From contig CAZQMZ010000004.1 of NCBI GenBank assembly GCA_964594865.1, positions 8,952 to 72,951 of the forward strand: a stretch of 64,000 nt of DNA. The letters run 5' to 3'. This document shows positions 1 to 64,000 of the stretch, piece by piece. The position numbers and the translations under genes are program-made. Origin of the DNA: an uncultured Lachnospiraceae bacterium (lineage in GTDB: Bacteria > Bacillota > Clostridia > Christensenellales > UBA1242). The notes beneath the pieces were generated by a model, which saw only the letters and a list, made by a program, of their open reading frames with translations, was not told the DNA's origin and did not search any database. The stretch's first letter is position 1. Each line of letters opens with the position of its first letter.

Positions 1-1954
1 CCAAAAGCGCTTTCTTTATTCCAAAAATTTGAGCTTTTTTTCGAAAATCTTGCAAATCTTCATAAAATTTTTTAAACGGACCATTTTCATTTTTTGCAAT
101 AATCTCGCACAAAGATTGATTTTTCTCGCGTTTTAATGCCAAAATATCATCAAAATTGATATGATATAGTCCAACAAGTACACTCAAACAACAAACATCA
201 TCGTCAAAGACAAGTGCAAGTTTCAAATAATTCAAAAGCATCTTAATCTCAGGCTCGTCCAAAAGATTGTTCCGTGAATTGGACAAAACATTCAAGCCTG
301 AAGTTATCAAAAATGTTTCAAGTTCATTGAAAAAGTCGTTTCGGCTTCGTGAAAGAATGGCTATGTCGCCAAATCTCACCTTTCGAAAGGTATCACTTTC
401 TGGAAGATATATTTGAGATGACAAAACTTCCATTATTCGACGTTTTATGTCGTTTAAAAGTGGCAAATTTTGATTTTTTTGATATATTTTCGCATTTTTG
501 ACAGAATATATCTTCGGCAACTCTTCTTCAACTTCACTTTCAAGGTCAACCAAATCAATGTTCACAGCCTTTTCTCCGTCACTTTTATATGTATATGGAC
601 TGTGAAGCATTGAGGTTTTCAAATAATCCACACCGGTCAAATCTTTCTTCATACAAACGGAAAACACATCATTGACAAAATCAAGCAGCAGTTGATTTGA
701 GCGAAAATTATATTTCAAAAATTTCACATCGCCATCCTCTTCTTTTTCAAAGTTTTCAAGGTCTTTGAAGAAGATTTCAGCGCTTGCCAACCGAAAACCA
801 TAGATCCCCTGCTTGACGTCACCAACTGCCACAAAATTGCAGTTTTTTGCGACATTTTTTATAATTTTTTCTTGAATCTTGTTTGTGTCTTGATATTCGT
901 CCACAAAAACATATTTGACCCCATCAAACAAATTTTCGGTGGATGAAAGTCTGTCCATCAACTTTTCCAAATCATAAAAATCCAAAGCATTCACACTTTT
1001 TTTAAGGCGATTTTCTTCATTGTCATAGAGTCTGAAAAGACGAATTAAAATCTTTTCAAGCTGTCCGCTTTTTTGCCGATTTAGACTCTCTTCGTCAACA
1101 ATGTTCAAATCTTTGATTTTTCCGATGATTTTGTTTATATTGTTCTTCACTCCCTGCAACTTCAAGGCAGTTTCCTCTCCAACAACTTTTTTGAGTGGAA
1201 GTCTTGGAAAAGAAAAATCTTGCGAAGAAATGCATAGTTCGAAAAAATCTCCGCTGTCGTAAATACCACGAAGAGCATCAAAAAGTTTGTCATGGAATTC
1301 GTCCAAATGAAGTTTGTTTACATTTTCAAGATTTTCATCCAAAATTGATTTTGTATACGCAAAGAGATATTCGCTCGCCTTGGAAAAATATTCTTCCGCA
1401 CATTCTTCATTTGCTCGCAAAAAATCTTCCTTGATCGCCACAGAGTTTGACAGTTGTTCCACTTTGAAAAGAATTTCTTTAATTTTTTTCTTATCATTTT
1501 TATATGCACCATTCAAAATGAAAAAATCTTCATCATTTTCAAACATTTTATACGCATTTTCAAAAGCATTTTCTCGAAGTTTTTGTGCTTCTCCTTCTTC
1601 AAGAACAGAAAAGTTTTCACTTATATTTAATAAATTTGCGTATTTTTTCAAATTTTTTTCGCAAAAAGAGTGAATTGTTGAGATGTTTGCCGTTGAAAGT
1701 GCGTCAATTTGCTCGATGATAAATTGCGTCGGTTCAGCTTCTTTCAATTTTTTTGCAAGCTTTTCTTTAAGTTGAGTTGCAGCCGCTTTTGTGAATGTCA
1801 TTGCAACAATCTCTCTCACCGGAACTTGTTTTTCGCAAATCAAGGTGCAAATATATTCAATCATGACATGAGTCTTTCCACTTCCAGCAGAAGCACTGAT
1901 TAAAAGATGTTTTTTGTCATTTTTCAAAACATCGTCTTGCTCTTTGATATACAT
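1..1954 (-). CDS. addA: ATP-dependent helicase/nuclease subunit A (AddA), N-terminal ~651 codons; the 3' end lies beyond the window start
   Basis: Absent from the ORF track because it runs off the window. Reverse-strand translation from the ATG at 1954 gives MYIKEQDDVLKNDKKHLLISASAGSGKTHVMIEY, a UvrD/PcrA-type Walker A. It starts 1 nt after the addB stop (TGA-G-ATG). I spot-checked the frame as open at the window start. Confidence 0.85.
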   Translation of the reverse strand, partial: MYIKEQDDVLKNDKKHLLISASAGSGKTHVMIEYICTLICEKQVPVREIVAMTFTKAAATQLKEKLAKKLKEAEPTQFIIEQIDALSTANISTIHSFCEKNLKKYANLLNISENFSVLEEGEAQKLRENAFENAYKMFENDEDFFILNGAYKNDKKKIKEILFKVEQLSNSVAIKEDFLRANEECAEEYFSKASEYLFAYTKSILDENLENVNKLHLDEFHDKLFDALRGIYDSGDFFELCISSQDFSFPRLPLKKVVGEETALKLQGVKNNINKIIGKIKDLNIVDEESLNRQKSGQLEKILIRLFRLYDNEENRLKKSVNALDFYDLEKLMDRLSSTENLFDGVKYVFVDEYQDTNKIQEKIIKNVAKNCNFVAVGDVKQGIYGFRLASAEIFFKDLENFEKEEDGDVKFLKYNFRSNQLLLDFVNDVFSVCMKKDLTGVDYLKTSMLHSPYTYKSDGEKAVNIDLVDLESEVEEELPKIYSVKNAKIYQKNQNLPLLNDIKRRIMEVLSSQIYLPESDTFRKVRFGDIAILSRSRNDFFNELETFLITSGLNVLSNSRNNLLDEPEIKMLLNYLKLALVFDDDVCCLSVLVGLYHINFDDILALKREKNQSLCEIIAKNENGPFKKFYEDLQDFRKKAQIFGIKKALL

Positions 1955-1955
1955 C

Positions 1956-4900
1956 TCAATCCTCCTCCACTTTTTTCATTTTTCGATATCCCTGCGATTG
2001 CAAATGTTTGCAAATAGAAAGATAAGGACAAAAATCACATTCGCCTTTGATCGGTTTGATTGCAATATATCCTTCTCTCATCTCATCAATTGCTTGTTGA
2101 CAAATTTTGTGTGCATAGTCAAAATGTTTTTTCAAATTGTCATCAACACAGCCATATTTAAATCCAAACTCTTCCTTCATTTTCGTTGATCTTGCGGTCA
2201 TTCCCAAAATGTCACTTCTTACGCCATCCAAAAGTCTTTGATCCATCATTTGAACAACTTCGTTGTTTTTGAGCGTCATTCCATTAAGCAGTTTTGTTTT
2301 TTTGTTGTTTTTGGAATATTTTGTCTGGCAATCGAAATAATAAACTCCCGCACATTCCATTCCTGTGCGCCTTCCAATTGAATCTGCATATAAAAACAAC
2401 TGCAATTTTTTGCCGTAATATAGTTCTTTCTTAATCCCTTCCGTCTTGCCTGTTTTATAATCTATAATTCGAAAATAGTTTCCACAACTATCCACACGAT
2501 CCACAAAGCCAATCAAATTCAGTCCATTATAAAAGGGTTCAAGAACTTTTTCTTCCAACATAATCGGTTTGAAATTACTGTTTTTTTGCTCTTTTATGAC
2601 GTTTTTTAATATAATTTTGCTTTCATTTTGCAAATATTTCAAAAAGTATGCTTTTTTCAAGATTTTTTCATCATACACCGTTTGCGCAATTTTTGAAAGA
2701 TTGATTTGCAAAAATTTTGTCAAATCTTCATCCGACACCTGTGCCAAATCTTTGCTACTTTGCACAAACTCCTTCAAAAGTGCGTGCATAAAAATGCCAA
2801 AAAGTCTTTTGTTTGGCATGACATCTTTTTTATCCTCAATTGACAAATCATATCTCAAAAAATGCATGAAAGGACAAGCAAAATAACTTTCAAGTTCGGA
2901 AGCCGAAATGGTGTTTTTCGTGCGAGCGTGAACAATCTTTTCAATCGGTTCATCAACAACAATCGAAGTTTTTAAGAGCGAGTGAAGCGAACTTTCAAAT
3001 TCTTTCGGCAGCTTTTCTTTTAAGTGAGAATATACATTGAGCAAGTTTTCTTCACAACCAATATAGAAAAGAAGTCTGTCCAAATTTTCTTCGCTTGAAA
3101 AGAGTCCAATGTCAAAAATCTCCATCGCTGTGGTGTGCAATGTTTGAGTGCCAAAAATTTGTTTCAAATCTTCCACAAATTCCGCATTGCCACTTTGCTG
3201 ACCATTGTCAACAACCGGCACCGAAACAATAAGTTTTTTCTTGGCGTGTTGCAAAAGCTCAAAAAGTTTGAGCCGGTTTCTTCTGTTGATAACGCGAATT
3301 TCCGGTTCAAGAGCAAACTGCAATTTAAGTTTTTTTATGTCATCATCATCAATAAGCCCAACATCATTTTGTGTTCGTGGCAATGCGCCAGCACGCGCAC
3401 CTAAAACAAACAGAATGTCAACATCTTCAAAATAACTGTCCGTCACTTCGCCAACATAGACCGCATCGATATATGACGGTATGGTTTCAACTTTGACAGA
3501 ATTGAATGCCAAAAGAAGAATGTTTTCAAAATCTAACAAAGAAAAATCTTCATCTCCGCCAAGCTCAATAAGTTTATCGAAAACTTTGGATATAAGTTCC
3601 ACCGACTGCTTGTTTTCACTTTGCTTTTGAAAATTTCCTTCATCTTCCAAATTTTGAACAAGTTTTTGATGACTTTGAAAGACTTTTTGCATCAAAATTT
3701 GCAAATTTTCGATATATTTTTGCATTTTTTTGCATTTTTGAAGGTTTTTTATGACAAAAACCACATCTGTAAACTGAGGAAAACGCTCCAAAAACTCAAC
3801 TTCATCGTCAACACAAAAATATGAGATTTCTTTCAAAACTTCTTCATCCCGCGACAACAATGAAGTTGAAGAGAGATATTCCAGCCCCGCTCTGTCAAAG
3901 CCCGTCTTTGCGATTTCCAAAATTTTACACAAAAAATGCCCCAAAATTGTTTGTGAAAGATTGACAGCATCGTCACAATTTATTGGTATCTTAAACTGAC
4001 CAAAAATTGTTTTGATGAGTTTGAAATATGTTTTGTCTGCAACAGCAACTGAAAAGTCGTTATATTTTGCACCTTTGAAAACGAGGTTTTTTATGTATTT
4101 TGCGACATATTCCACTTCGTCCTGCCGATTCTTTGCAAAGAGATTCAAAAAGAAATCTTCACTTTGGCACTTGTCAACCTTGAAGGCAAACAAATTTTCC
4201 ACAATCGCCCGTGAAGGTCCCAAAAGTGCAGTTGGCGGATTTTCTTCCCTGACCGCAAGCGAAAACTCCTTGGCAAGAGCTGTGGTTTTTTTGAAAATGT
4301 CATCTTCATAGATGAAGGCATTTTTCACTGACAAAGGTTTGGCGCGACCAATATATACGCAATTGACATATTGTGACAGTTGACAGATGAAATTGTTGAT
4401 TTCCAGCGTAAAACTGTCAAAATTGACAAAATATAGATTGATTTTTGATAAATCAAGCGAATTTTTGACTTCTTTCACAAAAAAATCTAGCAACTTGGAC
4501 AAATCCAATTTTTCGCCCAAAATTTCTTCATAGCGTTGATAAATCAGTTTCAAGTCGTGCATCTTTCGATCCAGATTTTCATCTCCAACCGGATTTATTT
4601 GCTCTGGTTTGACTTTGCACGCCTTGAACTGTTTGATTATCTGTAAAATTTTTTTGCAAACATCCACTCCGTAAGAAGAAAAATATGTCAATTTTTCACT
4701 GACACTCTTCACTGCTTTATAAACAGAAAAAACTTCTTCCAAAGCCGAAATTCTTGCAAAAGGCACGTTGTTTTGACGTAAAATTTTGCTGGCAAGTCTT
4801 GACACACCAACAACTTCAATATTGAACGTCGATTTGATGTTCAAGCAATCAAAAATCAAGTTTTCTGCCTGCATGGAAAAAGCATCTGGCACAACAACTA

Positions 4901-4994
4901 TGTTTTTCAAGTTCAAGTTTGTGACATCAATTTGCTTTATCACATTCACCCCTGCCTCAAAAGCAGTGGCACCAGAAATTAACCTGATTTCCAT
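1956..4994 (-). CDS. addB: ATP-dependent helicase/deoxyribonuclease subunit B (AddB)
   Basis: 1012 aa. The C-terminal RecB-type nuclease has a Cys cluster (ECDFCPYLSICK). It sits directly upstream of addA, the classic addB-addA order. Confidence 0.85.
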   Translation of the reverse strand: MEIRLISGATAFEAGVNVIKQIDVTNLNLKNIVVVPDAFSMQAENLIFDCLNIKSTFNIEVVGVSRLASKILRQNNVPFARISALEEVFSVYKAVKSVSEKLTYFSSYGVDVCKKILQIIKQFKACKVKPEQINPVGDENLDRKMHDLKLIYQRYEEILGEKLDLSKLLDFFVKEVKNSLDLSKINLYFVNFDSFTLEINNFICQLSQYVNCVYIGRAKPLSVKNAFIYEDDIFKKTTALAKEFSLAVREENPPTALLGPSRAIVENLFAFKVDKCQSEDFFLNLFAKNRQDEVEYVAKYIKNLVFKGAKYNDFSVAVADKTYFKLIKTIFGQFKIPINCDDAVNLSQTILGHFLCKILEIAKTGFDRAGLEYLSSTSLLSRDEEVLKEISYFCVDDEVEFLERFPQFTDVVFVIKNLQKCKKMQKYIENLQILMQKVFQSHQKLVQNLEDEGNFQKQSENKQSVELISKVFDKLIELGGDEDFSLLDFENILLLAFNSVKVETIPSYIDAVYVGEVTDSYFEDVDILFVLGARAGALPRTQNDVGLIDDDDIKKLKLQFALEPEIRVINRRNRLKLFELLQHAKKKLIVSVPVVDNGQQSGNAEFVEDLKQIFGTQTLHTTAMEIFDIGLFSSEENLDRLLFYIGCEENLLNVYSHLKEKLPKEFESSLHSLLKTSIVVDEPIEKIVHARTKNTISASELESYFACPFMHFLRYDLSIEDKKDVMPNKRLFGIFMHALLKEFVQSSKDLAQVSDEDLTKFLQINLSKIAQTVYDEKILKKAYFLKYLQNESKIILKNVIKEQKNSNFKPIMLEEKVLEPFYNGLNLIGFVDRVDSCGNYFRIIDYKTGKTEGIKKELYYGKKLQLFLYADSIGRRTGMECAGVYYFDCQTKYSKNNKKTKLLNGMTLKNNEVVQMMDQRLLDGVRSDILGMTARSTKMKEEFGFKYGCVDDNLKKHFDYAHKICQQAIDEMREGYIAIKPIKGECDFCPYLSICKHLQSQGYRKMKKVEED

Positions 4995-5025
4995 GTGATA
5001 ATGATATCACAAAATTCAAAACAAA

Positions 5026-5739
5026 TCAACCTCTTTTCAATCTATTCGCTTTTTGAATTCCCTCCAAGCGCTCTTTGAGAACTTCTTGTTTTCCGCCCTT
5101 TGCAGAAAGCAATTTGTTTTCCGCTTTAAGTTTTTCGTTTTCATGTTTCAGTTTCACGATTTGCACATCTTTTTCATTCAGTTCTTTGAAAGCTTTTTTG
5201 AGAAGTTCGTTTGTTCCAGAGTTGTTTTGTACTTCTTCAACAGCCGTCTTTTTGATGAGTTTGACAAGTCCCAAGAATAAATTGTTTATGTCGCTTTCGG
5301 TCAATCGTTTTTGTTTGAAAGGGATGATTTTGTCTTCCTTTTTCTCTAACTTTCTTTTCATGTTTTGATATTTGTTCTGCAAACGCGTCATAAGTGTCAG
5401 ATTTCCACCACTGAGTTTAAGGCAAGCCGAACGCACTGAAAGCCCTTCAATGGTCAATTTTTCAATCTTTTCAAAAAGCTCTCCTTCTTGAACTTTGTCA
5501 AACCCTTCAAAGTGCGTTTTGACGTGCTTCGAAAGATCGATGCCAAGCCTTTGAGTTCGCTCGACATCGTTTTGAAGGTTGTCCACTTCGTGGTAATAAT
5601 AATTTCTCACACTGTTTGGCTTTCGATTAAATGTTTTCGCATGAGCCAAAAATGCCTCTTTAAGCGAAACACTCTCTTTCTTACACTTTTCCACTTCAAC
5701 AAAAAGCTCTTTAACTTCTCTGTCATTCCAATTTTTCAT
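5026..5739 (-). CDS. Hypothetical protein with an N-terminal Myb/SANT-like (RsfA-type) helix-turn-helix and a C-terminal coiled coil
   Basis: Start moved to the ATG at 5739 behind GGAGGA; the track start is TTG. The W..REVKELF..AK.FNRKPNSVRNYYY spacing resembles Myb-like repeats of prespore regulator RsfA. The K/E-rich heptad tail reads ENEKLKAENKLL. Confidence 0.35.
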   Translation of the reverse strand: MKNWNDREVKELFVEVEKCKKESVSLKEAFLAHAKTFNRKPNSVRNYYYHEVDNLQNDVERTQRLGIDLSKHVKTHFEGFDKVQEGELFEKIEKLTIEGLSVRSACLKLSGGNLTLMTRLQNKYQNMKRKLEKKEDKIIPFKQKRLTESDINNLFLGLVKLIKKTAVEEVQNNSGTNELLKKAFKELNEKDVQIVKLKHENEKLKAENKLLSAKGGKQEVLKERLEGIQKANRLKRG

Positions 5740-5912
5740 AAATCCTCCAAACAAAATGTTGCCAAATAATTTGGTTTTTAGACATAAAGAATCTTATAAA
5801 AACTGTCATTTTTTGTCAGCCAATGAAAAATCGCTCAAACAAACAGAAAAATAAAAAACAAAGCGAGAAATGTTTTTGCATTATTTTCTCTCTTTTTGAC
5901 ATATAATCATGT

Positions 5913-6776
5913 ATGAAATACATCCTAAAAACAACTTATCCTTGTTTGATTAAAACAAAAAATGATGAGTGTGAGCTTAATGAAAACGACCTTTTGGAAA
6001 TTGAAAACGAGGACAGACTTTTTGTCTATCCGGAAAATCCCGAACAAATTCCTTTTTATATCAATCTCAAATCTCCAAAAGAGACTGCCTTTTTGTCAAT
6101 TTTAAACCATCACGGTCAAATTTTACTCTTTTTGGAAGACGTGCAAAATCTGCAAGTAAGCCAAAAAGAAACATTAAACATGAGCGGAAAAAAGTGCGAA
6201 GTGAGCGTTCATGGTCAACAAATTTCTTTTGAGAGTGAAAACAGAAGAGTCGAATATCTCTGTTCTCACCCTTGCGAGCTTCAAAAAATTTTCAAACTTA
6301 AAGACTATGCCTGCATTCAGTTTGATGCCGATTTGTATGCATATTCCATAAAGAAAAACAAGCTTTCTCATTTCAGCGGAGAAATTTCAGTTGACGGCGA
6401 AATGTTGACTTTAACAAAAAACTTCAATGACAGTGAAAACAGAAAGCGTCAAGCAAAATATAAATTTGAGGACGACATCATCATGCAAGAAGAAAATTTC
6501 ATTCACAGTTCAAACAGCGAAAGAAACGAACTTGTGCCTTACAAACTTATGGAAAGTGTGAAGGCGAAAGACTTTGAACACGCACTCACATTTTTGACTG
6601 AAAATCTTAAAAATCAAATTGACAGCACACAAATACGTGACTTTTTTGGCAATTTTTCGATGTTTTTGCCGTTGTCGACAACAGAATTTATCACAATCAG
6701 CGGAAAACAAAAAAAATATGTCAAATTCAATATGCAAGGCGGTTTGATTGACGACATCACCGTTGACACACTTTGA
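5913..6776 (+). CDS. Hypothetical protein (287 aa), no recognisable family
   Basis: Long ORF divergent from 5026..5739. There is no SD; TATAAT at 5902..5907 lies 5 nt upstream of the ATG. Confidence 0.5.
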   Translation: MKYILKTTYPCLIKTKNDECELNENDLLEIENEDRLFVYPENPEQIPFYINLKSPKETAFLSILNHHGQILLFLEDVQNLQVSQKETLNMSGKKCEVSVHGQQISFESENRRVEYLCSHPCELQKIFKLKDYACIQFDADLYAYSIKKNKLSHFSGEISVDGEMLTLTKNFNDSENRKRQAKYKFEDDIIMQEENFIHSSNSERNELVPYKLMESVKAKDFEHALTFLTENLKNQIDSTQIRDFFGNFSMFLPLSTTEFITISGKQKKYVKFNMQGGLIDDITVDTL

Positions 6777-6778
6777 TT

Positions 6779-7507
6779 TCAGGACAAAATACCCATAAGT
6801 TTCAATCGGCAATCAAAATGATATTCAAAATTTTTCACCAAAATTTTGAGAAGTTCTTCTTCGCTTTTTTGTGCCAATTTCAAAGTTGACAACCTTTCAA
6901 AATCTGTTGAGTTCAAAAATTTCAACGCAACATATGCCACTTTGGAAATCTCTTCACATGAAAAAGTTCTGCACGCAGTGCAAACAAGATTTCCGTCGGC
7001 ATAGTCAACATAGAGCCTGTCAAACGCAGTGCTTTTGCAACACGTGCATTTGTCCGAATAAAGCGGAAACCCATAAATTTTGAAAAATTCGATGTAAAAC
7101 TTGTCCAAACTATACAATCTTTTACACTTTCCAAAACATATGTTTTTCAGTGTTTTGAGAGCCAAAACAAAAACACCTGCTCTTTCGCCCGCAGTGGAAA
7201 AGTCAATTTTTTCAATCACTTCCAGCACAGCATATGCTTCAAAATATTTTTCAACATCTTCGCAAATTTCGTGAAAATTTTCAATAAGGTCAAACCCTGT
7301 GATAATCAGCCCGCCTTTGCCTTCCTCCAAGATAAATTCACCGAAAGTGAATGGATTGTTTGCCAATTTCATCTTTGCCTTCGGATTTTTTACTCCTTTG
7401 AGTGTCGCCCAAATTTTACCCAATTCCAGAGAAAAAAGAAGAATATTTGCATCCTTCTCTTTCTTATCGTTTGATTTTATGACTATTGCCTTTATCTTTT
7501 GCGACAT
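6779..7507 (-). CDS. recO: DNA repair protein RecO
   Basis: The N-terminal OB-fold pattern (KAIVIKSNDKKEKDANILLFSLELGKIWATLKGVK) and the C4 zinc motif (CTCC..CTAC) are typical of RecO. SD is AAGGGG. Confidence 0.85.
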   Translation of the reverse strand: MSQKIKAIVIKSNDKKEKDANILLFSLELGKIWATLKGVKNPKAKMKLANNPFTFGEFILEEGKGGLIITGFDLIENFHEICEDVEKYFEAYAVLEVIEKIDFSTAGERAGVFVLALKTLKNICFGKCKRLYSLDKFYIEFFKIYGFPLYSDKCTCCKSTAFDRLYVDYADGNLVCTACRTFSCEEISKVAYVALKFLNSTDFERLSTLKLAQKSEEELLKILVKNFEYHFDCRLKLMGILS

Positions 7508-7541
7508 TTTTCCCCTTTATATTTGCATGTTTTCCACAATG

Positions 7542-7679
7542 TTATTTTTGAAATCCTTTTTTATTTTCTCTTTCTTTGTTTCGTCCTGCAACAAGGTCTT
7601 GAGCAATGTAAGGATTGCCACCAGACATTTTTAACATTTCCCAAGTCAATTCTTCAAAGATATCTATAAATCCTGCCAT
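7542..7679 (-). CDS. YqzL-like small protein (45 aa), below the ORF-track cutoff
   Basis: Hand translation gives MAGFIDIFEELTWEMLKMSGGNPYIAQDLVAGRNKERENKKGFQK. A strong SD (GGGAGG) lies 5 nt upstream. The TW..L..sGg..Y motif and the position directly upstream of recO mirror B. subtilis yqzL-recO. Confidence 0.5.
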   Translation of the reverse strand: MAGFIDIFEELTWEMLKMSGGNPYIAQDLVAGRNKERENKKGFQK

Positions 7680-7837
7680 AACCGCCTCCCTTTTATTGTG
7701 TGCAAAATTTTGTCTTTGATGCTTGCCGAAACTTCTTTCAATATAATTTTAGCATAGCATATCAAAAAATCAAACTTTTTTTGATGTTTTTAGAGAAAAA
7801 ATATGTATGCGCCAATTTTTTTGTTTTGGCGCTTTTT

Positions 7838-8326
7838 TTAAATTCTTCGAATCGACAAACTTGCATAATTGAAGTTGACTGTTTCTGCCGAATTGTTGAG
7901 TAACTCCAAACTGCTTGTGCCGTTTGTTGTGATGATCATTGTTTGGGTCAAATTCACAACATCGCCAGCAGTTTGAGTGATCGAAATCGGCGAACCTTGA
8001 ACTGTCGCTCCGTTTAAATCTAACCTTATTCCAAATGTTCCGCTTGTTGGAACAACTCCATTTGCAAGATAACTCACTTCATATGCACCTGCAAGCAGTG
8101 TTGCACCGCCTGCTCCGTTTGACACAATTGATGTGCCTTCACTTGTCACAAGCACAACAGGGATGACATCTCCTGCATCCACTGTGGACAAAACTGTGTT
8201 GTTGAAGAAAGCAAAATCGTTGCCAAAGTTTGGATTGACAACTTGATTGGAGCAAGCCAAATTTATTGCCGAACAGAAAATTGGACAAGGATGATTGAAA
8301 ACGCAACAATTAAATCTTCTAGGCAT
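7838..8326 (-). CDS. BclA C-terminal-domain-like (C1q/TNF-like jelly-roll) spore-surface protein with a Cys-rich N-terminus
   Basis: 162 aa. The body (AFFNNTVLSTVDAGDVIPV..LLAGAYEVSYLANG..LDLNGATVQGS..NFNYASLSIRRI) follows the BclA-CTD pattern. The N-terminus is CCVFNHPCPIFCSAINLAC. SD is AAGGAGAAAG. Confidence 0.55.
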   Translation of the reverse strand: MPRRFNCCVFNHPCPIFCSAINLACSNQVVNPNFGNDFAFFNNTVLSTVDAGDVIPVVLVTSEGTSIVSNGAGGATLLAGAYEVSYLANGVVPTSGTFGIRLDLNGATVQGSPISITQTAGDVVNLTQTMIITTNGTSSLELLNNSAETVNFNYASLSIRRI

Positions 8327-8432
8327 ATCTTTCTCCTTAGATGACGGAAAATTGAAACTCCGCCACCTAGAATCATTTTATTTTTCCAAAAGAATTTGTG
8401 TGCAATCAAAAAACCACTTCCATTATGTTTAC

Positions 8433-8462
8433 AACAAAAAATCCACAAAAATTTGTGGATTT
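8433..8462 (-). terminator. Terminator of the HU gene
   Basis: Stem AATCCACAA/TTGTGGATT followed by TTTTTTG on the minus strand. Confidence 0.7.
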
Positions 8463-8495
8463 GCCCTTATTACAGCAATTCAAGCCTGTCAACCA

Positions 8496-8768
8496 TTATT
8501 TGACATTATATTTGAAATTCTTGAAGCCTTTGAAAGCAATCATCTTCTTTGGCGGACAAATGTAAAATCGCTTCGTCTGTGGGTTGAGAAATTTTCTTGC
8601 CTTTTTCTCTTGCAAAGAAAATTTTCCAAAGTTGCGCAAAACAATCTCATCGCCCTTGCAACAAACTTCCAAAATAGTGTTTTTAAATTCGTCCAAAAAC
8701 AAATCGCACTTGGTTTTTGAAAGTTGTGTTCTTTTTGCCAAAAGTGAAATAAACTCGGTTTTGTTCAT
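8496..8768 (-). CDS. hup: HU/IHF-family DNA-binding protein
   Basis: MNKTEFISLLAKRTQLSKTK..RNFGKFSLQEKKARKFLNPQTK matches the HU fold and arm motif. Start moved to the ATG at 8768 behind GGAGGG; the track start is TTG. Confidence 0.85.
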   Translation of the reverse strand: MNKTEFISLLAKRTQLSKTKCDLFLDEFKNTILEVCCKGDEIVLRNFGKFSLQEKKARKFLNPQTKRFYICPPKKMIAFKGFKNFKYNVK

Positions 8769-8837
8769 AATTTTTCCCTCCAAAAAAATGATAACCTAAA
8801 TGAAAAAATTTTAAACACTTTTTTCTTATTATTTTTC

Positions 8838-10370
8838 TTATGCCGTTCGTCGTCGCGAAACAAACTTGATTTTTAGAATATATGGAGCCGTGATGACGAG
8901 ATAGACCACTGCGCCAAGAATTATTGCCACCAACAAGTTGACAAATGCATGGAAATAGTTGCAACTTATGAAGGTGTATACTGTCAAAAACATGGCAAAT
9001 GTTCCCAAAACAAGCAAAAACAGATCAAAGAATGGAATTGAAAAAGAAATTGTTTGTTTCAACTTCCAAAGAGCCAAAAGACAAACGATTGCCGAGAGAA
9101 AGATGTTCCCAAGAACGAGTGCAAAGATGTTTATGCTTGACACCGCCGAAAGAAAGAAGGATATGATTGCCTTTGCCACTCCGCCCACCGCAGTGATTGT
9201 GAGAATAAATTTGAACTTGCCATTTGCTTGCAAAAGCATGACGACATATTGCATAAGCGCAGTGAATATGGTCGAAAAAGCACCATAGAGCATAAGCAAA
9301 AAAGCGATGTTTGTCATCTCTTGCGTGAAGTCTTGATATACCAATGCAAGCACCTGACGAGAAATTGCCACCACTCCAAAAGTTGTTGGAAGAATGAGAA
9401 AAAGCAAAATTTTTAATCCCCTTTCAATGACATGACGTCCGCAAGTTCCACGTGAGATGAGATAGGATATGTTTGGCAAAAGTGTGGTTGTCACAGCAAT
9501 GGAAATAACAAGCGGAAAATTGAGTATTGCGCCAACAACTCCCGATTGCAAACCATAGAGTTGTGTGGCGGTTGAATTTTCAAACCCCGCAAGCATCAAT
9601 CTAGGCACAACGACAAGACTGTCAAAAGCATTGACGAGTGGCAAAATTGAGGCAGAAAGCATGAGTGGAAAGTTCGCACGATTAAATTCTTGTCCAGCAA
9701 ATTTGACCGTTTTCATATCCATCACCGCTTCAACTTTTTTACTCTTGAAAAAGTAGAGAACAAAAAGATAAGTCAGCGCCACGACCTCACTGACCAAAAT
9801 ACCCAAAAACGCACCGAACACACCCTGAGAAATTCCAAGTCGACTGAAATAGAAGGCAAACAAAAGCCCAAATCCAAATTTTGCCACTTGTTCAATGATT
9901 TGACTGACAGCAGTTGGAACCATGTTTTCATAACCTTGAAAAACTCCACGTAGTGCCGACAACCCTGCTCCAAGTGGCAATAGAAAAATGAAAATCATAT
10001 ATGAATAAGATGGGTCAATTCCTTGAAAAGCGGAGATATACTTTGAAAACACAAGAAAAACCATTCCAATAAGAAGACCAATTCCCACCGAAACAAAGAT
10101 TGCGTGTTTGAGATAGGCATTGACGCACCCGTGTTCACCACGCGCGCGTGAAGATGAAATCAGTTTTGCAAGCGAAGTTGTCACACCTCCACACGTCACC
10201 ACCAATGCAAAGGCATAGAGCGACATGACAAGTTGAAAGATGCCAATCCCTTCAATTCCCAGTAAATTGGTTAGCGGAAGCCTGAAAAGCGCCCCCAAGA
10301 CCTTGCAAATCACCCCAGAAACGAGCAAAACAAGTGTGCTTGCTCCCACTTTTGACCTGATTTTCTTCAT
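8838..10370 (-). CDS. MOP-superfamily flippase (SpoVB/MurJ-like polysaccharide or lipid II exporter)
   Basis: 510 aa and polytopic. The N-terminus (GASTLVLLVSGVICKVLGALFRLPLTNLLGIEGIGIFQLV) is typical of SpoVB-type proteins. Confidence 0.75.
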   Translation of the reverse strand: MKKIRSKVGASTLVLLVSGVICKVLGALFRLPLTNLLGIEGIGIFQLVMSLYAFALVVTCGGVTTSLAKLISSSRARGEHGCVNAYLKHAIFVSVGIGLLIGMVFLVFSKYISAFQGIDPSYSYMIFIFLLPLGAGLSALRGVFQGYENMVPTAVSQIIEQVAKFGFGLLFAFYFSRLGISQGVFGAFLGILVSEVVALTYLFVLYFFKSKKVEAVMDMKTVKFAGQEFNRANFPLMLSASILPLVNAFDSLVVVPRLMLAGFENSTATQLYGLQSGVVGAILNFPLVISIAVTTTLLPNISYLISRGTCGRHVIERGLKILLFLILPTTFGVVAISRQVLALVYQDFTQEMTNIAFLLMLYGAFSTIFTALMQYVVMLLQANGKFKFILTITAVGGVAKAIISFFLSAVSSINIFALVLGNIFLSAIVCLLALWKLKQTISFSIPFFDLFLLVLGTFAMFLTVYTFISCNYFHAFVNLLVAIILGAVVYLVITAPYILKIKFVSRRRTA

Positions 10371-10459
10371 AATTCACCCATTTTTTTGCAAACGCACAAA
10401 AATCAAGTCTTATCATGTGGAAAATTTTGAAAAATATTCAAAAAATTTAAAAAAAGGTA

Positions 10460-10488
10460 TTTACAAATCAAAGTTTGTGTGATATAAT
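10460..10488 (+). promoter_or_regulatory. Sigma-A promoter of the 10532 gene
   Basis: TTTACA (10460-65), 17 nt, TGaTATAAT (10480-88). The SD-led ATG is 44 nt downstream. Confidence 0.6.
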
Positions 10489-10531
10489 AGTCACAACAAA
10501 TTAAATAGGTTGACAAAAAAAGGAGAGAAAA

Positions 10532-11068
10532 ATGACTAGAGAAGAACTGATTAGAAAAAATATGCTTAAAATATATACAAAACCTCATGTTGTAGTTGTG
10601 CAAGATGCCAGCCCAAAAGATTTGTGTCCTGCCAACGATTTCATTGACTTTATTAATGGAGTGGTTGATTTGACATTTGAAAACGGGGTAAGAAAATTGC
10701 CAGAGTTGTTTCGCAACAAAATGATGAGAATATGCGATAATTCGGACGAATATAATGCTTTTATTGCTGAAAGAAAGTTGTTTCGGATGCAAGTTTTTAA
10801 ATTGATTAGACATTTGATGGAAAAACATTTGCCGGTTACGCTTCCTGATCACGTTTATTTTCAAGAAGAATATCGAAAAATTGGAGAGATACAAAACGCA
10901 GAAATTTATGATGAAAAATTTAAGCAACTCACTCTAGAATATCAAAAAGCAATTAAAATTTCTATTGAACAGAACGAAAAATATGGAAAAAAATACGGTT
11001 TATATGTTCCAACATATGAAGACATAAAAAAAGAAGATGAAGAGGAAGAAAATAATAAAGAAAAATAA
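10532..11068 (+). CDS. Hypothetical protein (178 aa) with an acidic tail
   Basis: Has an SD (AAAGGAGAG), its own promoter (10460..10488) and its own terminator (11078..11106). No recognisable motif. Confidence 0.6.
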   Translation: MTREELIRKNMLKIYTKPHVVVVQDASPKDLCPANDFIDFINGVVDLTFENGVRKLPELFRNKMMRICDNSDEYNAFIAERKLFRMQVFKLIRHLMEKHLPVTLPDHVYFQEEYRKIGEIQNAEIYDEKFKQLTLEYQKAIKISIEQNEKYGKKYGLYVPTYEDIKKEDEEEENNKEK

Positions 11069-11077
11069 AGAAAAAAA

Positions 11078-11106
11078 AGAAGAAGGTTTCCCTTCTTCTT
11101 TTTTTT
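11078..11106 (+). terminator. Rho-independent terminator
   Basis: 9-bp stem AGAAGAAGG/CCTTCTTCT, loop TTTC, then T7. Confidence 0.8.
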
Positions 11107-11190
11107 GCCTTATAATATTATTTTTATTTTATAGCTTCATATTTTTTTCGTCAGATTTCTTCTCTCTATTTTTAGTTAAGCCACTCTCAT

Positions 11191-12510
11191 TTATAGGATT
11201 ATCTCTTCTTTAATTTTATTCTCTGGTTTTTTTTCACTTAGTTCCACATTTGTAGAACTATCTTTAATTGCGTTCTCAGAATTTTCCTCACTTACTTCCA
11301 CATTTGTAGGATGTTTAATTTCTTTCTCAGATTCTCTTTCACCTTCACCGTTTTTTAATTCTTCAAAAAAATCTGTCCATATTTCGTTGCGCTTCTCTTC
11401 ATTTTTTTTCTGTTCTTCGCCTGTACGTTCCCCTTGTGGTGTTTGAGGTTGACTTGACGGTTTCGGTTGCGCTGTTTGTGTTGGTTGTGCTGTTCGAGTG
11501 GTTGTTTTTGCAGGAGAGCCTCCGGAAAGTTTTGTGGCTTTATATTTCTCCCAAGGATTTATGGCTTTGCCGGAAGTTTGTTTTGCCGGCGAAGATTTTT
11601 TCTTGACAGTTGCCTTTGGAGAAACCTTCTTTTCTTCCTTTTTCTCTATTTCTGTGTTTGCTGTGGTGATGACTGTTGGATATGTCTTGTCACGGACGTT
11701 CTTCAAAGGATTGCTATACCCTTGCAAAATCTTCAAACCTTCTTCCGTTTTGACAATCTCTTTGAAGACATCATATTTTTTTAAGATGTGATTTAAAAGT
11801 TGTTTTTGAAGAGTATAGTTCTGCGAAACACTTAGATCTTTCTGCAAATATTTTTCCATGAGAAGTTTATATTCAAAGCGCACTTTGTCGCCCAACTCAC
11901 CCATTTTGTCCAAAAGAGCCAGCATGCGAACGAGATATAATTGAGAGAGAATTTCCACAAGTTCGCGATTGAACAAAAACTCTTCGCTTTGCATGTGGAG
12001 ATAGCGATAAAGAAACTCACTTTTTTGAAGTTCTTCGTTGTCATAATATATGTTCCAACGCTTTTCAACTTCTCGTCGAAATTCAAACATATATGGCTCA
12101 ACAATTTCTGACAGAAGCGTGAGATGCTTTATGTCTTCTTCAATGTCATGTTCAATCTCAATCATATAAAGTTTTGCGGTGCAAAAATCAGGCGCAATCT
12201 CCATTTCAACTTTGAAATTGAGAACAAACTCGCCCAAAATTGTGGCGCAATATAACACATTTTCTTCAATGCGGTCAAACTTCTTCGGAATGGCAATCAA
12301 TTCTTTGACAATGTCATCTGGAATGACATATTTCTCGCCATCAAAAATGCCCAAAAGATTGTTGGCTTGCTTGCGCTGATAGTTCAAAATGTCAGCAAAT
12401 TCTTTTTCAATGGCAAACAAATCCAATTTTTCTGACGAAGCAACTCCGTTCGGCTCGTTGACCACACCGAAAACTCTTTTCTTCTCAGTTTTTCTTTTTC
12501 TCCTTGCCAT
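11191..12510 (-). CDS. Hypothetical protein (~439 aa) with a basic N-terminus and a P/T/Q/K/E-rich disordered C-terminal third
   Basis: Start assigned to the ATG at 12510 (MARRKRKTEKK) because a consensus promoter ends 6 nt upstream. The track start at 12570 is TTG with no SD. The C-terminus has a tandem ~15-aa repeat, TNVEVSEENSENAIK / TNVELSEKKPENKIK. Confidence 0.6.
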   Translation of the reverse strand: MARRKRKTEKKRVFGVVNEPNGVASSEKLDLFAIEKEFADILNYQRKQANNLLGIFDGEKYVIPDDIVKELIAIPKKFDRIEENVLYCATILGEFVLNFKVEMEIAPDFCTAKLYMIEIEHDIEEDIKHLTLLSEIVEPYMFEFRREVEKRWNIYYDNEELQKSEFLYRYLHMQSEEFLFNRELVEILSQLYLVRMLALLDKMGELGDKVRFEYKLLMEKYLQKDLSVSQNYTLQKQLLNHILKKYDVFKEIVKTEEGLKILQGYSNPLKNVRDKTYPTVITTANTEIEKKEEKKVSPKATVKKKSSPAKQTSGKAINPWEKYKATKLSGGSPAKTTTRTAQPTQTAQPKPSSQPQTPQGERTGEEQKKNEEKRNEIWTDFFEELKNGEGERESEKEIKHPTNVEVSEENSENAIKDSSTNVELSEKKPENKIKEEIIL

Positions 12511-12516
12511 AGTTTG

Positions 12517-12545
12517 ATTATACAACATTTTTGCCAATTTTGCAA
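12517..12545 (-). promoter_or_regulatory. Sigma-A promoter placing the TSS at the ATG at 12510 (leaderless)
   Basis: On the minus strand: TTGCAA (12545-40), 17 nt, TATAAT (12522-17), 6 nt, ATG (12510). Confidence 0.55.
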
Positions 12546-12659
12546 GGTTTAATGGAATAAAATTATTCAAAAATTTTTATTATTCATCCAAAATCTCTCA
12601 TTTCACCAACTTTTTAAACAAATTTTCTCCTTTTTGGTGGATGTGTTGCAAAAAATCAA

Positions 12660-12971
12660 TCATTTTCTCAAAAAAGTCACGCAAAGTGGTTTCTCTTTCA
12701 AATCGTTCAAGGTTATTCCATTTGCCACACATTTGCCATTGCTGTTGAAAAGACAATGCGCTTGACAGCCTATGTCAATTGTCTTTGAGTCGCGTTGCGG
12801 CGCATATTCTGGTGGAATGTCTGAAAAAATATGATGTGTTTTGTCTTCCGCTGGCCTATCTCCTTTTTCAAACTTTTCGCAAATCAAGCTTTTTTTAATC
12901 AAAATCTCTTTCGCCTTGCAAGTGTATTTGTCATTGAACTTGCAAGTTGTCTTTCTGCAACGAATATCCAT
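12660..12971 (-). CDS. DUF1540 domain protein (two Cys-rich repeats), a family typical of spore-formers
   Basis: The two repeats are IRCRKTTCKFNDKYTCKAKEILI and IGCQAHCLFNSNGKCVANGITL. Start at the ATG at 12971 behind GGAGGG. Confidence 0.7.
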   Translation of the reverse strand: MDIRCRKTTCKFNDKYTCKAKEILIKKSLICEKFEKGDRPAEDKTHHIFSDIPPEYAPQRDSKTIDIGCQAHCLFNSNGKCVANGITLNDLKEKPLCVTFLRK

Positions 12972-13060
12972 GATTCCCTCCAATAATTTTGACAATTATT
13001 CCCCAAACCTTGACAATTCAAACAAAGATGATGTAAAATGATTGTGACACGAGGTGAAAG

Positions 13061-13504
13061 ATGAAAGTTGTGCTTTTGAAAGATGTGAAAGGAACCGGCA
13101 AAAAAGGTGAAATCAAAGAAGTTGCCGACGGCTTTGCAAAAAACTTCTTGCTGAAAAATGGCTCTGCGCGAATTGCCGACAACTCTGCCATAAACGAAAA
13201 CAAACACCAAAAGGACGCGCAAATTTTCCATAAACAACAAGAAATTTCTGCTGCAAAAGAACTTGCACAGAAGATTGAAGGCACAAATATTGTGCTTAAA
13301 ATCAAATGTGGCGAAAACGGCAAAACTTTTGGTTCAATAACTTCCAAAGAAATTGCTGACGAACTCGAAAAACAAGGCGTCAAACTTGACAAGAAAAAGA
13401 TTGACATCAAAGAACCAATCAAATGTGTTGGAAAATATTCCGTCACAGCGCGCGTCTATCCAGAAATCACAGCAAGCTTCAATGTCGAAGTGCAAGCACT
13501 GTGA
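13061..13504 (+). CDS. rplI: 50S ribosomal protein L9
   Basis: [31 protein letters not shown] is the canonical L9 N-terminus. SD is GAGGTGAAAG. Confidence 0.95.
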
Positions 13505-13518
13505 TCAACCAAAAATAT

Positions 13519-13553
13519 TAAAAAAAATAAGTGACTATGTCAGTCACTTTTTT
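13519..13553. terminator. Bidirectional terminator (rplI on plus; rsmA and the small ORF on minus)
   Basis: 8-bp stem AAGTGACT/AGTCACTT (13529-49) with T-runs on both strands. Confidence 0.75.
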
Positions 13554-13730
13554 CTATTTTTCAAATCTTCTTTTTGAACCTTCCCTACACCCCACAAGAG
13601 TGCTTAAAGAACAAGAAATTTGGTTGATTAAATTCCGCAATTCAATAATCTCTTCTTCATTTAAATTTTTTGCAAGCTCCATGGCTATGGATGTTGCCAA
13701 AAGTACCAATTCTTCATCACTACAAGCCAT
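13554..13730 (-). CDS. Small hypothetical helical protein (58 aa), below the ORF-track cutoff
   Basis: Hand translation gives MACSDEELVLLATSIAMELAKNLNEEEIIELRNLINQISCSLSTLVGCREGSKRRFEK. It lies 25 nt downstream of the rsmA stop and ends at the bidirectional terminator. It resembles small Cys-bearing clostridial proteins (family recalled from memory, unverified). No SD. Confidence 0.4.
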   Translation of the reverse strand: MACSDEELVLLATSIAMELAKNLNEEEIIELRNLINQISCSLSTLVGCREGSKRRFEK

Positions 13731-13755
13731 GTTTTTTTATATTAATCAAACAAAA

Positions 13756-14535
13756 TTATTGTGTCAATTTTTTAAACATTTCCACAAACTCTTCAAGTGA
13801 AAATGTTTCCGAACGTCTTTTGAGTGTGTTTTCATCAAAAGTTTTTCTCAAAAAATCTTTGCCATAAACAACCGAAAGATTGTTCAAGAGCGTTTTTCGA
13901 CGCATTGAAAAACATGTTTTGACAAAGTTTGAAAAAGATGTTTCATCAATTTCAGGAAATTTGCGTTCAATTTTTATGTGCAAAAGAGCAGAGTCAACAT
14001 TTGGCACAGGAAAAAACATTTGTCGATTTATTGTCCGCGTGATTTTTGGCTGTCCATAAAAATTTGACAAGACAGAAAGCACTCCATAATCCTTTCCGCC
14101 CACCTTTGCGCAAACACGCGCAGCAACTTCTTTTTGCACCATAATTGTCAAACTGTCAAGTTGTTTCGCATTTTCAAAAAGTTTGAAAATTATTGGTGAA
14201 GTGATGTAATATGGCAAGTTTGCCACCACTTTATATCTTCCGCCCAGCATTGTTTCCACTTCATTCAAATCCACACTCAGAAAATCAGCAAACACGAATT
14301 GGACATTTTTTAAGTTAAGCGAAATCAGTTGCGGTTGCAAATCTTTGTCAATTTCAAATGCCACCACCTTTTTTGCGCGTTCACTGAGCACTTGCGTCAA
14401 GCTTCCCGCACCAGCGCCAATTTCCAAAACATTGTCATTGCCCACAATTTCCGCATCGGCACAAATTGCGCTCAATAAGTTTTTGTCGCTAATGAAATTC
14501 TGTCCAAACTTTTTTTTGAAATTAAAATCTTCCAT
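13756..14535 (-). CDS. rsmA: 16S rRNA (adenine1518/1519-N6)-dimethyltransferase RsmA/KsgA
   Basis: Motifs KKKFGQNFISD and VLEIGAGAGSLTQVL (SAM-binding). Start moved to the ATG at 14535 behind AAGGAAG. Confidence 0.9.
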   Translation of the reverse strand: MEDFNFKKKFGQNFISDKNLLSAICADAEIVGNDNVLEIGAGAGSLTQVLSERAKKVVAFEIDKDLQPQLISLNLKNVQFVFADFLSVDLNEVETMLGGRYKVVANLPYYITSPIIFKLFENAKQLDSLTIMVQKEVAARVCAKVGGKDYGVLSVLSNFYGQPKITRTINRQMFFPVPNVDSALLHIKIERKFPEIDETSFSNFVKTCFSMRRKTLLNNLSVVYGKDFLRKTFDENTLKRRSETFSLEEFVEMFKKLTQ

Positions 14536-14561
14536 ATTTCTTCCTTTTGGTTGCTTTGTGT

Positions 14562-15359
14562 TCATTTATTCCAAAAGAACAATCGCGCGTTTTGCGTCGT
14601 CGCGAATGCCACTTCTTCAAGAGTCAAATCTTTGAGTTTTGCAATGCGATCTGCCACATACACAACGTTTTTCGGCTCGTTTCGCTTGCCACGATACGGC
14701 TCCGGCGAAAGATATGGGCAATCGGTTTCCAACATAATGCGCTCCAACGGCAGATTTTTCACCACTTCTTGAACATTTTTTGCATTTTTGAAGGTCACAA
14801 CACCGCCAAAAGAGAAGTATGCCCCCAATTTCATCAGTTCTTTTGCGCTTTCCAAACTTCCGCCATAGCAATGCAACAAAAACTTGCATTTGAGCGGATG
14901 ATTTTTCAAGATTTCCAAAGTATCCCCCATAGCATCACGGCTGTGCACAACAATTGGCAGGTTCAAGCTGTTTGCAAGATCGATTTGAGCAACAAAAACT
15001 CTCTTTTGTAAGTCTTTCAATTTTTCAACTTCTTCCAAAGAAAGCCCTTGCAAATAGTGATAATCCAGCCCAATTTCTCCAATTCCAAGCACATTTTTGT
15101 TTTTGGCAAGAGTTTTCAGCTGAGCAAGCACATCTTCAAGCGAACTGTCATCAAATACATTTTCAGGATGTATGCCAATCACGGCATAGACATTTTCATG
15201 TCGATCCGCCATTTCCACAGCTTGATGCGATGTGACCAAGTCGGTGCCCGCACAAATCATTGCACTGACACCACCATTCACCGCCCTTGAAATCACATCT
15301 TCAATATCCTCATTATATTGTTCATCCATAAGATGACCATGCACATCAATAAGTTCCAT
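14562..15359 (-). CDS. tatD: TatD-family metal-dependent DNase/hydrolase
   Basis: MELIDVHGHL.. with HSRDA and ETDCPYL motifs, next to rsmA as in many Firmicutes. Confidence 0.85.
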   Translation of the reverse strand: MELIDVHGHLMDEQYNEDIEDVISRAVNGGVSAMICAGTDLVTSHQAVEMADRHENVYAVIGIHPENVFDDSSLEDVLAQLKTLAKNKNVLGIGEIGLDYHYLQGLSLEEVEKLKDLQKRVFVAQIDLANSLNLPIVVHSRDAMGDTLEILKNHPLKCKFLLHCYGGSLESAKELMKLGAYFSFGGVVTFKNAKNVQEVVKNLPLERIMLETDCPYLSPEPYRGKRNEPKNVVYVADRIAKLKDLTLEEVAFATTQNARLFFWNK

Positions 15360-15432
15360 GGAGATATCATATCAAATTGCTTGGCACTTTGTCAAATTAG
15401 AGAAACAACACTGTCAAAAATATTGAAAAAAT

Positions 15433-16059
15433 ATGCTTTTTTCGAGCTTATTCGCATATATATTTATGATGAACACCTTTTGGCTTATGATGATGCTTGC
15501 CAGCATTCTCGTTCTTTTGATTGTCAATCCCAGCGCTGTGCTGTCGGAGATGATTTCCGCGTCAACCGATGCTCTCACTCTCTGCATTGAACTCTGCGCC
15601 GTCTATGCCGTTTGGTTGGGTATAATTGAGCTTGTCGATGCCAGCGGGCTTGGCGAAAAACTTGCCAAACTGCTCCGCCCACTCATCAAAAAGATTTTTA
15701 AGGTGGAAAATCCCGAAACGCAATATCTCATCGCCATGAACGTTTCCGCCAATATGTTGGGCTTGGGGAATGCCGCCACTCCAATGGGTATAAAGGCAAT
15801 GAAAGCGCTTGACGACGGCACAGGAAAAGCTAATTTTGCCATGATTATGCTTATTGTGCTCAACGCCACTTCCATTCAACTTCTGCCAACCACCGTGATT
15901 GGTCTGCGTTCAAGTGCCGGAAGTGAAAATCCTGCCGACATAATTTTTCCAACACTGATTGTCACCTTCATCACTACAATTTTGGGAATTGTTTTGGTAC
16001 ACACAATCGACAAACTCTTTCATGGAAGAAAAAATAAGAAAAAGAAGGCAAAGACATGA
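15433..16059 (+). CDS. spmA: Spore maturation protein A (nucleoside-recognition domain membrane protein)
   Basis: Polytopic, with the motif AMNVSANMLGLGNAATPMGIKAM. Paired with spmB by a 4-nt overlap. The start is uncertain; an alternative ATG lies at about 15466. Confidence 0.75.
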   Translation: MLFSSLFAYIFMMNTFWLMMMLASILVLLIVNPSAVLSEMISASTDALTLCIELCAVYAVWLGIIELVDASGLGEKLAKLLRPLIKKIFKVENPETQYLIAMNVSANMLGLGNAATPMGIKAMKALDDGTGKANFAMIMLIVLNATSIQLLPTTVIGLRSSAGSENPADIIFPTLIVTFITTILGIVLVHTIDKLFHGRKNKKKKAKT

Positions 16060-16568
16060 GTGCAAGTGTGTATATTCTTCCAATCCTTTTTATTCTGCTG
16101 TTTGGCTATTGCATATATAAGCGTGTCAACACCTATGACCACTTTGTCAAAGGTGCAAAAGGTGCAATCAAACTTGTGGTGGAGATCTTTCCGTTCATTG
16201 CGTCAATTTTGATTGCTGTGGCTCTTTTGCGAGTGAGTGGCATAACTGACTTTCTTGCACAAATTCTCTCACCAATTTTCAACGCTCTTGGCATTCCAAC
16301 CGAACTTGTCGAGCTTGTCCTTTTACGCCCATTCACCGGAAGTGGAAGTTATGGAATTTTGGAGAACATCTTCAACACATACGGCGCGGACAGCTATATT
16401 TCTCGTTGCGCTTGCGTAATTATGGGTTGCAGTGAAACAATCTTCTATGTCGCCACAGTGTATATCTCTCAAACCAAAGTGAAAAAACTCTTTTATGCCA
16501 TTCCTGTGGCACTTGTTTGCTCGCTTGTTGGCACAATTCTTGCTTGCCTGATTTGTAAAGTGATGTGA
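16056..16568 (+). CDS. spmB: Spore maturation protein B
   Basis: The LRPFTGSGSYGIL motif and overlap with spmA. Confidence 0.75.
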   Translation: MSASVYILPILFILLFGYCIYKRVNTYDHFVKGAKGAIKLVVEIFPFIASILIAVALLRVSGITDFLAQILSPIFNALGIPTELVELVLLRPFTGSGSYGILENIFNTYGADSYISRCACVIMGCSETIFYVATVYISQTKVKKLFYAIPVALVCSLVGTILACLICKVM

Positions 16569-16666
16569 AAAAATCTTTTTAGTATTGGGATTTATAAAAA
16601 AATTTCTAAAAATCACTCTTTTAAAAAAATTGCACTCATTGTAAAATTTGCAATTGAAAGAAAAAA

Positions 16667-16697
16667 AGTGCTGGAATGAAATTTCCGCACTCTTTTT
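16667..16697. terminator. Bidirectional terminator between spmB and the methyltransferase gene
   Basis: Stem AGTGC(T)GGAA/TTCCGCACT with one bulge, and T-runs on both strands. Confidence 0.65.
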
Positions 16698-16724
16698 AAG
16701 GTTTTGCTCAAAAAAAATGTCAAA

Positions 16725-17471
16725 TTATTTAAACTTTCGGGTTTTAAGTTCTTCCAAAAATTCGCCATCCTCGGTGTTGGTGATAAGATTTGGAAGAAGT
16801 TTAACTCTGTGTTTTCCGCCTTTAACCGCTTCTACAACCACAAGAGTAAATTTGCCTTTGCCGTTCTCTGTGAAAAACATCTTCTTGACTGCAAGATTGT
16901 GATTATAGCACTCTGCCAACAGTTCCGCCGAGCGCTCGGCAGGATATGTGCAATAAAATCGCCCGCCAAACTTCAACATCTTTGAAGTGACATCAATCAA
17001 TTCTTTCAAATTCAACTTGACTTCTTGTCTGGCAATCTTGCGACTTTCTTCACATGGCAAGGCGTCGGGCTCAAAATATGGCGGATTTGAAAAAACAACA
17101 TCCACACTTCCGACTTGAAGATGTTTCTTAAAATTTTTTACATCATCTTCAATTAAAGTGATTTTTTGAGATAAATCGTTCAAAATTATGTTTTTTTCGC
17201 AAATTTTTTGCAATTTTTCTTGAATTTCGAAGATTTTTATTGATTTAAACTTGTTTTTTGCACTGACAAGAATGGAAACAATTCCACATCCACCGCCAAT
17301 TTCCACAGCGTTTTCGCTTGCCTTGAGTTTTATGAAATTCGCCAAGATAACGCTGTCAGAAGTGAAGCAATAGAGATTTTTATCTTGGATGATTTCAAGT
17401 CCACCGCATTGCAAATCTTCCAATCTTTCGCTTGAAGTCAGTTTGATTTTTTGTTTCTTCAAACCTGTCAT
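16725..17471 (-). CDS. tRNA (adenine-N6)-methyltransferase-like SAM-dependent methyltransferase (YfiC/TrmN6/YabB type)
   Basis: ERLEDLQCGGLEIIQDKNLYCFTSDSVILANF, a GGGCG SAM motif and an NPPYF catalytic motif. Sits in the holB-ricT-yabB-like order. Confidence 0.75.
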   Translation of the reverse strand: MTGLKKQKIKLTSSERLEDLQCGGLEIIQDKNLYCFTSDSVILANFIKLKASENAVEIGGGCGIVSILVSAKNKFKSIKIFEIQEKLQKICEKNIILNDLSQKITLIEDDVKNFKKHLQVGSVDVVFSNPPYFEPDALPCEESRKIARQEVKLNLKELIDVTSKMLKFGGRFYCTYPAERSAELLAECYNHNLAVKKMFFTENGKGKFTLVVVEAVKGGKHRVKLLPNLITNTEDGEFLEELKTRKFK

Positions 17472-18289
17472 CTTTCTTCCTTTTTGAATTTTACTTCAGA
17501 GAGATCATATGTTTTGATTTCAAAATCATCGCCTTTTTCAATTTTGACATCCACCATTCTGTCCAGCAAATTGTTGTATATCACCGTCCCTTTTCCGTCT
17601 TTTGTGGAAACTAGTGAGCCAACTTTTGGCATAACTCTCAACGCTTCTTGATATGTGCCGTTTTCATACGCAATGCAACACATAAGTTTTCCGCAAAGTC
17701 CGCTTATTGAATTTGGGTTGAGTGACAAATTTTGATTTTTTGCCATTTTCATGGACACATGGTCAAACTCGCCCATATTTTGCACGCAACAACAAATCTT
17801 TCCGCAAGGTCCAAAACCACCCAACATTCTCACTTCATCCCGACTGCCAATCTGACGAAGTTCAACGCGTTTCTTCAATGTTTCGGCAAGCTTTTTCACC
17901 AATTCACGAAAATCAATACGGTTTTCTGCCGTGAAGTTGACGACATATCTGCTGTTGTCAAAACTTGCTTCCACTTGCACAATCTTCATATCCAAATCAA
18001 ATTCTTTGACAATTTTTTTGACCGTTGGATATAGTTTGCGAGCTTCTTCGTCATATTCTTCCGCCTTCTTTAACATCTCTTTCGTCGCCTTTTGAACGAC
18101 ATTTTTCAGTGGTGACATAAGAGTGGATGGGTCAATCATCTCGTTTTCCTTGACAATAACACCCAAATCTTGTCCCCTATCCGTTTCGACAATCACATAA
18201 TCGCCCTGTTTCAAATTTAAGCCGTTTGGGGAGAAAGAATATATATGATTGCTGTTTTTAAATTTCACACCAACTGTTTCTATTTGCAT
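17468..18289 (-). CDS. ricT: PSP1-domain protein RicT (YaaT, stage 0 sporulation/regulatory iron-sulfur protein)
   Basis: A Cys cluster (GPCGKICCCVQ, GLCGKLMCC) and a position directly after holB. Confidence 0.85.
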   Translation of the reverse strand: MQIETVGVKFKNSNHIYSFSPNGLNLKQGDYVIVETDRGQDLGVIVKENEMIDPSTLMSPLKNVVQKATKEMLKKAEEYDEEARKLYPTVKKIVKEFDLDMKIVQVEASFDNSRYVVNFTAENRIDFRELVKKLAETLKKRVELRQIGSRDEVRMLGGFGPCGKICCCVQNMGEFDHVSMKMAKNQNLSLNPNSISGLCGKLMCCIAYENGTYQEALRVMPKVGSLVSTKDGKGTVIYNNLLDRMVDVKIEKGDDFEIKTYDLSEVKFKKEER

Positions 18290-19236
18290 AGATATTTAAC
18301 CTCCAAAATTTTTAGCAAAAAGTTGTCAACCGCCACATTCAAATTGGCATTAAACTCCAATCTTTCACGAAAACGCGAAATAAGTTTGAAAATTTCACAA
18401 AGTGCTTCAACAGAATATTCCGCTTCGACATCTTTGAACGCATCAAGATATGGCGTCAACCTGCAAAGTGCTTCACTATCGCATTTGAGTTTTATCATGT
18501 CTTCAATCGCAAAAGAAATCACTTGCAAAATAATCTCCAAGTTTTGCTTTTGGTCAAGAAATTTTTTGGAATATTTGATGACATCTCGACTGCCTTTCAT
18601 TTCACAAATCAAGCTTATGGCAAAGTTGACAATGTTTTTCAGGTCAGATTTCTTTTCAAACTCCAAAGTCTTTCCAATGTAACCTTCGCCCAAAATTATG
18701 GAAAGGTCATCACGACAAATCTTTTGGATTTCTTCTTTGGAAAGAGGCTTGATTTTGATTTTGTCACATCTCGATTTGATGGTGGGCAAAACTTTCTCTT
18801 CACTCTTTGCCGACAAAATGAAAAAAACATTCTTTGGCGGTTCTTCAAGCACTTTCAACAATTTGTTTTGCGCTTCTTCTGTGGAAACATCAAAATTGTT
18901 GATTATGAAAATCTTGTATGGCAAATTGACCGGTTTGACATATGCTTCCGCCACGATGTCATTGCTGTCGGCAACAAGCAACTTTTCGCCGTTTTTTGGA
19001 TATAACTTGACATCCAAATCCACTCCACTTTCCACTCGAACAAACTCTGCGCTCTTTTCATCCATAAGTTCAAAGGTTGGAAATTCCAACAGAAGTGCGG
19101 TCAAAACAAGAGTTGTTCGGCTTGTCAAATCATCCTCACAGAAAAACAAAAGGGAATTTTTCAACGTTCCACTCTCTTTTTTCTTGCGAATATTTTCAAA
19201 AAACTCTTGCTTCTTTATAATTTGGGTTACATCCAT
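18280..19236 (-). CDS. holB: DNA polymerase III subunit delta' (HolB)
   Basis: 318 aa. AAA+-like without an intact Walker A; KLLKVLEEPP and PTIKSRC motifs. Confidence 0.8.
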   Translation of the reverse strand: MDVTQIIKKQEFFENIRKKKESGTLKNSLLFFCEDDLTSRTTLVLTALLLEFPTFELMDEKSAEFVRVESGVDLDVKLYPKNGEKLLVADSNDIVAEAYVKPVNLPYKIFIINNFDVSTEEAQNKLLKVLEEPPKNVFFILSAKSEEKVLPTIKSRCDKIKIKPLSKEEIQKICRDDLSIILGEGYIGKTLEFEKKSDLKNIVNFAISLICEMKGSRDVIKYSKKFLDQKQNLEIILQVISFAIEDMIKLKCDSEALCRLTPYLDAFKDVEAEYSVEALCEIFKLISRFRERLEFNANLNVAVDNFLLKILEVKYLCK

Positions 19237-19316
19237 GCTATGATTTTAGCATATTTTCACAAAAAAATCAAAATTTAAGTGTAATAAATTGAAAAAAGGA
19301 CAAAATTTGTCCTTTC

Positions 19317-21932
19317 TTATGTTTTCTTAATCTTTTTTGAAATCTTTCGCTCAATCCATTTATATATTTCTCCAATAAAGATGATGGACATGGAAAGCAC
19401 AAGCACAACAATCCAGCTCCAAAAGTCAAGTTTTTCAAGTTGAAGCAAATTTCCAAGCCCTGTGCAAGCCATCAGCAACAAAAGCGCAAAGCCAAATATG
19501 AGTGACCCGGTGAAAAATTTGTTTTTAAATGGATTGCTCTTGAAACAAAAATCTTTTGTGCGAGCCGTGAACATGAAGAAAAGTTGAATGAGATTGAGAG
19601 TATAGAACGCCATTGTGATTGCCACACTTTCGCCTTGCATGAAAAAGCCATAAAGATATGCGCACATCGTCAAAGCCGTTTGCACAAAACCTAAAACAAG
19701 AAGTGAGACGCCCATTCCTCCGCCAAACAGCCCTTCATCTTTTTTACGCGGGTTCTCTTCCATAACTTCACTTTCAACCGGCTCCGTTCCCAAAGCAATC
19801 GCTGGCAAACTGTCGGTGATTATGTTCACAAACAAAATTTGCACAGGCAAAAGAAATGTCAAGCTCGGAAAGAAAACAGTCAGCAAAAACAGCGACAAAA
19901 TTTCCGCCATATTCGCCGAAAAAAGATATTTGACAGTCTTTTGAATGTTGCTGTATATCTTACGTCCTTCTTCCACAGCCACGACAATTGTGGCAAAATT
20001 GTCGTCCGTAATGAGAATGTCGGCAACATCTTTTGTGACATCCGTTCCGGTTTTACCCATTCCAATGCCAATGTCCGCCTTTTTCAAACTTGGAGCATCG
20101 TTGACTCCATCACCGGTCATTGCCACAATGTGCCCATTTTTTTTGAGTGCTTCCACAATTCTCACTTTATGCTGTGGACTAACTCTGGCAAAAACACACT
20201 TGTTTTCAACAATTTTTTCAAATTCTTGATCGGAAAATTTGTCAATATCTTCACCTGAAATCACTTCGTCTATGTTTTTGACTATCCCCACTTTTTTTGC
20301 AATTGCAAAAGCGGTGTCTTTATAGTCGCCCGTGATCATCACTGCTCTCATGCCTGCTTTTCGACATTTTTTGACTGCTTCTTCAATTTCAGGACGAGGT
20401 GGATCTTGCAAACCACAGAGTCCCAAAAAAACAAAGCCTGTCTCTTCAATTTTTTCGTCAACATTTTGTTTGAAAGCAAAACTTATCACTCTCAAAGCGT
20501 GATCGCACATCTTTTTGTTTTGATTTAAGATTTTTTTCTTTATACTTTCATCAAGTGGCAAAATTTTGTTGTTGGTCATATATGAATCACAGCAATTCAA
20601 AACTCTGTCAAGCGCGCCCTTCATGAAACAAATTTTTTCGCCTTGCACAAGGTTTAAAGTGGTCATCATTTTACGTTGTGAATTGAAAGAAAGTTCGTTC
20701 AACCTTGGATTATTTTTCTCAACTTCTTGTTTGTTAATTTGAAAAGATTTTGCAAAATCGGCAAGAGCAACCTCTGTTGAACCTCCAACATAACCACTTT
20801 CACCAACTTGCGCATCGTTGCAAAGCACCATGGCATTTAAAAAAATCGAAAAAGATTCGCTTTTTTTATCAAAAAATGTGAAAAAATCTTCAATTTTCAT
20901 CTTGTTTTGTGTTATTGTTCCTGTTTTATCCGAACAAATCACATCACAAGAGCCAAGCGTTTCAACAGCATGCATACGTTTGACGATTGCCTTTTGTTTG
21001 GAGAGTTTTGCAATACCCAAACTCATGATGATTGTGATGACCGCCGGCATACTTTCTGGAATTGCGGCGACCGAAATTGCAACCGCTGTCAAAAATGCTT
21101 GTAAAATTTCTGTCGGATTGGCAATTGCTTCCAAGATGAATGTTATGCAAGCCATAAGCAAGATGACATAAGTTAAAACTTTTCCAACACCTTGTATGCT
21201 CTTTTGTAATGGAGTCATATCTTTCTTGGTGTTTTTCAAACTTTCAGCAATCTTTCCAATCTCACTTTCTTGCCCAATTGCCACAACCACACCCTTGCCA
21301 TGGCCATTTTCCACAATACTGCTTGCAAATGCCATATTCCTTCTGTCCGCAAGTGGCACATCCTTTTCATAGATATATTCTGCGTGTTTTTCCACAGGTT
21401 CGCTTTCGCCGGTTAGAGAAGCTTCGTTCAACTTTATATTGGAAGTTTCAATCAGCCTTAAATCTGCTGGCACAATGCTTCCCGCTTCCAAACAAACAAC
21501 ATCCCCATGAACAAGTTCGGAAGTTTTGATTTTGAAAATTTTTCCGTCACGAAAAACTTTTGTTTCTGGTTGTGTCATATTTTTCAAACTTTCAATAGCC
21601 TTTTCACTCTTCCGCTCTTGATAGACGCCGAAAAGAGCATTCATGACAACAATTCCAAGAATAATTACACCATCAATAACTTCGCTGGAAGAACTTTCAA
21701 CAATGCCAATAACAATTGAAAGCACCGCCGAAACCAACAGCACAAGCACCATAAGTTCTTTGATTTGTGACAAAAATTTTGATATAAAAGACTGCTTTTT
21801 CTGCGGTTTTATCTGCACTTTGCGCGCATTGGAAGAACGAGAATTAACTTCCATCAAACTCAGCCCATTGTTTCTTGTTCCCACAACCTGCAAACATTCG
21901 TCAACAGAAAATTGATAATATTTCTTTTCCAC
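19317..21932 (-). CDS. P-type Ca2+-transporting ATPase (SERCA/PMCA/YloB-like)
   Basis: Motifs TGES, CSDKTGTITQN and MTGDGVNDAPSLKKADIG, with 10-TM topology. The apparent start is GTG behind GGAGAA. Confidence 0.9.
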   Translation of the reverse strand: MEKKYYQFSVDECLQVVGTRNNGLSLMEVNSRSSNARKVQIKPQKKQSFISKFLSQIKELMVLVLLVSAVLSIVIGIVESSSSEVIDGVIILGIVVMNALFGVYQERKSEKAIESLKNMTQPETKVFRDGKIFKIKTSELVHGDVVCLEAGSIVPADLRLIETSNIKLNEASLTGESEPVEKHAEYIYEKDVPLADRRNMAFASSIVENGHGKGVVVAIGQESEIGKIAESLKNTKKDMTPLQKSIQGVGKVLTYVILLMACITFILEAIANPTEILQAFLTAVAISVAAIPESMPAVITIIMSLGIAKLSKQKAIVKRMHAVETLGSCDVICSDKTGTITQNKMKIEDFFTFFDKKSESFSIFLNAMVLCNDAQVGESGYVGGSTEVALADFAKSFQINKQEVEKNNPRLNELSFNSQRKMMTTLNLVQGEKICFMKGALDRVLNCCDSYMTNNKILPLDESIKKKILNQNKKMCDHALRVISFAFKQNVDEKIEETGFVFLGLCGLQDPPRPEIEEAVKKCRKAGMRAVMITGDYKDTAFAIAKKVGIVKNIDEVISGEDIDKFSDQEFEKIVENKCVFARVSPQHKVRIVEALKKNGHIVAMTGDGVNDAPSLKKADIGIGMGKTGTDVTKDVADILITDDNFATIVVAVEEGRKIYSNIQKTVKYLFSANMAEILSLFLLTVFFPSLTFLLPVQILFVNIITDSLPAIALGTEPVESEVMEENPRKKDEGLFGGGMGVSLLVLGFVQTALTMCAYLYGFFMQGESVAITMAFYTLNLIQLFFMFTARTKDFCFKSNPFKNKFFTGSLIFGFALLLLMACTGLGNLLQLEKLDFWSWIVVLVLSMSIIFIGEIYKWIERKISKKIKKT

Positions 21933-21992
21933 AACTTCTCCTGACGTATCATACTTTGAAGTTGTCCCAATTTATGCATCTTCGACAAATTT

Positions 21993-22748
21993 TTACATGA
22001 AGAACAGAGAAATGACGGCAATGACGGCAAGATAATATGAAAACCATTTCAGGCTGGATTTAACAGTGAGCTTAACCATCAGTTTTATGGCAAAAATTCC
22101 TGTCAAAAAGGCTGTTATAAATGAAATTATGGTCGGCAAAATCGGCACACTCAAAACAACTTCACCTGTGACAACATCATAAATTTCCATTATAAGAGAA
22201 AGAAAAATGATTGGAATGGACATCAAAAATGAGAATTTGGCGACCTGATTTTTGTCTTTTCCACACACAAGTCCGGCACTTATTGTCGAACCAGAACGTG
22301 AAATGCCGGGAAAGACAGCAAACCCTTGCGCAACCCCCATCAAAAACGCTGTTTTATTGTCAAAAGTGTTGGATTTTTTATTTAATATTTCTGCAAGCAT
22401 CAATATGACCGCTGACAACGCAAAACAAAGTGGCAATGCCCCGCCCATGAAAGACAACTTGATGAGAGGCATAAACAAAAGAGCAATCACACAAGTTGGA
22501 ATGGTTGCGATGACAATTTGTATTGTTTCTTTGGAAAATGGATGCCTTATCATCTGCCAAACATCTTTATAATAGACAACACAAATGGAAAGCAAAGTGG
22601 CAACATGAAGCAAAATACTGACAAACAAACTCTCTTCAATTCCAAAAATTTTTGAAAAAAGCACCAAATGTCCAGAAGAAGAAACAGGAAGAAACTCTGT
22701 CAGTCCCTGAATCAAACCCAACAAAAATAAAGCAAGAGTGATGTTCAT
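21993..22748 (-). CDS. uppP: Undecaprenyl-diphosphate phosphatase (UppP/BacA)
   Basis: Motifs LIQGLTEFLPVSSSGHL and GISRSGSTI. Confidence 0.9.
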   Translation of the reverse strand: MNITLALFLLGLIQGLTEFLPVSSSGHLVLFSKIFGIEESLFVSILLHVATLLSICVVYYKDVWQMIRHPFSKETIQIVIATIPTCVIALLFMPLIKLSFMGGALPLCFALSAVILMLAEILNKKSNTFDNKTAFLMGVAQGFAVFPGISRSGSTISAGLVCGKDKNQVAKFSFLMSIPIIFLSLIMEIYDVVTGEVVLSVPILPTIISFITAFLTGIFAIKLMVKLTVKSSLKWFSYYLAVIAVISLFFM

Positions 22749-22813
22749 TGCAAACCTCTTGCTTTATTTTATTTAATTTATGGCAATAGTATTCTTTGTA
22801 TGCTTCAAACATT

Positions 22814-25800
22814 CTATCGTTTTGCCAATTCTTCACGTGCTTTCTTACGTCTTCGATTTATCCAAATTGAAACAACCAAGACGATGATCAAGAGAAGAAC
22901 GATTGCAATAATGAGGAAAATCCACCAAATGGATGACTCTCCACGTGTGATTGTGGCATAACTTGTCACAACTCCGAACAAGCCGTCATATCTTGTTTCA
23001 CTGTAAACTTGTGCAAGACTTATTCCCAGAATTGAATGGTTGTTGAAATTGAATGTTCCGCCGAAAGGATTTTCTTCCGTTCCGATTGGCGTCCAAAACT
23101 TTTCCGAAAGATTGAGATTGTTCATGACGATATATGCGCAGTCTCGGTATCTCAATCCGTTGGAACTGAATTCTCCGCTATTGACAAGTTTCATCATCAA
23201 AACCAAATCTTCAATCGTGTAAATTCGGAATGGATCGCTTGCAGTGCCACTTCCTTGGAAGACATCACTCACTTCAGTGTCTTCCCACATCAATCTTGTG
23301 AAGACGATGTATATGCTGATCGTGCCGGCTATGTCATTTGAATCAAGAAAATCTGCGCTGAGAGAAATCAATCCATCTGAATATTCCAAATCAATGATTT
23401 GCCCCATGCTGTTCAAATATACTCTGGACACTTGATACCTTGGATTTTCAACCACAGAAAATTCAATTGTTCCTTCACGTGCAACGTCGACCTGAGTGAC
23501 GGTTGAACGGTTGTATCTCACATATCCCGCAGCTTGAGCATTGTTGTTGTCGGTTGCATCCGAAAGTTCCTGATCCAACAATTGGAAGAAATAAACTGAC
23601 AAAATTTCATTGTTGAACTCTGGAATGATTTCAATGGTTGCAGAGCCTGTCGAAAATTCTGGCTTGACCGTGAATGTGAAATAATATAATCCATTTGAAT
23701 AATTGTTCAACACGATATCAAAGTTGTCTGTCAAATCGGAGCCTTCAGTCGAAACTACTTTCCATGTGACAGCATATCCAGATCTAATCATGACAGAAAT
23801 CGTCACCGTGTCTCCAACTGCAACGTCAACGCTTGTTCTGGTTTTGTTGAACGAACTTCCGCTGTAAGTTCCCAAGGTGTAATACGTCGTTGCACTGTTG
23901 ATGGTCGTTGTTTGTAAGCCTACAATCAGTCCGTTTGTGCTGTCATAACTTGAAAAGTCAAGAGTGACAGGCAAACCGGTTAGATACAGAAGCAACGTCA
24001 GTCGATTGTTTATCGTGTATGTTTGAGAAACATTTGTTGATGTTTGCAAAGTGGTTGCATTGACCCATCTTGAGAATGAATATCCTTCGCCAGGTATTGC
24101 TTGAATTGTGAAACTTGTTGTTGTGTCAACATATCCTTCTGAAAGAAGTTGTCTTGCTTGACTTGAATCTTCGACATCTTGCGTGATTGTGTATGTTGCA
24201 TCTCCGCCCATCAAATAAACATTCACTTCGGCAAAATAGACCACTTGCACAACGCATTCGACAATGTTGTCATATGAGTTTGTCGACCAAAGCAATCTGT
24301 TCGAATATGATGTGACATCTGAAAGCCAAGTGCCAGTGATTGTCTTTTGACTTATGACAAACTTATAGAATTTATATCCATCAATTTCCGGTGCAACAAA
24401 ATATATGTCATTATTGAAAGCCACTTCAATGTAATATGGTGATGAAGAATAGAACCACGAATTGCTTGAATCCACTCCACTGACCATATCTTGCGCTGTG
24501 ATGCCCGTGATGATGCTTGGAACAAAGTCAAAAGTGATGCGCGTTTTCAAATATGATTGATATAGATAGAGTGTAATTGTGAGATCTCCGTCTTGTCCGC
24601 TTGTGTTTTCCGTGAAGACATATTTTCCTGTGATTGAGTCGAGAGTATAACCGCTTTCCAACCATGCTCCTGTCACTTGCCCAAGCGAGTCGATGTATTG
24701 CACTCCCGCACCGTTTTGATATGTGAAATATCCTTCAAAATAATGTGTGGAAGATTCAATCACAAGGTTGAGCACATTGTTGACAAAGGAAATTCTGCTG
24801 TCCAAAATTTCAATGTTGTCTGAATTGCTGATTGAAAGGTCAAGTGTGGAATTGTATTTGACATTATAAATTCTCACAAGCACATTGCCATTTTCTTTCA
24901 ACTCAACAGTGTAAGTTTCTGGTGTCAAAACAATGTTTATAACCTGTAAATCGAGATAGCCCTTGACAACAAATGTGATTTTTCCTGTATAACCGGTGTC
25001 GGTTATTGAAAGATCTTCATAAGAAACATCAAACACCAAAACATCCAACAAATCGTTGCCTTCGGCATCGACAAATGTCGCGTTGTTGCCATAGAACCCT
25101 GCTTTGACGTATGCTGTCACAGTGAATTCGCTGTCTGTATATGCAACCACAGTGACAGAACTATATCCGTCGCCCGATGTCCAAACTTGTCTTGTTGTGG
25201 TGGAATAGGTCACATCAATTTTTCCGCCATTGACAACTTCTCCGTTATCGACAAAGGAAATTTCAATGACGTTTTGATTTGGTGTGTAAATCGCCGTGAT
25301 TTCAACCCCTGTCATTCCGCCAACAATTCCGCTGATGGCGTATATATAAAAGTCTTCACCGGTTGTGACCAAATCAATTTTTATGACATTTTCAAGATTG
25401 CTGATCAGTTTTTCAAAGACATAGCCATCGCGTGCTGTGGAAACTTTGATGTATATCACGTCGTTTGTGTAAGCAATCACTTGGAAATTCCTTGAAGATG
25501 TCCAAGTTCCATAGTGAACAGTGCTTCCAACAACATATCCATGATCATTGACATCACTTCCGTCACTTCCAACAAGAGTGAGTGAGCCAACAGAGTTGTC
25601 TTGCGAATAAGTTCCATTGATGTCAATTTGTGTGTTGAATTGGATGTATACAGATTGCGAAACGATGACAATATAGATGTTCTCTGCGGAAATCTGCCCC
25701 ATGTCAGAAGACCTTAAAGTCACGTCCACTGTTGTGGTTGAAGCTTGAGTGTTTTGTTCAATATATTCAAACCCTTCACCAGTTTCATAGCCATATCCAT

Positions 25801-28800
25801 AATATATATATCCTTCTGGCAACACAAAAGAAACTATCACGTTGACACCATAGGCAAGTGTAATGGATGTCACAGGGACATCGTCATAAAGAATTTCTGC
25901 TTCCGTCAAAGTGTAGACATCAACAAGATCGCCGTTTGCATTATAGACCTGACTGAAAATATATGTCGCAAGATTGATTTCATACTCACCTTCGGAAAAG
26001 ATTGCATAGATTGTTTCACTTTGAGAGATTTGATAGGTGAGCGGATTTTCTGTCTCCCACTGAGTTTCACCGTCCTTGCTCCATGTTGAAAATGTGCCAC
26101 GTGCCTCAATAGCACGAAGTTCAACATATTCTCCAAATGCAACTTCCAGTGTTGTGTAAGACGAATCTCCATACAAAATTTCCGCCGTGTTTCCGGACGA
26201 TTCAATTCGCTCTCCGTTTTCACCGTATGTGATCACCACCACAGTGATTGTGAACATTGTTGCTTTGGAGTTGATGTTAATCGTTCCGTCATTTTTGATG
26301 TCGGTCACGGTGAAGCGATAATATCCCGCCCAAGAACCTTCTTCAACAAGTTCACAAGTGATTGTGAAGCCCGTGTCACCTGCATCAAAATTGTCGAATT
26401 CATAGCCATATATATACGAAACATAGAATTGGAATGTGTTGCCAGTCAACACTTCAAATGTTGTTGTCGATTGATTAAAACCGCCAACAATCAATTGACT
26501 CACAACACTTGAATCGCTGAAATTTATCGTCACTGCATTTCTTCTTGCTTCTTCAACAACAGTGAACGATGTGTCTTGATTGATTCCGGAAATTTGCAAG
26601 GTCAAAATGTTTTCGTCTTCAATCTCGGTTATCAGCAAGCCTTCACTTCCAGAATATTGATAACTACTTACAACATAACCATCAATTAGAGTTATAACCA
26701 ATTTGATTGTCTTGCCTGTCGCAACAGTGAAAACCCCACCTGTTCCAGTAATTTCTTCTTCACCGTCGTCTGTCACATCATACATGACAACGCTTGCAAT
26801 GTTTGTTCCAGAAATTGTCACACTGTTTTCATTGGCGCTCACAGGAACAGTCACTTCGATGTCGCTTGCTGGCATTGTCAATGTCACAACGACATCATTG
26901 TTTTGATATACAGCTGAGAAATAGTTTCCGAAATCTCCCCAATTTGTCAAAAGTGTATAGCCCGTATTTGCACTGACAGTGAACGAAACGGTGGCATTAT
27001 ATTCCACAGTTGCGGTGTATGTGAAAGTTGCTTCGTCATATGTGAATGTCAAGTCGTCGCTGACAATTGTGCTGTTTGGAGAATAGATCGTCAAAGTGTA
27101 TGTTCGAATTCGCCAATATGCAACCAAAGTATGATCTTCTTCAGTTGAAACAATCGTCACAGAAGTCACAGGATCTCCATTCGAAAAAGTCCAATATACA
27201 AATTCGTATCCTTCACGTGTTGGAACAGGAAGATTGTCATAGCTTTGTCCAAAGGTCACTGTTATGTATGTCGTTTCGCACACTCCTTCATTTGCATTAA
27301 AATAGACCTTAACTTCTTTCGCTTCAAATTCTGGAGTCAATGTGATGTCGATGTATCTGGCATTCGTTGAAGAGTTTCCCAGAAGTGAAGTGAAATATGT
27401 GCTGGCAAAATCATCAATTAAAATTAAAGGTTCTCCAATATAAATTCCTGTGAAATCATAGCCATATCTTTTGATGTCAGCAAGCACTGAAAGTGTGTAA
27501 TTTTGAAGGTCAAAATAATTGACTGTCCACAAATATATGTTTTCAGTTGACGTCTGAGTGAAATTGCTGTTGTTTATATCTGCATCAGCGCAATCGGTCA
27601 AATCAAGATATATGTTGATTTGTTGAACATAAAATCTCACCGAAATGTCTGTGTCTTCTGTCAAAATTATTGTGATGACATAAGAATTTCCGTTGACTGT
27701 GACATTTGAGATTTCTGTTTGTCCATTGAAGAAACCATAATATGAATAATGATCATTTGCAGTTGCAACAATCTTGAAGGTTGTGCCATAAAGAAATTCG
27801 TTGTTTCCACTTAAATTAATTACTTCTTCAGATTCGTCATCATTTACGAGATAGACTGTCACCGTTCCACAAGCAGAATTGTCAGTGCCGTTTTCGTCTT
27901 GCACGGAAACAGTCAAAGAATAGGAATTTATCTCCCAATTTGCTGTGAAAGTGATTGAAAGATATCCGTCGTTGAAGTTGCTATCTTCGAGATAATAAAG
28001 TCCAAACAAATTGTTCTCATCTTCCAAAAGTGCCTTAATCAAGTTCACAGTCGACTCGTTGTTGGAAACAATGATGTTGTATGTGCCCTCCACAACTGAA
28101 AGAGAATATGTTGAAATCAAGTTATCCAAAAATGTCTGTTGAGTTGCGCTCAAGCTTTCAAAATTCATTGTCCAATAAAGGAAACGATATCCTTCACGTG
28201 TTGGAGATGTTGGAAAACTTGCTGAACTTGAAGAAGAATTGTCTGTCAAGGAAGATCTTGAAGTGAAAGGATAGGACAATTCGGACAAGAGATTGGAAAC
28301 TCCTGTCGAAACTTCTTCTCCAACTTCTGCGTTCAAATCAAATGTCACTTGAATTTCGACCGCCAAAATTGCCCCCAAAACATATGGTGAAATGGTGTAA
28401 TTCTCGGCATCAGTTCCATCAATAGTGAACGTCACAACAAGATTGGTTCCAGGAAGATGGGTGGAATAAGTAGCACCTGTCAACGAAACGATGTCGCCAT
28501 AAAGAATTCCTGAAACTGTGAGAAGGCCTATGCCTGTGACATCAGAATTTCCGTCATATTTTTTGGTGAAGATTGTCTGCAAATCTGTCACGCCGTCCGC
28601 TGCACTATACGTGAGTTCTTTTTGCAAAATCACCAAATTTGCAGGACTTTCTTGTCGAATGTTGTCCACCAAATATTCATTAATGAGAAAATCGCTTGCA
28701 CTATAGGTGAAACGCAATTCATATACTCCCACTTTCAAATTGCCAGAAGAAGAATAACTTGCGTTCAAAACTGAAATTGAGATTGAGACACTACTGTTTT

Positions 28801-31800
28801 CGCTTATATATTGCTCAACATCAAAATCGGCCTCATAACTCCAAGTTATGTAATCTATGTTGAACGAACCATAGGTGTAATATTGTGTGTTTATCACAAC
28901 AGTAATCATAGCCATTGTGATAGAACCCGACAAAGAGCCACCATTTTCTGTCGACAGATTCAATTTATAGTTTGATGTGCCATTGCCTTGAAGTTCGGCT
29001 GTGACTGTGTATCCAGTTCCAACATAAATTGCAAGACTATCTCCGTCCCAGAATTTCACTTCAACGGTGACGTCACTGTCCACAATTCCGCTGACAACGC
29101 CACTTGATGCAGAATATTGATAAACCGCTTCGGCGTTGTTGAACGCATTTGTTATGGTGCTTTCTGCAAAATAGAGATTTCTTGGAGTGATTTCAAGAAC
29201 GAAAGCATATATTCCACCACTCTTTCCCATTCTCACATCATGTGTGGTGGATGATGCCCCGCTTGCATAGATGTAATAACTCCCCACATCCTTGCCCGTG
29301 CTTGCAAATGTCAAAGTTGCGGACAAGCCTTGCACAACCGCTGATGAAGAATAAGCCGTATAGACGCCATTGGAAAGAGTGTAGAACGCAAGAGAGAATG
29401 AAACAGAAGAATTCCAATCTGCGGTATACAAAACAATCTGCCATTTTCCTTCGGAATTGTCATACATCAACTGAATGTTGGTGTATTCGTTGCCGTCATA
29501 TTCCATTGTCATGGTGGAAAATTCATCGTCTTCGCTTCCTTCCACAAGCACATAGAGAATTTGTCCTTGAACGCTTGTGATTGCAAATGCTCCGTTGTCA
29601 CTCGAGTCTATGACGGTGACAATATAGTTTGTGGAAGAGTATTCTCCGTTAGTAATGCGATAATATCCAATTTCCGTTGAAGAAGAATTTCTTGTCAAAG
29701 TCAAATCCACATTTTCATAGAGCGGTGATGTGGCGGTGTATGGCACATCTGTTCCGTTCAGTGTTGTGCCATATTCCACCGAAATTTGCCCGTCAGTCTC
29801 AAAGGTTACGTTGAATGTATATGGATTGATTGTGATTTGCCCTTCATACTTTGTGATTGAATAGTTTGAGCCACTCATTATGTTGGAAATTTCAATGGTG
29901 TAAGTGCCGGCATACACATATCCAAGTGAAGATGTTGTTGGCAATGCGTTTGAAGAGTCATAGATTGTGATTTGAAGAGAATAATAGGATGTCGAAATTG
30001 TTGATGAGCCACTCGTCACGGTGATATAATTTGCAATTCCGGTCAAAGTGCCGTTGGAATAAATCAAATCTCCATATGTGAATGTGGTTTCTGAAAGATT
30101 TATTGTTGCAGTTGCATAAGTGATTTCTCCGGTGCTTAAAGTAGTGTAGTCCAACTGATAATTCACTGCATCATCGCCAATGACTGACAGAGTGATTGTC
30201 TTTCCGGTTCCAACATTTGCGTCAGTGAAACGCACATAAATGCTGACATCATCATCTTCAAGACCAATCGATGAGCCATTTGAATATTCGCTCACTGTCA
30301 TTATGGTTGTTGCATCATATGTCTTTGAGAAAGTGATGTCACTTGTTGTGATTGTCGCCTTTTCAATCTCAAAATAATATGACGTTATAAACACAACTGC
30401 CACATAACCGGTTGCCGAAGCACTTAGGCTCAAAAGATAACTACCCGCATTTTTGAATGTTGTTGTGCTTGAGCCATAGAATACCGAAAAAGCCTCCAAG
30501 CTCACATCATTCACTGTAGATCCGTTTTGATCGGTGAATTCAAGCTCAACTGTTTTGTTGTCAATCGAAAGCGTTGGTGTTCCTCCGGCCGTCAGTGTCG
30601 CTGTTATTGTGTGTGACTCTCCGTCGTAAACAATCGACAATAGGTCTTCATCTTTCAAAGTGATGTAAAGAATTGCGCTTGTGTCGTCGACAATATAGAA
30701 ACCGTTGTTGTCTTCTGGAACAACCACAATCACACTGCCGTTTGAAACGCAGATGTTGTTTGTGTTGGTGTTGGTGCTGTCAAGTGCAAAGTCATATTGT
30801 CCCGTTGTGTCTCCGTCCGTCAGTGGGTCACCGTCATCATCCACAACTTGAAGATAGATTGTGAGTTCGTCGCCCGTTGCGGTGACTGTTTGGTCCAAAG
30901 TGTAATATGATGCAATCGCAGAGCCGACAATTTGTGTGACATAGTTTTCAGGAATGAGTGCAGTCACCGGCAAAGCTGTCACTTCGAATTCAGCGGACTT
31001 GATTGTCATTTCAAAATCGTTGAACCAACTGCCTTCTCCGCTGATAATATACTCTCCTGCATAAATAAATCCGTTTGCGTTGCTTCCAACACTTCCAGGT
31101 GATGAAAGAGACAGTGAATATTGCATGGTGTAATATCCACTTGTCAACAGCGACAGAACATCATTATTTTCGCCATCAACAACACTGTCAATGCTGACAT
31201 AGTTTTCAAAATTCGCTGTTGAAATTGTTCCATAAGTGAACTCATCTTGACTGACTTTCAAAGTCAAAGTTGCACTAAGTTTCGTGATTGTTCCTGTCAA
31301 ATTTGAAGTCGACAATTTGAAATTGTTGACATTCAAAGACGAATCTGACGATGCGTATAATCTCAAAGTCACACCCCATGTGCCTACGTGTGAAGATTCA
31401 TATGTCGCCACAATTTGCAAGCCGTCATAAATTTGCAAACCGTCATATTCTGCCACATCAATTGTGTCTGTGTTGGTTCCGTCATAAACTTTTGAAAGAG
31501 CAAGATTGGAAACGTCAATCTCAATTTGGTTTATGACAAACTGATAAATCGACTGCATATCCACAGAAGAATAATATTTTGAAAATGTTCCAACTCCAAA
31601 TTGGAAGGTGTATGTTCCAGCATTGACAGCCGTTGAAAGCTGTTCTGTCTGGAAGAAATATGCCGTCACTTCGCTTAAATGTTGTTTCAAAATTGACAAT
31701 GTTTCACCTTCAATTATGTCACCCGTGTTTAAATCATAGAGTGTCAACTCAAGAGTGATTTGTGAATCGTCCGCTCCCGTGATGACAAGCTCCAAATCGT

Positions 31801-34800
31801 TGGTCAATTTGACAGTATATCCGCCTGTCAGAAAAGCTGCAGAAACAACCTGCTCATCAAAACTCAATCTCAACGTCGAACTTGCCGTAATTGTGAATGT
31901 TCCAACTGCTGTGGTTTGACCAGCGCTAGTTAAGCCGTTTTCATCATAAAGTGTGGTTTCACCATATTTGAAAATATAGTTGCTGTTTTGAGCGATTGTC
32001 GATGACAAGAAAATGTCATAGTCTCCCACATCTTCGCCCGATTCACGAGTCAAGTAAATTGTGATACTCTCATAAGTTTGAGTGATGTATATTGTTTTGT
32101 CAAGTGAAGTTTCGACGCCATTGAAAACTTTTGATGAATCCAAGTCATAATCTTGCAAATCAATTTCAAGTGGAGTGATTGTGAAAGCGAAATAATAATA
32201 ATCTTCTTGCGAGTTGTATGAAATCCCCGAAAGTTGAAGACTTCCTGAAACGTCAAAAACCTCACTATTGAAAATCAAACGAATTTCATACTCTCCAACA
32301 TCTGTCATTGATGTGACAAGCTGATTGTTAAGATAGATTTCAATGGTTGCATAGTCATTTTCAAGATAGTTTATTTCCAATGTGCCAGCTTCTTCGCTGT
32401 AAGAATCGCTATTTCTATCCCATATTTGCATGGACGCTTCAACCGACCAAGAATAGATGTAATCACTGTTTGAATATGTTCCACTCACAATGTCACCAAC
32501 TTCCAGTCCAGTGATTTGCAATCTCATAAATTCGACATCAAAATCAACATTTCTTGTGACAACTTTCACTGTGGAGTCATCAAAACAATCGACATATTCC
32601 GATTTCATGGTTGCTGTCACAACAATTCGATAACTTCCAGAATCATCAACCATCCCGCCGTTTGCAAATGTGTATGATTCGCCGGAAGTCAAAAGTTCAT
32701 ATTCATCTGTGTTTTCATTAAGTTTATACCAAGTGAAAGAATATTCATATAGCGTCGTGTTTGTGTTGTATAGAGTGAAGATGTCGGTATAATATAATTG
32801 CGTCACAGAAGAAATTGTGTTGTAATAATAATACATAAATTGAGAAAGAGTGATTGTCAGTTCTGTGTGCCATCTCACATCCGCATAAATTGGTGAGAAG
32901 ATGTTGGAGTAATATCCCACATATTCGCCGTCGCTTCCTGTGAACAAATCTTCAAAAGCAACTCCGTTCACTGTCAAAACGGCCGTTCCAAAATTCAATT
33001 CGCTTGGATAAGTGAAATCGTCAATAGTTGTTTCTCCAAGTTTGATGAAGGTATATTCAATGCTTCCAACAGGTGTGTATGAGACAGGATAGTTATATGA
33101 GAAATTCACGCGCACCAAATCGGTGTAAATGGCGTCAAGCTCGACATATGCCATTTCATCCCCATTGTCCTCCACTGTCACTGCGATGTATTGTGATGTG
33201 TCAGATCTTTCGACTGTGTCTTCATCGTCGTCCCAAAGCATTATGAGAGTGAGATTTGCACTGCTTTCCATTGTGCCGTCAACACCCGTTTCGGTGAATT
33301 CACCTTGGATCCATTTATAAAGCCCGATATAATCTCCAACCATTTTTGTAGTGTTGAAGACCACTTCTGTGACAAGCTTGTTGACATAGAGAGAAAGTTG
33401 TCCGTTTGCTTGACTTAAAATTTGCAACAAAGTCACATCTCCAACAATGACTGTGTCAAGATCACTTTCCGATAGATTTAAATAGATTTCGCCGGAATCG
33501 TCTTCAAGGTCATAATAAATTCCTTGAACGCCAACCGTTTCAAAATTAATGCCAGCGCTGGTCAAATCTTCATAAGTCTGCACGCTGTCTGTTATGGTGA
33601 GATATTTCATCGACAGAGTGACAAGTGCAACATCATCCACTCTCTTGATTGTGAACGAAGAGGATGTGATAAGTTTGAATCTGTTGGTTATGTCGGAATA
33701 ATACACAATATCATTGCTGGTATATTGATATAAAACACTGACATCCGAGAAGAAAAGATAGTTTTTAAAATCGGTGAATGTGAAAACTGTGTCGGCGCCA
33801 TATTGTCCGCCATTGGATGTGAACAGTTCGGCATAAACATACAAACTGTTGCCGACAGAATAATATATGTCGCCATACACAATCTCCGATTGATCGCTTC
33901 CAACCCAAGCAATTTGCCTTGTTGAATCTTCATAGTCCGAAGAATAATAGACATATGTTTCCAAATTCTCAACAGTCAAAATTTGTGGGAAAATATACCC
34001 CATCACGCCGTCCATTATGATGTAATATGTGCTTCCGCTTGAAGAAACGTCATAGTTGTCCAAAAGTGAAGAATAGGAGAGATATAACCTTATGGAATAA
34101 CTTCCCCTTGCGCTCAAAGAGATTCCGTCCAAAGATGTCGAAATGACGATGTTTGAAATGGTTATAATTTCGCTACTGTTAACCCCTGTGATTGAGCCCA
34201 GAGAATAATAACTATCAAGATACACCGAAGCACTGCTGTTTGAAAAGTCATAGTATGCAAAGAAGATTGTGTTTTCTTCAATTTCTTGAACAATTTCGGC
34301 GTTTTCTTCTGCTTCTATAAATTCGATGTAATCGCCATACGTCCATTCTTTGTAAGTGCGCACTTCGTCGCCGTCATTGGTGTCCATGAGAAGATAATAT
34401 TTTGTCATGAGATATTTATATGTTGCCAAATAAAGTTCGTCGCCCGATAAAGATGAAATAATTTCTTCTCCCAAAGTGTTGACAGCAAAATTATACAATC
34501 CTTCAAGAGAATTGACCGAACTCAATGTGCTGTTTATGCTGGCATCCAAAAACGGTTGCATAATTCTTTTGATGTTGGATACATAGATGCTTGAAAGAAC
34601 GGAATCAGAAAGGTCTTCCAAAGACAAAGTTAAAGACGCTTTTGAAACAGTGACATAAATGGTGATTGAGACAGAGAAAACTGTCCCGACATTCATATAG
34701 GTTGCAGTGTCGGTGATTGTGTATGTGAAAGTGAGAGAATATGTCCCAGCATTTCTGACTGTGAAAGATTGGAACGAGTTGTCTATGACAGCATTTCCTA

Positions 34801-37800
34801 TTGTTGTCAAGGTGAAATTGCTCTCCACAGTGTCGCTTGTCGGCGAGAACGAAACAGTGTTGTCACTCACATTCACTACAATTCCAGAAGAAGAATAATT
34901 GTCGACACTGAAATAGTCAGCAAGATAAATCGTGTGATCTGTTCCGTCATAAACCAAGCCCGAAATGGTGTTGCTCGACAAAGACAAGGAATAATATTCA
35001 CTCTCCACGCTCCACATTGCATAGAGTGTGAGAACCGGTGTGGTGACATCATTTCCAAAGGCAAAGGAGAGCAAACTGTTGTTGAAGACGGTGTCGTTTG
35101 AAACAACCACCATTGATTGTCCGCTGATCAAATACCACCCTTCAAAAACGAAGCCTTCACGCACCGGCGTTGGAAGTCCAGAGTTATTAAGAAGTGTGGC
35201 AAAAGTTTGGTCATAAGTCAAAGAATAGGTTTCGGTTTCATTGTAATTGTCTCCAACCGTGCCCCCGTTGGCGTTGAAAGTTATGTTGTATGTGTTTGCC
35301 GTCCACCTTGCATAAAGAGTCAACAGACTTGATGTGTTTGAATATGAATAAGTTTCAGTTGAATCGTATTGCCATTCGCGTGAAGCATTTGTATAGCCAG
35401 TCATGTTTTCCACCAACACACCATTGTCGTCGATGAGAATGTCATCTCCACCTTCTGTCAGCGTCCAGCCTATGAAGGTATAGCCATTTCTTGAAGGATT
35501 TGAGATGATTGACGACAGACTTGAAGAATCAAATGTGGCGACAGTGATCGTGCTTCCTGTTACGGTTGCGTTGGTGTTTGACAATGTGATTGAAGTGGTG
35601 CTGGCAGTCCAACGGATATAAAAATTCACGACAATATTTGTGCTGTCACCAATGAAATATGAAACATTTGTGGACAAGACCGTGTCTTCTGTCAAACTGC
35701 CAGAGCTGTTGCCCGTATTCCAATACCAATAGTTGTATAACGCTTTATAATAGCCCGTTCTGTATGTGAAAAGGTTGGACAAACTCTCGCTTTCACCTTC
35801 CGGAATGATGTCATCCAGCTCGATTGATAAGCCCGAATTGAAATAGAGTTTTTCTTCCAAATAATATGTCTCGTCAGTAGTTTTATTGCCCTCTGCATCG
35901 TAAACAGTGCCACCTTTTCCGTCACCATAATCTGAAGAAGAGCCCGTTCCGGAATAAAATTCAAAAGTGATTGTTTTTTGCTTCAAGATTGGAACAACAT
36001 AGACCGACCCTGCGCAAACACCATCCAAAATTGTGCTCTCTTCCATATCTTCTTGAATTTCGGTTAACCAACCTGAAATTGAAAGAGTGATTGTTCCGTC
36101 ATTCGCAAAGACTTCATTTCCATTTGCGAAAGAGCTTTCATACAACACATTCCCTTCGCTGTGTCCGTCGCTTGAATAGACGCGATAACCCACCGCATAA
36201 TATCCATTCGCATAACTTCCACTCAAGTACATGGTGAGCGTGTCATCTTGAAAAGAAGTGCTGGATGAGTATGTATACGTGCCGGCGTTCATCGAAACAG
36301 AAAGTCCGCTGCTTGCCGTCGTCCGATTTGTTTCACCGTTTCCGTTATAGTCATCCACATCAATCCATGCTGACGAAGTGTCGACTGTCACGGTGACTTG
36401 CTTTTTGACATAAATGGCATAGGCATCCACCGAAAATTGCATTGTGTATAAGCCAGAGCCTGCCGTTGCTGCAACTCCATAGAGAGAACTGAAAGAATAT
36501 TCTCCATTTGAAACGAAGCGATAATATGGTGTCACGCCGTCTAAATCATCCGAACTGCGAACAAACCAGCCCAACAAATAATAGCCATTATCACTTGTTG
36601 ACGAACTCAAATTTACAGTGTCACCATATCTGACTTCGGTCAAATCTCTGTCCGAAACCTCCACCAAGGAAACAGTTGTGGTGACATCATCGCTTGTTTC
36701 TCCAGTCCCACTGTTGCTGTTAAGATACTCCAAAAGACTTGAAGAATTATAAATTGTGCCGTTTTGTGAAATCAAATTTTCCTGTGAAAGACTTGAATAA
36801 TCATAATATCTTGTGCTGAAATTTATTGAATAGTCAATTTCTTCGCAATAAATGATGATTGTATAGCGTCCATTTGCCAAAGAATTAGAGTAATTGAGTG
36901 TGATGTAGTGCGTCAAATAACTTGCACTTGTTCCGGGATATACATAATAAAGGTTGTTCAAAGTTATGTATGTATCCAAGTTGTCTTCAAAAGTCCCCAT
37001 ATAATTCGTGTCTTCTTCTCCCTCACTGTTCAACACACCTATGACAGAAAATCTTATATTTCCGCCTGCGCCAAAGCTAAATTCACTACTGCTATCGGCA
37101 GAAAACTTATAATATTCCGTCGCTTCAACAGAGAAAGAAATTGTGCCAGCCTCTCCTGTTGCAACACTCTGTGAAGATGTTTCATCAGAGAAATATGCCG
37201 TTGGAGAATAAGATGCAATCGTGTTTCCGTTCTTATCAACAACAGACAATTCAAACATTGCCATGGTATATTCAGTGACGACGCTGAGTGAACCAGTTGC
37301 GGAAGTTGTTTTGTAAACACCAGCAAATTCCATTAAAAGTTTGTTTTGATATTCAGATGTTAGTTCTGAAGTGCCAATAGAGCTTGAATCTAACCCTGTT
37401 GGACTATTGAGATAACTTCGTGTGAAGCTGAGAGACTCGCTTTCAGTTGAAAAGAGCATAACGAAAGAGGTGAGAGAAGTGTATGTGAATGTTCCGTTCC
37501 ACGTTGAATTGTCAGTCGATGACACTGTGAGTTCCAAAAGTTGAGTTTGTGTTGACGAATCCAAACTTTCTCCCAAATCAGTGAGAGTGATGGTTGTTCC
37601 AGTGCCCGTAATGCATTGGAAAAGATAATAGTTATATTGTTGATCGCCGAGAGTGTATCTCACATATACATTTGTGAGACCGTTGTTAAACACCCCACTG
37701 ATAAAATATTCTGAAACCGAGAAGATGAAAGTGTGGTTCAAGAAATCGTATGCAACATAACAATCATTCGATTCTAGCAAAAGGTTTAAAACATATTCAT

Positions 37801-40800
37801 ATTCGTTTTCTGCATTCCCGTTTCCATCAACCCAGCCAAGAACATAAAGAATGTCAGTCCAAGTTATTGCTCCCTCTCCAGCACGAACTTCCAAATTTGA
37901 AGAATAAACCCCATTTTCTGATGAAATGGAAAAGGTCTGAATTGGAGAAATGCCAAAATAGACATTGTTGGAAAAGGTTATATTATCTGTGTAAACATCT
38001 CTTTCGATTTCAATTGTCGTTGAATATTGTCCAACCAAATGACAATAGGAAGCATATGCGGTTTTATTGTAATCTTTAACACCTGAAGACCCTTGACACA
38101 CACCAAAATTCGAATCACCGCCACTGACAAGAGTCAAAGCAGGAGAGCTTGTGAAAGAATAGCCATCCTTAAGCGTAATCTCAAATTCGATATAATCACT
38201 CTCTGTGGCACTATACAAAGTGTAATAATTAATTTGAATGCTTCCGTTTTCAATGGCAGAACCGCTCCATTGTTTTCCAGCACCTTCAACAACAGTACCG
38301 TTGACATAGCACTTCATTGTGATTGTGTCAACTATATTTGAAAAGTCTTCACCGTCTTCCGTTGTGAAATTTATGGTCACATAATTTCCGTCCTTTTCAG
38401 TCCCTTGCCATTGGGCGTAAACAACGGCAATATATTCATCATTCTCGCTGCTGACTCCCGTGATATTTTCCGTGACGTATCCACTATAACTCCAAGAACT
38501 TGTTAGATATTCATCTTCGTATAAACCGCTGATTTCAAAATTGCCCTCTCGCAAGGCAGTCAGCGAACTAGAAGAGTTGTAATAATACGGAATTTCGAAA
38601 ATATAACCATAGTCAGATATATTGGATGCATATGGCAAAAAGTAATCAATATAAACTTTGTTTCCGTCAATCTTGAATGTCGACCCTGTGATGATGTTTC
38701 CATCGCTGTCATACACTTGTCTGTCAAGATAAGAGGCGCTTGCGTTGCTTGTGGCACTGAAATTGTTGATCTCATAGATGTTGTAAACCACACGAACAAT
38801 GATGTCTGTTTCTTCCCAAACTGCGTTTAACCCAGAGATTGCCTTTTCAAGATTTGATGACAAATCGTCAACATCACTCTCGTCTTGATACGTGTATCCA
38901 GTGAGCATATATCCTTCTTTAACCACGATGTCATAATTTTCAAGCCCTTCGCTCAAATTTTTAGGCAAAACTGTGACACCGAAAGTGCTGTCGATTCCGC
39001 TGACATCAAGCACTGTCCCGTTTCCATTGACAAGAACGTGATATTCGCCCAAATATACATCGGAAGTTGAAAGTGTCAAATCTTCGGCGCTTTTTCTATA
39101 AAAAACTCCGCCGTCGCCATTTATTGTGATGTCATAAGCCGTGTTAAATGAACCGTCAACTGTGATTGAGTTTTCATCGATTTCGCCATCTGCTGTCAAA
39201 TTGTTCTTGCCATAAACGACATAGACTGATGTTGAAACTACTGTGATTGATTTGACATAACCGTCAGCGCTTCCAACATCAACAACTTCGGAATCATCAC
39301 GGCAATTGATTATGTATGTATAATCGCTAGCGGCTGCCACAATTGTGCCGAAATATGTTGTCGAAGAACCGGTTTCTGTCCCAACATATCTCACGTCAGA
39401 CAAAATCAAATTTTTGATGACAGCATTTTCTGTTTTTGCAAAAAGTCCATAATAGGTGTAATTCATCTGCAAAGAGCAAGTCAACCCACTTATTGTGTGA
39501 TTGTTTCCGTCAAAAACTCCATTAAATGCCGTGCTAAGACCGATTGGAGTCCAAGTGCGTCCCGCAAGGTCGATGTCATTTTGAAGAGAGAAATAATATA
39601 ATGTTTCAAGCGAAGTGCTGTTCGCATACAACATCGAAACATACACCAAATCTCCAGCTGTTTTGATCAAATATGGCGACGAAGCCGTACCTTCGCCTTC
39701 CAACAGCAAACTTGAATCGTTGTCAGCGTTTCCAGAAATTGAAATATAAGGAAGGCTGTCATTCACGCTGGAACTTATTTTCCAAATCGAAGAAAAGTTC
39801 CAAGTCCCCGATGATCCCCAATTTCCGCTGTATGTATAAAAATCTTTTGTGCGAGCCAAAGTTTCCAAGCCTGTCAAATTTGTGGTTGTTGTGTTGTCAA
39901 TTGTTGATTCATAATACACACAAGTTTGTGAAAGAGTGGCTGAGCCGTAGTTTCCACAAATCTCTCCCGCGTTAACACTTGTCCCAGAGTTTGTTGAAAT
40001 TGTGGAAATCGCAAAACTGTTGTGAATATATGCATTACTCGACGTTTCCCCAATCAATCCACCAATGTTGACATAGCTTCCCCAAGAGCTGATGGTTCCG
40101 GAAAAATAAACATGATTAAATTCAACCTCGACTTCTGAACTTCCAACCAATCCGCCGATTGACACACCATCCGATGGCTCATTGTCTGCCCCATTTTGGA
40201 TTGTGCAAACACTATATGAATCTGTCATACTGAATTCTATGTTTGATGAACTGCTTGACCCCGACAACGAAGCCAAACCCACAATTCCGCCCACATAAGA
40301 AGAGCTCGAACTCTTTATTTCTCCAGAAGTGTAACACATGTAAATCTTTCCTTGAAAATTTCCAACAAGTCCGCCCACAGCTGTGGCACCTGTGGCAGAA
40401 ATGTTTACATCTGTCATACATTCTTGCAAATTATCCTGGGAATCGTTTGTGCTTGAGCTTACTCTAAACATCCCGACCAAACCACCAACATAAGTCGATG
40501 ACTCTGTGGAAATTTCTCCTTGCACAGTGCAGTTTGAAATTATTCCACTTCTGTTTGTTGTTGTGCTGAATGCACCAGCAAGCCCGCCAACATATGTGGC
40601 TGACGCAGTCACGTTAAGATTTCTCAAATGTAAATTAGAAATTGTTGCATTTGAACCGAGATTGCCAAAGAAACCCACATAACCGTTGTTCGCTTGATTA
40701 ATGTTTAAGTTATAGACATAATATCCATTGCCATTAAATGTCCCAGAAAAACCGTTTGAGCCACCAATTGGCATCCAACTTTCGCTGTTCCAATCTATGT

Positions 40801-41110
40801 CACTCATCAAATAGATCTGCCAGCTATTGAATGTTTGTGATGAACCATTCACCTGATTGGCAAAATATGCCAAGCCTTTTGCGGTGTATATGTAAACGGT
40901 GGAGCCTACAGAATAATAATCTGCACCTGTGACAGTCAAAGTGTTGTTAGAATCGACATACAATCCATCTCCATTTAAACTTCCTGTCCAAACACTTGCA
41001 TCCGTGCTTGTTGCTTCAACAGAAAGAGAAGAGGCAAAAGTCAGACTTCCAAATGCCCCACAAAAACCAAAAATCATCATAAACAAGAGAGACCAAACTT
41101 TTTTTCTCAT
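22814..41110 (-). CDS. Giant (~6,098 aa) secreted, C-terminally membrane-anchored mosaic surface protein/adhesin (GLUG + InlB-B/Flg_new-like + MBG/YDG-like modules)
   Basis: One uninterrupted 18.3-kb ORF. Start set to the ATG at 41110 behind AGGAG; the track start at 41116 is GTG. It has a signal peptide, GLUG motifs, W-anchored InlB-B-type repeats, YDG/TYG beta-grasp-type repeats, and a terminal TM helix plus RRRKK tail. See sub-features and findings. Confidence 0.9.
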   Translation of the reverse strand: MRKKVWSLLFMMIFGFCGAFGSLTFASSLSVEATSTDASVWTGSLNGDGLYVDSNNTLTVTGADYYSVGSTVYIYTAKGLAYFANQVNGSSQTFNSWQIYLMSDIDWNSESWMPIGGSNGFSGTFNGNGYYVYNLNINQANNGYVGFFGNLGSNATISNLHLRNLNVTASATYVGGLAGAFSTTTNRSGIISNCTVQGEISTESSTYVGGLVGMFRVSSSTNDSQDNLQECMTDVNISATGATAVGGLVGNFQGKIYMCYTSGEIKSSSSSYVGGIVGLASLSGSSSSSNIEFSMTDSYSVCTIQNGADNEPSDGVSIGGLVGSSEVEVEFNHVYFSGTISSWGSYVNIGGLIGETSSNAYIHNSFAISTISTNSGTSVNAGEICGNYGSATLSQTCVYYESTIDNTTTTNLTGLETLARTKDFYTYSGNWGSSGTWNFSSIWKISSSVNDSLPYISISGNADNDSSLLLEGEGTASSPYLIKTAGDLVYVSMLYANSTSLETLYYFSLQNDIDLAGRTWTPIGLSTAFNGVFDGNNHTISGLTCSLQMNYTYYGLFAKTENAVIKNLILSDVRYVGTETGSSTTYFGTIVAAASDYTYIINCRDDSEVVDVGSADGYVKSITVVSTSVYVVYGKNNLTADGEIDENSITVDGSFNTAYDITINGDGGVFYRKSAEDLTLSTSDVYLGEYHVLVNGNGTVLDVSGIDSTFGVTVLPKNLSEGLENYDIVVKEGYMLTGYTYQDESDVDDLSSNLEKAISGLNAVWEETDIIVRVVYNIYEINNFSATSNASASYLDRQVYDSDGNIITGSTFKIDGNKVYIDYFLPYASNISDYGYIFEIPYYYNSSSSLTALREGNFEISGLYEDEYLTSSWSYSGYVTENITGVSSENDEYIAVVYAQWQGTEKDGNYVTINFTTEDGEDFSNIVDTITMKCYVNGTVVEGAGKQWSGSAIENGSIQINYYTLYSATESDYIEFEITLKDGYSFTSSPALTLVSGGDSNFGVCQGSSGVKDYNKTAYASYCHLVGQYSTTIEIERDVYTDNITFSNNVYFGISPIQTFSISSENGVYSSNLEVRAGEGAITWTDILYVLGWVDGNGNAENEYEYVLNLLLESNDCYVAYDFLNHTFIFSVSEYFISGVFNNGLTNVYVRYTLGDQQYNYYLFQCITGTGTTITLTDLGESLDSSTQTQLLELTVSSTDNSTWNGTFTYTSLTSFVMLFSTESESLSFTRSYLNSPTGLDSSSIGTSELTSEYQNKLLMEFAGVYKTTSATGSLSVVTEYTMAMFELSVVDKNGNTIASYSPTAYFSDETSSQSVATGEAGTISFSVEATEYYKFSADSSSEFSFGAGGNIRFSVIGVLNSEGEEDTNYMGTFEDNLDTYITLNNLYYVYPGTSASYLTHYITLNYSNSLANGRYTIIIYCEEIDYSINFSTRYYDYSSLSQENLISQNGTIYNSSSLLEYLNSNSGTGETSDDVTTTVSLVEVSDRDLTEVRYGDTVNLSSSTSDNGYYLLGWFVRSSDDLDGVTPYYRFVSNGEYSFSSLYGVAATAGSGLYTMQFSVDAYAIYVKKQVTVTVDTSSAWIDVDDYNGNGETNRTTASSGLSVSMNAGTYTYSSSTSFQDDTLTMYLSGSYANGYYAVGYRVYSSDGHSEGNVLYESSFANGNEVFANDGTITLSISGWLTEIQEDMEESTILDGVCAGSVYVVPILKQKTITFEFYSGTGSSSDYGDGKGGTVYDAEGNKTTDETYYLEEKLYFNSGLSIELDDIIPEGESESLSNLFTYRTGYYKALYNYWYWNTGNSSGSLTEDTVLSTNVSYFIGDSTNIVVNFYIRWTASTTSITLSNTNATVTGSTITVATFDSSSLSSIISNPSRNGYTFIGWTLTEGGDDILIDDNGVLVENMTGYTNASREWQYDSTETYSYSNTSSLLTLYARWTANTYNITFNANGGTVGDNYNETETYSLTYDQTFATLLNNSGLPTPVREGFVFEGWYLISGQSMVVVSNDTVFNNSLLSFAFGNDVTTPVLTLYAMWSVESEYYSLSLSSNTISGLVYDGTDHTIYLADYFSVDNYSSSGIVVNVSDNTVSFSPTSDTVESNFTLTTIGNAVIDNSFQSFTVRNAGTYSLTFTYTITDTATYMNVGTVFSVSITIYVTVSKASLTLSLEDLSDSVLSSIYVSNIKRIMQPFLDASINSTLSSVNSLEGLYNFAVNTLGEEIISSLSGDELYLATYKYLMTKYYLLMDTNDGDEVRTYKEWTYGDYIEFIEAEENAEIVQEIEENTIFFAYYDFSNSSASVYLDSYYSLGSITGVNSSEIITISNIVISTSLDGISLSARGSYSIRLYLSYSSLLDNYDVSSSGSTYYIIMDGVMGYIFPQILTVENLETYVYYSSDYEDSTRQIAWVGSDQSEIVYGDIYYSVGNSLYVYAELFTSNGGQYGADTVFTFTDFKNYLFFSDVSVLYQYTSNDIVYYSDITNRFKLITSSSFTIKRVDDVALVTLSMKYLTITDSVQTYEDLTSAGINFETVGVQGIYYDLEDDSGEIYLNLSESDLDTVIVGDVTLLQILSQANGQLSLYVNKLVTEVVFNTTKMVGDYIGLYKWIQGEFTETGVDGTMESSANLTLIMLWDDDEDTVERSDTSQYIAVTVEDNGDEMAYVELDAIYTDLVRVNFSYNYPVSYTPVGSIEYTFIKLGETTIDDFTYPSELNFGTAVLTVNGVAFEDLFTGSDGEYVGYYSNIFSPIYADVRWHTELTITLSQFMYYYYNTISSVTQLYYTDIFTLYNTNTTLYEYSFTWYKLNENTDEYELLTSGESYTFANGGMVDDSGSYRIVVTATMKSEYVDCFDDSTVKVVTRNVDFDVEFMRLQITGLEVGDIVSGTYSNSDYIYSWSVEASMQIWDRNSDSYSEEAGTLEINYLENDYATIEIYLNNQLVTSMTDVGEYEIRLIFNSEVFDVSGSLQLSGISYNSQEDYYYFAFTITPLEIDLQDYDLDSSKVFNGVETSLDKTIYITQTYESITIYLTRESGEDVGDYDIFLSSTIAQNSNYIFKYGETTLYDENGLTSAGQTTAVGTFTITASSTLRLSFDEQVVSAAFLTGGYTVKLTNDLELVITGADDSQITLELTLYDLNTGDIIEGETLSILKQHLSEVTAYFFQTEQLSTAVNAGTYTFQFGVGTFSKYYSSVDMQSIYQFVINQIEIDVSNLALSKVYDGTNTDTIDVAEYDGLQIYDGLQIVATYESSHVGTWGVTLRLYASSDSSLNVNNFKLSTSNLTGTITKLSATLTLKVSQDEFTYGTISTANFENYVSIDSVVDGENNDVLSLLTSGYYTMQYSLSLSSPGSVGSNANGFIYAGEYIISGEGSWFNDFEMTIKSAEFEVTALPVTALIPENYVTQIVGSAIASYYTLDQTVTATGDELTIYLQVVDDDGDPLTDGDTTGQYDFALDSTNTNTNNICVSNGSVIVVVPEDNNGFYIVDDTSAILYITLKDEDLLSIVYDGESHTITATLTAGGTPTLSIDNKTVELEFTDQNGSTVNDVSLEAFSVFYGSSTTTFKNAGSYLLSLSASATGYVAVVFITSYYFEIEKATITTSDITFSKTYDATTIMTVSEYSNGSSIGLEDDDVSIYVRFTDANVGTGKTITLSVIGDDAVNYQLDYTTLSTGEITYATATINLSETTFTYGDLIYSNGTLTGIANYITVTSGSSTISTSYYSLQITIYDSSNALPTTSSLGYVYAGTYTIEISNIMSGSNYSITKYEGQITINPYTFNVTFETDGQISVEYGTTLNGTDVPYTATSPLYENVDLTLTRNSSSTEIGYYRITNGEYSSTNYIVTVIDSSDNGAFAITSVQGQILYVLVEGSEDDEFSTMTMEYDGNEYTNIQLMYDNSEGKWQIVLYTADWNSSVSFSLAFYTLSNGVYTAYSSSAVVQGLSATLTFASTGKDVGSYYIYASGASSTTHDVRMGKSGGIYAFVLEITPRNLYFAESTITNAFNNAEAVYQYSASSGVVSGIVDSDVTVEVKFWDGDSLAIYVGTGYTVTAELQGNGTSNYKLNLSTENGGSLSGSITMAMITVVINTQYYTYGSFNIDYITWSYEADFDVEQYISENSSVSISISVLNASYSSSGNLKVGVYELRFTYSASDFLINEYLVDNIRQESPANLVILQKELTYSAADGVTDLQTIFTKKYDGNSDVTGIGLLTVSGILYGDIVSLTGATYSTHLPGTNLVVTFTIDGTDAENYTISPYVLGAILAVEIQVTFDLNAEVGEEVSTGVSNLLSELSYPFTSRSSLTDNSSSSSASFPTSPTREGYRFLYWTMNFESLSATQQTFLDNLISTYSLSVVEGTYNIIVSNNESTVNLIKALLEDENNLFGLYYLEDSNFNDGYLSITFTANWEINSYSLTVSVQDENGTDNSACGTVTVYLVNDDESEEVINLSGNNEFLYGTTFKIVATANDHYSYYGFFNGQTEISNVTVNGNSYVITIILTEDTDISVRFYVQQINIYLDLTDCADADINNSNFTQTSTENIYLWTVNYFDLQNYTLSVLADIKRYGYDFTGIYIGEPLILIDDFASTYFTSLLGNSSTNARYIDITLTPEFEAKEVKVYFNANEGVCETTYITVTFGQSYDNLPVPTREGYEFVYWTFSNGDPVTSVTIVSTEEDHTLVAYWRIRTYTLTIYSPNSTIVSDDLTFTYDEATFTYTATVEYNATVSFTVSANTGYTLLTNWGDFGNYFSAVYQNNDVVVTLTMPASDIEVTVPVSANENSVTISGTNIASVVMYDVTDDGEEEITGTGGVFTVATGKTIKLVITLIDGYVVSSYQYSGSEGLLITEIEDENILTLQISGINQDTSFTVVEEARRNAVTINFSDSSVVSQLIVGGFNQSTTTFEVLTGNTFQFYVSYIYGYEFDNFDAGDTGFTITCELVEEGSWAGYYRFTVTDIKNDGTININSKATMFTITVVVITYGENGERIESSGNTAEILYGDSSYTTLEVAFGEYVELRAIEARGTFSTWSKDGETQWETENPLTYQISQSETIYAIFSEGEYEINLATYIFSQVYNANGDLVDVYTLTEAEILYDDVPVTSITLAYGVNVIVSFVLPEGYIYYGYGYETGEGFEYIEQNTQASTTTVDVTLRSSDMGQISAENIYIVIVSQSVYIQFNTQIDINGTYSQDNSVGSLTLVGSDGSDVNDHGYVVGSTVHYGTWTSSRNFQVIAYTNDVIYIKVSTARDGYVFEKLISNLENVIKIDLVTTGEDFYIYAISGIVGGMTGVEITAIYTPNQNVIEISFVDNGEVVNGGKIDVTYSTTTRQVWTSGDGYSSVTVVAYTDSEFTVTAYVKAGFYGNNATFVDAEGNDLLDVLVFDVSYEDLSITDTGYTGKITFVVKGYLDLQVINIVLTPETYTVELKENGNVLVRIYNVKYNSTLDLSISNSDNIEILDSRISFVNNVLNLVIESSTHYFEGYFTYQNGAGVQYIDSLGQVTGAWLESGYTLDSITGKYVFTENTSGQDGDLTITLYLYQSYLKTRITFDFVPSIITGITAQDMVSGVDSSNSWFYSSSPYYIEVAFNNDIYFVAPEIDGYKFYKFVISQKTITGTWLSDVTSYSNRLLWSTNSYDNIVECVVQVVYFAEVNVYLMGGDATYTITQDVEDSSQARQLLSEGYVDTTTSFTIQAIPGEGYSFSRWVNATTLQTSTNVSQTYTINNRLTLLLYLTGLPVTLDFSSYDSTNGLIVGLQTTTINSATTYYTLGTYSGSSFNKTRTSVDVAVGDTVTISVMIRSGYAVTWKVVSTEGSDLTDNFDIVLNNYSNGLYYFTFTVKPEFSTGSATIEIIPEFNNEILSVYFFQLLDQELSDATDNNNAQAAGYVRYNRSTVTQVDVAREGTIEFSVVENPRYQVSRVYLNSMGQIIDLEYSDGLISLSADFLDSNDIAGTISIYIVFTRLMWEDTEVSDVFQGSGTASDPFRIYTIEDLVLMMKLVNSGEFSSNGLRYRDCAYIVMNNLNLSEKFWTPIGTEENPFGGTFNFNNHSILGISLAQVYSETRYDGLFGVVTSYATITRGESSIWWIFLIIAIVLLLIIVLVVSIWINRRRKKAREELAKR
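22859..22930 (-). other. C-terminal transmembrane anchor of the giant protein
   Basis: IWWIFLIIAIVLLLIIVLVVSIWI followed by NRRRKKAREELAKR-stop. There is no LPXTG-like sortase signal. Confidence 0.8.
28420..34970 (-). other. Array of MBG/YDG-type beta-grasp-like modules in the giant protein (approximate limits)
   Basis: Recurrent xGxY-x-[IL] cores: NAGTYSLTF, DSGSYRIVV, DVGEYEIRL, DVGDYDIFL, NAGTYTFQF, YAGEYIISG, NAGSYLLSL, YAGTYTIEI, DVGSYYIYA, KVGVYELRF. These occur with YDG/TYG motifs: LVYDGTDHT, KVYDGTNTD, KTYDATT, KKYDGNSD, FTYGT, FTYGDL, YTYGSF. Confidence 0.55.
31412..31447. repeat. 18-bp in-frame tandem duplication inside the giant gene
   Basis: AATTTGCAAGCCGTCATA / AATTTGCAAACCGTCATA, with 1 mismatch. 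Encodes YDGLQI-YDGLQI. Confidence 0.9.
35005..35500 (-). other. Two canonical Listeria-Bacteroides (Flg_new / InlB B-type) repeats in the giant protein (approximate limits)
   Basis: NGYTFIGWTL...LTLYARW and REGFVFEGWYL...LTLYAMW. More divergent copies occur upstream and downstream (REGYRFLYWTM at ~28170-28200, REGYEFVYWTF at ~27186-27220). Confidence 0.6.
40049..40594 (-). other. GLUG-motif beta-helix-like region of the giant protein (six motifs)
   Basis: YVGGLAG, YVGGLVG, AVGGLVG, YVGGIVG, SIGGLVG and NIGGLIG at roughly 35-40 aa spacing. Coordinates were checked against the DNA for the first motif. Confidence 0.7.
41033..41110 (-). other. Signal peptide of the giant protein
   Basis: MRKKVWSLLFMMIFGFCGAFGSLTFA: a basic n-region, a hydrophobic core and A-x-A-like ends (TFA/SS, VEA/TS). 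Confidence 0.75.
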
Positions 41111-41144
41111 TCCCACTCCTGTCCAGTGTCTTTTGTATAGTTTG

Positions 41145-41174
41145 ATTGTAGCATTTTTCTCACAAAAAAATCAA
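41145..41174 (-). promoter_or_regulatory. Candidate sigma-A promoter of the giant gene
   Basis: On the minus strand: TTGATT, 18 nt, TGcTACAAT (extended -10, 41153-45). Predicts a leader of about 28 nt ending in AGGAG-N5-ATG. Confidence 0.45.
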
Positions 41175-41284
41175 ACAAAATTGCGCAGTGTTTGCACATT
41201 TATTATATATAATATAATAAAAAATAAACGAAACAAAAATGTTTATAAACCAAGGATTTACTTGTCTGAAGTAGAGAAATCATT

Positions 41285-41332
41285 GAGTTTAAAATAAAAA
41301 AATAAAGAAATGCCGAGTTTAAAATAAAAAAA
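41285..41332. repeat. 18-bp perfect direct repeat, two copies 30 bp apart
   Basis: GAGTTTAAAATAAAAAAA at 41285-41302 and 41315-41332, between the trpS terminator and the giant-gene promoter. Confidence 0.8.
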
Positions 41333-41362
41333 CGCAAAAAATATCAAAAAATTTGCGTTTTA
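41321..41362 (-). terminator. Terminator of trpS
   Basis: Stem AAACGCAA/TTGCGTTT with a long A/T loop, then a T-run on the minus strand. Confidence 0.55.
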
Positions 41363-41402
41363 TTTGAAAAAATATGATTTTTTTTGTTTTTTTCACTTTT
41401 TT

Positions 41403-42467
41403 TTATGAGAATTTTGAATAATTTATTCCCATTGCATCTTTCATTTGTTCAAGCGTTTTGCTGGCAACTTCGCGTGCTTTTTTGCCATTTTCAAAAAGCA
41501 TGTGATAAATTTCATCAACATTTTTTTCGAGTTCTTTGCGCTTTTCACGAATTGGAGCAAGCAGTTCTTGCAAAATATTATTCAAAAACAATTTGATTTT
41601 CACGTCGCCAAGCCCACCTTTGCGATAGTGTGCTTTCAGCTCGTCCAAATTTTTGTATTCCGGCAAATATCTCAAAAAATGTTCGTCACGACAGAAGGCA
41701 TCAAGATATGCAAACACCACATTCCCTTCCACACGACCCGGATCGGACACTTTGATGTGGTTTGGATCGGTATATGCATTCATGATTTTTTGTTTGATCA
41801 CTTCTGGTTCGTCTTTCAAATATATACAGTTGCCGGCAGATTTGCTCATTTTCAAACCACCGTCAGTGCCCACCAAACGCAAGCACGCCTTATTTTCCGG
41901 CAAAAGTGGCTCCGGCATAACAAAAACATCTTTGCCATATGTGCTGTGAAAACTTCTTGCAATCTCGCGTGTTTGTTCAATCATTGGAAGTTGATCTTCG
42001 CCCACCGGCACACACGTGGTGTTGAATGCCAAAATGTCTGCCGCCTGACTGACTGGATAGCACATGAAACCAACAGGAATGGAAGAATTGAATCCGCGCT
42101 GTTTGATTTCGTCTTTCACGGTTGGGTTTCGATTGAGTCTTGCGACTGTGACCAAGTTCATGAAATACATGGTCATCTCAGCAAGCTCTGGCACTTGCGA
42201 CTGAATGAAAATGTTCACTTTTTTAGGATCTATTCCAGCAGAGAGATAATCAATCGCCACTTGAATGATGTTGTTTTTCACTTTGTCGACATTGTTTGCG
42301 TTGTCGGTGAGCGCTTGCGTGTCGGCAATCATAATATAAAATTTTTCATAATCATTTTGTTCTTGAAGTTTAACTCTGTTTGCAATGGAACCAACAAAAT
42401 GTCCAATATGCAAATTTCCGGTCGGTCTATCTCCTGTTAGAATGATTTTTTTTGATTTTTCTTTCAT
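41403..42467 (-). CDS. trpS: Tryptophan--tRNA ligase
   Basis: Class I motifs: GDRPTGNLHIGHFVG (HIGH) and KMSKS. Confidence 0.9.
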   Translation of the reverse strand: MKEKSKKIILTGDRPTGNLHIGHFVGSIANRVKLQEQNDYEKFYIMIADTQALTDNANNVDKVKNNIIQVAIDYLSAGIDPKKVNIFIQSQVPELAEMTMYFMNLVTVARLNRNPTVKDEIKQRGFNSSIPVGFMCYPVSQAADILAFNTTCVPVGEDQLPMIEQTREIARSFHSTYGKDVFVMPEPLLPENKACLRLVGTDGGLKMSKSAGNCIYLKDEPEVIKQKIMNAYTDPNHIKVSDPGRVEGNVVFAYLDAFCRDEHFLRYLPEYKNLDELKAHYRKGGLGDVKIKLFLNNILQELLAPIREKRKELEKNVDEIYHMLFENGKKAREVASKTLEQMKDAMGINYSKFS

Positions 42468-42525
42468 AATTTCCTCATTTTTTGTTTATTTTTTTAAAAA
42501 ATATAAACATTTTCAATTTTTTTTG

Positions 42526-42690
42526 ATATTTTTCTCTTAAAAATAATGGGAAAAATATTTTTTTAATAATTTTTTGAAATATTTTTTCATAAGAAAAAAT
42601 TGATTTTTTAATATTTTTCAATTTTTTTTATAATAAAATAATATTTTTTAATTTTTTTGGACAATTTTTTGATATTTTTTTTAATATTTT
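42526..42690. repeat. Seven copies of ATATTTT(T) at about 30-bp spacing in an almost pure A+T spacer
   Basis: Copies start at 42526, 42555, 42579, 42611, 42641, 42672 and 42684. Spacings are 29, 24, 32, 30, 31 and 12 bp. Confidence 0.6.
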
Positions 42691-44327
42691 ATTGAGAAAT
42701 TTTGCAATCTTTTTATCACTTCATTCTCACCAAGCAAAGTCATGATTTCATATAGATCTGGCGAGTTTTTTCGACCAGTGATTGCCACACGAATAAACTC
42801 GCAAAGTTTTGCCACATTTCCTTCAAATTTTTCTGGATTTTTCTTGTATTCCGCATTGTCGGTTGCATAGCCAAGTTCAGTTGCCATTTTCTTAACATTT
42901 TCAAACCAAACATCTTTTGAAGACAAATCAAGATATTCTTGATAAGTTTTCAGCACTTTTTTGCATTTTTTCTTCTCGTTTGCATCAATCTCAAAAGTTG
43001 AAGGTGCGCCAAACATATAATCAAAAAGGTCAAAGAACATACTCCATTTATATAAATCTTTTCTCGGCTTTGGCTTTTCGCGGTCGATATTCAAAATCTT
43101 TGTGACATAATCTTTTTCCTTGACCAAAAAGTCAACATTCTCCAATGAATAATTTTTTGCCCAATATAGAAGATTTTCATAGCACTGCTCGGCGGAATAA
43201 TAAGAAATTCTCTCTTTTGAAATGTCGTTCAGTTTGGCTATATCAAAAAGTGGTGTGTTTGCTGTTATTTTGAATGCGTTGAAAGGAAATTCCATCAAAT
43301 CAGCTGTTGGATTTTGTCTTCGCCAACCTTCAAAATTGGAATTGATTAAATTCATCAAATATTCCACAAGCGCACCTTTGTCATAACCTTCCTTGTCATA
43401 AAAACGCATATCAGCCTCTGGGTCTTTGCGCTTGGAAAGTTTGTTTTTGTTGCCCTTTTCGTTGAATTTATAGATGAGTGGAGTGTGAATATATTTTGGC
43501 TGAACAAAATTCAATGCTTCAAAAATTTCAGCATGAAGTGGATATGAAGGCAACCACTCTTCGCCACGCACCACCACTGTTGTGCCCATAAGCGTGTCGT
43601 CGACAACATGTGCAAAATGATATGTTGGCATCAAATCGCTTTTTAAGAGAATGGCATCTTTACTGTTTTCAGCAATCTCAATTTCGCCTCTGACACAGTC
43701 TTGGAATTTAATCTTTTTTGTTCCGTCCCCTTCGCTCTTCAATCTGATGGCAAATTTTTTGCCTGCTTTGATGTTTGTTTCAATTTGTTCATAGGTCAAA
43801 TTTCGGCAAGAATCTTTTTCGACGACCATGCCTTTGGCGAACTGTTTTTCTCTTCTTTCTTTGACATCAGAAAGACCTTCCGTCTTGCGACAAAAACATG
43901 GAAAAGCTCGACCTTCTTGCACAAGTTTTTTTGCATACGCTTTATAGATTTCTTTTCGCTCGGTTTGATAATATGGACCATAATTCCCAACAGTGACTCC
44001 GCCTTTGAGTTGATATTCATCTGGTGTCATGCCATAGCCCGTCAAAATGTCCATAATCACAGCACTTGCCCCAACAATTTCGCGTTTTTGGTCGGTGTCT
44101 TCAATGCGAAGATAGAAAATTCCGCCTGATCGCTTTGCGATATTCCAATCAATCAAAGCGGGGAAAAAATTACCCAAATGCATAAAACCTGTTGGACTTG
44201 GCGCAAAACGAGTGACTTGCGCACCAACTTTCAATTTTCTTTTTGGATATTTCTTTTCAATTTCTTCAACAGTAAGTTTGTTGTCTGGGAACAACAATTC
44301 CGCTAATTTTTTGTTATCCATATTCAT
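42681..44327 (-). CDS. gltX: Glutamate--tRNA ligase (long form)
   Basis: RFAPSPTGFMHLGN (HIGH-type) and KLSKRK (KMSKS-type). The track start at 44351 is GTG. The first ATGs are at 44327 and 44321, after GGAG; the exact start is uncertain. Confidence 0.85.
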   Translation of the reverse strand: MNMDNKKLAELLFPDNKLTVEEIEKKYPKRKLKVGAQVTRFAPSPTGFMHLGNFFPALIDWNIAKRSGGIFYLRIEDTDQKREIVGASAVIMDILTGYGMTPDEYQLKGGVTVGNYGPYYQTERKEIYKAYAKKLVQEGRAFPCFCRKTEGLSDVKERREKQFAKGMVVEKDSCRNLTYEQIETNIKAGKKFAIRLKSEGDGTKKIKFQDCVRGEIEIAENSKDAILLKSDLMPTYHFAHVVDDTLMGTTVVVRGEEWLPSYPLHAEIFEALNFVQPKYIHTPLIYKFNEKGNKNKLSKRKDPEADMRFYDKEGYDKGALVEYLMNLINSNFEGWRRQNPTADLMEFPFNAFKITANTPLFDIAKLNDISKERISYYSAEQCYENLLYWAKNYSLENVDFLVKEKDYVTKILNIDREKPKPRKDLYKWSMFFDLFDYMFGAPSTFEIDANEKKKCKKVLKTYQEYLDLSSKDVWFENVKKMATELGYATDNAEYKKNPEKFEGNVAKLCEFIRVAITGRKNSPDLYEIMTLLGENEVIKRLQNFSIKY

Positions 44328-44343
44328 CTCCGTTTCATATTTT

Positions 44344-45858
44344 TCATTCACTTGTGATTATGTTGCTGATTTGTTCCATAAAGTTTGGCAAAGTGTAATT
44401 CAAAAATTGTTCCAATTTTGCCAAATAAATTTCTGCAAAAGAGTTTTCACTCAAGTAGTTTTGCAAATTGTTTTCATATGTCACAGCCAAAGTTCGAAGA
44501 TCAAGTCCATACAAAGCATCAAAATATGATTCCATTTCCACGAAAAACATTTCCGCATAGTCAAAAAGTTTGTTTATTGTTTCGCTGTCAAGATTGTTGG
44601 CAGAAGTTGCAGAAAGTGTTTTAAATTCTTCAAAATGTTCATTCAAAGTATCCAAAAGATCTTGTATTCTTGATTTGCAATCGCCGTCCTTTGTTGCACT
44701 CCACTTCATGACACTTGCCACTTCGCCTATGCTGAATTCGCTGAAAATTGGAAGCAATTTTGCACAAATATATTCCTTGATTGTCTCTGCATCGCCGTCT
44801 GCCGGAGTCACTTGTTTCAAACTGTCATAGATTCCTGATTCTGCAACAACTTCTTCCATACTCACCGAAAGAGTCACTGCACTTGTCACCATTTTGCCAT
44901 AATATGCCTTAAATCTCAACAAACTTGTTGAATCACTTTCCAAACTTACGGAGTGTGACGCAAAATGACTTTTCAAAGTTGTGAGTGCGGAAAGAAAATC
45001 GCTTATGCTGTCAATATAATCTGTCAAGCTTGAATTCAATGTGGTGATTGCACTCTTTGTGGAACTTGACATTGAATCTTCATTCAAAGTGAGCACATAG
45101 TCTTTGCTGGAATCAACAAAATTCAGTGCCAATTTGAGAGTTTCGTTATATAAGGTCGAAAGTTCAAGATATTCATCAAAATCAATCTCTTCACTGCCAA
45201 CATAAAAGATTGGCATGAGATAATATCTCCATTGCCCTGTCCCCTCTGTGGAAAATGAAACATCAAATGTTGCATTTTGAGAAGTCGATTTGATTTCGTA
45301 AATATACGTGTTTTCACTGTCGTCATATACCGACAACATAGCCCACGCACAGAATTGATATCCCTCACTTATGGATGATATTGACACAGTCACTTCGCCA
45401 CTTGCAGAAGAAGATTCGATTTGTTTTGAATTGTTGGATGTTGGAGAAGAGTGTGAACCATTGTATGAAACCGTATAACTTGCCACTGAATAGTCTTTTG
45501 TGTAGTCATCTTCGGCGCTTAAATTTTTGTCTGGCACATCTGGAGAATTGTAATACACCGACGGATATAAATTCAAATAATATGTCCCCTCATCTTCGTC
45601 GTCGGCTGTGGAAGAATCTGAAAAATCTTGCGTTGAAAGGAGTGCCACCTTGACATAGCCATCCACAACGTCGCCATAACTTATTTCATAGTCAGAGCCA
45701 AAAACGCTTGAATTTGATGAATATAACGCTTCCAATTTCTCAAAATTCGACTCCAATGTGGAAAGCGAAACATTTCCGCATCCAACCAAACCAAACGCAG
45801 TGAAAATCGAACAACATGAAAGCACAACTGTCAAAATGATATTTTTAATTTTTTTCAT
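44344..45858 (-). CDS. Hypothetical lipoprotein (504 aa), S/T/D/E-rich N-terminal half and helical C-terminal half
   Basis: Signal peptide with a lipobox (MKKIKNIILTVVLSCCSIFTAFGLVGC). SD is AAAGGAGGAG. No recognisable family. Confidence 0.7.
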   Translation of the reverse strand: MKKIKNIILTVVLSCCSIFTAFGLVGCGNVSLSTLESNFEKLEALYSSNSSVFGSDYEISYGDVVDGYVKVALLSTQDFSDSSTADDEDEGTYYLNLYPSVYYNSPDVPDKNLSAEDDYTKDYSVASYTVSYNGSHSSPTSNNSKQIESSSASGEVTVSISSISEGYQFCAWAMLSVYDDSENTYIYEIKSTSQNATFDVSFSTEGTGQWRYYLMPIFYVGSEEIDFDEYLELSTLYNETLKLALNFVDSSKDYVLTLNEDSMSSSTKSAITTLNSSLTDYIDSISDFLSALTTLKSHFASHSVSLESDSTSLLRFKAYYGKMVTSAVTLSVSMEEVVAESGIYDSLKQVTPADGDAETIKEYICAKLLPIFSEFSIGEVASVMKWSATKDGDCKSRIQDLLDTLNEHFEEFKTLSATSANNLDSETINKLFDYAEMFFVEMESYFDALYGLDLRTLAVTYENNLQNYLSENSFAEIYLAKLEQFLNYTLPNFMEQISNIITSE

Positions 45859-45872
45859 GTCTCCTCCTTTTC

Positions 45873-46721
45873 TTAAACTTCAACAACTGCGACGTTTCGC
45901 AATGACGCCCGTCCGCTCAAAAAGTTGTTGTAATAATCCGAATTTTCGCCGTTTGTCAAAATGTCATCCGCTTTTGTTTTCAAACCGTCAATGTCATAGA
46001 TATAATCAAGGATGACTGTTTCTCCATTTGTGGTTAAATATTGGTTGACAAAACTGAGAAGGTTTCGACCCACTGTTGAATAGCTCTCATTTTCTTCGTC
46101 GGCGAATATTGAAGTGTATCTGTCAATTTGAGTGAAAATGATTGTGGACATATTGTTGTTCAAAATTTGAGAATCCACGCAAGATTGATAAACCACTTCA
46201 AGTCTTGTGAAAGCATCAATGGTGTTTTCTATTATGCTGACAACATATCCTTCGCAATCATCCCAAGTTTCCGCCAACCAATAATCACTTCCCGAAACAG
46301 TTTCAAGATTTTCTTGCAAATAGGAATAGAGCAAATCAACCGCTTCTTGTGCATCGTCAAAACTGTTTCTTATTGCCTTGCGATTTTCTTTATAAACACT
46401 TGTGTATGTTGTGAAAATGATTTGACGATTGAAAAATTCTCCAATCACTTCATATGCGGAATATATGTTTTTATAATTCGTGATTTTTGTCCTTTGATCA
46501 GACGTCAATCCACTGTTGGTCGACATCAGGTCAAGATAGGCATCAATCTCTTGATTTTTTTCATCATCTTCGTTCAAATAACCATTTTGTGTGACGGAAT
46601 AGACCTTTTGCGCCAATTCTTCAGTGTTTTTTGGTGTAAACAAGTTTATAAACACAATGGTCAACACAACCGCCACAATGATTATGATTATCGTTATGAA
46701 TAACAACCACTTCTTTTTCAT
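45873..46721 (-). CDS. Hypothetical N-terminally membrane-anchored protein (282 aa)
   Basis: MKKKWLLFITIIIIIVAVVLTIVFINLF is a signal-anchor. SD is GGAGGA. It begins 11 nt after the dnaB stop. No recognisable family. Confidence 0.7.
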   Translation of the reverse strand: MKKKWLLFITIIIIIVAVVLTIVFINLFTPKNTEELAQKVYSVTQNGYLNEDDEKNQEIDAYLDLMSTNSGLTSDQRTKITNYKNIYSAYEVIGEFFNRQIIFTTYTSVYKENRKAIRNSFDDAQEAVDLLYSYLQENLETVSGSDYWLAETWDDCEGYVVSIIENTIDAFTRLEVVYQSCVDSQILNNNMSTIIFTQIDRYTSIFADEENESYSTVGRNLLSFVNQYLTTNGETVILDYIYDIDGLKTKADDILTNGENSDYYNNFLSGRASLRNVAVVEV

Positions 46722-46732
46722 CTATCCTCCAT

Positions 46733-48115
46733 CTAATTTTGTTCTTCAATTTGAATTTTGTCATTAAAGTTGAGATATGTTGTATATTCTCCAACCCAGC
46801 GAAGTTTGATTTCTCCAACACTTCCACTTCTGTGCTTGGCAATGATGAGATAGACCGTGCCTGGCTCATCTTCGGTTGTGACATCGTTATAGTTTGCTGG
46901 ATTGTATAGGAAAAGCACAATGTCGGCGTCTTGTTCGATTGAGCCAGAACCACGAAGGTCGGATAACACCGGTTTGTGTCCGTCATTTTTGGCGTCTCGA
47001 CGTTCGCTCGTTCGTGCAAGTTGTGAAAGAAGAATGATCGGCACACCCAACTCTCTTGCTGTCAGTTTGAGTGCTCTTGTTATCGCTTGAATTTTTTGAA
47101 CTTCGCTTTCATATCGTTCGTTGCCCTTCTCTTTTTTCATGTCCATAAGTTGAAGATAGTCAATCACAATCAAATCAAGCCCGTCTGTCATCTTCAATTT
47201 TTGACATTTTGAACGAATTTCAAAAGGATTTGGCTCACTTGAAGGGTCAACATAAATTCCGCTTTCTGCCAACCTTTTCTCAGCCGTCCAAATGCGTTTC
47301 CACTCATTTTCATCCATCTTGCCATTCAACACTTTTGCCAAATTTACTTTTGCGACAGATGCCAAAGCTCTTTGCATAAGTTCTTCTTTGGACATTTCCA
47401 GCGAGAAAATTGCAACTTTTTTGTTTTCTTCAGTGGCGGCATGGACAGCAATGTTCATGGCAAGAGAAGTTTTCCCGACACCCGGTCTTGCTGCCAGAAT
47501 GATCAAAGCACCCTTTTGCAATCCACCGGTTATGGAATCAAATTCTGTATAACCTGTTGGAACTCCACGAAGTTTACCTTTGTTTTCGGCAAGTTCTTGC
47601 ATTTGTTTCAAAACATTGGCAAGTGTTCCGCCCGGCTTGCCAACAAGCTCAAGGTCGGATGAAATTCCCCTTTGAGAGAGTTCAAAAATTGTTTTTTCAG
47701 CATACTGCATGGCATCATCGCCGTTCACACTGTCAAAAGCGGATGTGATGATGTCTTGTGATTTCAAAATCAAGTTGCGTTTGACTGCATTGTCCTTGAC
47801 AATGTCGAGATAATGTTGAAAATTGGCTGCCGATGGCACAACGTTGGTCAAATATGTTATGTAATCAATTCCACCAATTTCTTCCAAACGCTTGTCCACT
47901 TCCAACTGACTTGTCAAGGTGACAAAATCGACAGGGATGCTTTTGATATAAATCTTCATCATGCTGTCAAAAATCTTTCTGTGAGCATCAGAATAAAAAT
48001 CATTAGCAATGAGTTTGTCAAAAATATCTCTTTGCGCTTCGTTGTCCAAAAGCACGCACCCCAAAAGCGCCTGTTCAGCTTCCAAACTGTTTGGTAAAAT
48101 TTTGTAATCAGCCAT
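46733..48115 (-). CDS. dnaB: Replicative DNA helicase (DnaB family; DnaC in B. subtilis nomenclature)
   Basis: LPNSLEAEQALLGCVL at the N-terminus, Walker A ARPGVGKTS, and RecA-like motifs. Start moved to the ATG at 48115 behind GGAGGAAAG. Confidence 0.92.
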   Translation of the reverse strand: MADYKILPNSLEAEQALLGCVLLDNEAQRDIFDKLIANDFYSDAHRKIFDSMMKIYIKSIPVDFVTLTSQLEVDKRLEEIGGIDYITYLTNVVPSAANFQHYLDIVKDNAVKRNLILKSQDIITSAFDSVNGDDAMQYAEKTIFELSQRGISSDLELVGKPGGTLANVLKQMQELAENKGKLRGVPTGYTEFDSITGGLQKGALIILAARPGVGKTSLAMNIAVHAATEENKKVAIFSLEMSKEELMQRALASVAKVNLAKVLNGKMDENEWKRIWTAEKRLAESGIYVDPSSEPNPFEIRSKCQKLKMTDGLDLIVIDYLQLMDMKKEKGNERYESEVQKIQAITRALKLTARELGVPIILLSQLARTSERRDAKNDGHKPVLSDLRGSGSIEQDADIVLFLYNPANYNDVTTEDEPGTVYLIIAKHRSGSVGEIKLRWVGEYTTYLNFNDKIQIEEQN

Positions 48116-48151
48116 CTTTCCTCCAATAGTTCCCATTTTCAACAATTGAGT

Positions 48152-48403
48152 TTAATCTGAAAACGGGTCTTTTTTCTTACTCAACCTTTCTTCTTTTTTT
48201 CTGTCCAATTTTTCGCAAATCCATGCAAAGACTATATACAAAAAGAAGAGCAAAATCACAAGTATCAAAATGTTCAGCCATTGATCTACTTTCAAACTTA
48301 TCAAAACCACGCAAACAACCAAAACCGGAAGAAGAACGATGAGAAAAAACAAGGATAATCGTTTCAATCTTCTTTTCAATTCTTGCTTTTCAGTGTTTTT
48401 CAT
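48152..48403 (-). CDS. Small two-TM membrane protein (83 aa), hypothetical
   Basis: Two hydrophobic helices flanked by K/R-rich segments. A consensus promoter ends 7 nt upstream of the ATG, and there is no SD. Confidence 0.6.
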   Translation of the reverse strand: MKNTEKQELKRRLKRLSLFFLIVLLPVLVVCVVLISLKVDQWLNILILVILLFFLYIVFAWICEKLDRKKEERLSKKKDPFSD

Positions 48404-48410
48404 GGAATTG

Positions 48411-48439
48411 ATTATACCAATAAATTAAACATTTGTCAA
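48411..48439 (-). promoter_or_regulatory. Consensus sigma-A promoter placing the TSS at the ATG of the 83-aa membrane protein (leaderless); probably also drives dnaB
   Basis: On the minus strand: TTGACA (48439-34), 17 nt, TGgTATAAT (-10 at 48416-11), 7 nt, ATG (48403). Lies just downstream of the typA terminator. Confidence 0.65.
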
Positions 48440-48500
48440 TTTTTTACATATGAATAGACGATAATTGTTCAAAAAAACATTTTTTAAAGCGAAATGTGAA

Positions 48501-48529
48501 AAAATAAAAAAAGTGACAAAAGTCACCTT
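48501..48529 (-). terminator. Terminator of typA
   Basis: Stem AGGTGAC/GTCACTT starting right after the stop codon, followed by TTTTTATTTT on the minus strand. Confidence 0.65.
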
Positions 48530-50362
48530 TTAAATCTCACCACGCAAAATTTTCCCACGTTCTCGAAGACGCATATTGTGGTCAAGGATGATTTTTCTTA
48601 TGCGAATCGACTTTGGCGTCACTTCCAAATATTCGTCATCGCCCAAAAACTCAATACAGTCTTCCAAACTCATTTGTTTTGGCGGTGTCAAACGCAATGC
48701 GTCATCACTTCCAGAAGCTCGGCAGTTGGAAAGATGTTTTGTCTTGCAAACATTGACAACAATATCTCCGCCCTTTGGATTTGCGCCGACAACCATTCCG
48801 CCATAGACATCAACACCGGGGCCTATGAAAAGTTCCCCTCGCTCTTGTGCGTTGAAAAGTCCATAGACAATCGCTTTGCCCGTTTCATGAGCAATCAATG
48901 CACCATATTCTCGGCGGTTGATTTCGCCCTTATATGGTTCATACTCAAAGAAAATTGAGTTGATTATGCCTTCTCCGCGTGTGTCGGTCAAATATTCCGA
49001 CTTAAATCCAAAAAGTCCACGTGACGGGATGAGAAATTCCATTTTCATTCGGTTTCCATGCGGAGTCATGTTTTGAAGTTCGCCCTTTCGCACGCCCATT
49101 TTGTTCATGACAACACCCACGCAATCCTCAGGGACATCCAAGAAAAGTCTGTCGATTGGCTCACACTTCACACCGTCAATTTCTTTGATCAAAACTTTTG
49201 GCTGTGAAACTTGAAATTCATAGCCATCTCGACGCATATTTTCAATCAAAATTGAAAGGTGCATCTCTCCGCGTCCACGAACCTTGAATTTGTCCGCCGT
49301 GTCGCCGTCTTCCACTCGAAGAGAAAGGTCTTTCACCGCTTCTTTATAAAGTCTATCACGCAAATGTCTTGAAGTGACAAACTTGCCTTCCTTGCCAGCA
49401 AAAGGACTGTCGTTCACCATGAAGGTCATCTCCACACTTGGCTCGGCAATCTTGACAAATTCCATTGGCTCTGGTGCGCCTTCATCACAAATTGTGTCGC
49501 CAATTGTCACATCGTCAAGCCCAGCAACACAGACAATTTCTCCCACACCTGCACTTTCCACAGGCACTCGCTTCAAGCCTTCATAGACATAAAGGCTGAC
49601 AATCTTGGAACGCACCTTTTTGCTTTCATCATGATAGTTGCAAACAACCACACTTTGACCAACTTTGATTTGTCCACGTTCAATCTTTCCAACGGCAAGT
49701 TTGCCGACATAGTCGTTATGCTCTGCCGAAGAAACGAGAAGTTTCAATGGTTTGTCCACTTCTCCCTGTGGCGCTGGAATATGTTTCAAAATGGTTTCAA
49801 AAAGCGGTTGTAAATCAGAGCCCTCAACATTCATTTCTGTCGATGCCACACCTGTTCGCGCCGAAGCAAAAACAAAAGGAGAGTTCAATTGGTCTTCGTC
49901 TGCATCAAGTTCCAAAAAGAGTTCCAAAACTTCATCGACAACTTCTTTTATGCGAGCATCTGGGCGGTCGATTTTGTTTATCACAACCACCACTTTAAGT
50001 TTCAAAGCGAGCGCTTTTTCCAACACAAACCTTGTTTGAGGCATTGGCCCTTCAAAAGCATCCACAACCAAAAGCACACCATCCACCATTTTCAACACAC
50101 GTTCAACTTCGCCACCAAAATCGGCGTGTCCCGGTGTGTCGACAATATTGATTTTCACTCCATCAAAAAAGCATGAAGTGTTTTTGGACAAAATTGTGAT
50201 TCCCCTTTCTTTTTCAAGCGCATTTGAGTCCATCACGCGGTCTTCAACCACTTGATTTTGTCTGAACACATTCCCTTGTTTCAACATTTCATTCACCAAA
50301 GATGTTTTGCCGTGGTCAACGTGTGCAATGATTGCCACATTTCTTATGTTTGTGTTTTCCAT
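48530..50362 (-). CDS. typA: Translational GTPase TypA/BipA
   Basis: [29 protein letters not shown] and NKIDR; 610 aa. Confidence 0.93.
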
Positions 50363-50533
50363 TTCTTTTTTCCTTTATTTTTTTACTTTATTTTTTCATC
50401 GTTTTGGCATGATAAAACGATGTGTTTCAAAAGAACACTACGCCATTTTACCACTTTATTTCAAAAAAAACAAGAGGTTTATGGAGCATTTTAAAATTAT
50501 TGCCCAAGGATTGCAACATTTTTTAACTAAAAA

Positions 50534-51229
50534 CTACAAAATTTCAATGAGATTGTTGTTGACAACGTCACAAGAAGTCAAAAAATATGTCACTCCATTC
50601 TTTTCAAGAACAAGATTTTGACGAAGATAGGCATGAATGTGACCATATACCACCTTTTTGACACCATATTTTTCAAGCAATGCTGTCACCTCGTTGTCTT
50701 CTTCGCGGAAAGTGTATGGCGGGTAGTGCAACATACATATGATTTCCTCATTCTCTGTCTGCAACTTCTTCGCTTCCTGCAAAGTCAATTCAAGACGGAT
50801 AAGTTCGCGTTTATAAATCTTTTCATTCTCCGCGCTCATCGCCTTTCTTTCGTCCGGCACATTCCACAGTCGAGTTCCACAAACAATGACATTCCCAAAT
50901 TTTATTGCGTCGTTTTGAATGGCATGAAAACCTTCCGGCAAAATTGCCCGCACTGCACTTATGCTCTTCCACCAATAGTCATGATTCCCACGAATGATAA
51001 CCTTCTTGCCTGGCAAGTCTTTCATCATTTCAAAGTCCGACACAGCATCTTCCAATTTCATAGCCCACGAAAAATCGCCAGCCATCAAAACAATGTCATC
51101 CTTGCTCACTTTTTTCTTCCAATCGATGAAAATTTTGTCAAGATAGTTCGTCCAAATTGGCCCGAATATATCCATTGGTTTTGGATTGTTCACCGAAAGA
51201 TGCAAGTCGCTTATTGCAAAAACTTTCAT
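50534..51229 (-). CDS. Metallophosphoesterase family protein
   Basis: Motifs DLH, GDFSW, GNHDYWW and GHIH. ATGA overlap with the upstream yqeY-like gene. Confidence 0.75.
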   Translation of the reverse strand: MKVFAISDLHLSVNNPKPMDIFGPIWTNYLDKIFIDWKKKVSKDDIVLMAGDFSWAMKLEDAVSDFEMMKDLPGKKVIIRGNHDYWWKSISAVRAILPEGFHAIQNDAIKFGNVIVCGTRLWNVPDERKAMSAENEKIYKRELIRLELTLQEAKKLQTENEEIICMLHYPPYTFREEDNEVTALLEKYGVKKVVYGHIHAYLRQNLVLEKNGVTYFLTSCDVVNNNLIEIL

Positions 51230-51648
51230 AAACTTTTCAAAACCTCTTGAACAAGTTTCATATCCACCTGTCCGTTGTAATTTGTCTTGAAGTGTTTCAT
51301 AACATTTCCAATTGATTTGTCAGGAATGGATGAAATGATTTCTTTGATTTCCTCCGCCGTCAACATCTTTGGAAGATAGGAAGTTGCAATTTCAATTTGT
51401 CTTTCAATCTTGGCAACTTCTTCGCTGTTTCCAACTTTTGTATAGTTCTCTTTTTCGTCATTCAATTCTTTGATAACTTTTTGAATGATGTTTGAAATGT
51501 CGGCATCAGCAAGCATTTCGTCACGCTTCCCTTTTGCAATTTTTTCCAACAAAATTTTGTTCATCAAAACACTGTAAAATGCACGTGCAACCGTGTCTTT
51601 GTCCTTCATCGCTTGAATGTTTGCCTTCTTAATTTGTTCTTCAATCAT
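51226..51648 (-). CDS. yqeY: GatB/YqeY-domain protein
   Basis: IKKANIQAMKDKD..ARAFYSVL..LKELNDEKENY is typical of the YqeY family. SD is AAGGAG. Confidence 0.8.
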   Translation of the reverse strand: MIEEQIKKANIQAMKDKDTVARAFYSVLMNKILLEKIAKGKRDEMLADADISNIIQKVIKELNDEKENYTKVGNSEEVAKIERQIEIATSYLPKMLTAEEIKEIISSIPDKSIGNVMKHFKTNYNGQVDMKLVQEVLKSL

Positions 51649-51668
51649 AAAAAACTCCTTACCTTTTA

Positions 51669-51697
51669 AGTATACTCAAATTTCCGACCAAAAGCAA
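51669..51697 (-). promoter_or_regulatory. Candidate sigma-A promoter of the yqeY-metallophosphoesterase pair
   Basis: On the minus strand: TTGCTT (51697-92), 17 nt, TATACT (51674-69), then the leader with AAGGAG. Confidence 0.45.
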
Positions 51698-51789
51698 GAA
51701 AAATTGACCGATAAAAATTTCTTACAGAACAATTTATGAAGTTTATACCATTTTTCATAAGAGTTTTGTCATATTTTTGCGTAAAATCG

Positions 51790-51818
51790 TTGACTTTTCT
51801 GATTTTCTGTGATAAAAT
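51790..51818 (+). promoter_or_regulatory. Sigma-A promoter of tRNA-Met
   Basis: TTGACT (51790-95), 17-nt spacer, TGaTAAAAT (extended -10, 51810-18). The tRNA begins 13 nt downstream. Confidence 0.75.
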
Positions 51819-51830
51819 GGTGCTTGTCTT

Positions 51831-51907
51831 GGTGATGTAGCTCAGCTGGTTAGAGCGTATGGTTCATACCCATAAGGTCGGTGGTTCGAGCCCACCTATC
51901 ACCACCA
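51831..51907 (+). tRNA. tRNA-Met (anticodon CAT), elongator type, with encoded CCA
   Basis: Folded by hand. Acceptor GGTGATG/TATCACC. D arm GCTC-AGCTGGTTA-GAGC. Anticodon arm TATGG-TTCATAC-CCATA. T arm GGTGG-TTCGAGC-CCACC, then ACCA. Not initiator-like: 1-72 are paired and there are no GGG/CCC pairs in the anticodon stem. tRNA-Ile2 (lysidine) cannot be fully excluded. Confidence 0.9.
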
Positions 51908-52104
51908 AAAAAAAGAACAACTTTTTTTTCTAAACAACTCGGGCTTCAGTCCCGTTTTTCTTTTTGGTGGGCTGAAATGTGATTTTCACATTTCAAAACA
52001 ACGTTGTTGTTTTCGAACCACCTTCGGTGTCGGACCAAACCCGTTTGCCCGTCTGTCAGGCGGAGAAGTGTTTGCCGAAAGTAAACTTTCCACACTTCTC
52101 GCAA

Positions 52105-52127
52105 CGAGCCCACCTATCACCACCAAA
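52105..52127 (+). repeat. Exact 23-bp duplicate of the tRNA-Met 3' end (T-loop to CCA plus AAA)
   Basis: CGAGCCCACCTATCACCACCAAA at 51887-51909 (inside the tRNA) and again at 52105-52127. Confidence 0.9.
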
Positions 52128-52190
52128 CAATAAACCGCTAAACTGCCCTAAAATAAAGATGTTTAGCATTTTTAAGAACAAAATAAAGTC

Positions 52191-52214
52191 AATTTTGACA
52201 CTAATTTTGACACT
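52191..52214. repeat. 12-bp perfect tandem repeat, two copies
   Basis: AATTTTGACACT twice, in the tRNA-feoB intergenic region. Confidence 0.85.
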
Positions 52215-52251
52215 AAAAAAAGACAGAAAAAGGGATGGTATTGTCAATATA

Positions 52252-52282
52252 AAAAGACTAAGTGGGACTTAGTCTTTTTTAA
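52252..52282. terminator. Bidirectional terminator (feoB on minus; tRNA-side transcripts on plus)
   Basis: 10-bp stem AAGACTAAGT/ACTTAGTCTT, loop GGG, T-runs on both strands. Confidence 0.8.
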
Positions 52283-52315
52283 TTTTTAAATTGTTGTTTC
52301 AAAAATTTAAGTTTT

Positions 52316-54448
52316 CTATTTCCTACACTTTCCGCAACCGTCGCAATGAGCACAAATTTTTTTGTTCTTAATTTTTTTGAAAATAAAGAAAATTGCAAGA
52401 AAAATTGCAAGTACTGACAAGATGACACACAAAACTTTGGCAAATCCAAAAATTTCAAAAGCAAAGGCAATGTTGTAGATCACAAATGCCACAAAATACG
52501 CCGTCACGAGTTGAAGACAAACCGAAATAAATGTCCATTTTTTTCCAACTTCTTGCATCAGCATTGAAATGGAAGCAATGCAAGGAGTGTATAACAAACA
52601 GAACACCAAAAAAGAAATTACGCTTGCTTTTGAAGAAAAATAGACCACACTCGTCGAGAGCAACAGAGACTGTGCAATAAGTTTTGTTGCTCCCGCTTCA
52701 ATTCCATTGAACATTGCAATCGACGACACCACCACTTCTTTTGCCACGAGCCCCGCCAAAAGTGAAGAAACAATCGCCCAACTTCCAAAACCAATTGGTG
52801 AGAAAATTGGTGCAAGCAATTGACCAATGCTCTCCAGCATACTCACGCCGTCGCCACTTGCAATATATTCAAATTTGAAACTAAAGGAAGACAAAATCCA
52901 GACGATGATGTTCATTGCCACCATAATCGAGCCAACACGAATTAAAAATTCCTTGACATTCTTCCACAAAATTTTGCCAACACGTCGCAAAGATGTCATG
53001 CGATAAGGCGGAAATTCCAAAATGAATGTTTGTTTTTGACTTTTAAGCACCGTGACATCCAAAATTCTTGAGATTGAAATTGCCACAACAACCCCAAGAA
53101 AATATAACCCCATAATCACAAAAATGTTGCTTGCACCGAAAAATGCACCGCCAATGACTGTGTAAATTGGAATTTTTGCCGAACAACTCATGTATGGACA
53201 AAGAATGGCGGTCTTGATTTTTGCGTTTTTGTCATCCATATTGCGTGAAGTCATGATTGCCGTTGTGGAACAACCAAAGCTCATCAAGAGAGTGTAGACA
53301 CTTTTTCCCGAAAGTCCAATTCTTCCCAAAATATCCTCAAAGATGAAAGCAATGCGCGACATATATCCACTGTCTTCCAAAACAGATAAAAAGAAGAACA
53401 AAAGCACCACTTGTGGCAAAAATGAAAGCACAGTTCCAACGCCACCAAAAATGGCTACATTAAACAGGTCATAGATTGCCGATTGACCAAAGGTGTTTTC
53501 AATAAGTTGAAGAACAGGTGCTGTCAAAACATCCAAAAACCCACCAAGACAGTCCGACAAAAACTTTCCGAGCGAAAAGAAAGTCAGATAAAATATTCCA
53601 GAAAGAACAAGCAAAAACATTGGAAAAGCCAACCACTTGTTCAAGAAAATTTTGTCAAGTTTACTTCTTCCATAGACTGCCTTTGTCCTGGCAGCACATT
53701 TGCGCATGATTTCATCAATGTGGTCATATCTAAGTTTACTCAAAATCTCCACACTGTTTTCTGGCACAGCAGAAAAAATCTTTTCGCAATCTTCCACACC
53801 TATGGACTTAAAAAATTTTTCATCTTTTTCATAAGCTTTGACGGTGAGAAATTCTTTTGAAAACGCTTTCAAATTCTTATCTTGAAAATTCTCCAAACAA
53901 TGAAGATTTTTCAAATATGGCAAACGAACATCATGATGACTTTCTTTCAAACACTCTTTCAGCTTGTCCAACCCAAGTTTTTTCTCGGCATTGATTGCCA
54001 CCACCTGCACACCGAGTTCTTGCCCAAGTTTTGCATAGTCAATTTTGAAAATTGGTCGTTTGTCAATCTCGTTGACAGCAAGCACAACATCACAACCTTT
54101 TTCCAAAAGACAGAGCGTCAAGTATAGATTTCTTTGCAAGTTGTTTTGATCGCATATGTTGATGATTTTTTCATTATCATTTTCAAAAATGGTCTTAACC
54201 GAAACTTCTTCTTCAAAAGAAAGCGGACAAAGAGAATAAATTCCCGGTGTATCCAACAAATCATATTTCTCGCCATTCGCATCAAATGTTTTTTCTTTAT
54301 TTTCAACCGTCACGCCATGCCAATTCCCCACATGTTCATTGGAACGAGTCAAACTGTTGAACAAAGTTGTTTTTCCAGAGTTTGGGTTGCCAACCAAAAG
54401 AATTTTCTTTACCCCAAATGTCACTTCATTTTGCAGTTTTTTGTTCAC
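52316..54448 (-). CDS. feoB: Ferrous iron transporter FeoB with a fused C-terminal Cys-rich tail
   Basis: N-terminal G-domain GNPNSGKTTLFN and a polytopic permease. Ends KICAHCDGCGKCRK after an extra TM helix. Confidence 0.92.
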   Translation of the reverse strand: MNKKLQNEVTFGVKKILLVGNPNSGKTTLFNSLTRSNEHVGNWHGVTVENKEKTFDANGEKYDLLDTPGIYSLCPLSFEEEVSVKTIFENDNEKIINICDQNNLQRNLYLTLCLLEKGCDVVLAVNEIDKRPIFKIDYAKLGQELGVQVVAINAEKKLGLDKLKECLKESHHDVRLPYLKNLHCLENFQDKNLKAFSKEFLTVKAYEKDEKFFKSIGVEDCEKIFSAVPENSVEILSKLRYDHIDEIMRKCAARTKAVYGRSKLDKIFLNKWLAFPMFLLVLSGIFYLTFFSLGKFLSDCLGGFLDVLTAPVLQLIENTFGQSAIYDLFNVAIFGGVGTVLSFLPQVVLLFFFLSVLEDSGYMSRIAFIFEDILGRIGLSGKSVYTLLMSFGCSTTAIMTSRNMDDKNAKIKTAILCPYMSCSAKIPIYTVIGGAFFGASNIFVIMGLYFLGVVVAISISRILDVTVLKSQKQTFILEFPPYRMTSLRRVGKILWKNVKEFLIRVGSIMVAMNIIVWILSSFSFKFEYIASGDGVSMLESIGQLLAPIFSPIGFGSWAIVSSLLAGLVAKEVVVSSIAMFNGIEAGATKLIAQSLLLSTSVVYFSSKASVISFLVFCLLYTPCIASISMLMQEVGKKWTFISVCLQLVTAYFVAFVIYNIAFAFEIFGFAKVLCVILSVLAIFLAIFFIFKKIKNKKICAHCDGCGKCRK

Positions 54449-54666
54449 TCCACCCTCACTTTTGACAACAAATTTGAGCGGACACTCAACAAATATCCAC
54501 GAATTTCGAGCAAGAAGACCTTTTTTTGAAGAGAAGTTGAAACAATTTTCACACTTTCTCCAATTGAAAATCCAAGTTCCAGAAATCGACGATAGACGTC
54601 GTCAATCTTTCCATCAAACCCAACAATCTTGTATGTTTTGTTCTTTTCTCCAAAATTCAAAGTCAT
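54445..54666 (-). CDS. feoA: FeoA (SH3-like ferrous iron transport protein A)
   Basis: 73 aa, reading YKIVGFDG...RRFLELGFSIGESVKIV. 4-nt overlap with feoB. Confidence 0.85.
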   Translation of the reverse strand: MTLNFGEKNKTYKIVGFDGKIDDVYRRFLELGFSIGESVKIVSTSLQKKVFLLEIRGYLLSVRSNLLSKVRVE

Positions 54667-54713
54667 ATCACAATATCTTTACGCAACTCAACTTTCTGAT
54701 ATGCGAAAAAATA

Positions 54714-54767
54714 AATGTAAAAATTGTGTAAAAATGCTTGTGAAAGCACTATATATTGTGTTATAAT
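54714..54767 (+). promoter_or_regulatory. Tandem NrdR boxes overlapping the nrdR promoter
   Basis: Box 2 is GCACTATATATTGTGT (54746-61), 15/16 to my recalled consensus acaCwAtATaTwGtgt. It abuts the extended -10 TGtTATAAT (54759-67). Box 1 is AATGTAAAAATTGTGT (54714-29), with a perfect right half and a degenerate left half. Centres are 32 bp apart. Confidence 0.65.
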
Positions 54768-54787
54768 TCCAACAAGGAGAAAAACAA

Positions 54788-55231
54788 ATGAAATGTATCT
54801 ATTGCGGAAGCGAAGAGAGCAAAGTCCTTGACTCTCGAAGCACAGATGAAACAAATTCTATTCGAAGAAGAAGAGAATGTCTTGGCTGTGGAAAACGTTT
54901 CACAACATATGAAACAATTGAAACTGTGCCTATTTTGGTTGTCAAAAAGGATGGCAGTCGCGAGCCGTTCAGTTTGGATAAAATCAAAAACGGAATGATA
55001 AAGGCATGCGAAAAACGCCCTGTTTCTGCCGCGCAAATTGAACAAATGGCAGAAGATATTGAAAAGCAAATTCAAAACTCACTCAGGCAAGAAGTGCCAT
55101 CACAAGAAATTGGAGAGATGATCATGTCAAAACTCAAAGCAACAGATGAAATTGCCTATGTTCGCTTTGCGTCAGTATATCGCCAATTTAAAGATGTGAC
55201 AAACTTCATCAAACTCATCACAGAGATGTGA
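54788..55231 (+). CDS. nrdR: Transcriptional repressor NrdR
   Basis: [42 protein letters not shown] (zinc ribbon) followed by an ATP-cone. Confidence 0.95.
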
Positions 55232-55240
55232 AAATCAAAA

Positions 55241-55270
55241 ACAACCGTTCAAAAGACGGCTGTTTTTTTA
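55241..55270. terminator. Bidirectional terminator between nrdR and ylmC
   Basis: Stem ACAACCGT/ACGGCTGT (one mismatch), T7 on plus and T5 on minus. Confidence 0.65.
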
Positions 55271-55272
55271 TA

Positions 55273-55569
55273 TCATTTTTTCTTGTTTCTTGTGCTGGCT
55301 GTGGTGATGTATGGCGGATTGGGATTTTGATTTGCCACAAGTTCCACAAGCACCGCATCTTCACCAATTTTGACAATTTGCGAAAGCGAAATAAAAAGTT
55401 CGGTGCCACTTTTAAAAACATTCCAAAAACTTTTCTCACCAGGCACAACCACTCCCAAAAGACAACCATTTTCCAAATTGAACAACACATCCACAATGTG
55501 ACCAAGTCTGCGTCCATCAACCACATTGACAACTTCTTTGCACCTAAGTTCCAAAAATGATGTATCCAT
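55273..55569 (-). CDS. ylmC: YlmC/YmxH-family sporulation protein (PRC-barrel)
   Basis: LRCKEVVNVVDGRRLGHIVDVLFNLENG; located downstream of sigG as in Bacilli and Clostridia. Confidence 0.85.
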   Translation of the reverse strand: MDTSFLELRCKEVVNVVDGRRLGHIVDVLFNLENGCLLGVVVPGEKSFWNVFKSGTELFISLSQIVKIGEDAVLVELVANQNPNPPYITTASTRNKKK

Positions 55570-55618
55570 GCTCTAAAATATGTCGCATTTTGTCAAATAA
55601 TGCAAAAAAATTTTTCTT

Positions 55619-56392
55619 TTATTCAATAAAGTTTTTGATTGTCTTTAAGGCATTCTTTTCAAGTCTTGAAACTTGCGCTTGAGAAATTCCGACCTCTTCC
55701 GAAACTTCCATTTGAGTTTTTCCAACATAATATCTCATAAGCAAAATCTCTTTTTCTCTTTCAGACAGATTTTTTATGGCATCCGTCAGTGAAAGTTTTT
55801 CCAAAATCTCTTCATCACAATTTTTTTCGTCGGCAATTTGGTCCATCACACGTATTGTTTCATTGCCATCGTTATAAATCGGTTCGCTCAACGAAATTGT
55901 CTCGCTGATGGCATCAAGAGCAAAAACAACATCTTTAAGCGGAAGGTCGACCATTTTTGCAATCTGTTGCATGGTAGGTTCGGTGTTGTTCTGTTTAATG
56001 AACATTTCTTTCGCTTGCAAAACCTTGTAGGCAGTGTCACGAATGGAACGACTCACACGAACAGAATTGTTGTCACGTAAATAGCGACGTATTTCTCCAA
56101 CAATCATCGGCACAGCATATGTTGAAAAACGAACATTGAGCGTTTCATCAAAATTGTCAATCGCTTTCAGCAACCCCACGCACCCCACTTGAAACATATC
56201 ATCCGCTTTGTCATTGTGCCCGCCAAAACGCTGAACGACAGAAAGCACCAATCTCAAATTTGCCACGACAAACTTGTCGCGCGCAAACTCATCGCCCGCT
56301 TTGACTTGTTTTAAAAGTTGCATAATCTCTTCATTTTTAAGCTTTGGCAAATTTGCCGTGTTAACTCCGGAAATCACCACGCGATTGGACAT
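55619..56392 (-). CDS. sigG: Sporulation sigma factor SigG
   Basis: The sigma-70 region 2-4 pattern, the N-terminus (VVISGVNTANLPKLKNEE..), its position after sigE, and a forespore-type promoter upstream. Confidence 0.88.
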   Translation of the reverse strand: MSNRVVISGVNTANLPKLKNEEIMQLLKQVKAGDEFARDKFVVANLRLVLSVVQRFGGHNDKADDMFQVGCVGLLKAIDNFDETLNVRFSTYAVPMIVGEIRRYLRDNNSVRVSRSIRDTAYKVLQAKEMFIKQNNTEPTMQQIAKMVDLPLKDVVFALDAISETISLSEPIYNDGNETIRVMDQIADEKNCDEEILEKLSLTDAIKNLSEREKEILLMRYYVGKTQMEVSEEVGISQAQVSRLEKNALKTIKNFIE

Positions 56393-56418
56393 AGCACACC
56401 TCTTGATTTTTGATAGAG

Positions 56419-56450
56419 ATATGTTGCCCTTTACATTTCAAAACTATGCA
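56419..56450 (-). promoter_or_regulatory. Forespore-type (sigma-F/sigma-G) promoter of sigG
   Basis: The minus strand reads GCATA-N15-GGGCAACATAT, about 20 nt upstream of the SD and ATG. It resembles sigF (GyATA..GGnnAnAnT) and sigG (GnATr..CAnnnTA) consensus elements. Confidence 0.45.
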
Positions 56451-56536
56451 AATTTAAAAAGAATTGATAAAAAAACAAAAAAAATACGAAAAATCGATAT
56501 TTTTTTATCTTTTTTTCGCATTTTTTATTTATCATC

Positions 56537-57265
56537 TTAAACTTCCGTTGTTTTTTCAATCTTTTTACGCAATTTGACGAGAATCTTTTTTTCAATTCGT
56601 GAGATATAACTCTGACTTATACCCATCATGTCTGCAACTTCTTTTTGTGTTTTTTCTTCGTTGCCGGCAAGCCCAAAGCGAAGATACATAATCATCTGCT
56701 CACGACTGTCAAGTTTGGAAACAACTTCCATGAGCAATTGTTTTTCCGCCGTTGTTTCAATGTTCTTTGAAACACTCTCTTCATCAACAGAAATTATGTC
56801 GGCAAGCAAAAGTTCGTTACCTTCGCAATCGGACGAAAGCGGTTCGTCTAATGAAATTTCATTTTTTATGCGTGTGTTTTTGCGAAGTTGCATCAAAATT
56901 TCATTTTCAATACATCTGCTGGCATAGGTCGCAAGTTTAATGTTTTTGTCAAGACTGTATGTCTTCACAGCCTTTATCAGTCCAATTGCACCAATTGAAA
57001 TCAAATCCTCAAGTTCAATTCCAGAAGTTTCAAATTTCTTTGCAATATAGACCACCAATCGCAAGTTGTGTTCGATGAGTTTATCTCTCGCCATTGAATT
57101 TCCGTTTTGCACTTCTTCCAAAAGCACCAACTCTTCTTCCATAGGAAGTGGTTGTGGCAGGACTTTGTTTCCACATATAAAACAAACAATATCTTTTGCG
57201 CGCTCTGCATCTTCTCGGTTAAAAAATTTCCAAAGGAGCAGTTTGATTTCAACGATAAGACTCAT
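56537..57265 (-). CDS. sigE: Sporulation sigma factor SigE (pro-sigma-E)
   Basis: Pro-sequence then LPQPLPMEEELVLLEEVQNGNSMARDKLIEHNLRLVVYIAKKF. Directly follows spoIIGA. Start moved to the ATG at 57265 behind GGAGGAAA; the track start is a GTG inside the SD. Confidence 0.9.
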   Translation of the reverse strand: MSLIVEIKLLLWKFFNREDAERAKDIVCFICGNKVLPQPLPMEEELVLLEEVQNGNSMARDKLIEHNLRLVVYIAKKFETSGIELEDLISIGAIGLIKAVKTYSLDKNIKLATYASRCIENEILMQLRKNTRIKNEISLDEPLSSDCEGNELLLADIISVDEESVSKNIETTAEKQLLMEVVSKLDSREQMIMYLRFGLAGNEEKTQKEVADMMGISQSYISRIEKKILVKLRKKIEKTTEV

Positions 57266-57288
57266 AATTTCCTCCACTTCTCAAATTT

Positions 57289-58095
57289 TTAAATTGCAAG
57301 CCCAAAATCATTGTTCAAAATTATGTCGCTTCCAAAAACTTCCTTAAAATTTTGAAAACACAGCCCAAGCGTTGCTTTTTGCATTGTATACTGTCCAACT
57401 GACAGACTGTCCACTTGAAAAACCAAAATTTTGCCACCCTTTCCCAAAGTATTGAAAGAAACATAATGTGCCAAATTCAATCTCTTCAACTTGTCACTTT
57501 TCCGCAAGATGTCCTCAATTTCAATCTCTTCAAAAAGCGAAGAAAACACTTTAAAGTTGATGAGTGTCACCGGAGTGTTTGTCAGCGGATCAAAAAGCAT
57601 GTTCCCGCTATCCAAAAATGCTTTCCATTTTGTCTTTCTTCCCTTGCTGACAATCGTCACTTCATAGCAAAATTTTTCAACCGCTCGCTTTTTGTTGTAA
57701 ATTCCAAACAGAAATTTGATGACAACAAAAACGCCGACAACGATTGCCAAAACAACAATCAAAGAAGTTATTCCAAAAAAACTTTCCAAAAAATAACATG
57801 CCCCGCCGTATATGAATGCTGAAATGAAATAAGTAGAAAAAATTATGGCAAACTTCTTGATTTTTTTGAACTTAAAAGATATGCAAATTGAAACAATTGC
57901 CACACCCACTTCCACCAAAAATGTGCCAAAGGAAGAAAGGTATAGTGCAGGAAGAGCAACCGTCAAACATGCACCAAAAAACGCAGAGAGCAAAAGCAAC
58001 TTCCCCTTTTCATGAGTCAACATGGATGTTGTTTTGAGAATGATGAGATTGATTAAAAAATTTTCAATCAAAACATATTCCACAACAATTTTCAT
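57289..58095 (-). CDS. spoIIGA: Sigma-E processing peptidase SpoIIGA
   Basis: Five N-terminal TM helices, a C-terminal aspartic-protease-like FLDSGN motif, and the ftsZ-spoIIGA-sigE-sigG order. Confidence 0.88.
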   Translation of the reverse strand: MKIVVEYVLIENFLINLIILKTTSMLTHEKGKLLLLSAFFGACLTVALPALYLSSFGTFLVEVGVAIVSICISFKFKKIKKFAIIFSTYFISAFIYGGACYFLESFFGITSLIVVLAIVVGVFVVIKFLFGIYNKKRAVEKFCYEVTIVSKGRKTKWKAFLDSGNMLFDPLTNTPVTLINFKVFSSLFEEIEIEDILRKSDKLKRLNLAHYVSFNTLGKGGKILVFQVDSLSVGQYTMQKATLGLCFQNFKEVFGSDIILNNDFGLAI

Positions 58096-58170
58096 ATAAA
58101 TAGTTTATGAAATTTCATACCTGCTTTTAAAAGAAAAATATAAACAAAAACATAATTTCAACAATGTTTT

Positions 58171-58177
58171 TGTCGAA
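58171..58177. promoter_or_regulatory. Spo0A-box heptamer upstream of spoIIGA
   Basis: A perfect TGTCGAA about 76-82 nt upstream of the spoIIGA ATG. spoIIG operons are classically Spo0A~P-activated. Confidence 0.35.
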
Positions 58178-58185
58178 AGTCATAT

Positions 58186-58221
58186 GAAAATAAATAAAAA
58201 AATAAGCACAAACTGTGCTTA
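58186..58221 (-). terminator. Terminator of ftsZ
   Basis: Stem AAGCACA/TGTGCTT overlapping the stop codon, followed by ATTTTTTTATTT on the minus strand. Confidence 0.7.
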
Positions 58222-59373
58222 TTTCTTGTTTTTGTTTCTGATTTTTTCAATCCAAGGTGGAATGGAGTTGATGTTTGGATTGACATCCACACGGCTTGTT
58301 GAGTCATTTTGTTGTAAATTGACTTCACTTTGATGCTGAGGATTATATCCAAAAGGATTGAACCCCTTGATTTTATCTTCTTGCATATCTTCCTGGATTT
58401 CTTCTTCCTCTTGCTCTTCATCGTTGTCTTCTGGGTTTTTGAAACCGGTTGCAATGATTGTGATTTCCACTTCATCTCTCATCTCTGGATCAATTGATGT
58501 TCCAAAAATAAGGTTGCAAGATGGAGAAATGACTTCTTTCACCATGTTTGCCGCCTCTGAAACTTCACGCAAGGTTATGTCACTTCCGCCTTTGATGTTG
58601 AGCACCACACCGGTTGCCCCTTCAATTGTCGTTTCAATAAGTGGAGAAGCCACCGCTTGACGAACCGCTTCCAATGTTTTGTTTTCACCTTTGCCATGTC
58701 CAATGCCCATGTGTGCCATACCACGATTTTTCATAACCGTGACAACATCAGCAAAATCCAAATTTATCATACCTGGGAAAACGATCAAGTCAGCAATGCC
58801 TTGAATGCCTTGTCTGAGAACGTCATCTGCATATCTGAATGCTTCAACAAGAGTGGTTTTTTCTGGCAAAATTGTCAACAATCTTTCATTTGGAATGACA
58901 ACGATTGTATCGACATATTTTTTGAGTTCTTCAATACCTTTTTCAGCTTTTTCCATTCTTTGTTTACTTTCAAAAAGGAATGGCTTTGTGACAATTCCAA
59001 CTGTCAAAATGCCAAGTTCTTTGGCGATTTGTGCAATCACAGGAGCTGCACCTGTGCCTGTTCCACCACCCATACCGGCAGTGATAAACACAAGGTCAGA
59101 GCCTTTCAAGATTTCTGTGAGCGATGCTTTGCTTTCTTCTGCCGCCTTTCTTCCAATTTCAGGAACAGCACCTGCCCCTTGTCCTTTTGTCAAGCGCTCA
59201 CCGATTTGCAGTCTTTTTTCTGCTTTTGAGATCAAAAGCGCCTGTTTGTCTGTGTTGATTGCAACAAACTCGGCAGACTGAACATTTGCGTCAATCATGC
59301 GGTTTACGGCATTGTTTCCGCCACCACCAACACCCAAAACTTTGATTTTTACAACAGAATGATTGTTTTCCAT
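58219..59373 (-). CDS. ftsZ: Cell division protein FtsZ
   Basis: [10 protein letters not shown] and [13 protein letters not shown]. The C-terminal peptide is [14 protein letters not shown]. Confidence 0.97.
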
Positions 59374-59460
59374 TTTTTACTCCTTTATTTCATTTTAACC
59401 TAAATCTCTTATTTTTGCAAGAAATTTTTTGCATTTTTGTGCGAAATTACACTATATTCT

Positions 59461-60582
59461 TTATTTTTTCTCCGCAATTGCTGATTTGACAAGTCCAAGA
59501 AGCGCCGAATTTTCCGGTTTGTCCATTGCTGGAATTGGAGGAACACCATAACTTATGTTTCGGCCTATGCATTTGGAGAAATAATCTTTGCCACCCTTGA
59601 TTTTTGCAATTCCACCACCGCAAAGGTAGATTGGATAATATGGCACATATTCCTTTGCAAACAGTCTGATGCACTCGTTTACGGTTTTTGCAATCAAGTC
59701 CAAGCGATAGCACACTGCTTCATTTGCCAGCGACATTGGAATTTTTGTCACCCTACCGCCAATCGTGACTAGGTCATAGAAATCTCCTTCATTCCCTTTC
59801 AAAGAAAGGACGATTGCCTTTTTCAAATTGCGAGCATCATTATATGAAATTTTGCAGGCATCTGAAAGATCGTTTGTTATGTGCGACCCACCCATTGAAA
59901 ACGATGTCAAGTTTGTCAGTCCATTTCCTTTGACAAAAGCCACGCTTGTTGACCTTGCACCGACGTCTATGACAATGCAAGTGCGTTCTCGCTCTTCTTT
60001 CTCTAAAATCAACATTGCTTCGCAGAGCGGCTCACTGAGATATTCCACCTGTTCCATGCCCAACTTTGTCCAAATTCGATTGAAGGTGTTGATGAAAGAT
60101 TTTTGCGCCAAGATGACAGAAAATTCAACCGAAATTTTGTTTGCCTTGTTTCCAATTGGAGCGTTTGTCTTCCTGCTGTCGTCCAGCACAAAATAGATTG
60201 GATCAATTGACAAGATTTCCATGTTGTCTTCATCAATCTTTTTGGAAGCCGAAACTGACAACATATCAATTGTACTTTGACGGATGAGGCGTTTAAATCT
60301 GAAAGCTTCTTCCTCTTTCACCGCAGTCACTTTTGAAAATTCTGCCGGAACACCAACATAAATTTTTTCAAAGTTTTTCTTATAGATCGATTTGATCTGT
60401 GCAAAAAGGCTCTTCACTGCATCTTCCAACAAGTTTGGTTCGATAAATTCGCCTTCAAAAAATCCGGCATATTCCACTTGTGCTTTTGCTTTGATATTGA
60501 AAATGCCGTTGATCCCTTCCTGTGCCGCCACACAAGAGAGTTTTGAAGAACCAATTTCAACAACAATCACATTTCCAGCCAT
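59461..60582 (-). CDS. ftsA: Cell division protein FtsA (short, 373 aa)
   Basis: Actin-like fold motifs (VVEIGSSK, VIDVGARSTS, LCGGGA), directly upstream of ftsZ. SD is AGAGGAG. Confidence 0.85.
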   Translation of the reverse strand: MAGNVIVVEIGSSKLSCVAAQEGINGIFNIKAKAQVEYAGFFEGEFIEPNLLEDAVKSLFAQIKSIYKKNFEKIYVGVPAEFSKVTAVKEEEAFRFKRLIRQSTIDMLSVSASKKIDEDNMEILSIDPIYFVLDDSRKTNAPIGNKANKISVEFSVILAQKSFINTFNRIWTKLGMEQVEYLSEPLCEAMLILEKEERERTCIVIDVGARSTSVAFVKGNGLTNLTSFSMGGSHITNDLSDACKISYNDARNLKKAIVLSLKGNEGDFYDLVTIGGRVTKIPMSLANEAVCYRLDLIAKTVNECIRLFAKEYVPYYPIYLCGGGIAKIKGGKDYFSKCIGRNISYGVPPIPAMDKPENSALLGLVKSAIAEKK

Positions 60583-60719
60583 ATTCTCCTCTTTCGTTGG
60601 AAATATTTTAAATCATTATCAATTAAAAAGTCAACAAATTTCGTCAAAAAATTTATAAAAATGAAATTTTTTAAATAATTATGCAAACCTGTTTCAAAAT
60701 CAAACACACATCAAATCAA

Positions 60720-60748
60720 TTGACTTAAACTTTTCATTGTGATATAAT
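60720..60748 (+). promoter_or_regulatory. Consensus sigma-A promoter placing the TSS at the sufC ATG (leaderless)
   Basis: TTGACT (60720-25), 17 nt, TGaTATAAT (60740-48), 6 nt, ATG (60755). No SD. Confidence 0.65.
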
Positions 60749-60754
60749 TTTCGT

Positions 60755-61471
60755 ATGTTAAAAATAGAAAATTTAAGTTTTGATGTCATCGATAAAGATG
60801 TCGACAAAGATATTTTGAAAGATGTTTCTTTGACTTTTGAGAACGACAAAATTTATGTGATCACCGGACCAAACGGAAGTGGAAAATCCACCTTGGTCAA
60901 GCTTATCATGGGAATTCTTTCCCCGACCAAGGGAAAGATCTCTTTGGACGATGTGGACATCACAAATTTGAGTATAGACCAGCGTGCAAAGATGGGTCTT
61001 TGCTATGCTTTTCAGCAACCTGTCACCTTCAAAGGTTTGAAAGTGAAGGATCTTCTGGATGTCGCCTCTGGAAAGAAAAACGATGTCAACACTCTTTGCA
61101 ACTATCTTTCTGTTGTCGGACTTTGCGCAAAGGACTATATCTTTCGACATTTGGACGACAAACTTTCGGGTGGTGAACTGAAAAGAATTGAACTTGCCAT
61201 GGCATTGGCAAGAAACGGAAAGGTCAATATTTTTGACGAACCAGAAGCTGGCATCGACCTTTGGAGTTTTGACAATTTGACGGACATATTCAAAAATCTT
61301 AATGGAACAAGCATAATTGTCAGCCACCAGACAAAAATTTTGGAAATTGCCGATGTTGTCATTCTTCTGCGCGAAGGAAAGGTGGAAAAAGCGGGAAAAT
61401 ATGCCGACATCAAACCTTACCTTCAAAAGAAAACTTGCGACAAATTGGAGGAAGCGTATGGACAAAATTGA
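60755..61471 (+). CDS. sufC: SufC-like Fe-S cluster assembly ABC ATPase
   Basis: Walker A GPNGSGKST, signature LSGGELKR, Walker B IFDEPEAGID, H-loop. Paired with a SufB/D-family gene. Confidence 0.8.
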   Translation: MLKIENLSFDVIDKDVDKDILKDVSLTFENDKIYVITGPNGSGKSTLVKLIMGILSPTKGKISLDDVDITNLSIDQRAKMGLCYAFQQPVTFKGLKVKDLLDVASGKKNDVNTLCNYLSVVGLCAKDYIFRHLDDKLSGGELKRIELAMALARNGKVNIFDEPEAGIDLWSFDNLTDIFKNLNGTSIIVSHQTKILEIADVVILLREGKVEKAGKYADIKPYLQKKTCDKLEEAYGQN

Positions 61472-62378
61472 CGAACAACTTTTGGAAAAAGTTTCCGATT
61501 TACACAAAATCGCTCTTGGCGCTTTCAATGTTCGCAAAAACGGCGAAAGTATTGGTCGCCAAAGCACAAAAGAAATTGAAATTATTCCAAAAAAGAAGAA
61601 GAGCGGAATTGACATCTATGTTCAACCAAATGTGAAAAACAAGGCAGTGCATATTCCTGTCATCATCACCATGGGCGGACTTAACGACCTTGTCTATAAC
61701 GATTTCTATATCGGAGAAAATGCCGATGTCACCATTGTTGCTGGCTGCGGAATTCACAACAACACAAGCACAGACAGCATCCACAACGGCATTCACTCTT
61801 TCCACTTGAAGAAAAATTCGCATGTCAAATATATAGAGCGCCATGTTGGACAAGGCAATGGCAGTGGTGGAAAAATTTTGAACCCTGTCACAAAAATTTT
61901 TCAGCAAGAAGGTTCATTTATGGAAATTGAAACTCTGCAACTTGGCGGAGTGACTTCTTCGAAAAGAGAAACCTATGCAAAACTCAAAGACGGCGCAAAA
62001 CTCGTCATTCAAGAAAACATCTTGACAACAGACGACCAAACCGCCACCACCCTTTTCAAAGTGAATTTGATTGGCAAAGGCTCAAGCGTGGAAGTGACAA
62101 GTCACAGCGTGGCAAGAGATCGGTCATTTCAAGAATTCAAATCCAATCTCATCGGAGAAAACGAATGTTTTGGACATGTTGAGTGTGACGGAATTTTGTT
62201 GGACAATGCACGCATCATCTCCATTCCAATGATTGACGCCAAAGACAACAACTCATCACTTGTTCATGAAGCAGCAATCGGCAAAATTGCCGGAGATGAA
62301 CTTATCAAACTTATGACGCTTGGACTCACCGAAAAAGAGGCAGAAGATCTCATCATCAAAGGCTTTCTTTTGGGCTGA
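61458..62378 (+). CDS. Short SufB/SufD-family Fe-S scaffold protein (306 aa)
   Basis: C-terminal motif ECFGHVECDGILLDNARIISIPMIDAKDNNSSLVHEAAIGKIAGDELIKLMTLGLTEKEAEDLIIKGF. Start set to the ATG at 61458 behind GGAGGAAG, a 14-nt overlap with sufC. The track ORF extends upstream inside sufC. Confidence 0.8.
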   Translation: MDKIDEQLLEKVSDLHKIALGAFNVRKNGESIGRQSTKEIEIIPKKKKSGIDIYVQPNVKNKAVHIPVIITMGGLNDLVYNDFYIGENADVTIVAGCGIHNNTSTDSIHNGIHSFHLKKNSHVKYIERHVGQGNGSGGKILNPVTKIFQQEGSFMEIETLQLGGVTSSKRETYAKLKDGAKLVIQENILTTDDQTATTLFKVNLIGKGSSVEVTSHSVARDRSFQEFKSNLIGENECFGHVECDGILLDNARIISIPMIDAKDNNSSLVHEAAIGKIAGDELIKLMTLGLTEKEAEDLIIKGFLLG

Positions 62379-62414
62379 AAAAACTTAAGATATAGAAAAA
62401 GGAGAAAAAATAAA

Positions 62415-63459
62415 ATGGAAAACTTGGAAAAAATGGTTAATGCATATTTAAATGGCAATCTTTTGAACTTGGACAATATCGACACCAAACTTGAAACAAA
62501 AATGATTGAACGACTTTTTGCGAAGAAGTTTCGTAAATATTCCATCGACCCACAAGTTAGAGTTGATGTTGAAGCAAAACTTAACAACATTATTGAGAAA
62601 AAATTGCCATTGAATTTTGTGCCGTCTTTTGGCGGATACAAACATTGGTGGACTCCTTCATATCCAACCATAGATTGGGCGGAAATTTTCAACATGAAAT
62701 TTATGCTTGAATATCTGTCCCCAATTTGTGCAAGTTATGCGGGGGGGGGAATGTTCTATTGAATATGAAAGCGAGGAAATCATTTTAAGCGAATTGAACA
62801 ATGTTCCACAATCTGGGCTTGATGAATACACCAAAACTTTCAGAGAAGCATTGAAATATTTCAACCAGCAAAAATATGTTGAAATGAAGCTCAGTCTTGC
62901 AAGAGAGCAATACAAAAATTACAACTTTGACAAACAAAAACTTCTTGCAAGAATTGAAGAAATGATGCCAGAATATACCGAACGTTTCAACAACTATACC
63001 CCTGACGACCAAGCAAGAAGAATACAAAAAGCAAAAACAAATTTCAAACTTGACGGCGTTGTTGATTATACAAATTTGAGCGAAAATGAAAAAGAAGAAT
63101 TGTATAAACGTTCTCGCATTTTCAACGAAGCATTTTTGGATGCTGACTATGAAGTTCGCGGAAATGATTTTTTTGAAAAAGAAAACAACATTCCCCTTCT
63201 GTTTTCTTTTGGACTTGGACCCGGTGGTGAAACTTGGTTGCATATTGGTTCAAGCAAATCATCAATGACTGATTTCTGGGCTGGCACAGGCATTTTGGAA
63301 ATAAGAGAAAATGGTCAAATCATTGAAAGAATATTGAGTCGCAAACAATTTGAAGAGATCAAAAACAACCTTGAAAAAGTTGATGTCAAAAGTCCAATTT
63401 CAAAGATCTGCACATCTCTCACATACATCTATGTATATCAAGGCAAATTAAATTTTTGA
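62415..63459 (+). pseudogene. Orphan gene (~347 aa if fused) split by a frameshift in a G9 homopolymer (62741..62749)
   Basis: ORF 62415..62762 (frame 0) and ORF 62707..63459 (frame +1) overlap at gcGGGGGGGGGa. Removing one G joins ..ICASYAGG to ECSIEYESEEI.. in a single frame. SD (AAGGAG) precedes 62415. Confidence 0.7.
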
Positions 63460-63593
63460 ACACACGAACATTAAAACATTCCAAAGTGTATGGAAATAAC
63501 GAATGGTGTGAACCAGTGACAGATGAATATTATGACAAATTGAAATAATTAAAATAAAACAATAAAAAAACAAAATTTTATTTTTGAATTTGC

Positions 63594-63624
63594 TTGACTT
63601 GGAGTTAACTCCAAGTTTTATAAT
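63594..63624 (+). promoter_or_regulatory. MerR-type promoter with a 19-bp spacer containing a perfect 18-bp palindromic operator
   Basis: TTGACT (63594-99), 19-nt spacer, TATAAT (63619-24). The palindrome CTTGGAGTT/AACTCCAAG spans 63598-63615. It sits directly upstream of the merR-like gene. Confidence 0.75.
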
Positions 63625-63646
63625 CTATTTCAGGAGGTAAATTGAA

Positions 63647-64000
63647 GTGACAATCAAAGAGGTAAGCGAAAAGTATGGTCTCAGTCAAGACACTTTGCGC
63701 TATTATGAAAAAGTCGGCATAATTCGCCCTGTCACAAGAAAAAGTGGCATTCGAGATTATGGGCAAAAAGAACTTGACAACATTGAATTTGTGATTTGCA
63801 TGCGAAGCGCTGGTCTTCCAGTTGATGTGCTGGCGGAATATATAAAACTGTTTGACAAAGGTGACGAAACAGCAGGTCAACGCAAACAACTTCTCATTGA
63901 CCAAAGAGAGATTTTGAAACAAAAAATTGTTGAAATGAACAAAGCGCTTGACAAATTGAACTACAAAATTGATGTCTATTATTCTGAAATTGTTGATAAA
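63647..64000 (+). CDS. MerR-family transcriptional regulator (N-terminal 118 codons; the 3' end lies beyond the window)
   Basis: Hand translation from the GTG at 63647 (SD AGGAGG 9 nt upstream) gives VTIKEVSEKYGLSQDTLRYYEKVGIIRPVTRKSGIRDYGQKELDNIEFVICMRSAGLPV, a MerR wHTH plus dimerisation coiled coil. The listed minus-strand ORF 63605..63922 is its shadow. Confidence 0.85.
   Translation, partial: MTIKEVSEKYGLSQDTLRYYEKVGIIRPVTRKSGIRDYGQKELDNIEFVICMRSAGLPVDVLAEYIKLFDKGDETAGQRKQLLIDQREILKQKIVEMNKALDKLNYKIDVYYSEIVDK

What the first reader, a model, noticed from the sequence alone, without database searches (positions are those of the whole stretch)
22814..41110. A single 18.3-kb ORF encodes a ~6,100-aa mosaic surface protein
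**Seen in the sequence.**
- One uninterrupted reading frame covers about 29% of the window in an AT-rich genome, where random frames close within tens of codons.
- It begins with SD + ATG and a signal peptide (MRKKVWSLLFMMIFGFCGAFGSLTFA).
- It carries six GLUG-type motifs (YVGGLAG ... NIGGLIG).
- Two further cap-like modules are present: GTASSPYLIKTAGDL..DIDLAGRTWTPIG..FNGVFDGNNHTISGL near residue 475, and GTASDPFRIYTIEDL..FWTPIGTEENPFGGTFNFNNHSILG just before the C-terminus.
- Many W-anchored InlB-B/Flg_new-like repeats occur (GYTFIGWTL..LYARW, EGFVFEGWYL..LYAMW, EGYRFLYWTM, EGYEFVYWTF..LVAYW, plus dozens of divergent GY-x-F/L copies).
- A central run holds at least 17 xGxY beta-grasp-like modules with YDG or TYG motifs.
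- The composition is heavily S/T/Y/N/D/E/V and poor in K/R.

**Established.** These module types build giant adhesins and fibrils in Firmicutes.

**Inference.** This is a very large cell-surface fibril or adhesin, probably the main host- or substrate-contact structure of the organism. Its size is near the upper range known for bacterial proteins, and no characterised orthologue comes to mind.
Basis: partly seen in the sequence, partly recalled or inferred. Interest (0 to 1): 0.7.

Follow-up and report, generated by a model that had tools for sequence, protein, structure and literature searches.

The report
Conserved fixed-length giant surface fibre protein
The 18.3-kb reading frame is a real gene for a 6,098-residue, membrane-anchored cell-surface fibre of an uncultured Clostridia bacterium, and it belongs to an unnamed family whose members keep almost the same length and domain order while their sequences diverge about ten times faster than neighbouring housekeeping genes.

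Summary
The ORF is real. It lies on the minus strand, from the ATG at 41110 to the stop at 22814-22816, and encodes 6,098 aa (671 kDa, pI about 4).

- **Anatomy.** It has a Sec signal peptide and an N-terminal GLUG beta-helix head that resembles the IgA1-protease N-domain but has no protease site. A second cap follows, then a stalk estimated at roughly 55 beta domains (four Flg_new and two YDG above Pfam cut-offs, the rest unassigned). A third cap, one C-terminal transmembrane helix and a conserved basic tail end the protein. There is no LPXTG motif.
- **Family.** It is not a one-off. At least 29 other cluster representatives are collinear relatives of 5,819-6,326 aa (length CV 2.1%). None has an indel of 40 aa or more, at 30-55% identity.
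- **Locus.** In all five relatives inspected the gene follows TrpRS in a BipA-DnaB-GluRS-TrpRS housekeeping locus.
- **Rate.** Against the nearest MAG its dN is 0.39, versus about 0.04 for neighbours; dN/dS is about 0.24.

The best reading is a tail-anchored fibrillar surface protein whose distal head makes contact. The ligand and expression are untested.

This is a new member of a known kind with an unusual fixed-length pattern.

The parts
41145..41174 (-). Promoter-like site (TTGATT, 18 nt spacer, TG-TACAAT) about 30 nt upstream of the start codon
   Evidence: Consensus scan only. Its function was not shown.
41116..41120 (-). Shine-Dalgarno sequence AGGAG, 5 nt before the ATG
   Evidence: Read directly from the sequence.
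22814..41110 (-). Coding sequence of the giant protein: 6,098 codons plus the stop at 22814-22816
   Evidence: Collinear orthologues of 5,819-6,326 aa. dN/dS is about 0.24.
41033..41110 (-). Signal peptide, residues 1-26 (MRKKVWSLLFMMIFGFCGAFGSLTFA)
   Evidence: It is one of only two hydrophobic segments. The same type of N-terminus is seen in the family members with an intact N-terminus.
39911..40954 (-). Head: first cap plus a right-handed beta-helix with six GLUG turns, residues about 53-400
   Evidence: Pfam Glug 40.9 bits, above the 20.5 cut-off. Six motifs. The AlphaFold2 (AF2) model has mostly pLDDT 80-97 here. The best PDB fold matches are 3n6z and the IgA1 protease N-domain.
39284..39730 (-). 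Second cap / short beta-helix, residues 461-609 (GTASSPYLIKTAGDL...WTPIG...FNGVFDGNNHTISGL)
   Evidence: hhalign probability 99.3% against cap 1. Confidently modelled. It is among the best conserved segments, with conservation 0.59.
35633..39283 (-). Distal stalk, residues 610-1826: the most variable part of the family, with no Pfam family above cut-off
   Evidence: Conservation is 0.28-0.45 and most small indels fall here. Pfam gives only a CopC hit exactly at its cut-off (23.3 bits), which I regard as an incidental hit on a beta-rich stretch.
35084..35632 (-). Two Flg_new (Listeria-Bacteroides repeat) domains, residues 1827-1899 and 1929-2009
   Evidence: Pfam Flg_new 44.4 bits with two stretches. 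TIGR02543 36.8 bits. My own HMM.
31679..35083 (-). Middle stalk, residues 2010-3144, unassigned except for a weak MBG_2 hit near residues 3013-3054
28331..31678 (-). Central region with three copies of a roughly 390-aa super-repeat (residues 3145-3535, 3538-3925, 3928-4260) containing YDG/MBG-type modules
   Evidence: hhalign with the family profile gives probabilities of 97-99% between copies. Pfam YDG passes its cut-off at residues 3585-3657 (35.3 bits) and 4180-4241 (34.8 bits). Outside the family, only these modules find relatives.
28127..28390 (-). Flg_new domain, residues 4241-4328
   Evidence: My own HMM, 74.9 bits. Pfam Flg_new 22.9 bits, below the cut-off.
27149..27349 (-). Flg_new domain, residues 4588-4654
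   Evidence: Pfam Flg_new 37.2 bits, above the 27 cut-off. My own HMM.
23288..27148 (-). Membrane-proximal stalk, residues 4655-5941: tandem beta-sandwich (Ig-like) and divergent InlB-B-repeat-like domains of roughly 95 aa
   Evidence: AF2 model of residues 4900-6098 is all-beta, mean pLDDT 71. Foldseek matches Ig-domain arrays, SpyCEP and Gram-positive pilins. Flg_new_2 scores 22.7 bits, just below its cut-off. Units of roughly 95 aa are seen.
24011..24913 (-). Most conserved stretch of the whole family, residues 5400-5700 (FEGYFTYQNGAGVQYI...SYLKTRI.F.FVP...SGVD..NSWFY...GYKFYKFVISQK)
   Evidence: Conservation is 0.59-0.71. Invariant residues are listed. There is no Pfam match.
22931..23287 (-). 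Third cap-like module, residues 5942-6060 (GTASDPFRIYTIEDL...FWTPIGT...FGGTFNFNNHSILG), directly before the membrane
   Evidence: hhalign probability 98-99% against caps 1 and 2. FWTPIG..F.G.F.F is invariant in the family.
22859..22930 (-). C-terminal transmembrane helix, residues 6061-6084
   Evidence: Hydropathy. AF2 models a helix here. It is present in all 29 full-length relatives.
22817..22858 (-). Basic cytoplasmic tail NRRRKKAREELAKR, residues 6085-6098
   Evidence: A polybasic tail is present in every full-length member, and most follow the pattern (R/K)KRKKxREEL(A/S)K(K/R).

Best explanation
The gene encodes a type-I, tail-anchored giant surface fibre.

**Shown.**
- The protein has an N-terminal signal peptide and exactly one further hydrophobic segment. 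That segment is a C-terminal TM helix followed by a conserved polybasic tail. About 6,030 residues therefore lie outside the membrane and the protein stays attached by its C-terminus.
- The membrane-distal N-terminus is a GLUG beta-helix followed by a second, shorter cap.
- The modelled 1,040 residues next to the membrane are a string of Ig-like beta-sandwich domains.
- The middle holds Flg_new and YDG stalk modules.
- The protein belongs to a family with nearly constant length and domain order. The family evolves about ten times faster than housekeeping neighbours but remains under purifying selection. Variability is greatest in the distal third and least next to the membrane.

**Inferred.**
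- The roughly 5,300 stalk residues form about 55 domains of about 95 aa. If extended, that is a fibre on the order of 200 nm.
- The fibre holds the beta-helix head, the likely ligand-contact part, beyond the wall and any outer layers.
- The conserved proximal 700 residues lie in or at the cell wall.
- The exposed distal part diversifies under outside pressure from phage, host or competitors.

The ligand is unknown.
For: **ORF and start.**

**Topology.** There are only two hydrophobic segments and no LPxTG motif in the C-terminal 300 residues (where a sortase signal would lie) of any of 30 members. The conserved TM helix and tail are seen.

**Head.**
- Pfam Glug scores 40.9 bits.
- 597 GLUG-protein homologues were found.
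- The AF2 model has pLDDT 76 and pTM 0.70.
- Foldseek matches 3n6z at E=1.7e-5 and the IgA1 protease 6xja at E=1e-3.

**Stalk.**
- Flg_new and YDG pass Pfam cut-offs and TIGR02543 matches.
- Both are treated as stalk domains of fibrillar adhesins (bioRxiv 10.1101/2021.12.07.471604).
- AF2 gives all-beta tandem domains that match Ig arrays and pilins.

**Family.**
- There are 30 full-length members of 5,819-6,326 aa, length CV 2.1%, at 30-55% identity.
- No indel reaches 40 aa.
- Synteny after TrpRS holds in all five relatives inspected.

**Rates and gradient.**
- dN is 0.39 against 0.04-0.06 for neighbours, and dN/dS is about 0.24.
- Identity to the nearest MAG is 54%, against 91-94% for housekeeping neighbours.
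- The distal-variable, proximal-conserved gradient is shown.
Against: - There is no evidence of transcription or of the protein itself.
- No known adhesive domain was found, and the function of GLUG beta-helices is itself unknown.
- About 80% of the length has no Pfam match, and only residues 28-700 and 4900-6098 were modelled. The domain count and fibre length are therefore extrapolations.
- Constant length, core-like presence and a housekeeping neighbourhood are not typical of adhesins, whose repeat numbers usually vary. These features fit a structural envelope role at least as well.
- Whether the organism has a thick wall, an S-layer or a capsule is unknown.
Confidence: 0.6

Rival explanations
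1. It is an envelope spacer or shield rather than an adhesin. As proposed for Ebh of Staphylococcus aureus, a giant C-terminally membrane-anchored protein forms a fixed-thickness coat. That coat supports envelope integrity or sterically keeps phage, host proteins or other cells at a distance. Its length, not a ligand, would be the selected property.
For: - The topology matches Ebh: a signal peptide, a C-terminal TM helix and a basic tail (Ebh description in PMC4856396).
- Length is held within CV 2.1% and no domain is gained or lost over divergence down to 30% identity.
- The gene was present at the same housekeeping locus in every one of the five related contigs inspected that reached that far.
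- No known adhesive domain was found.
Against: - The conserved beta-helix head and second cap (conservation 0.53-0.59) suggest a specific distal function.
- The domain types differ from Ebh: no FIVAR, GA or DUF1542 hits appear.
- No phenotype data exist.
- This reading does not exclude adhesion.
Confidence: 0.25
2. It is an enzyme presented on a stalk. The beta-helix head would be catalytic, acting as an IgA1-protease-like peptidase or as a polysaccharide lyase or depolymerase like phage tailspikes.
For: - The head's best fold matches are the N-terminal domains of IgA1 proteases.
- Weaker matches are to PL6 alginate lyases and tailspikes.
- There is a sub-threshold Pfam Peptidase_M26_N hit.
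Against: - There is no HExxH motif anywhere in 6,098 residues.
- Peptidase_M26_N scores 16-20 bits against a cut-off of 27.7 and covers only the profile's C-terminal end.
- The matched part of IgA1 proteases lies in the N-terminal region (Pfam Peptidase_M26_N), not the catalytic domain.
- Lyase and tailspike matches have E of 2.6e-3 or worse and TM-scores of 0.2 or below.
Confidence: 0.07
3. It is an assembly artefact, fused genes or a decaying pseudogene.
For: Short-read (Logan) contigs from the same study break inside the gene, at window positions 40356 and 25113. There is no expression evidence.
Against: - There are no near-identical internal repeats that could collapse or expand.
- The frame is uninterrupted, while the other frames carry 224-398 stops.
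- 29 other full-length collinear proteins come from independent NCBI, ENA, JGI and Logan assemblies.
- dN/dS of about 0.24 holds along the whole length.
Confidence: 0.01

Closest known systems
Fibrillar adhesins / FA-like proteins of Firmicutes (class defined by Monzon and Bateman; bioRxiv 10.1101/2021.12.07.471604)
   Same: - Very long secreted protein.
- Rod-like stalk of tandem beta domains that includes the recognised stalk families Flg_new and YDG.
- A distinct N-terminal region distal to the anchor.
- Biased S/T-rich composition and fast evolution.
   Different: - No known adhesive domain.
- The anchor is a TM helix, not a sortase motif.
- Stalk domains are all different from one another (36% identity or less).
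- Their number is fixed across the family rather than variable.
GLUG motif-containing proteins (Pfam PF07581), including the N-terminal beta-helix of M26 IgA1 proteases (PDB 3n6z, 6xja)
   Same: - The head has the cap motif (G.GT...PY.I...DL...W.PIG..F.G.FDGN.HTI) followed by GLUG turns.
- It is predicted to be a right-handed beta-helix.
- It matches these structures best.
   Different: - No M26 catalytic domain and no HExxH motif.
- The head is under 10% of the protein.
- The second and third caps are not followed by detectable GLUG turns.
- The homologues listed are about 500-1,100 aa long.
Ebh (giant staphylococcal surface protein, about 1.1 MDa)
   Same: - Giant size and a signal peptide.
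[quoted passage not shown]
- Proposed steric and envelope role.
   Different: - From my own knowledge, Ebh is built of alpha-helical FIVAR-GA and DUF1542 repeats that are similar to each other. Here the domains are beta-rich and all different.
- No sequence relationship was found.
Periscope proteins (surface proteins with highly identical tandem repeats and variable length; mentioned)
   Same: A surface stalk that projects a distal functional region.
   Different: This is the opposite behaviour. There are no highly identical repeats, length CV is 2.1%, and no domain-sized indel occurs in 30 lineages.
Internalin-type proteins with the InlB B-repeat / Listeria-Bacteroides repeat (Flg_new, TIGR02543)
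   Same: Four clear Flg_new domains and several divergent InlB-B-like domains.
   Different: No LRR domain was found, and no GW or LPXTG anchoring. Flg_new makes up only about 5% of the length.

Membership tests
Fibrillar adhesin (FA-like) class | Large secreted protein with a rod-like stalk of tandem stalk domains | tested here: met
   Signal peptide. Flg_new and YDG pass Pfam cut-offs. AF2 shows tandem beta-sandwich domains.
Fibrillar adhesin (FA-like) class | A recognised adhesive domain | tested here: not met
   No Pfam adhesive family was found in any segment. The head is a GLUG beta-helix of unknown function.
Fibrillar adhesin (FA-like) class | Cell-surface anchor | tested here: met
   A C-terminal TM helix plus basic tail. 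This is a membrane anchor, not a wall anchor.
Sortase-anchored (LPXTG) surface proteins | LPXTG-type motif followed by a hydrophobic segment and a basic tail at the C-terminus | tested here: not met
   There is no LPxTG in the last 300 residues of any of 30 members. The only LPxT[GASN] strings lie at residues 3380, 3723 and 4219, far from the C-terminus.
GLUG motif-containing proteins (PF07581) | Pfam Glug score above the gathering cut-off, with repeated GLUG turns | tested here: met
   40.9 bits against 20.5, with two stretches, when residues 1-340 are scanned. The 1,000-aa segment scored only 18.9 bits. Six motifs. Homologues carry PF07581.
GLUG motif-containing proteins (PF07581) | Right-handed beta-helix fold as in 3n6z / IgA1 protease N-domain | tested here: met
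   The AF2 model has pLDDT 80-97 over the helix. Foldseek matches 3n6z at E=1.7e-5 (probability 1.00) and 6xja at E=1e-3.
M26 IgA1-specific metalloendopeptidases | Peptidase_M26_N above its cut-off | tested here: not met
   16.2-19.7 bits against a cut-off of 27.7. Only profile positions 192-250 of 250 are matched.
M26 IgA1-specific metalloendopeptidases | Zinc-binding HExxH catalytic motif / M26 C-terminal domain | tested here: not met
   No HExxH in the protein and no Peptidase_M26_C hit.
Periscope proteins | Highly identical tandem repeats and strain-to-strain length variation | tested here: not met
   The best internal identity over stretches of 40 aa or more is about 42%, and 36% or less over domain-sized stretches. 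Family length CV is 2.1% and the largest indel is 35 aa.
Ebh-type giant membrane-anchored proteins | Signal peptide plus a C-terminal TM anchor in a giant protein | tested here: met
Ebh-type giant membrane-anchored proteins | FIVAR / GA / DUF1542 helical repeats | tested here: not met
   None was reported by Pfam in any segment. The models are all-beta.
Listeria-Bacteroides repeat proteins (Flg_new PF09479 / TIGR02543) | Repeat above the curated cut-off | tested here: met
   PF09479 scores 44.4 and 37.2 bits against 27. TIGR02543 scores 36.8 and 28.1 bits against 20.95. My own HMM finds four copies.
YDG / MBG beta-grasp-type stalk modules (PF18657, PF18676) | Domain above the Pfam cut-off | tested here: met
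   YDG scores 35.3 bits (residues 3585-3657) and 34.8 bits (residues 4180-4241) against 25. MBG_2 reaches only 16-18 bits against 25. The fold of these modules was not modelled.

The most novel reading that the evidence does not exclude
The family is not an adjustable adhesin but a molecular ruler or coat.

- It would be a core, single-copy envelope component of a whole uncultured Clostridia lineage.
- Each of its roughly 55 different domains would have its own orthologue in every species.
- Its total length would be selected to set a defined distance or layer thickness outside the membrane.
- The conserved membrane-proximal 5400-5700 module would dock to the wall.
- The conserved cytoplasmic RKRKKxREELAK tail would engage an intracellular partner.

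The exposed surface would evolve about ten times faster than the proteome while the architecture stays frozen.
Probability: 0.15. Interest if true: 0.7.

Novelty: new member of a known kind. Interest (0 to 1): 0.42.

Why it matters
Giant surface proteins are common in gut Firmicutes, but they are usually treated as strain-variable, repeat-expanding adhesins. This one defines an unnamed family of at least 30 clusters at 50% identity.

- About 18 kb of coding sequence is kept intact, and roughly 55 non-identical domains keep the same order.
- The length stays within 2% and the chromosomal position is the same across a clade, one of whose species recurs in hundreds of assembly blocks.
- Meanwhile the sequence diverges to 30% identity.

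That pattern implies a strong and so far unexplained selective value for the whole architecture. If the protein is expressed, it is probably the outermost feature of these cells. It would then be relevant to how an uncultured gut lineage meets host, phage and neighbours.

The family also supplies about 5,000 residues of beta-domain sequence that no Pfam model covers, which could be used to build new domain families.

Tried and rejected
1. **Whole-protein self-BLAST** gave only the trivial hit. Fragment BLAST and two rounds of sliced hhalign were needed. hhalign in self-comparison mode returned nothing.
2. **The search for homologous proteins:**
   - 4,990 aa timed out.
   - Residues 3150-4150 found nothing. 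All 120 hits listed for the head are 1,136 aa or shorter. That index therefore seems not to reach giant proteins, and its negative result carries no weight.
3. **First genome-contig scan** with exact peptides of the head found no relative. The window's own genome is apparently not among the species representatives.
4. **PDB sequence searches** of the whole protein in two pieces, and of a profile of the four YDG-like modules, found nothing significant.
5. **My own HMM iteration** from internal repeats did not expand any module family beyond 2-4 copies. I could therefore not support "dozens" of Flg_new or "17" YDG-like modules.
6. **Exact look-up of the giant** in the protein collection found that this exact sequence is absent.
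7. **Sample identifiers** (SRP141132, SRR7039260, SAMEA7076291 and others) occur in no searchable paper. The habitat remains unknown.
8. **Taxonomy** could not be refined beyond "Clostridia bacterium" and "uncultured Lachnospiraceae bacterium".
9. **Readings rejected:**
   - IgA protease: no HExxH motif.
   - Sortase substrate: no LPXTG motif.
   - Lipoprotein: the FGFC sequence does not fit a lipobox.
   - The CopC, SusF_SusE, Stevor and Peptidase_M23 hits are sub-threshold or compositional.
Full report
**1. The observation**

A single frame is open on the minus strand from 41116 to the stop at 22814-22816. The five other frames of the same 18.3 kb hold 224-398 stops, with a longest open run of 161 codons. 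The frame is therefore far beyond chance in a window whose G+C runs from 34 to 42%, about 39-41% across the gene itself.

The listed GTG overlaps the ribosome-binding site. The ATG at 41110 follows AGGAG (41120-41116) by 5 nt. Every intact orthologue starts MK/MR-K-K at the equivalent place.

The quoted signal peptide, the six GLUG motifs (residues 174-349), the two extra cap modules and the composition are all as described. A sigma-70-like site with an extended -10 element lies about 30 nt upstream. No terminator-like site separates the gene from the downstream uppP homologue.

**2. It is a real gene, not an artefact**

- Near-identical repeats, the usual cause of collapse or expansion, are absent. 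The best internal matches are 29-36% identical.
- Short-read contigs from runs SRR7039260 and SRR7039262 match the window at both gene ends at 100% and 99.3% identity, although they break inside the gene.
- A related MAG (GCA_964400145.1, titled "uncultured Lachnospiraceae bacterium") carries a 6,068-aa gene in the same place, directly after TrpRS. The two proteins align end to end at 54% identity, and the largest indel is 10 aa.
- Neighbouring BipA, GluRS, TrpRS and DnaB are 91-94% identical between the two genomes.
- Nei-Gojobori estimates give dN = 0.39 for the giant against 0.04-0.06 for those neighbours. With dS near saturation (about 1.0-1.7), dN/dS is about 0.24 along the whole length. 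The gene evolves roughly ten times faster at the protein level and is still under purifying selection.

**3. A family**

A full HMMER scan of 1.84 billion cluster representatives with residues 3101-4300 found 30 proteins that match collinearly at the equivalent position. Twenty-eight of them are 5,819-6,326 aa long, and the two shorter ones are truncated fragments.

- With the window protein and one further cluster member, the 30 full-length sequences have a median length of 6,121 aa and a length CV of 2.1%. They are 30-55% identical to the window protein over 5,300-5,865 aligned residues.
- No relative has an indel of 40 aa or more against the window protein; the largest is 35 aa. No whole domain has been gained or lost. 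This rests on a MAFFT alignment, which can split long gaps, so it should be read together with the narrow length range.
- None of these proteins carries a name in any source.
- BipA proteins that are 86-91% identical to the window's are abundant in MAG collections and are labelled at most "Clostridia bacterium".
- In all three of the BipA relatives I looked up, the order BipA, small ORF, DnaB, two small unannotated proteins, GluRS, TrpRS, giant recurs. One of these relatives is listed in 315 blocks of the collection. Wherever the contig reaches far enough, the giant is 5,962 or 6,090 aa.

**4. Anatomy**

*Head.* Residues 1-340 pass Pfam Glug (40.9 bits against 20.5). 597 homologues of residues 1-650 are GLUG-motif proteins, at best 32% identical across most of the query, or up to about 40% over short stretches. 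An AlphaFold2 (AF2) model of residues 28-700 built with 69 of those homologues has mean pLDDT 76 and pTM 0.70. It shows a beta-helix through the GLUG turns and a second, well-predicted cap.

Its best PDB matches are 3n6z (a Bacteroides "putative IgA1 protease" beta-helix, E = 1.7e-5) and the N-domains of streptococcal and Gemella IgA1 proteases. Lyases and tailspikes follow only weakly. There is no HExxH motif in the protein, and Peptidase_M26_N stays below its cut-off.

*Stalk.*
- Pfam recognises Flg_new at residues about 1827-2009 (two copies) and 4588-4654. My own HMM adds a fourth copy at 4241-4328. YDG passes its cut-off at 3585-3657 and 4180-4241.
- MBG_2, Flg_new_2 and Big_15 stay below their cut-offs and CopC sits exactly on its cut-off. 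NCBIfam finds only TIGR02543.
- Profile-profile comparison with the family alignment shows three caps (residues 67-194, 477-603, 5956-6054; 98-99% probability). It also shows a roughly 390-aa super-repeat present three times between residues 3145 and 4260, and units of roughly 95 aa around 4700-4960.
- About 80% of the length matches no Pfam model, and there is no PDB sequence match.
- An AF2 model of residues 4900-6098 built with 12 family members is all-beta up to the C-terminal cap (mean pLDDT 71; low pTM, as expected for beads on a string). It ends in a long helix over the hydrophobic segment. Its PDB matches are arrays of Ig-like domains such as the SpyCEP C-terminal domains, contactin and Gram-positive pilins.

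*Anchor.* The only hydrophobic segments are the signal peptide and residues 6061-6084. The latter is followed by NRRRKKAREELAKR. A polybasic tail follows in every full-length member, in most of them as (R/K)KRKKxREEL(A/S)K(K/R), and none has LPxTG.

*Conservation.* Conservation rises from the distal stalk (0.28-0.45 for residues 600-1800) to the membrane-proximal part. It peaks at residues 5500-5600 (0.71) and is 0.62 at the C-terminus. The second cap is also well conserved, at 0.59.

**5. How it most likely works**

*Shown.* This is a Sec-type exported protein retained by a single C-terminal TM helix. It has a beta-helix head at the far end and beta-domain chains in the parts examined.

*Inferred.*
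- Roughly 5,300 stalk residues at about 95 aa per domain give about 55 domains. At a typical 3.5-4.5 nm per Ig-like domain (my own knowledge), that is a fibre on the order of 200 nm.
- The head is the contact part.
- The conserved proximal region sits within the wall.
- The exposed distal part diversifies.

I put 0.6 on this fibre-with-contact-head reading. The main rival, at 0.25, is that length itself is the function, giving an Ebh-like spacer or shield. The frozen architecture and the constant housekeeping locus fit that reading well, and the two readings are not exclusive. An enzymatic head is unlikely (0.07). An artefact is excluded as far as sequence can tell (0.01).

**6. Comparison with what is known**

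The protein works like a fibrillar adhesin. That class is defined by large size, a stalk of repeating domains, a distal functional region and an anchor, and both Flg_new and YDG are treated as stalk families (bioRxiv 10.1101/2021.12.07.471604).

- It meets the size, stalk and anchor criteria but has no recognised adhesive domain.
- It is a member of the GLUG-motif and Listeria-Bacteroides-repeat protein groups by their Pfam and NCBIfam criteria.
- It is not an M26 protease, not a sortase substrate and not a periscope protein.
- It shares only topology with Ebh, which is about 1.1 MDa and C-terminally membrane-anchored (PMC4856396).
- Its size is unremarkable at the upper end: predicted bacterial proteins reach 85,804 aa (bioRxiv 10.1101/2023.11.21.568195).

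**7. Verdict**

I rate it a new member of a known kind. What lifts it above the ordinary is the family behaviour. It consists of about 55 mutually dissimilar domains kept one-for-one at constant length and constant locus across lineages whose giant proteins have fallen to 30% identity. Interest is 0.42.

Noticed in passing
window 22814-41110 (compared with family members P0131-P0160 and P0213): Lys+Arg make up only 3.5% of the window protein and 3.7-4.1% of its five nearest relatives, but 6-8.5% of the other 24 family members. This is a lineage-specific loss of basic residues. It might reduce trypsin-type cleavage sites, which is speculation.
   Followed up: partly
window 44344-45858 (-) and 45873-46721 (-): Two unannotated genes lie between DnaB and GluRS. 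One encodes a 504-aa protein with a lipoprotein-type signal (…LVGC) and the other a 282-aa protein with an N-terminal TM segment. Neither has a Pfam hit. They keep their position in every related locus. They are only 59% and 65% identical to the nearest MAG, where housekeeping neighbours are 91-94%, so they are fast-evolving envelope proteins like the giant.
   Followed up: partly
L006:1-9038, L008:1-9038, L009:1-9060, L010:1-9060, L011:1-9038 (not in the window): Related lineages carry a second very large gene (3,641-3,762 aa, no Pfam hit) just upstream of BipA. The window has a metallophosphoesterase, a tRNA and FeoB there instead. Only one cap-like stretch of 88 aa resembles the 6,098-aa protein.
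   Followed up: partly
L007:1-9689: One strain of the prevalent related species has a phage-like insert upstream of BipA instead. It carries bAvd plus a reverse transcriptase (the pairing typical of diversity-generating retroelements), a DUF6273 protein, a phage-tail C-terminal domain and an integrase.
   Followed up: no
window 40356 and 25113: Short-read contigs from SRR7039260 end inside the giant gene at these two positions, although they are otherwise 100% identical to the window. Strain variation or low coverage within the gene is possible.
   Followed up: no
window 21993-22748 (-): An undecaprenyl-diphosphatase (BacA/UppP) gene follows the giant gene after 65 nt, with no terminator-like site between them. 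Co-transcription with a cell-wall lipid-carrier recycling enzyme is possible.
   Followed up: no
window 41240-41402 (-): The TrpRS-giant intergenic region holds an imperfect inverted repeat followed by a T run (AAAACGCAAA...TTTTTGCGTTTTTTT), seen by eye. It is probably the TrpRS terminator. The region also holds a direct duplication of 'TTTTTATTTTAAACTC'.
   Followed up: no
window 15433-16568 (+), 55619-56392 (-), 8838-10370 (-): By my reading of the translations, the window holds SpmA/SpmB-like spore-maturation proteins and a sporulation-type sigma factor. A Polysacc_synt/MurJ-like flippase gives a Pfam hit. This suggests an endospore-forming Clostridia organism, which fits a single-membrane, thick-walled envelope.
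   Followed up: no
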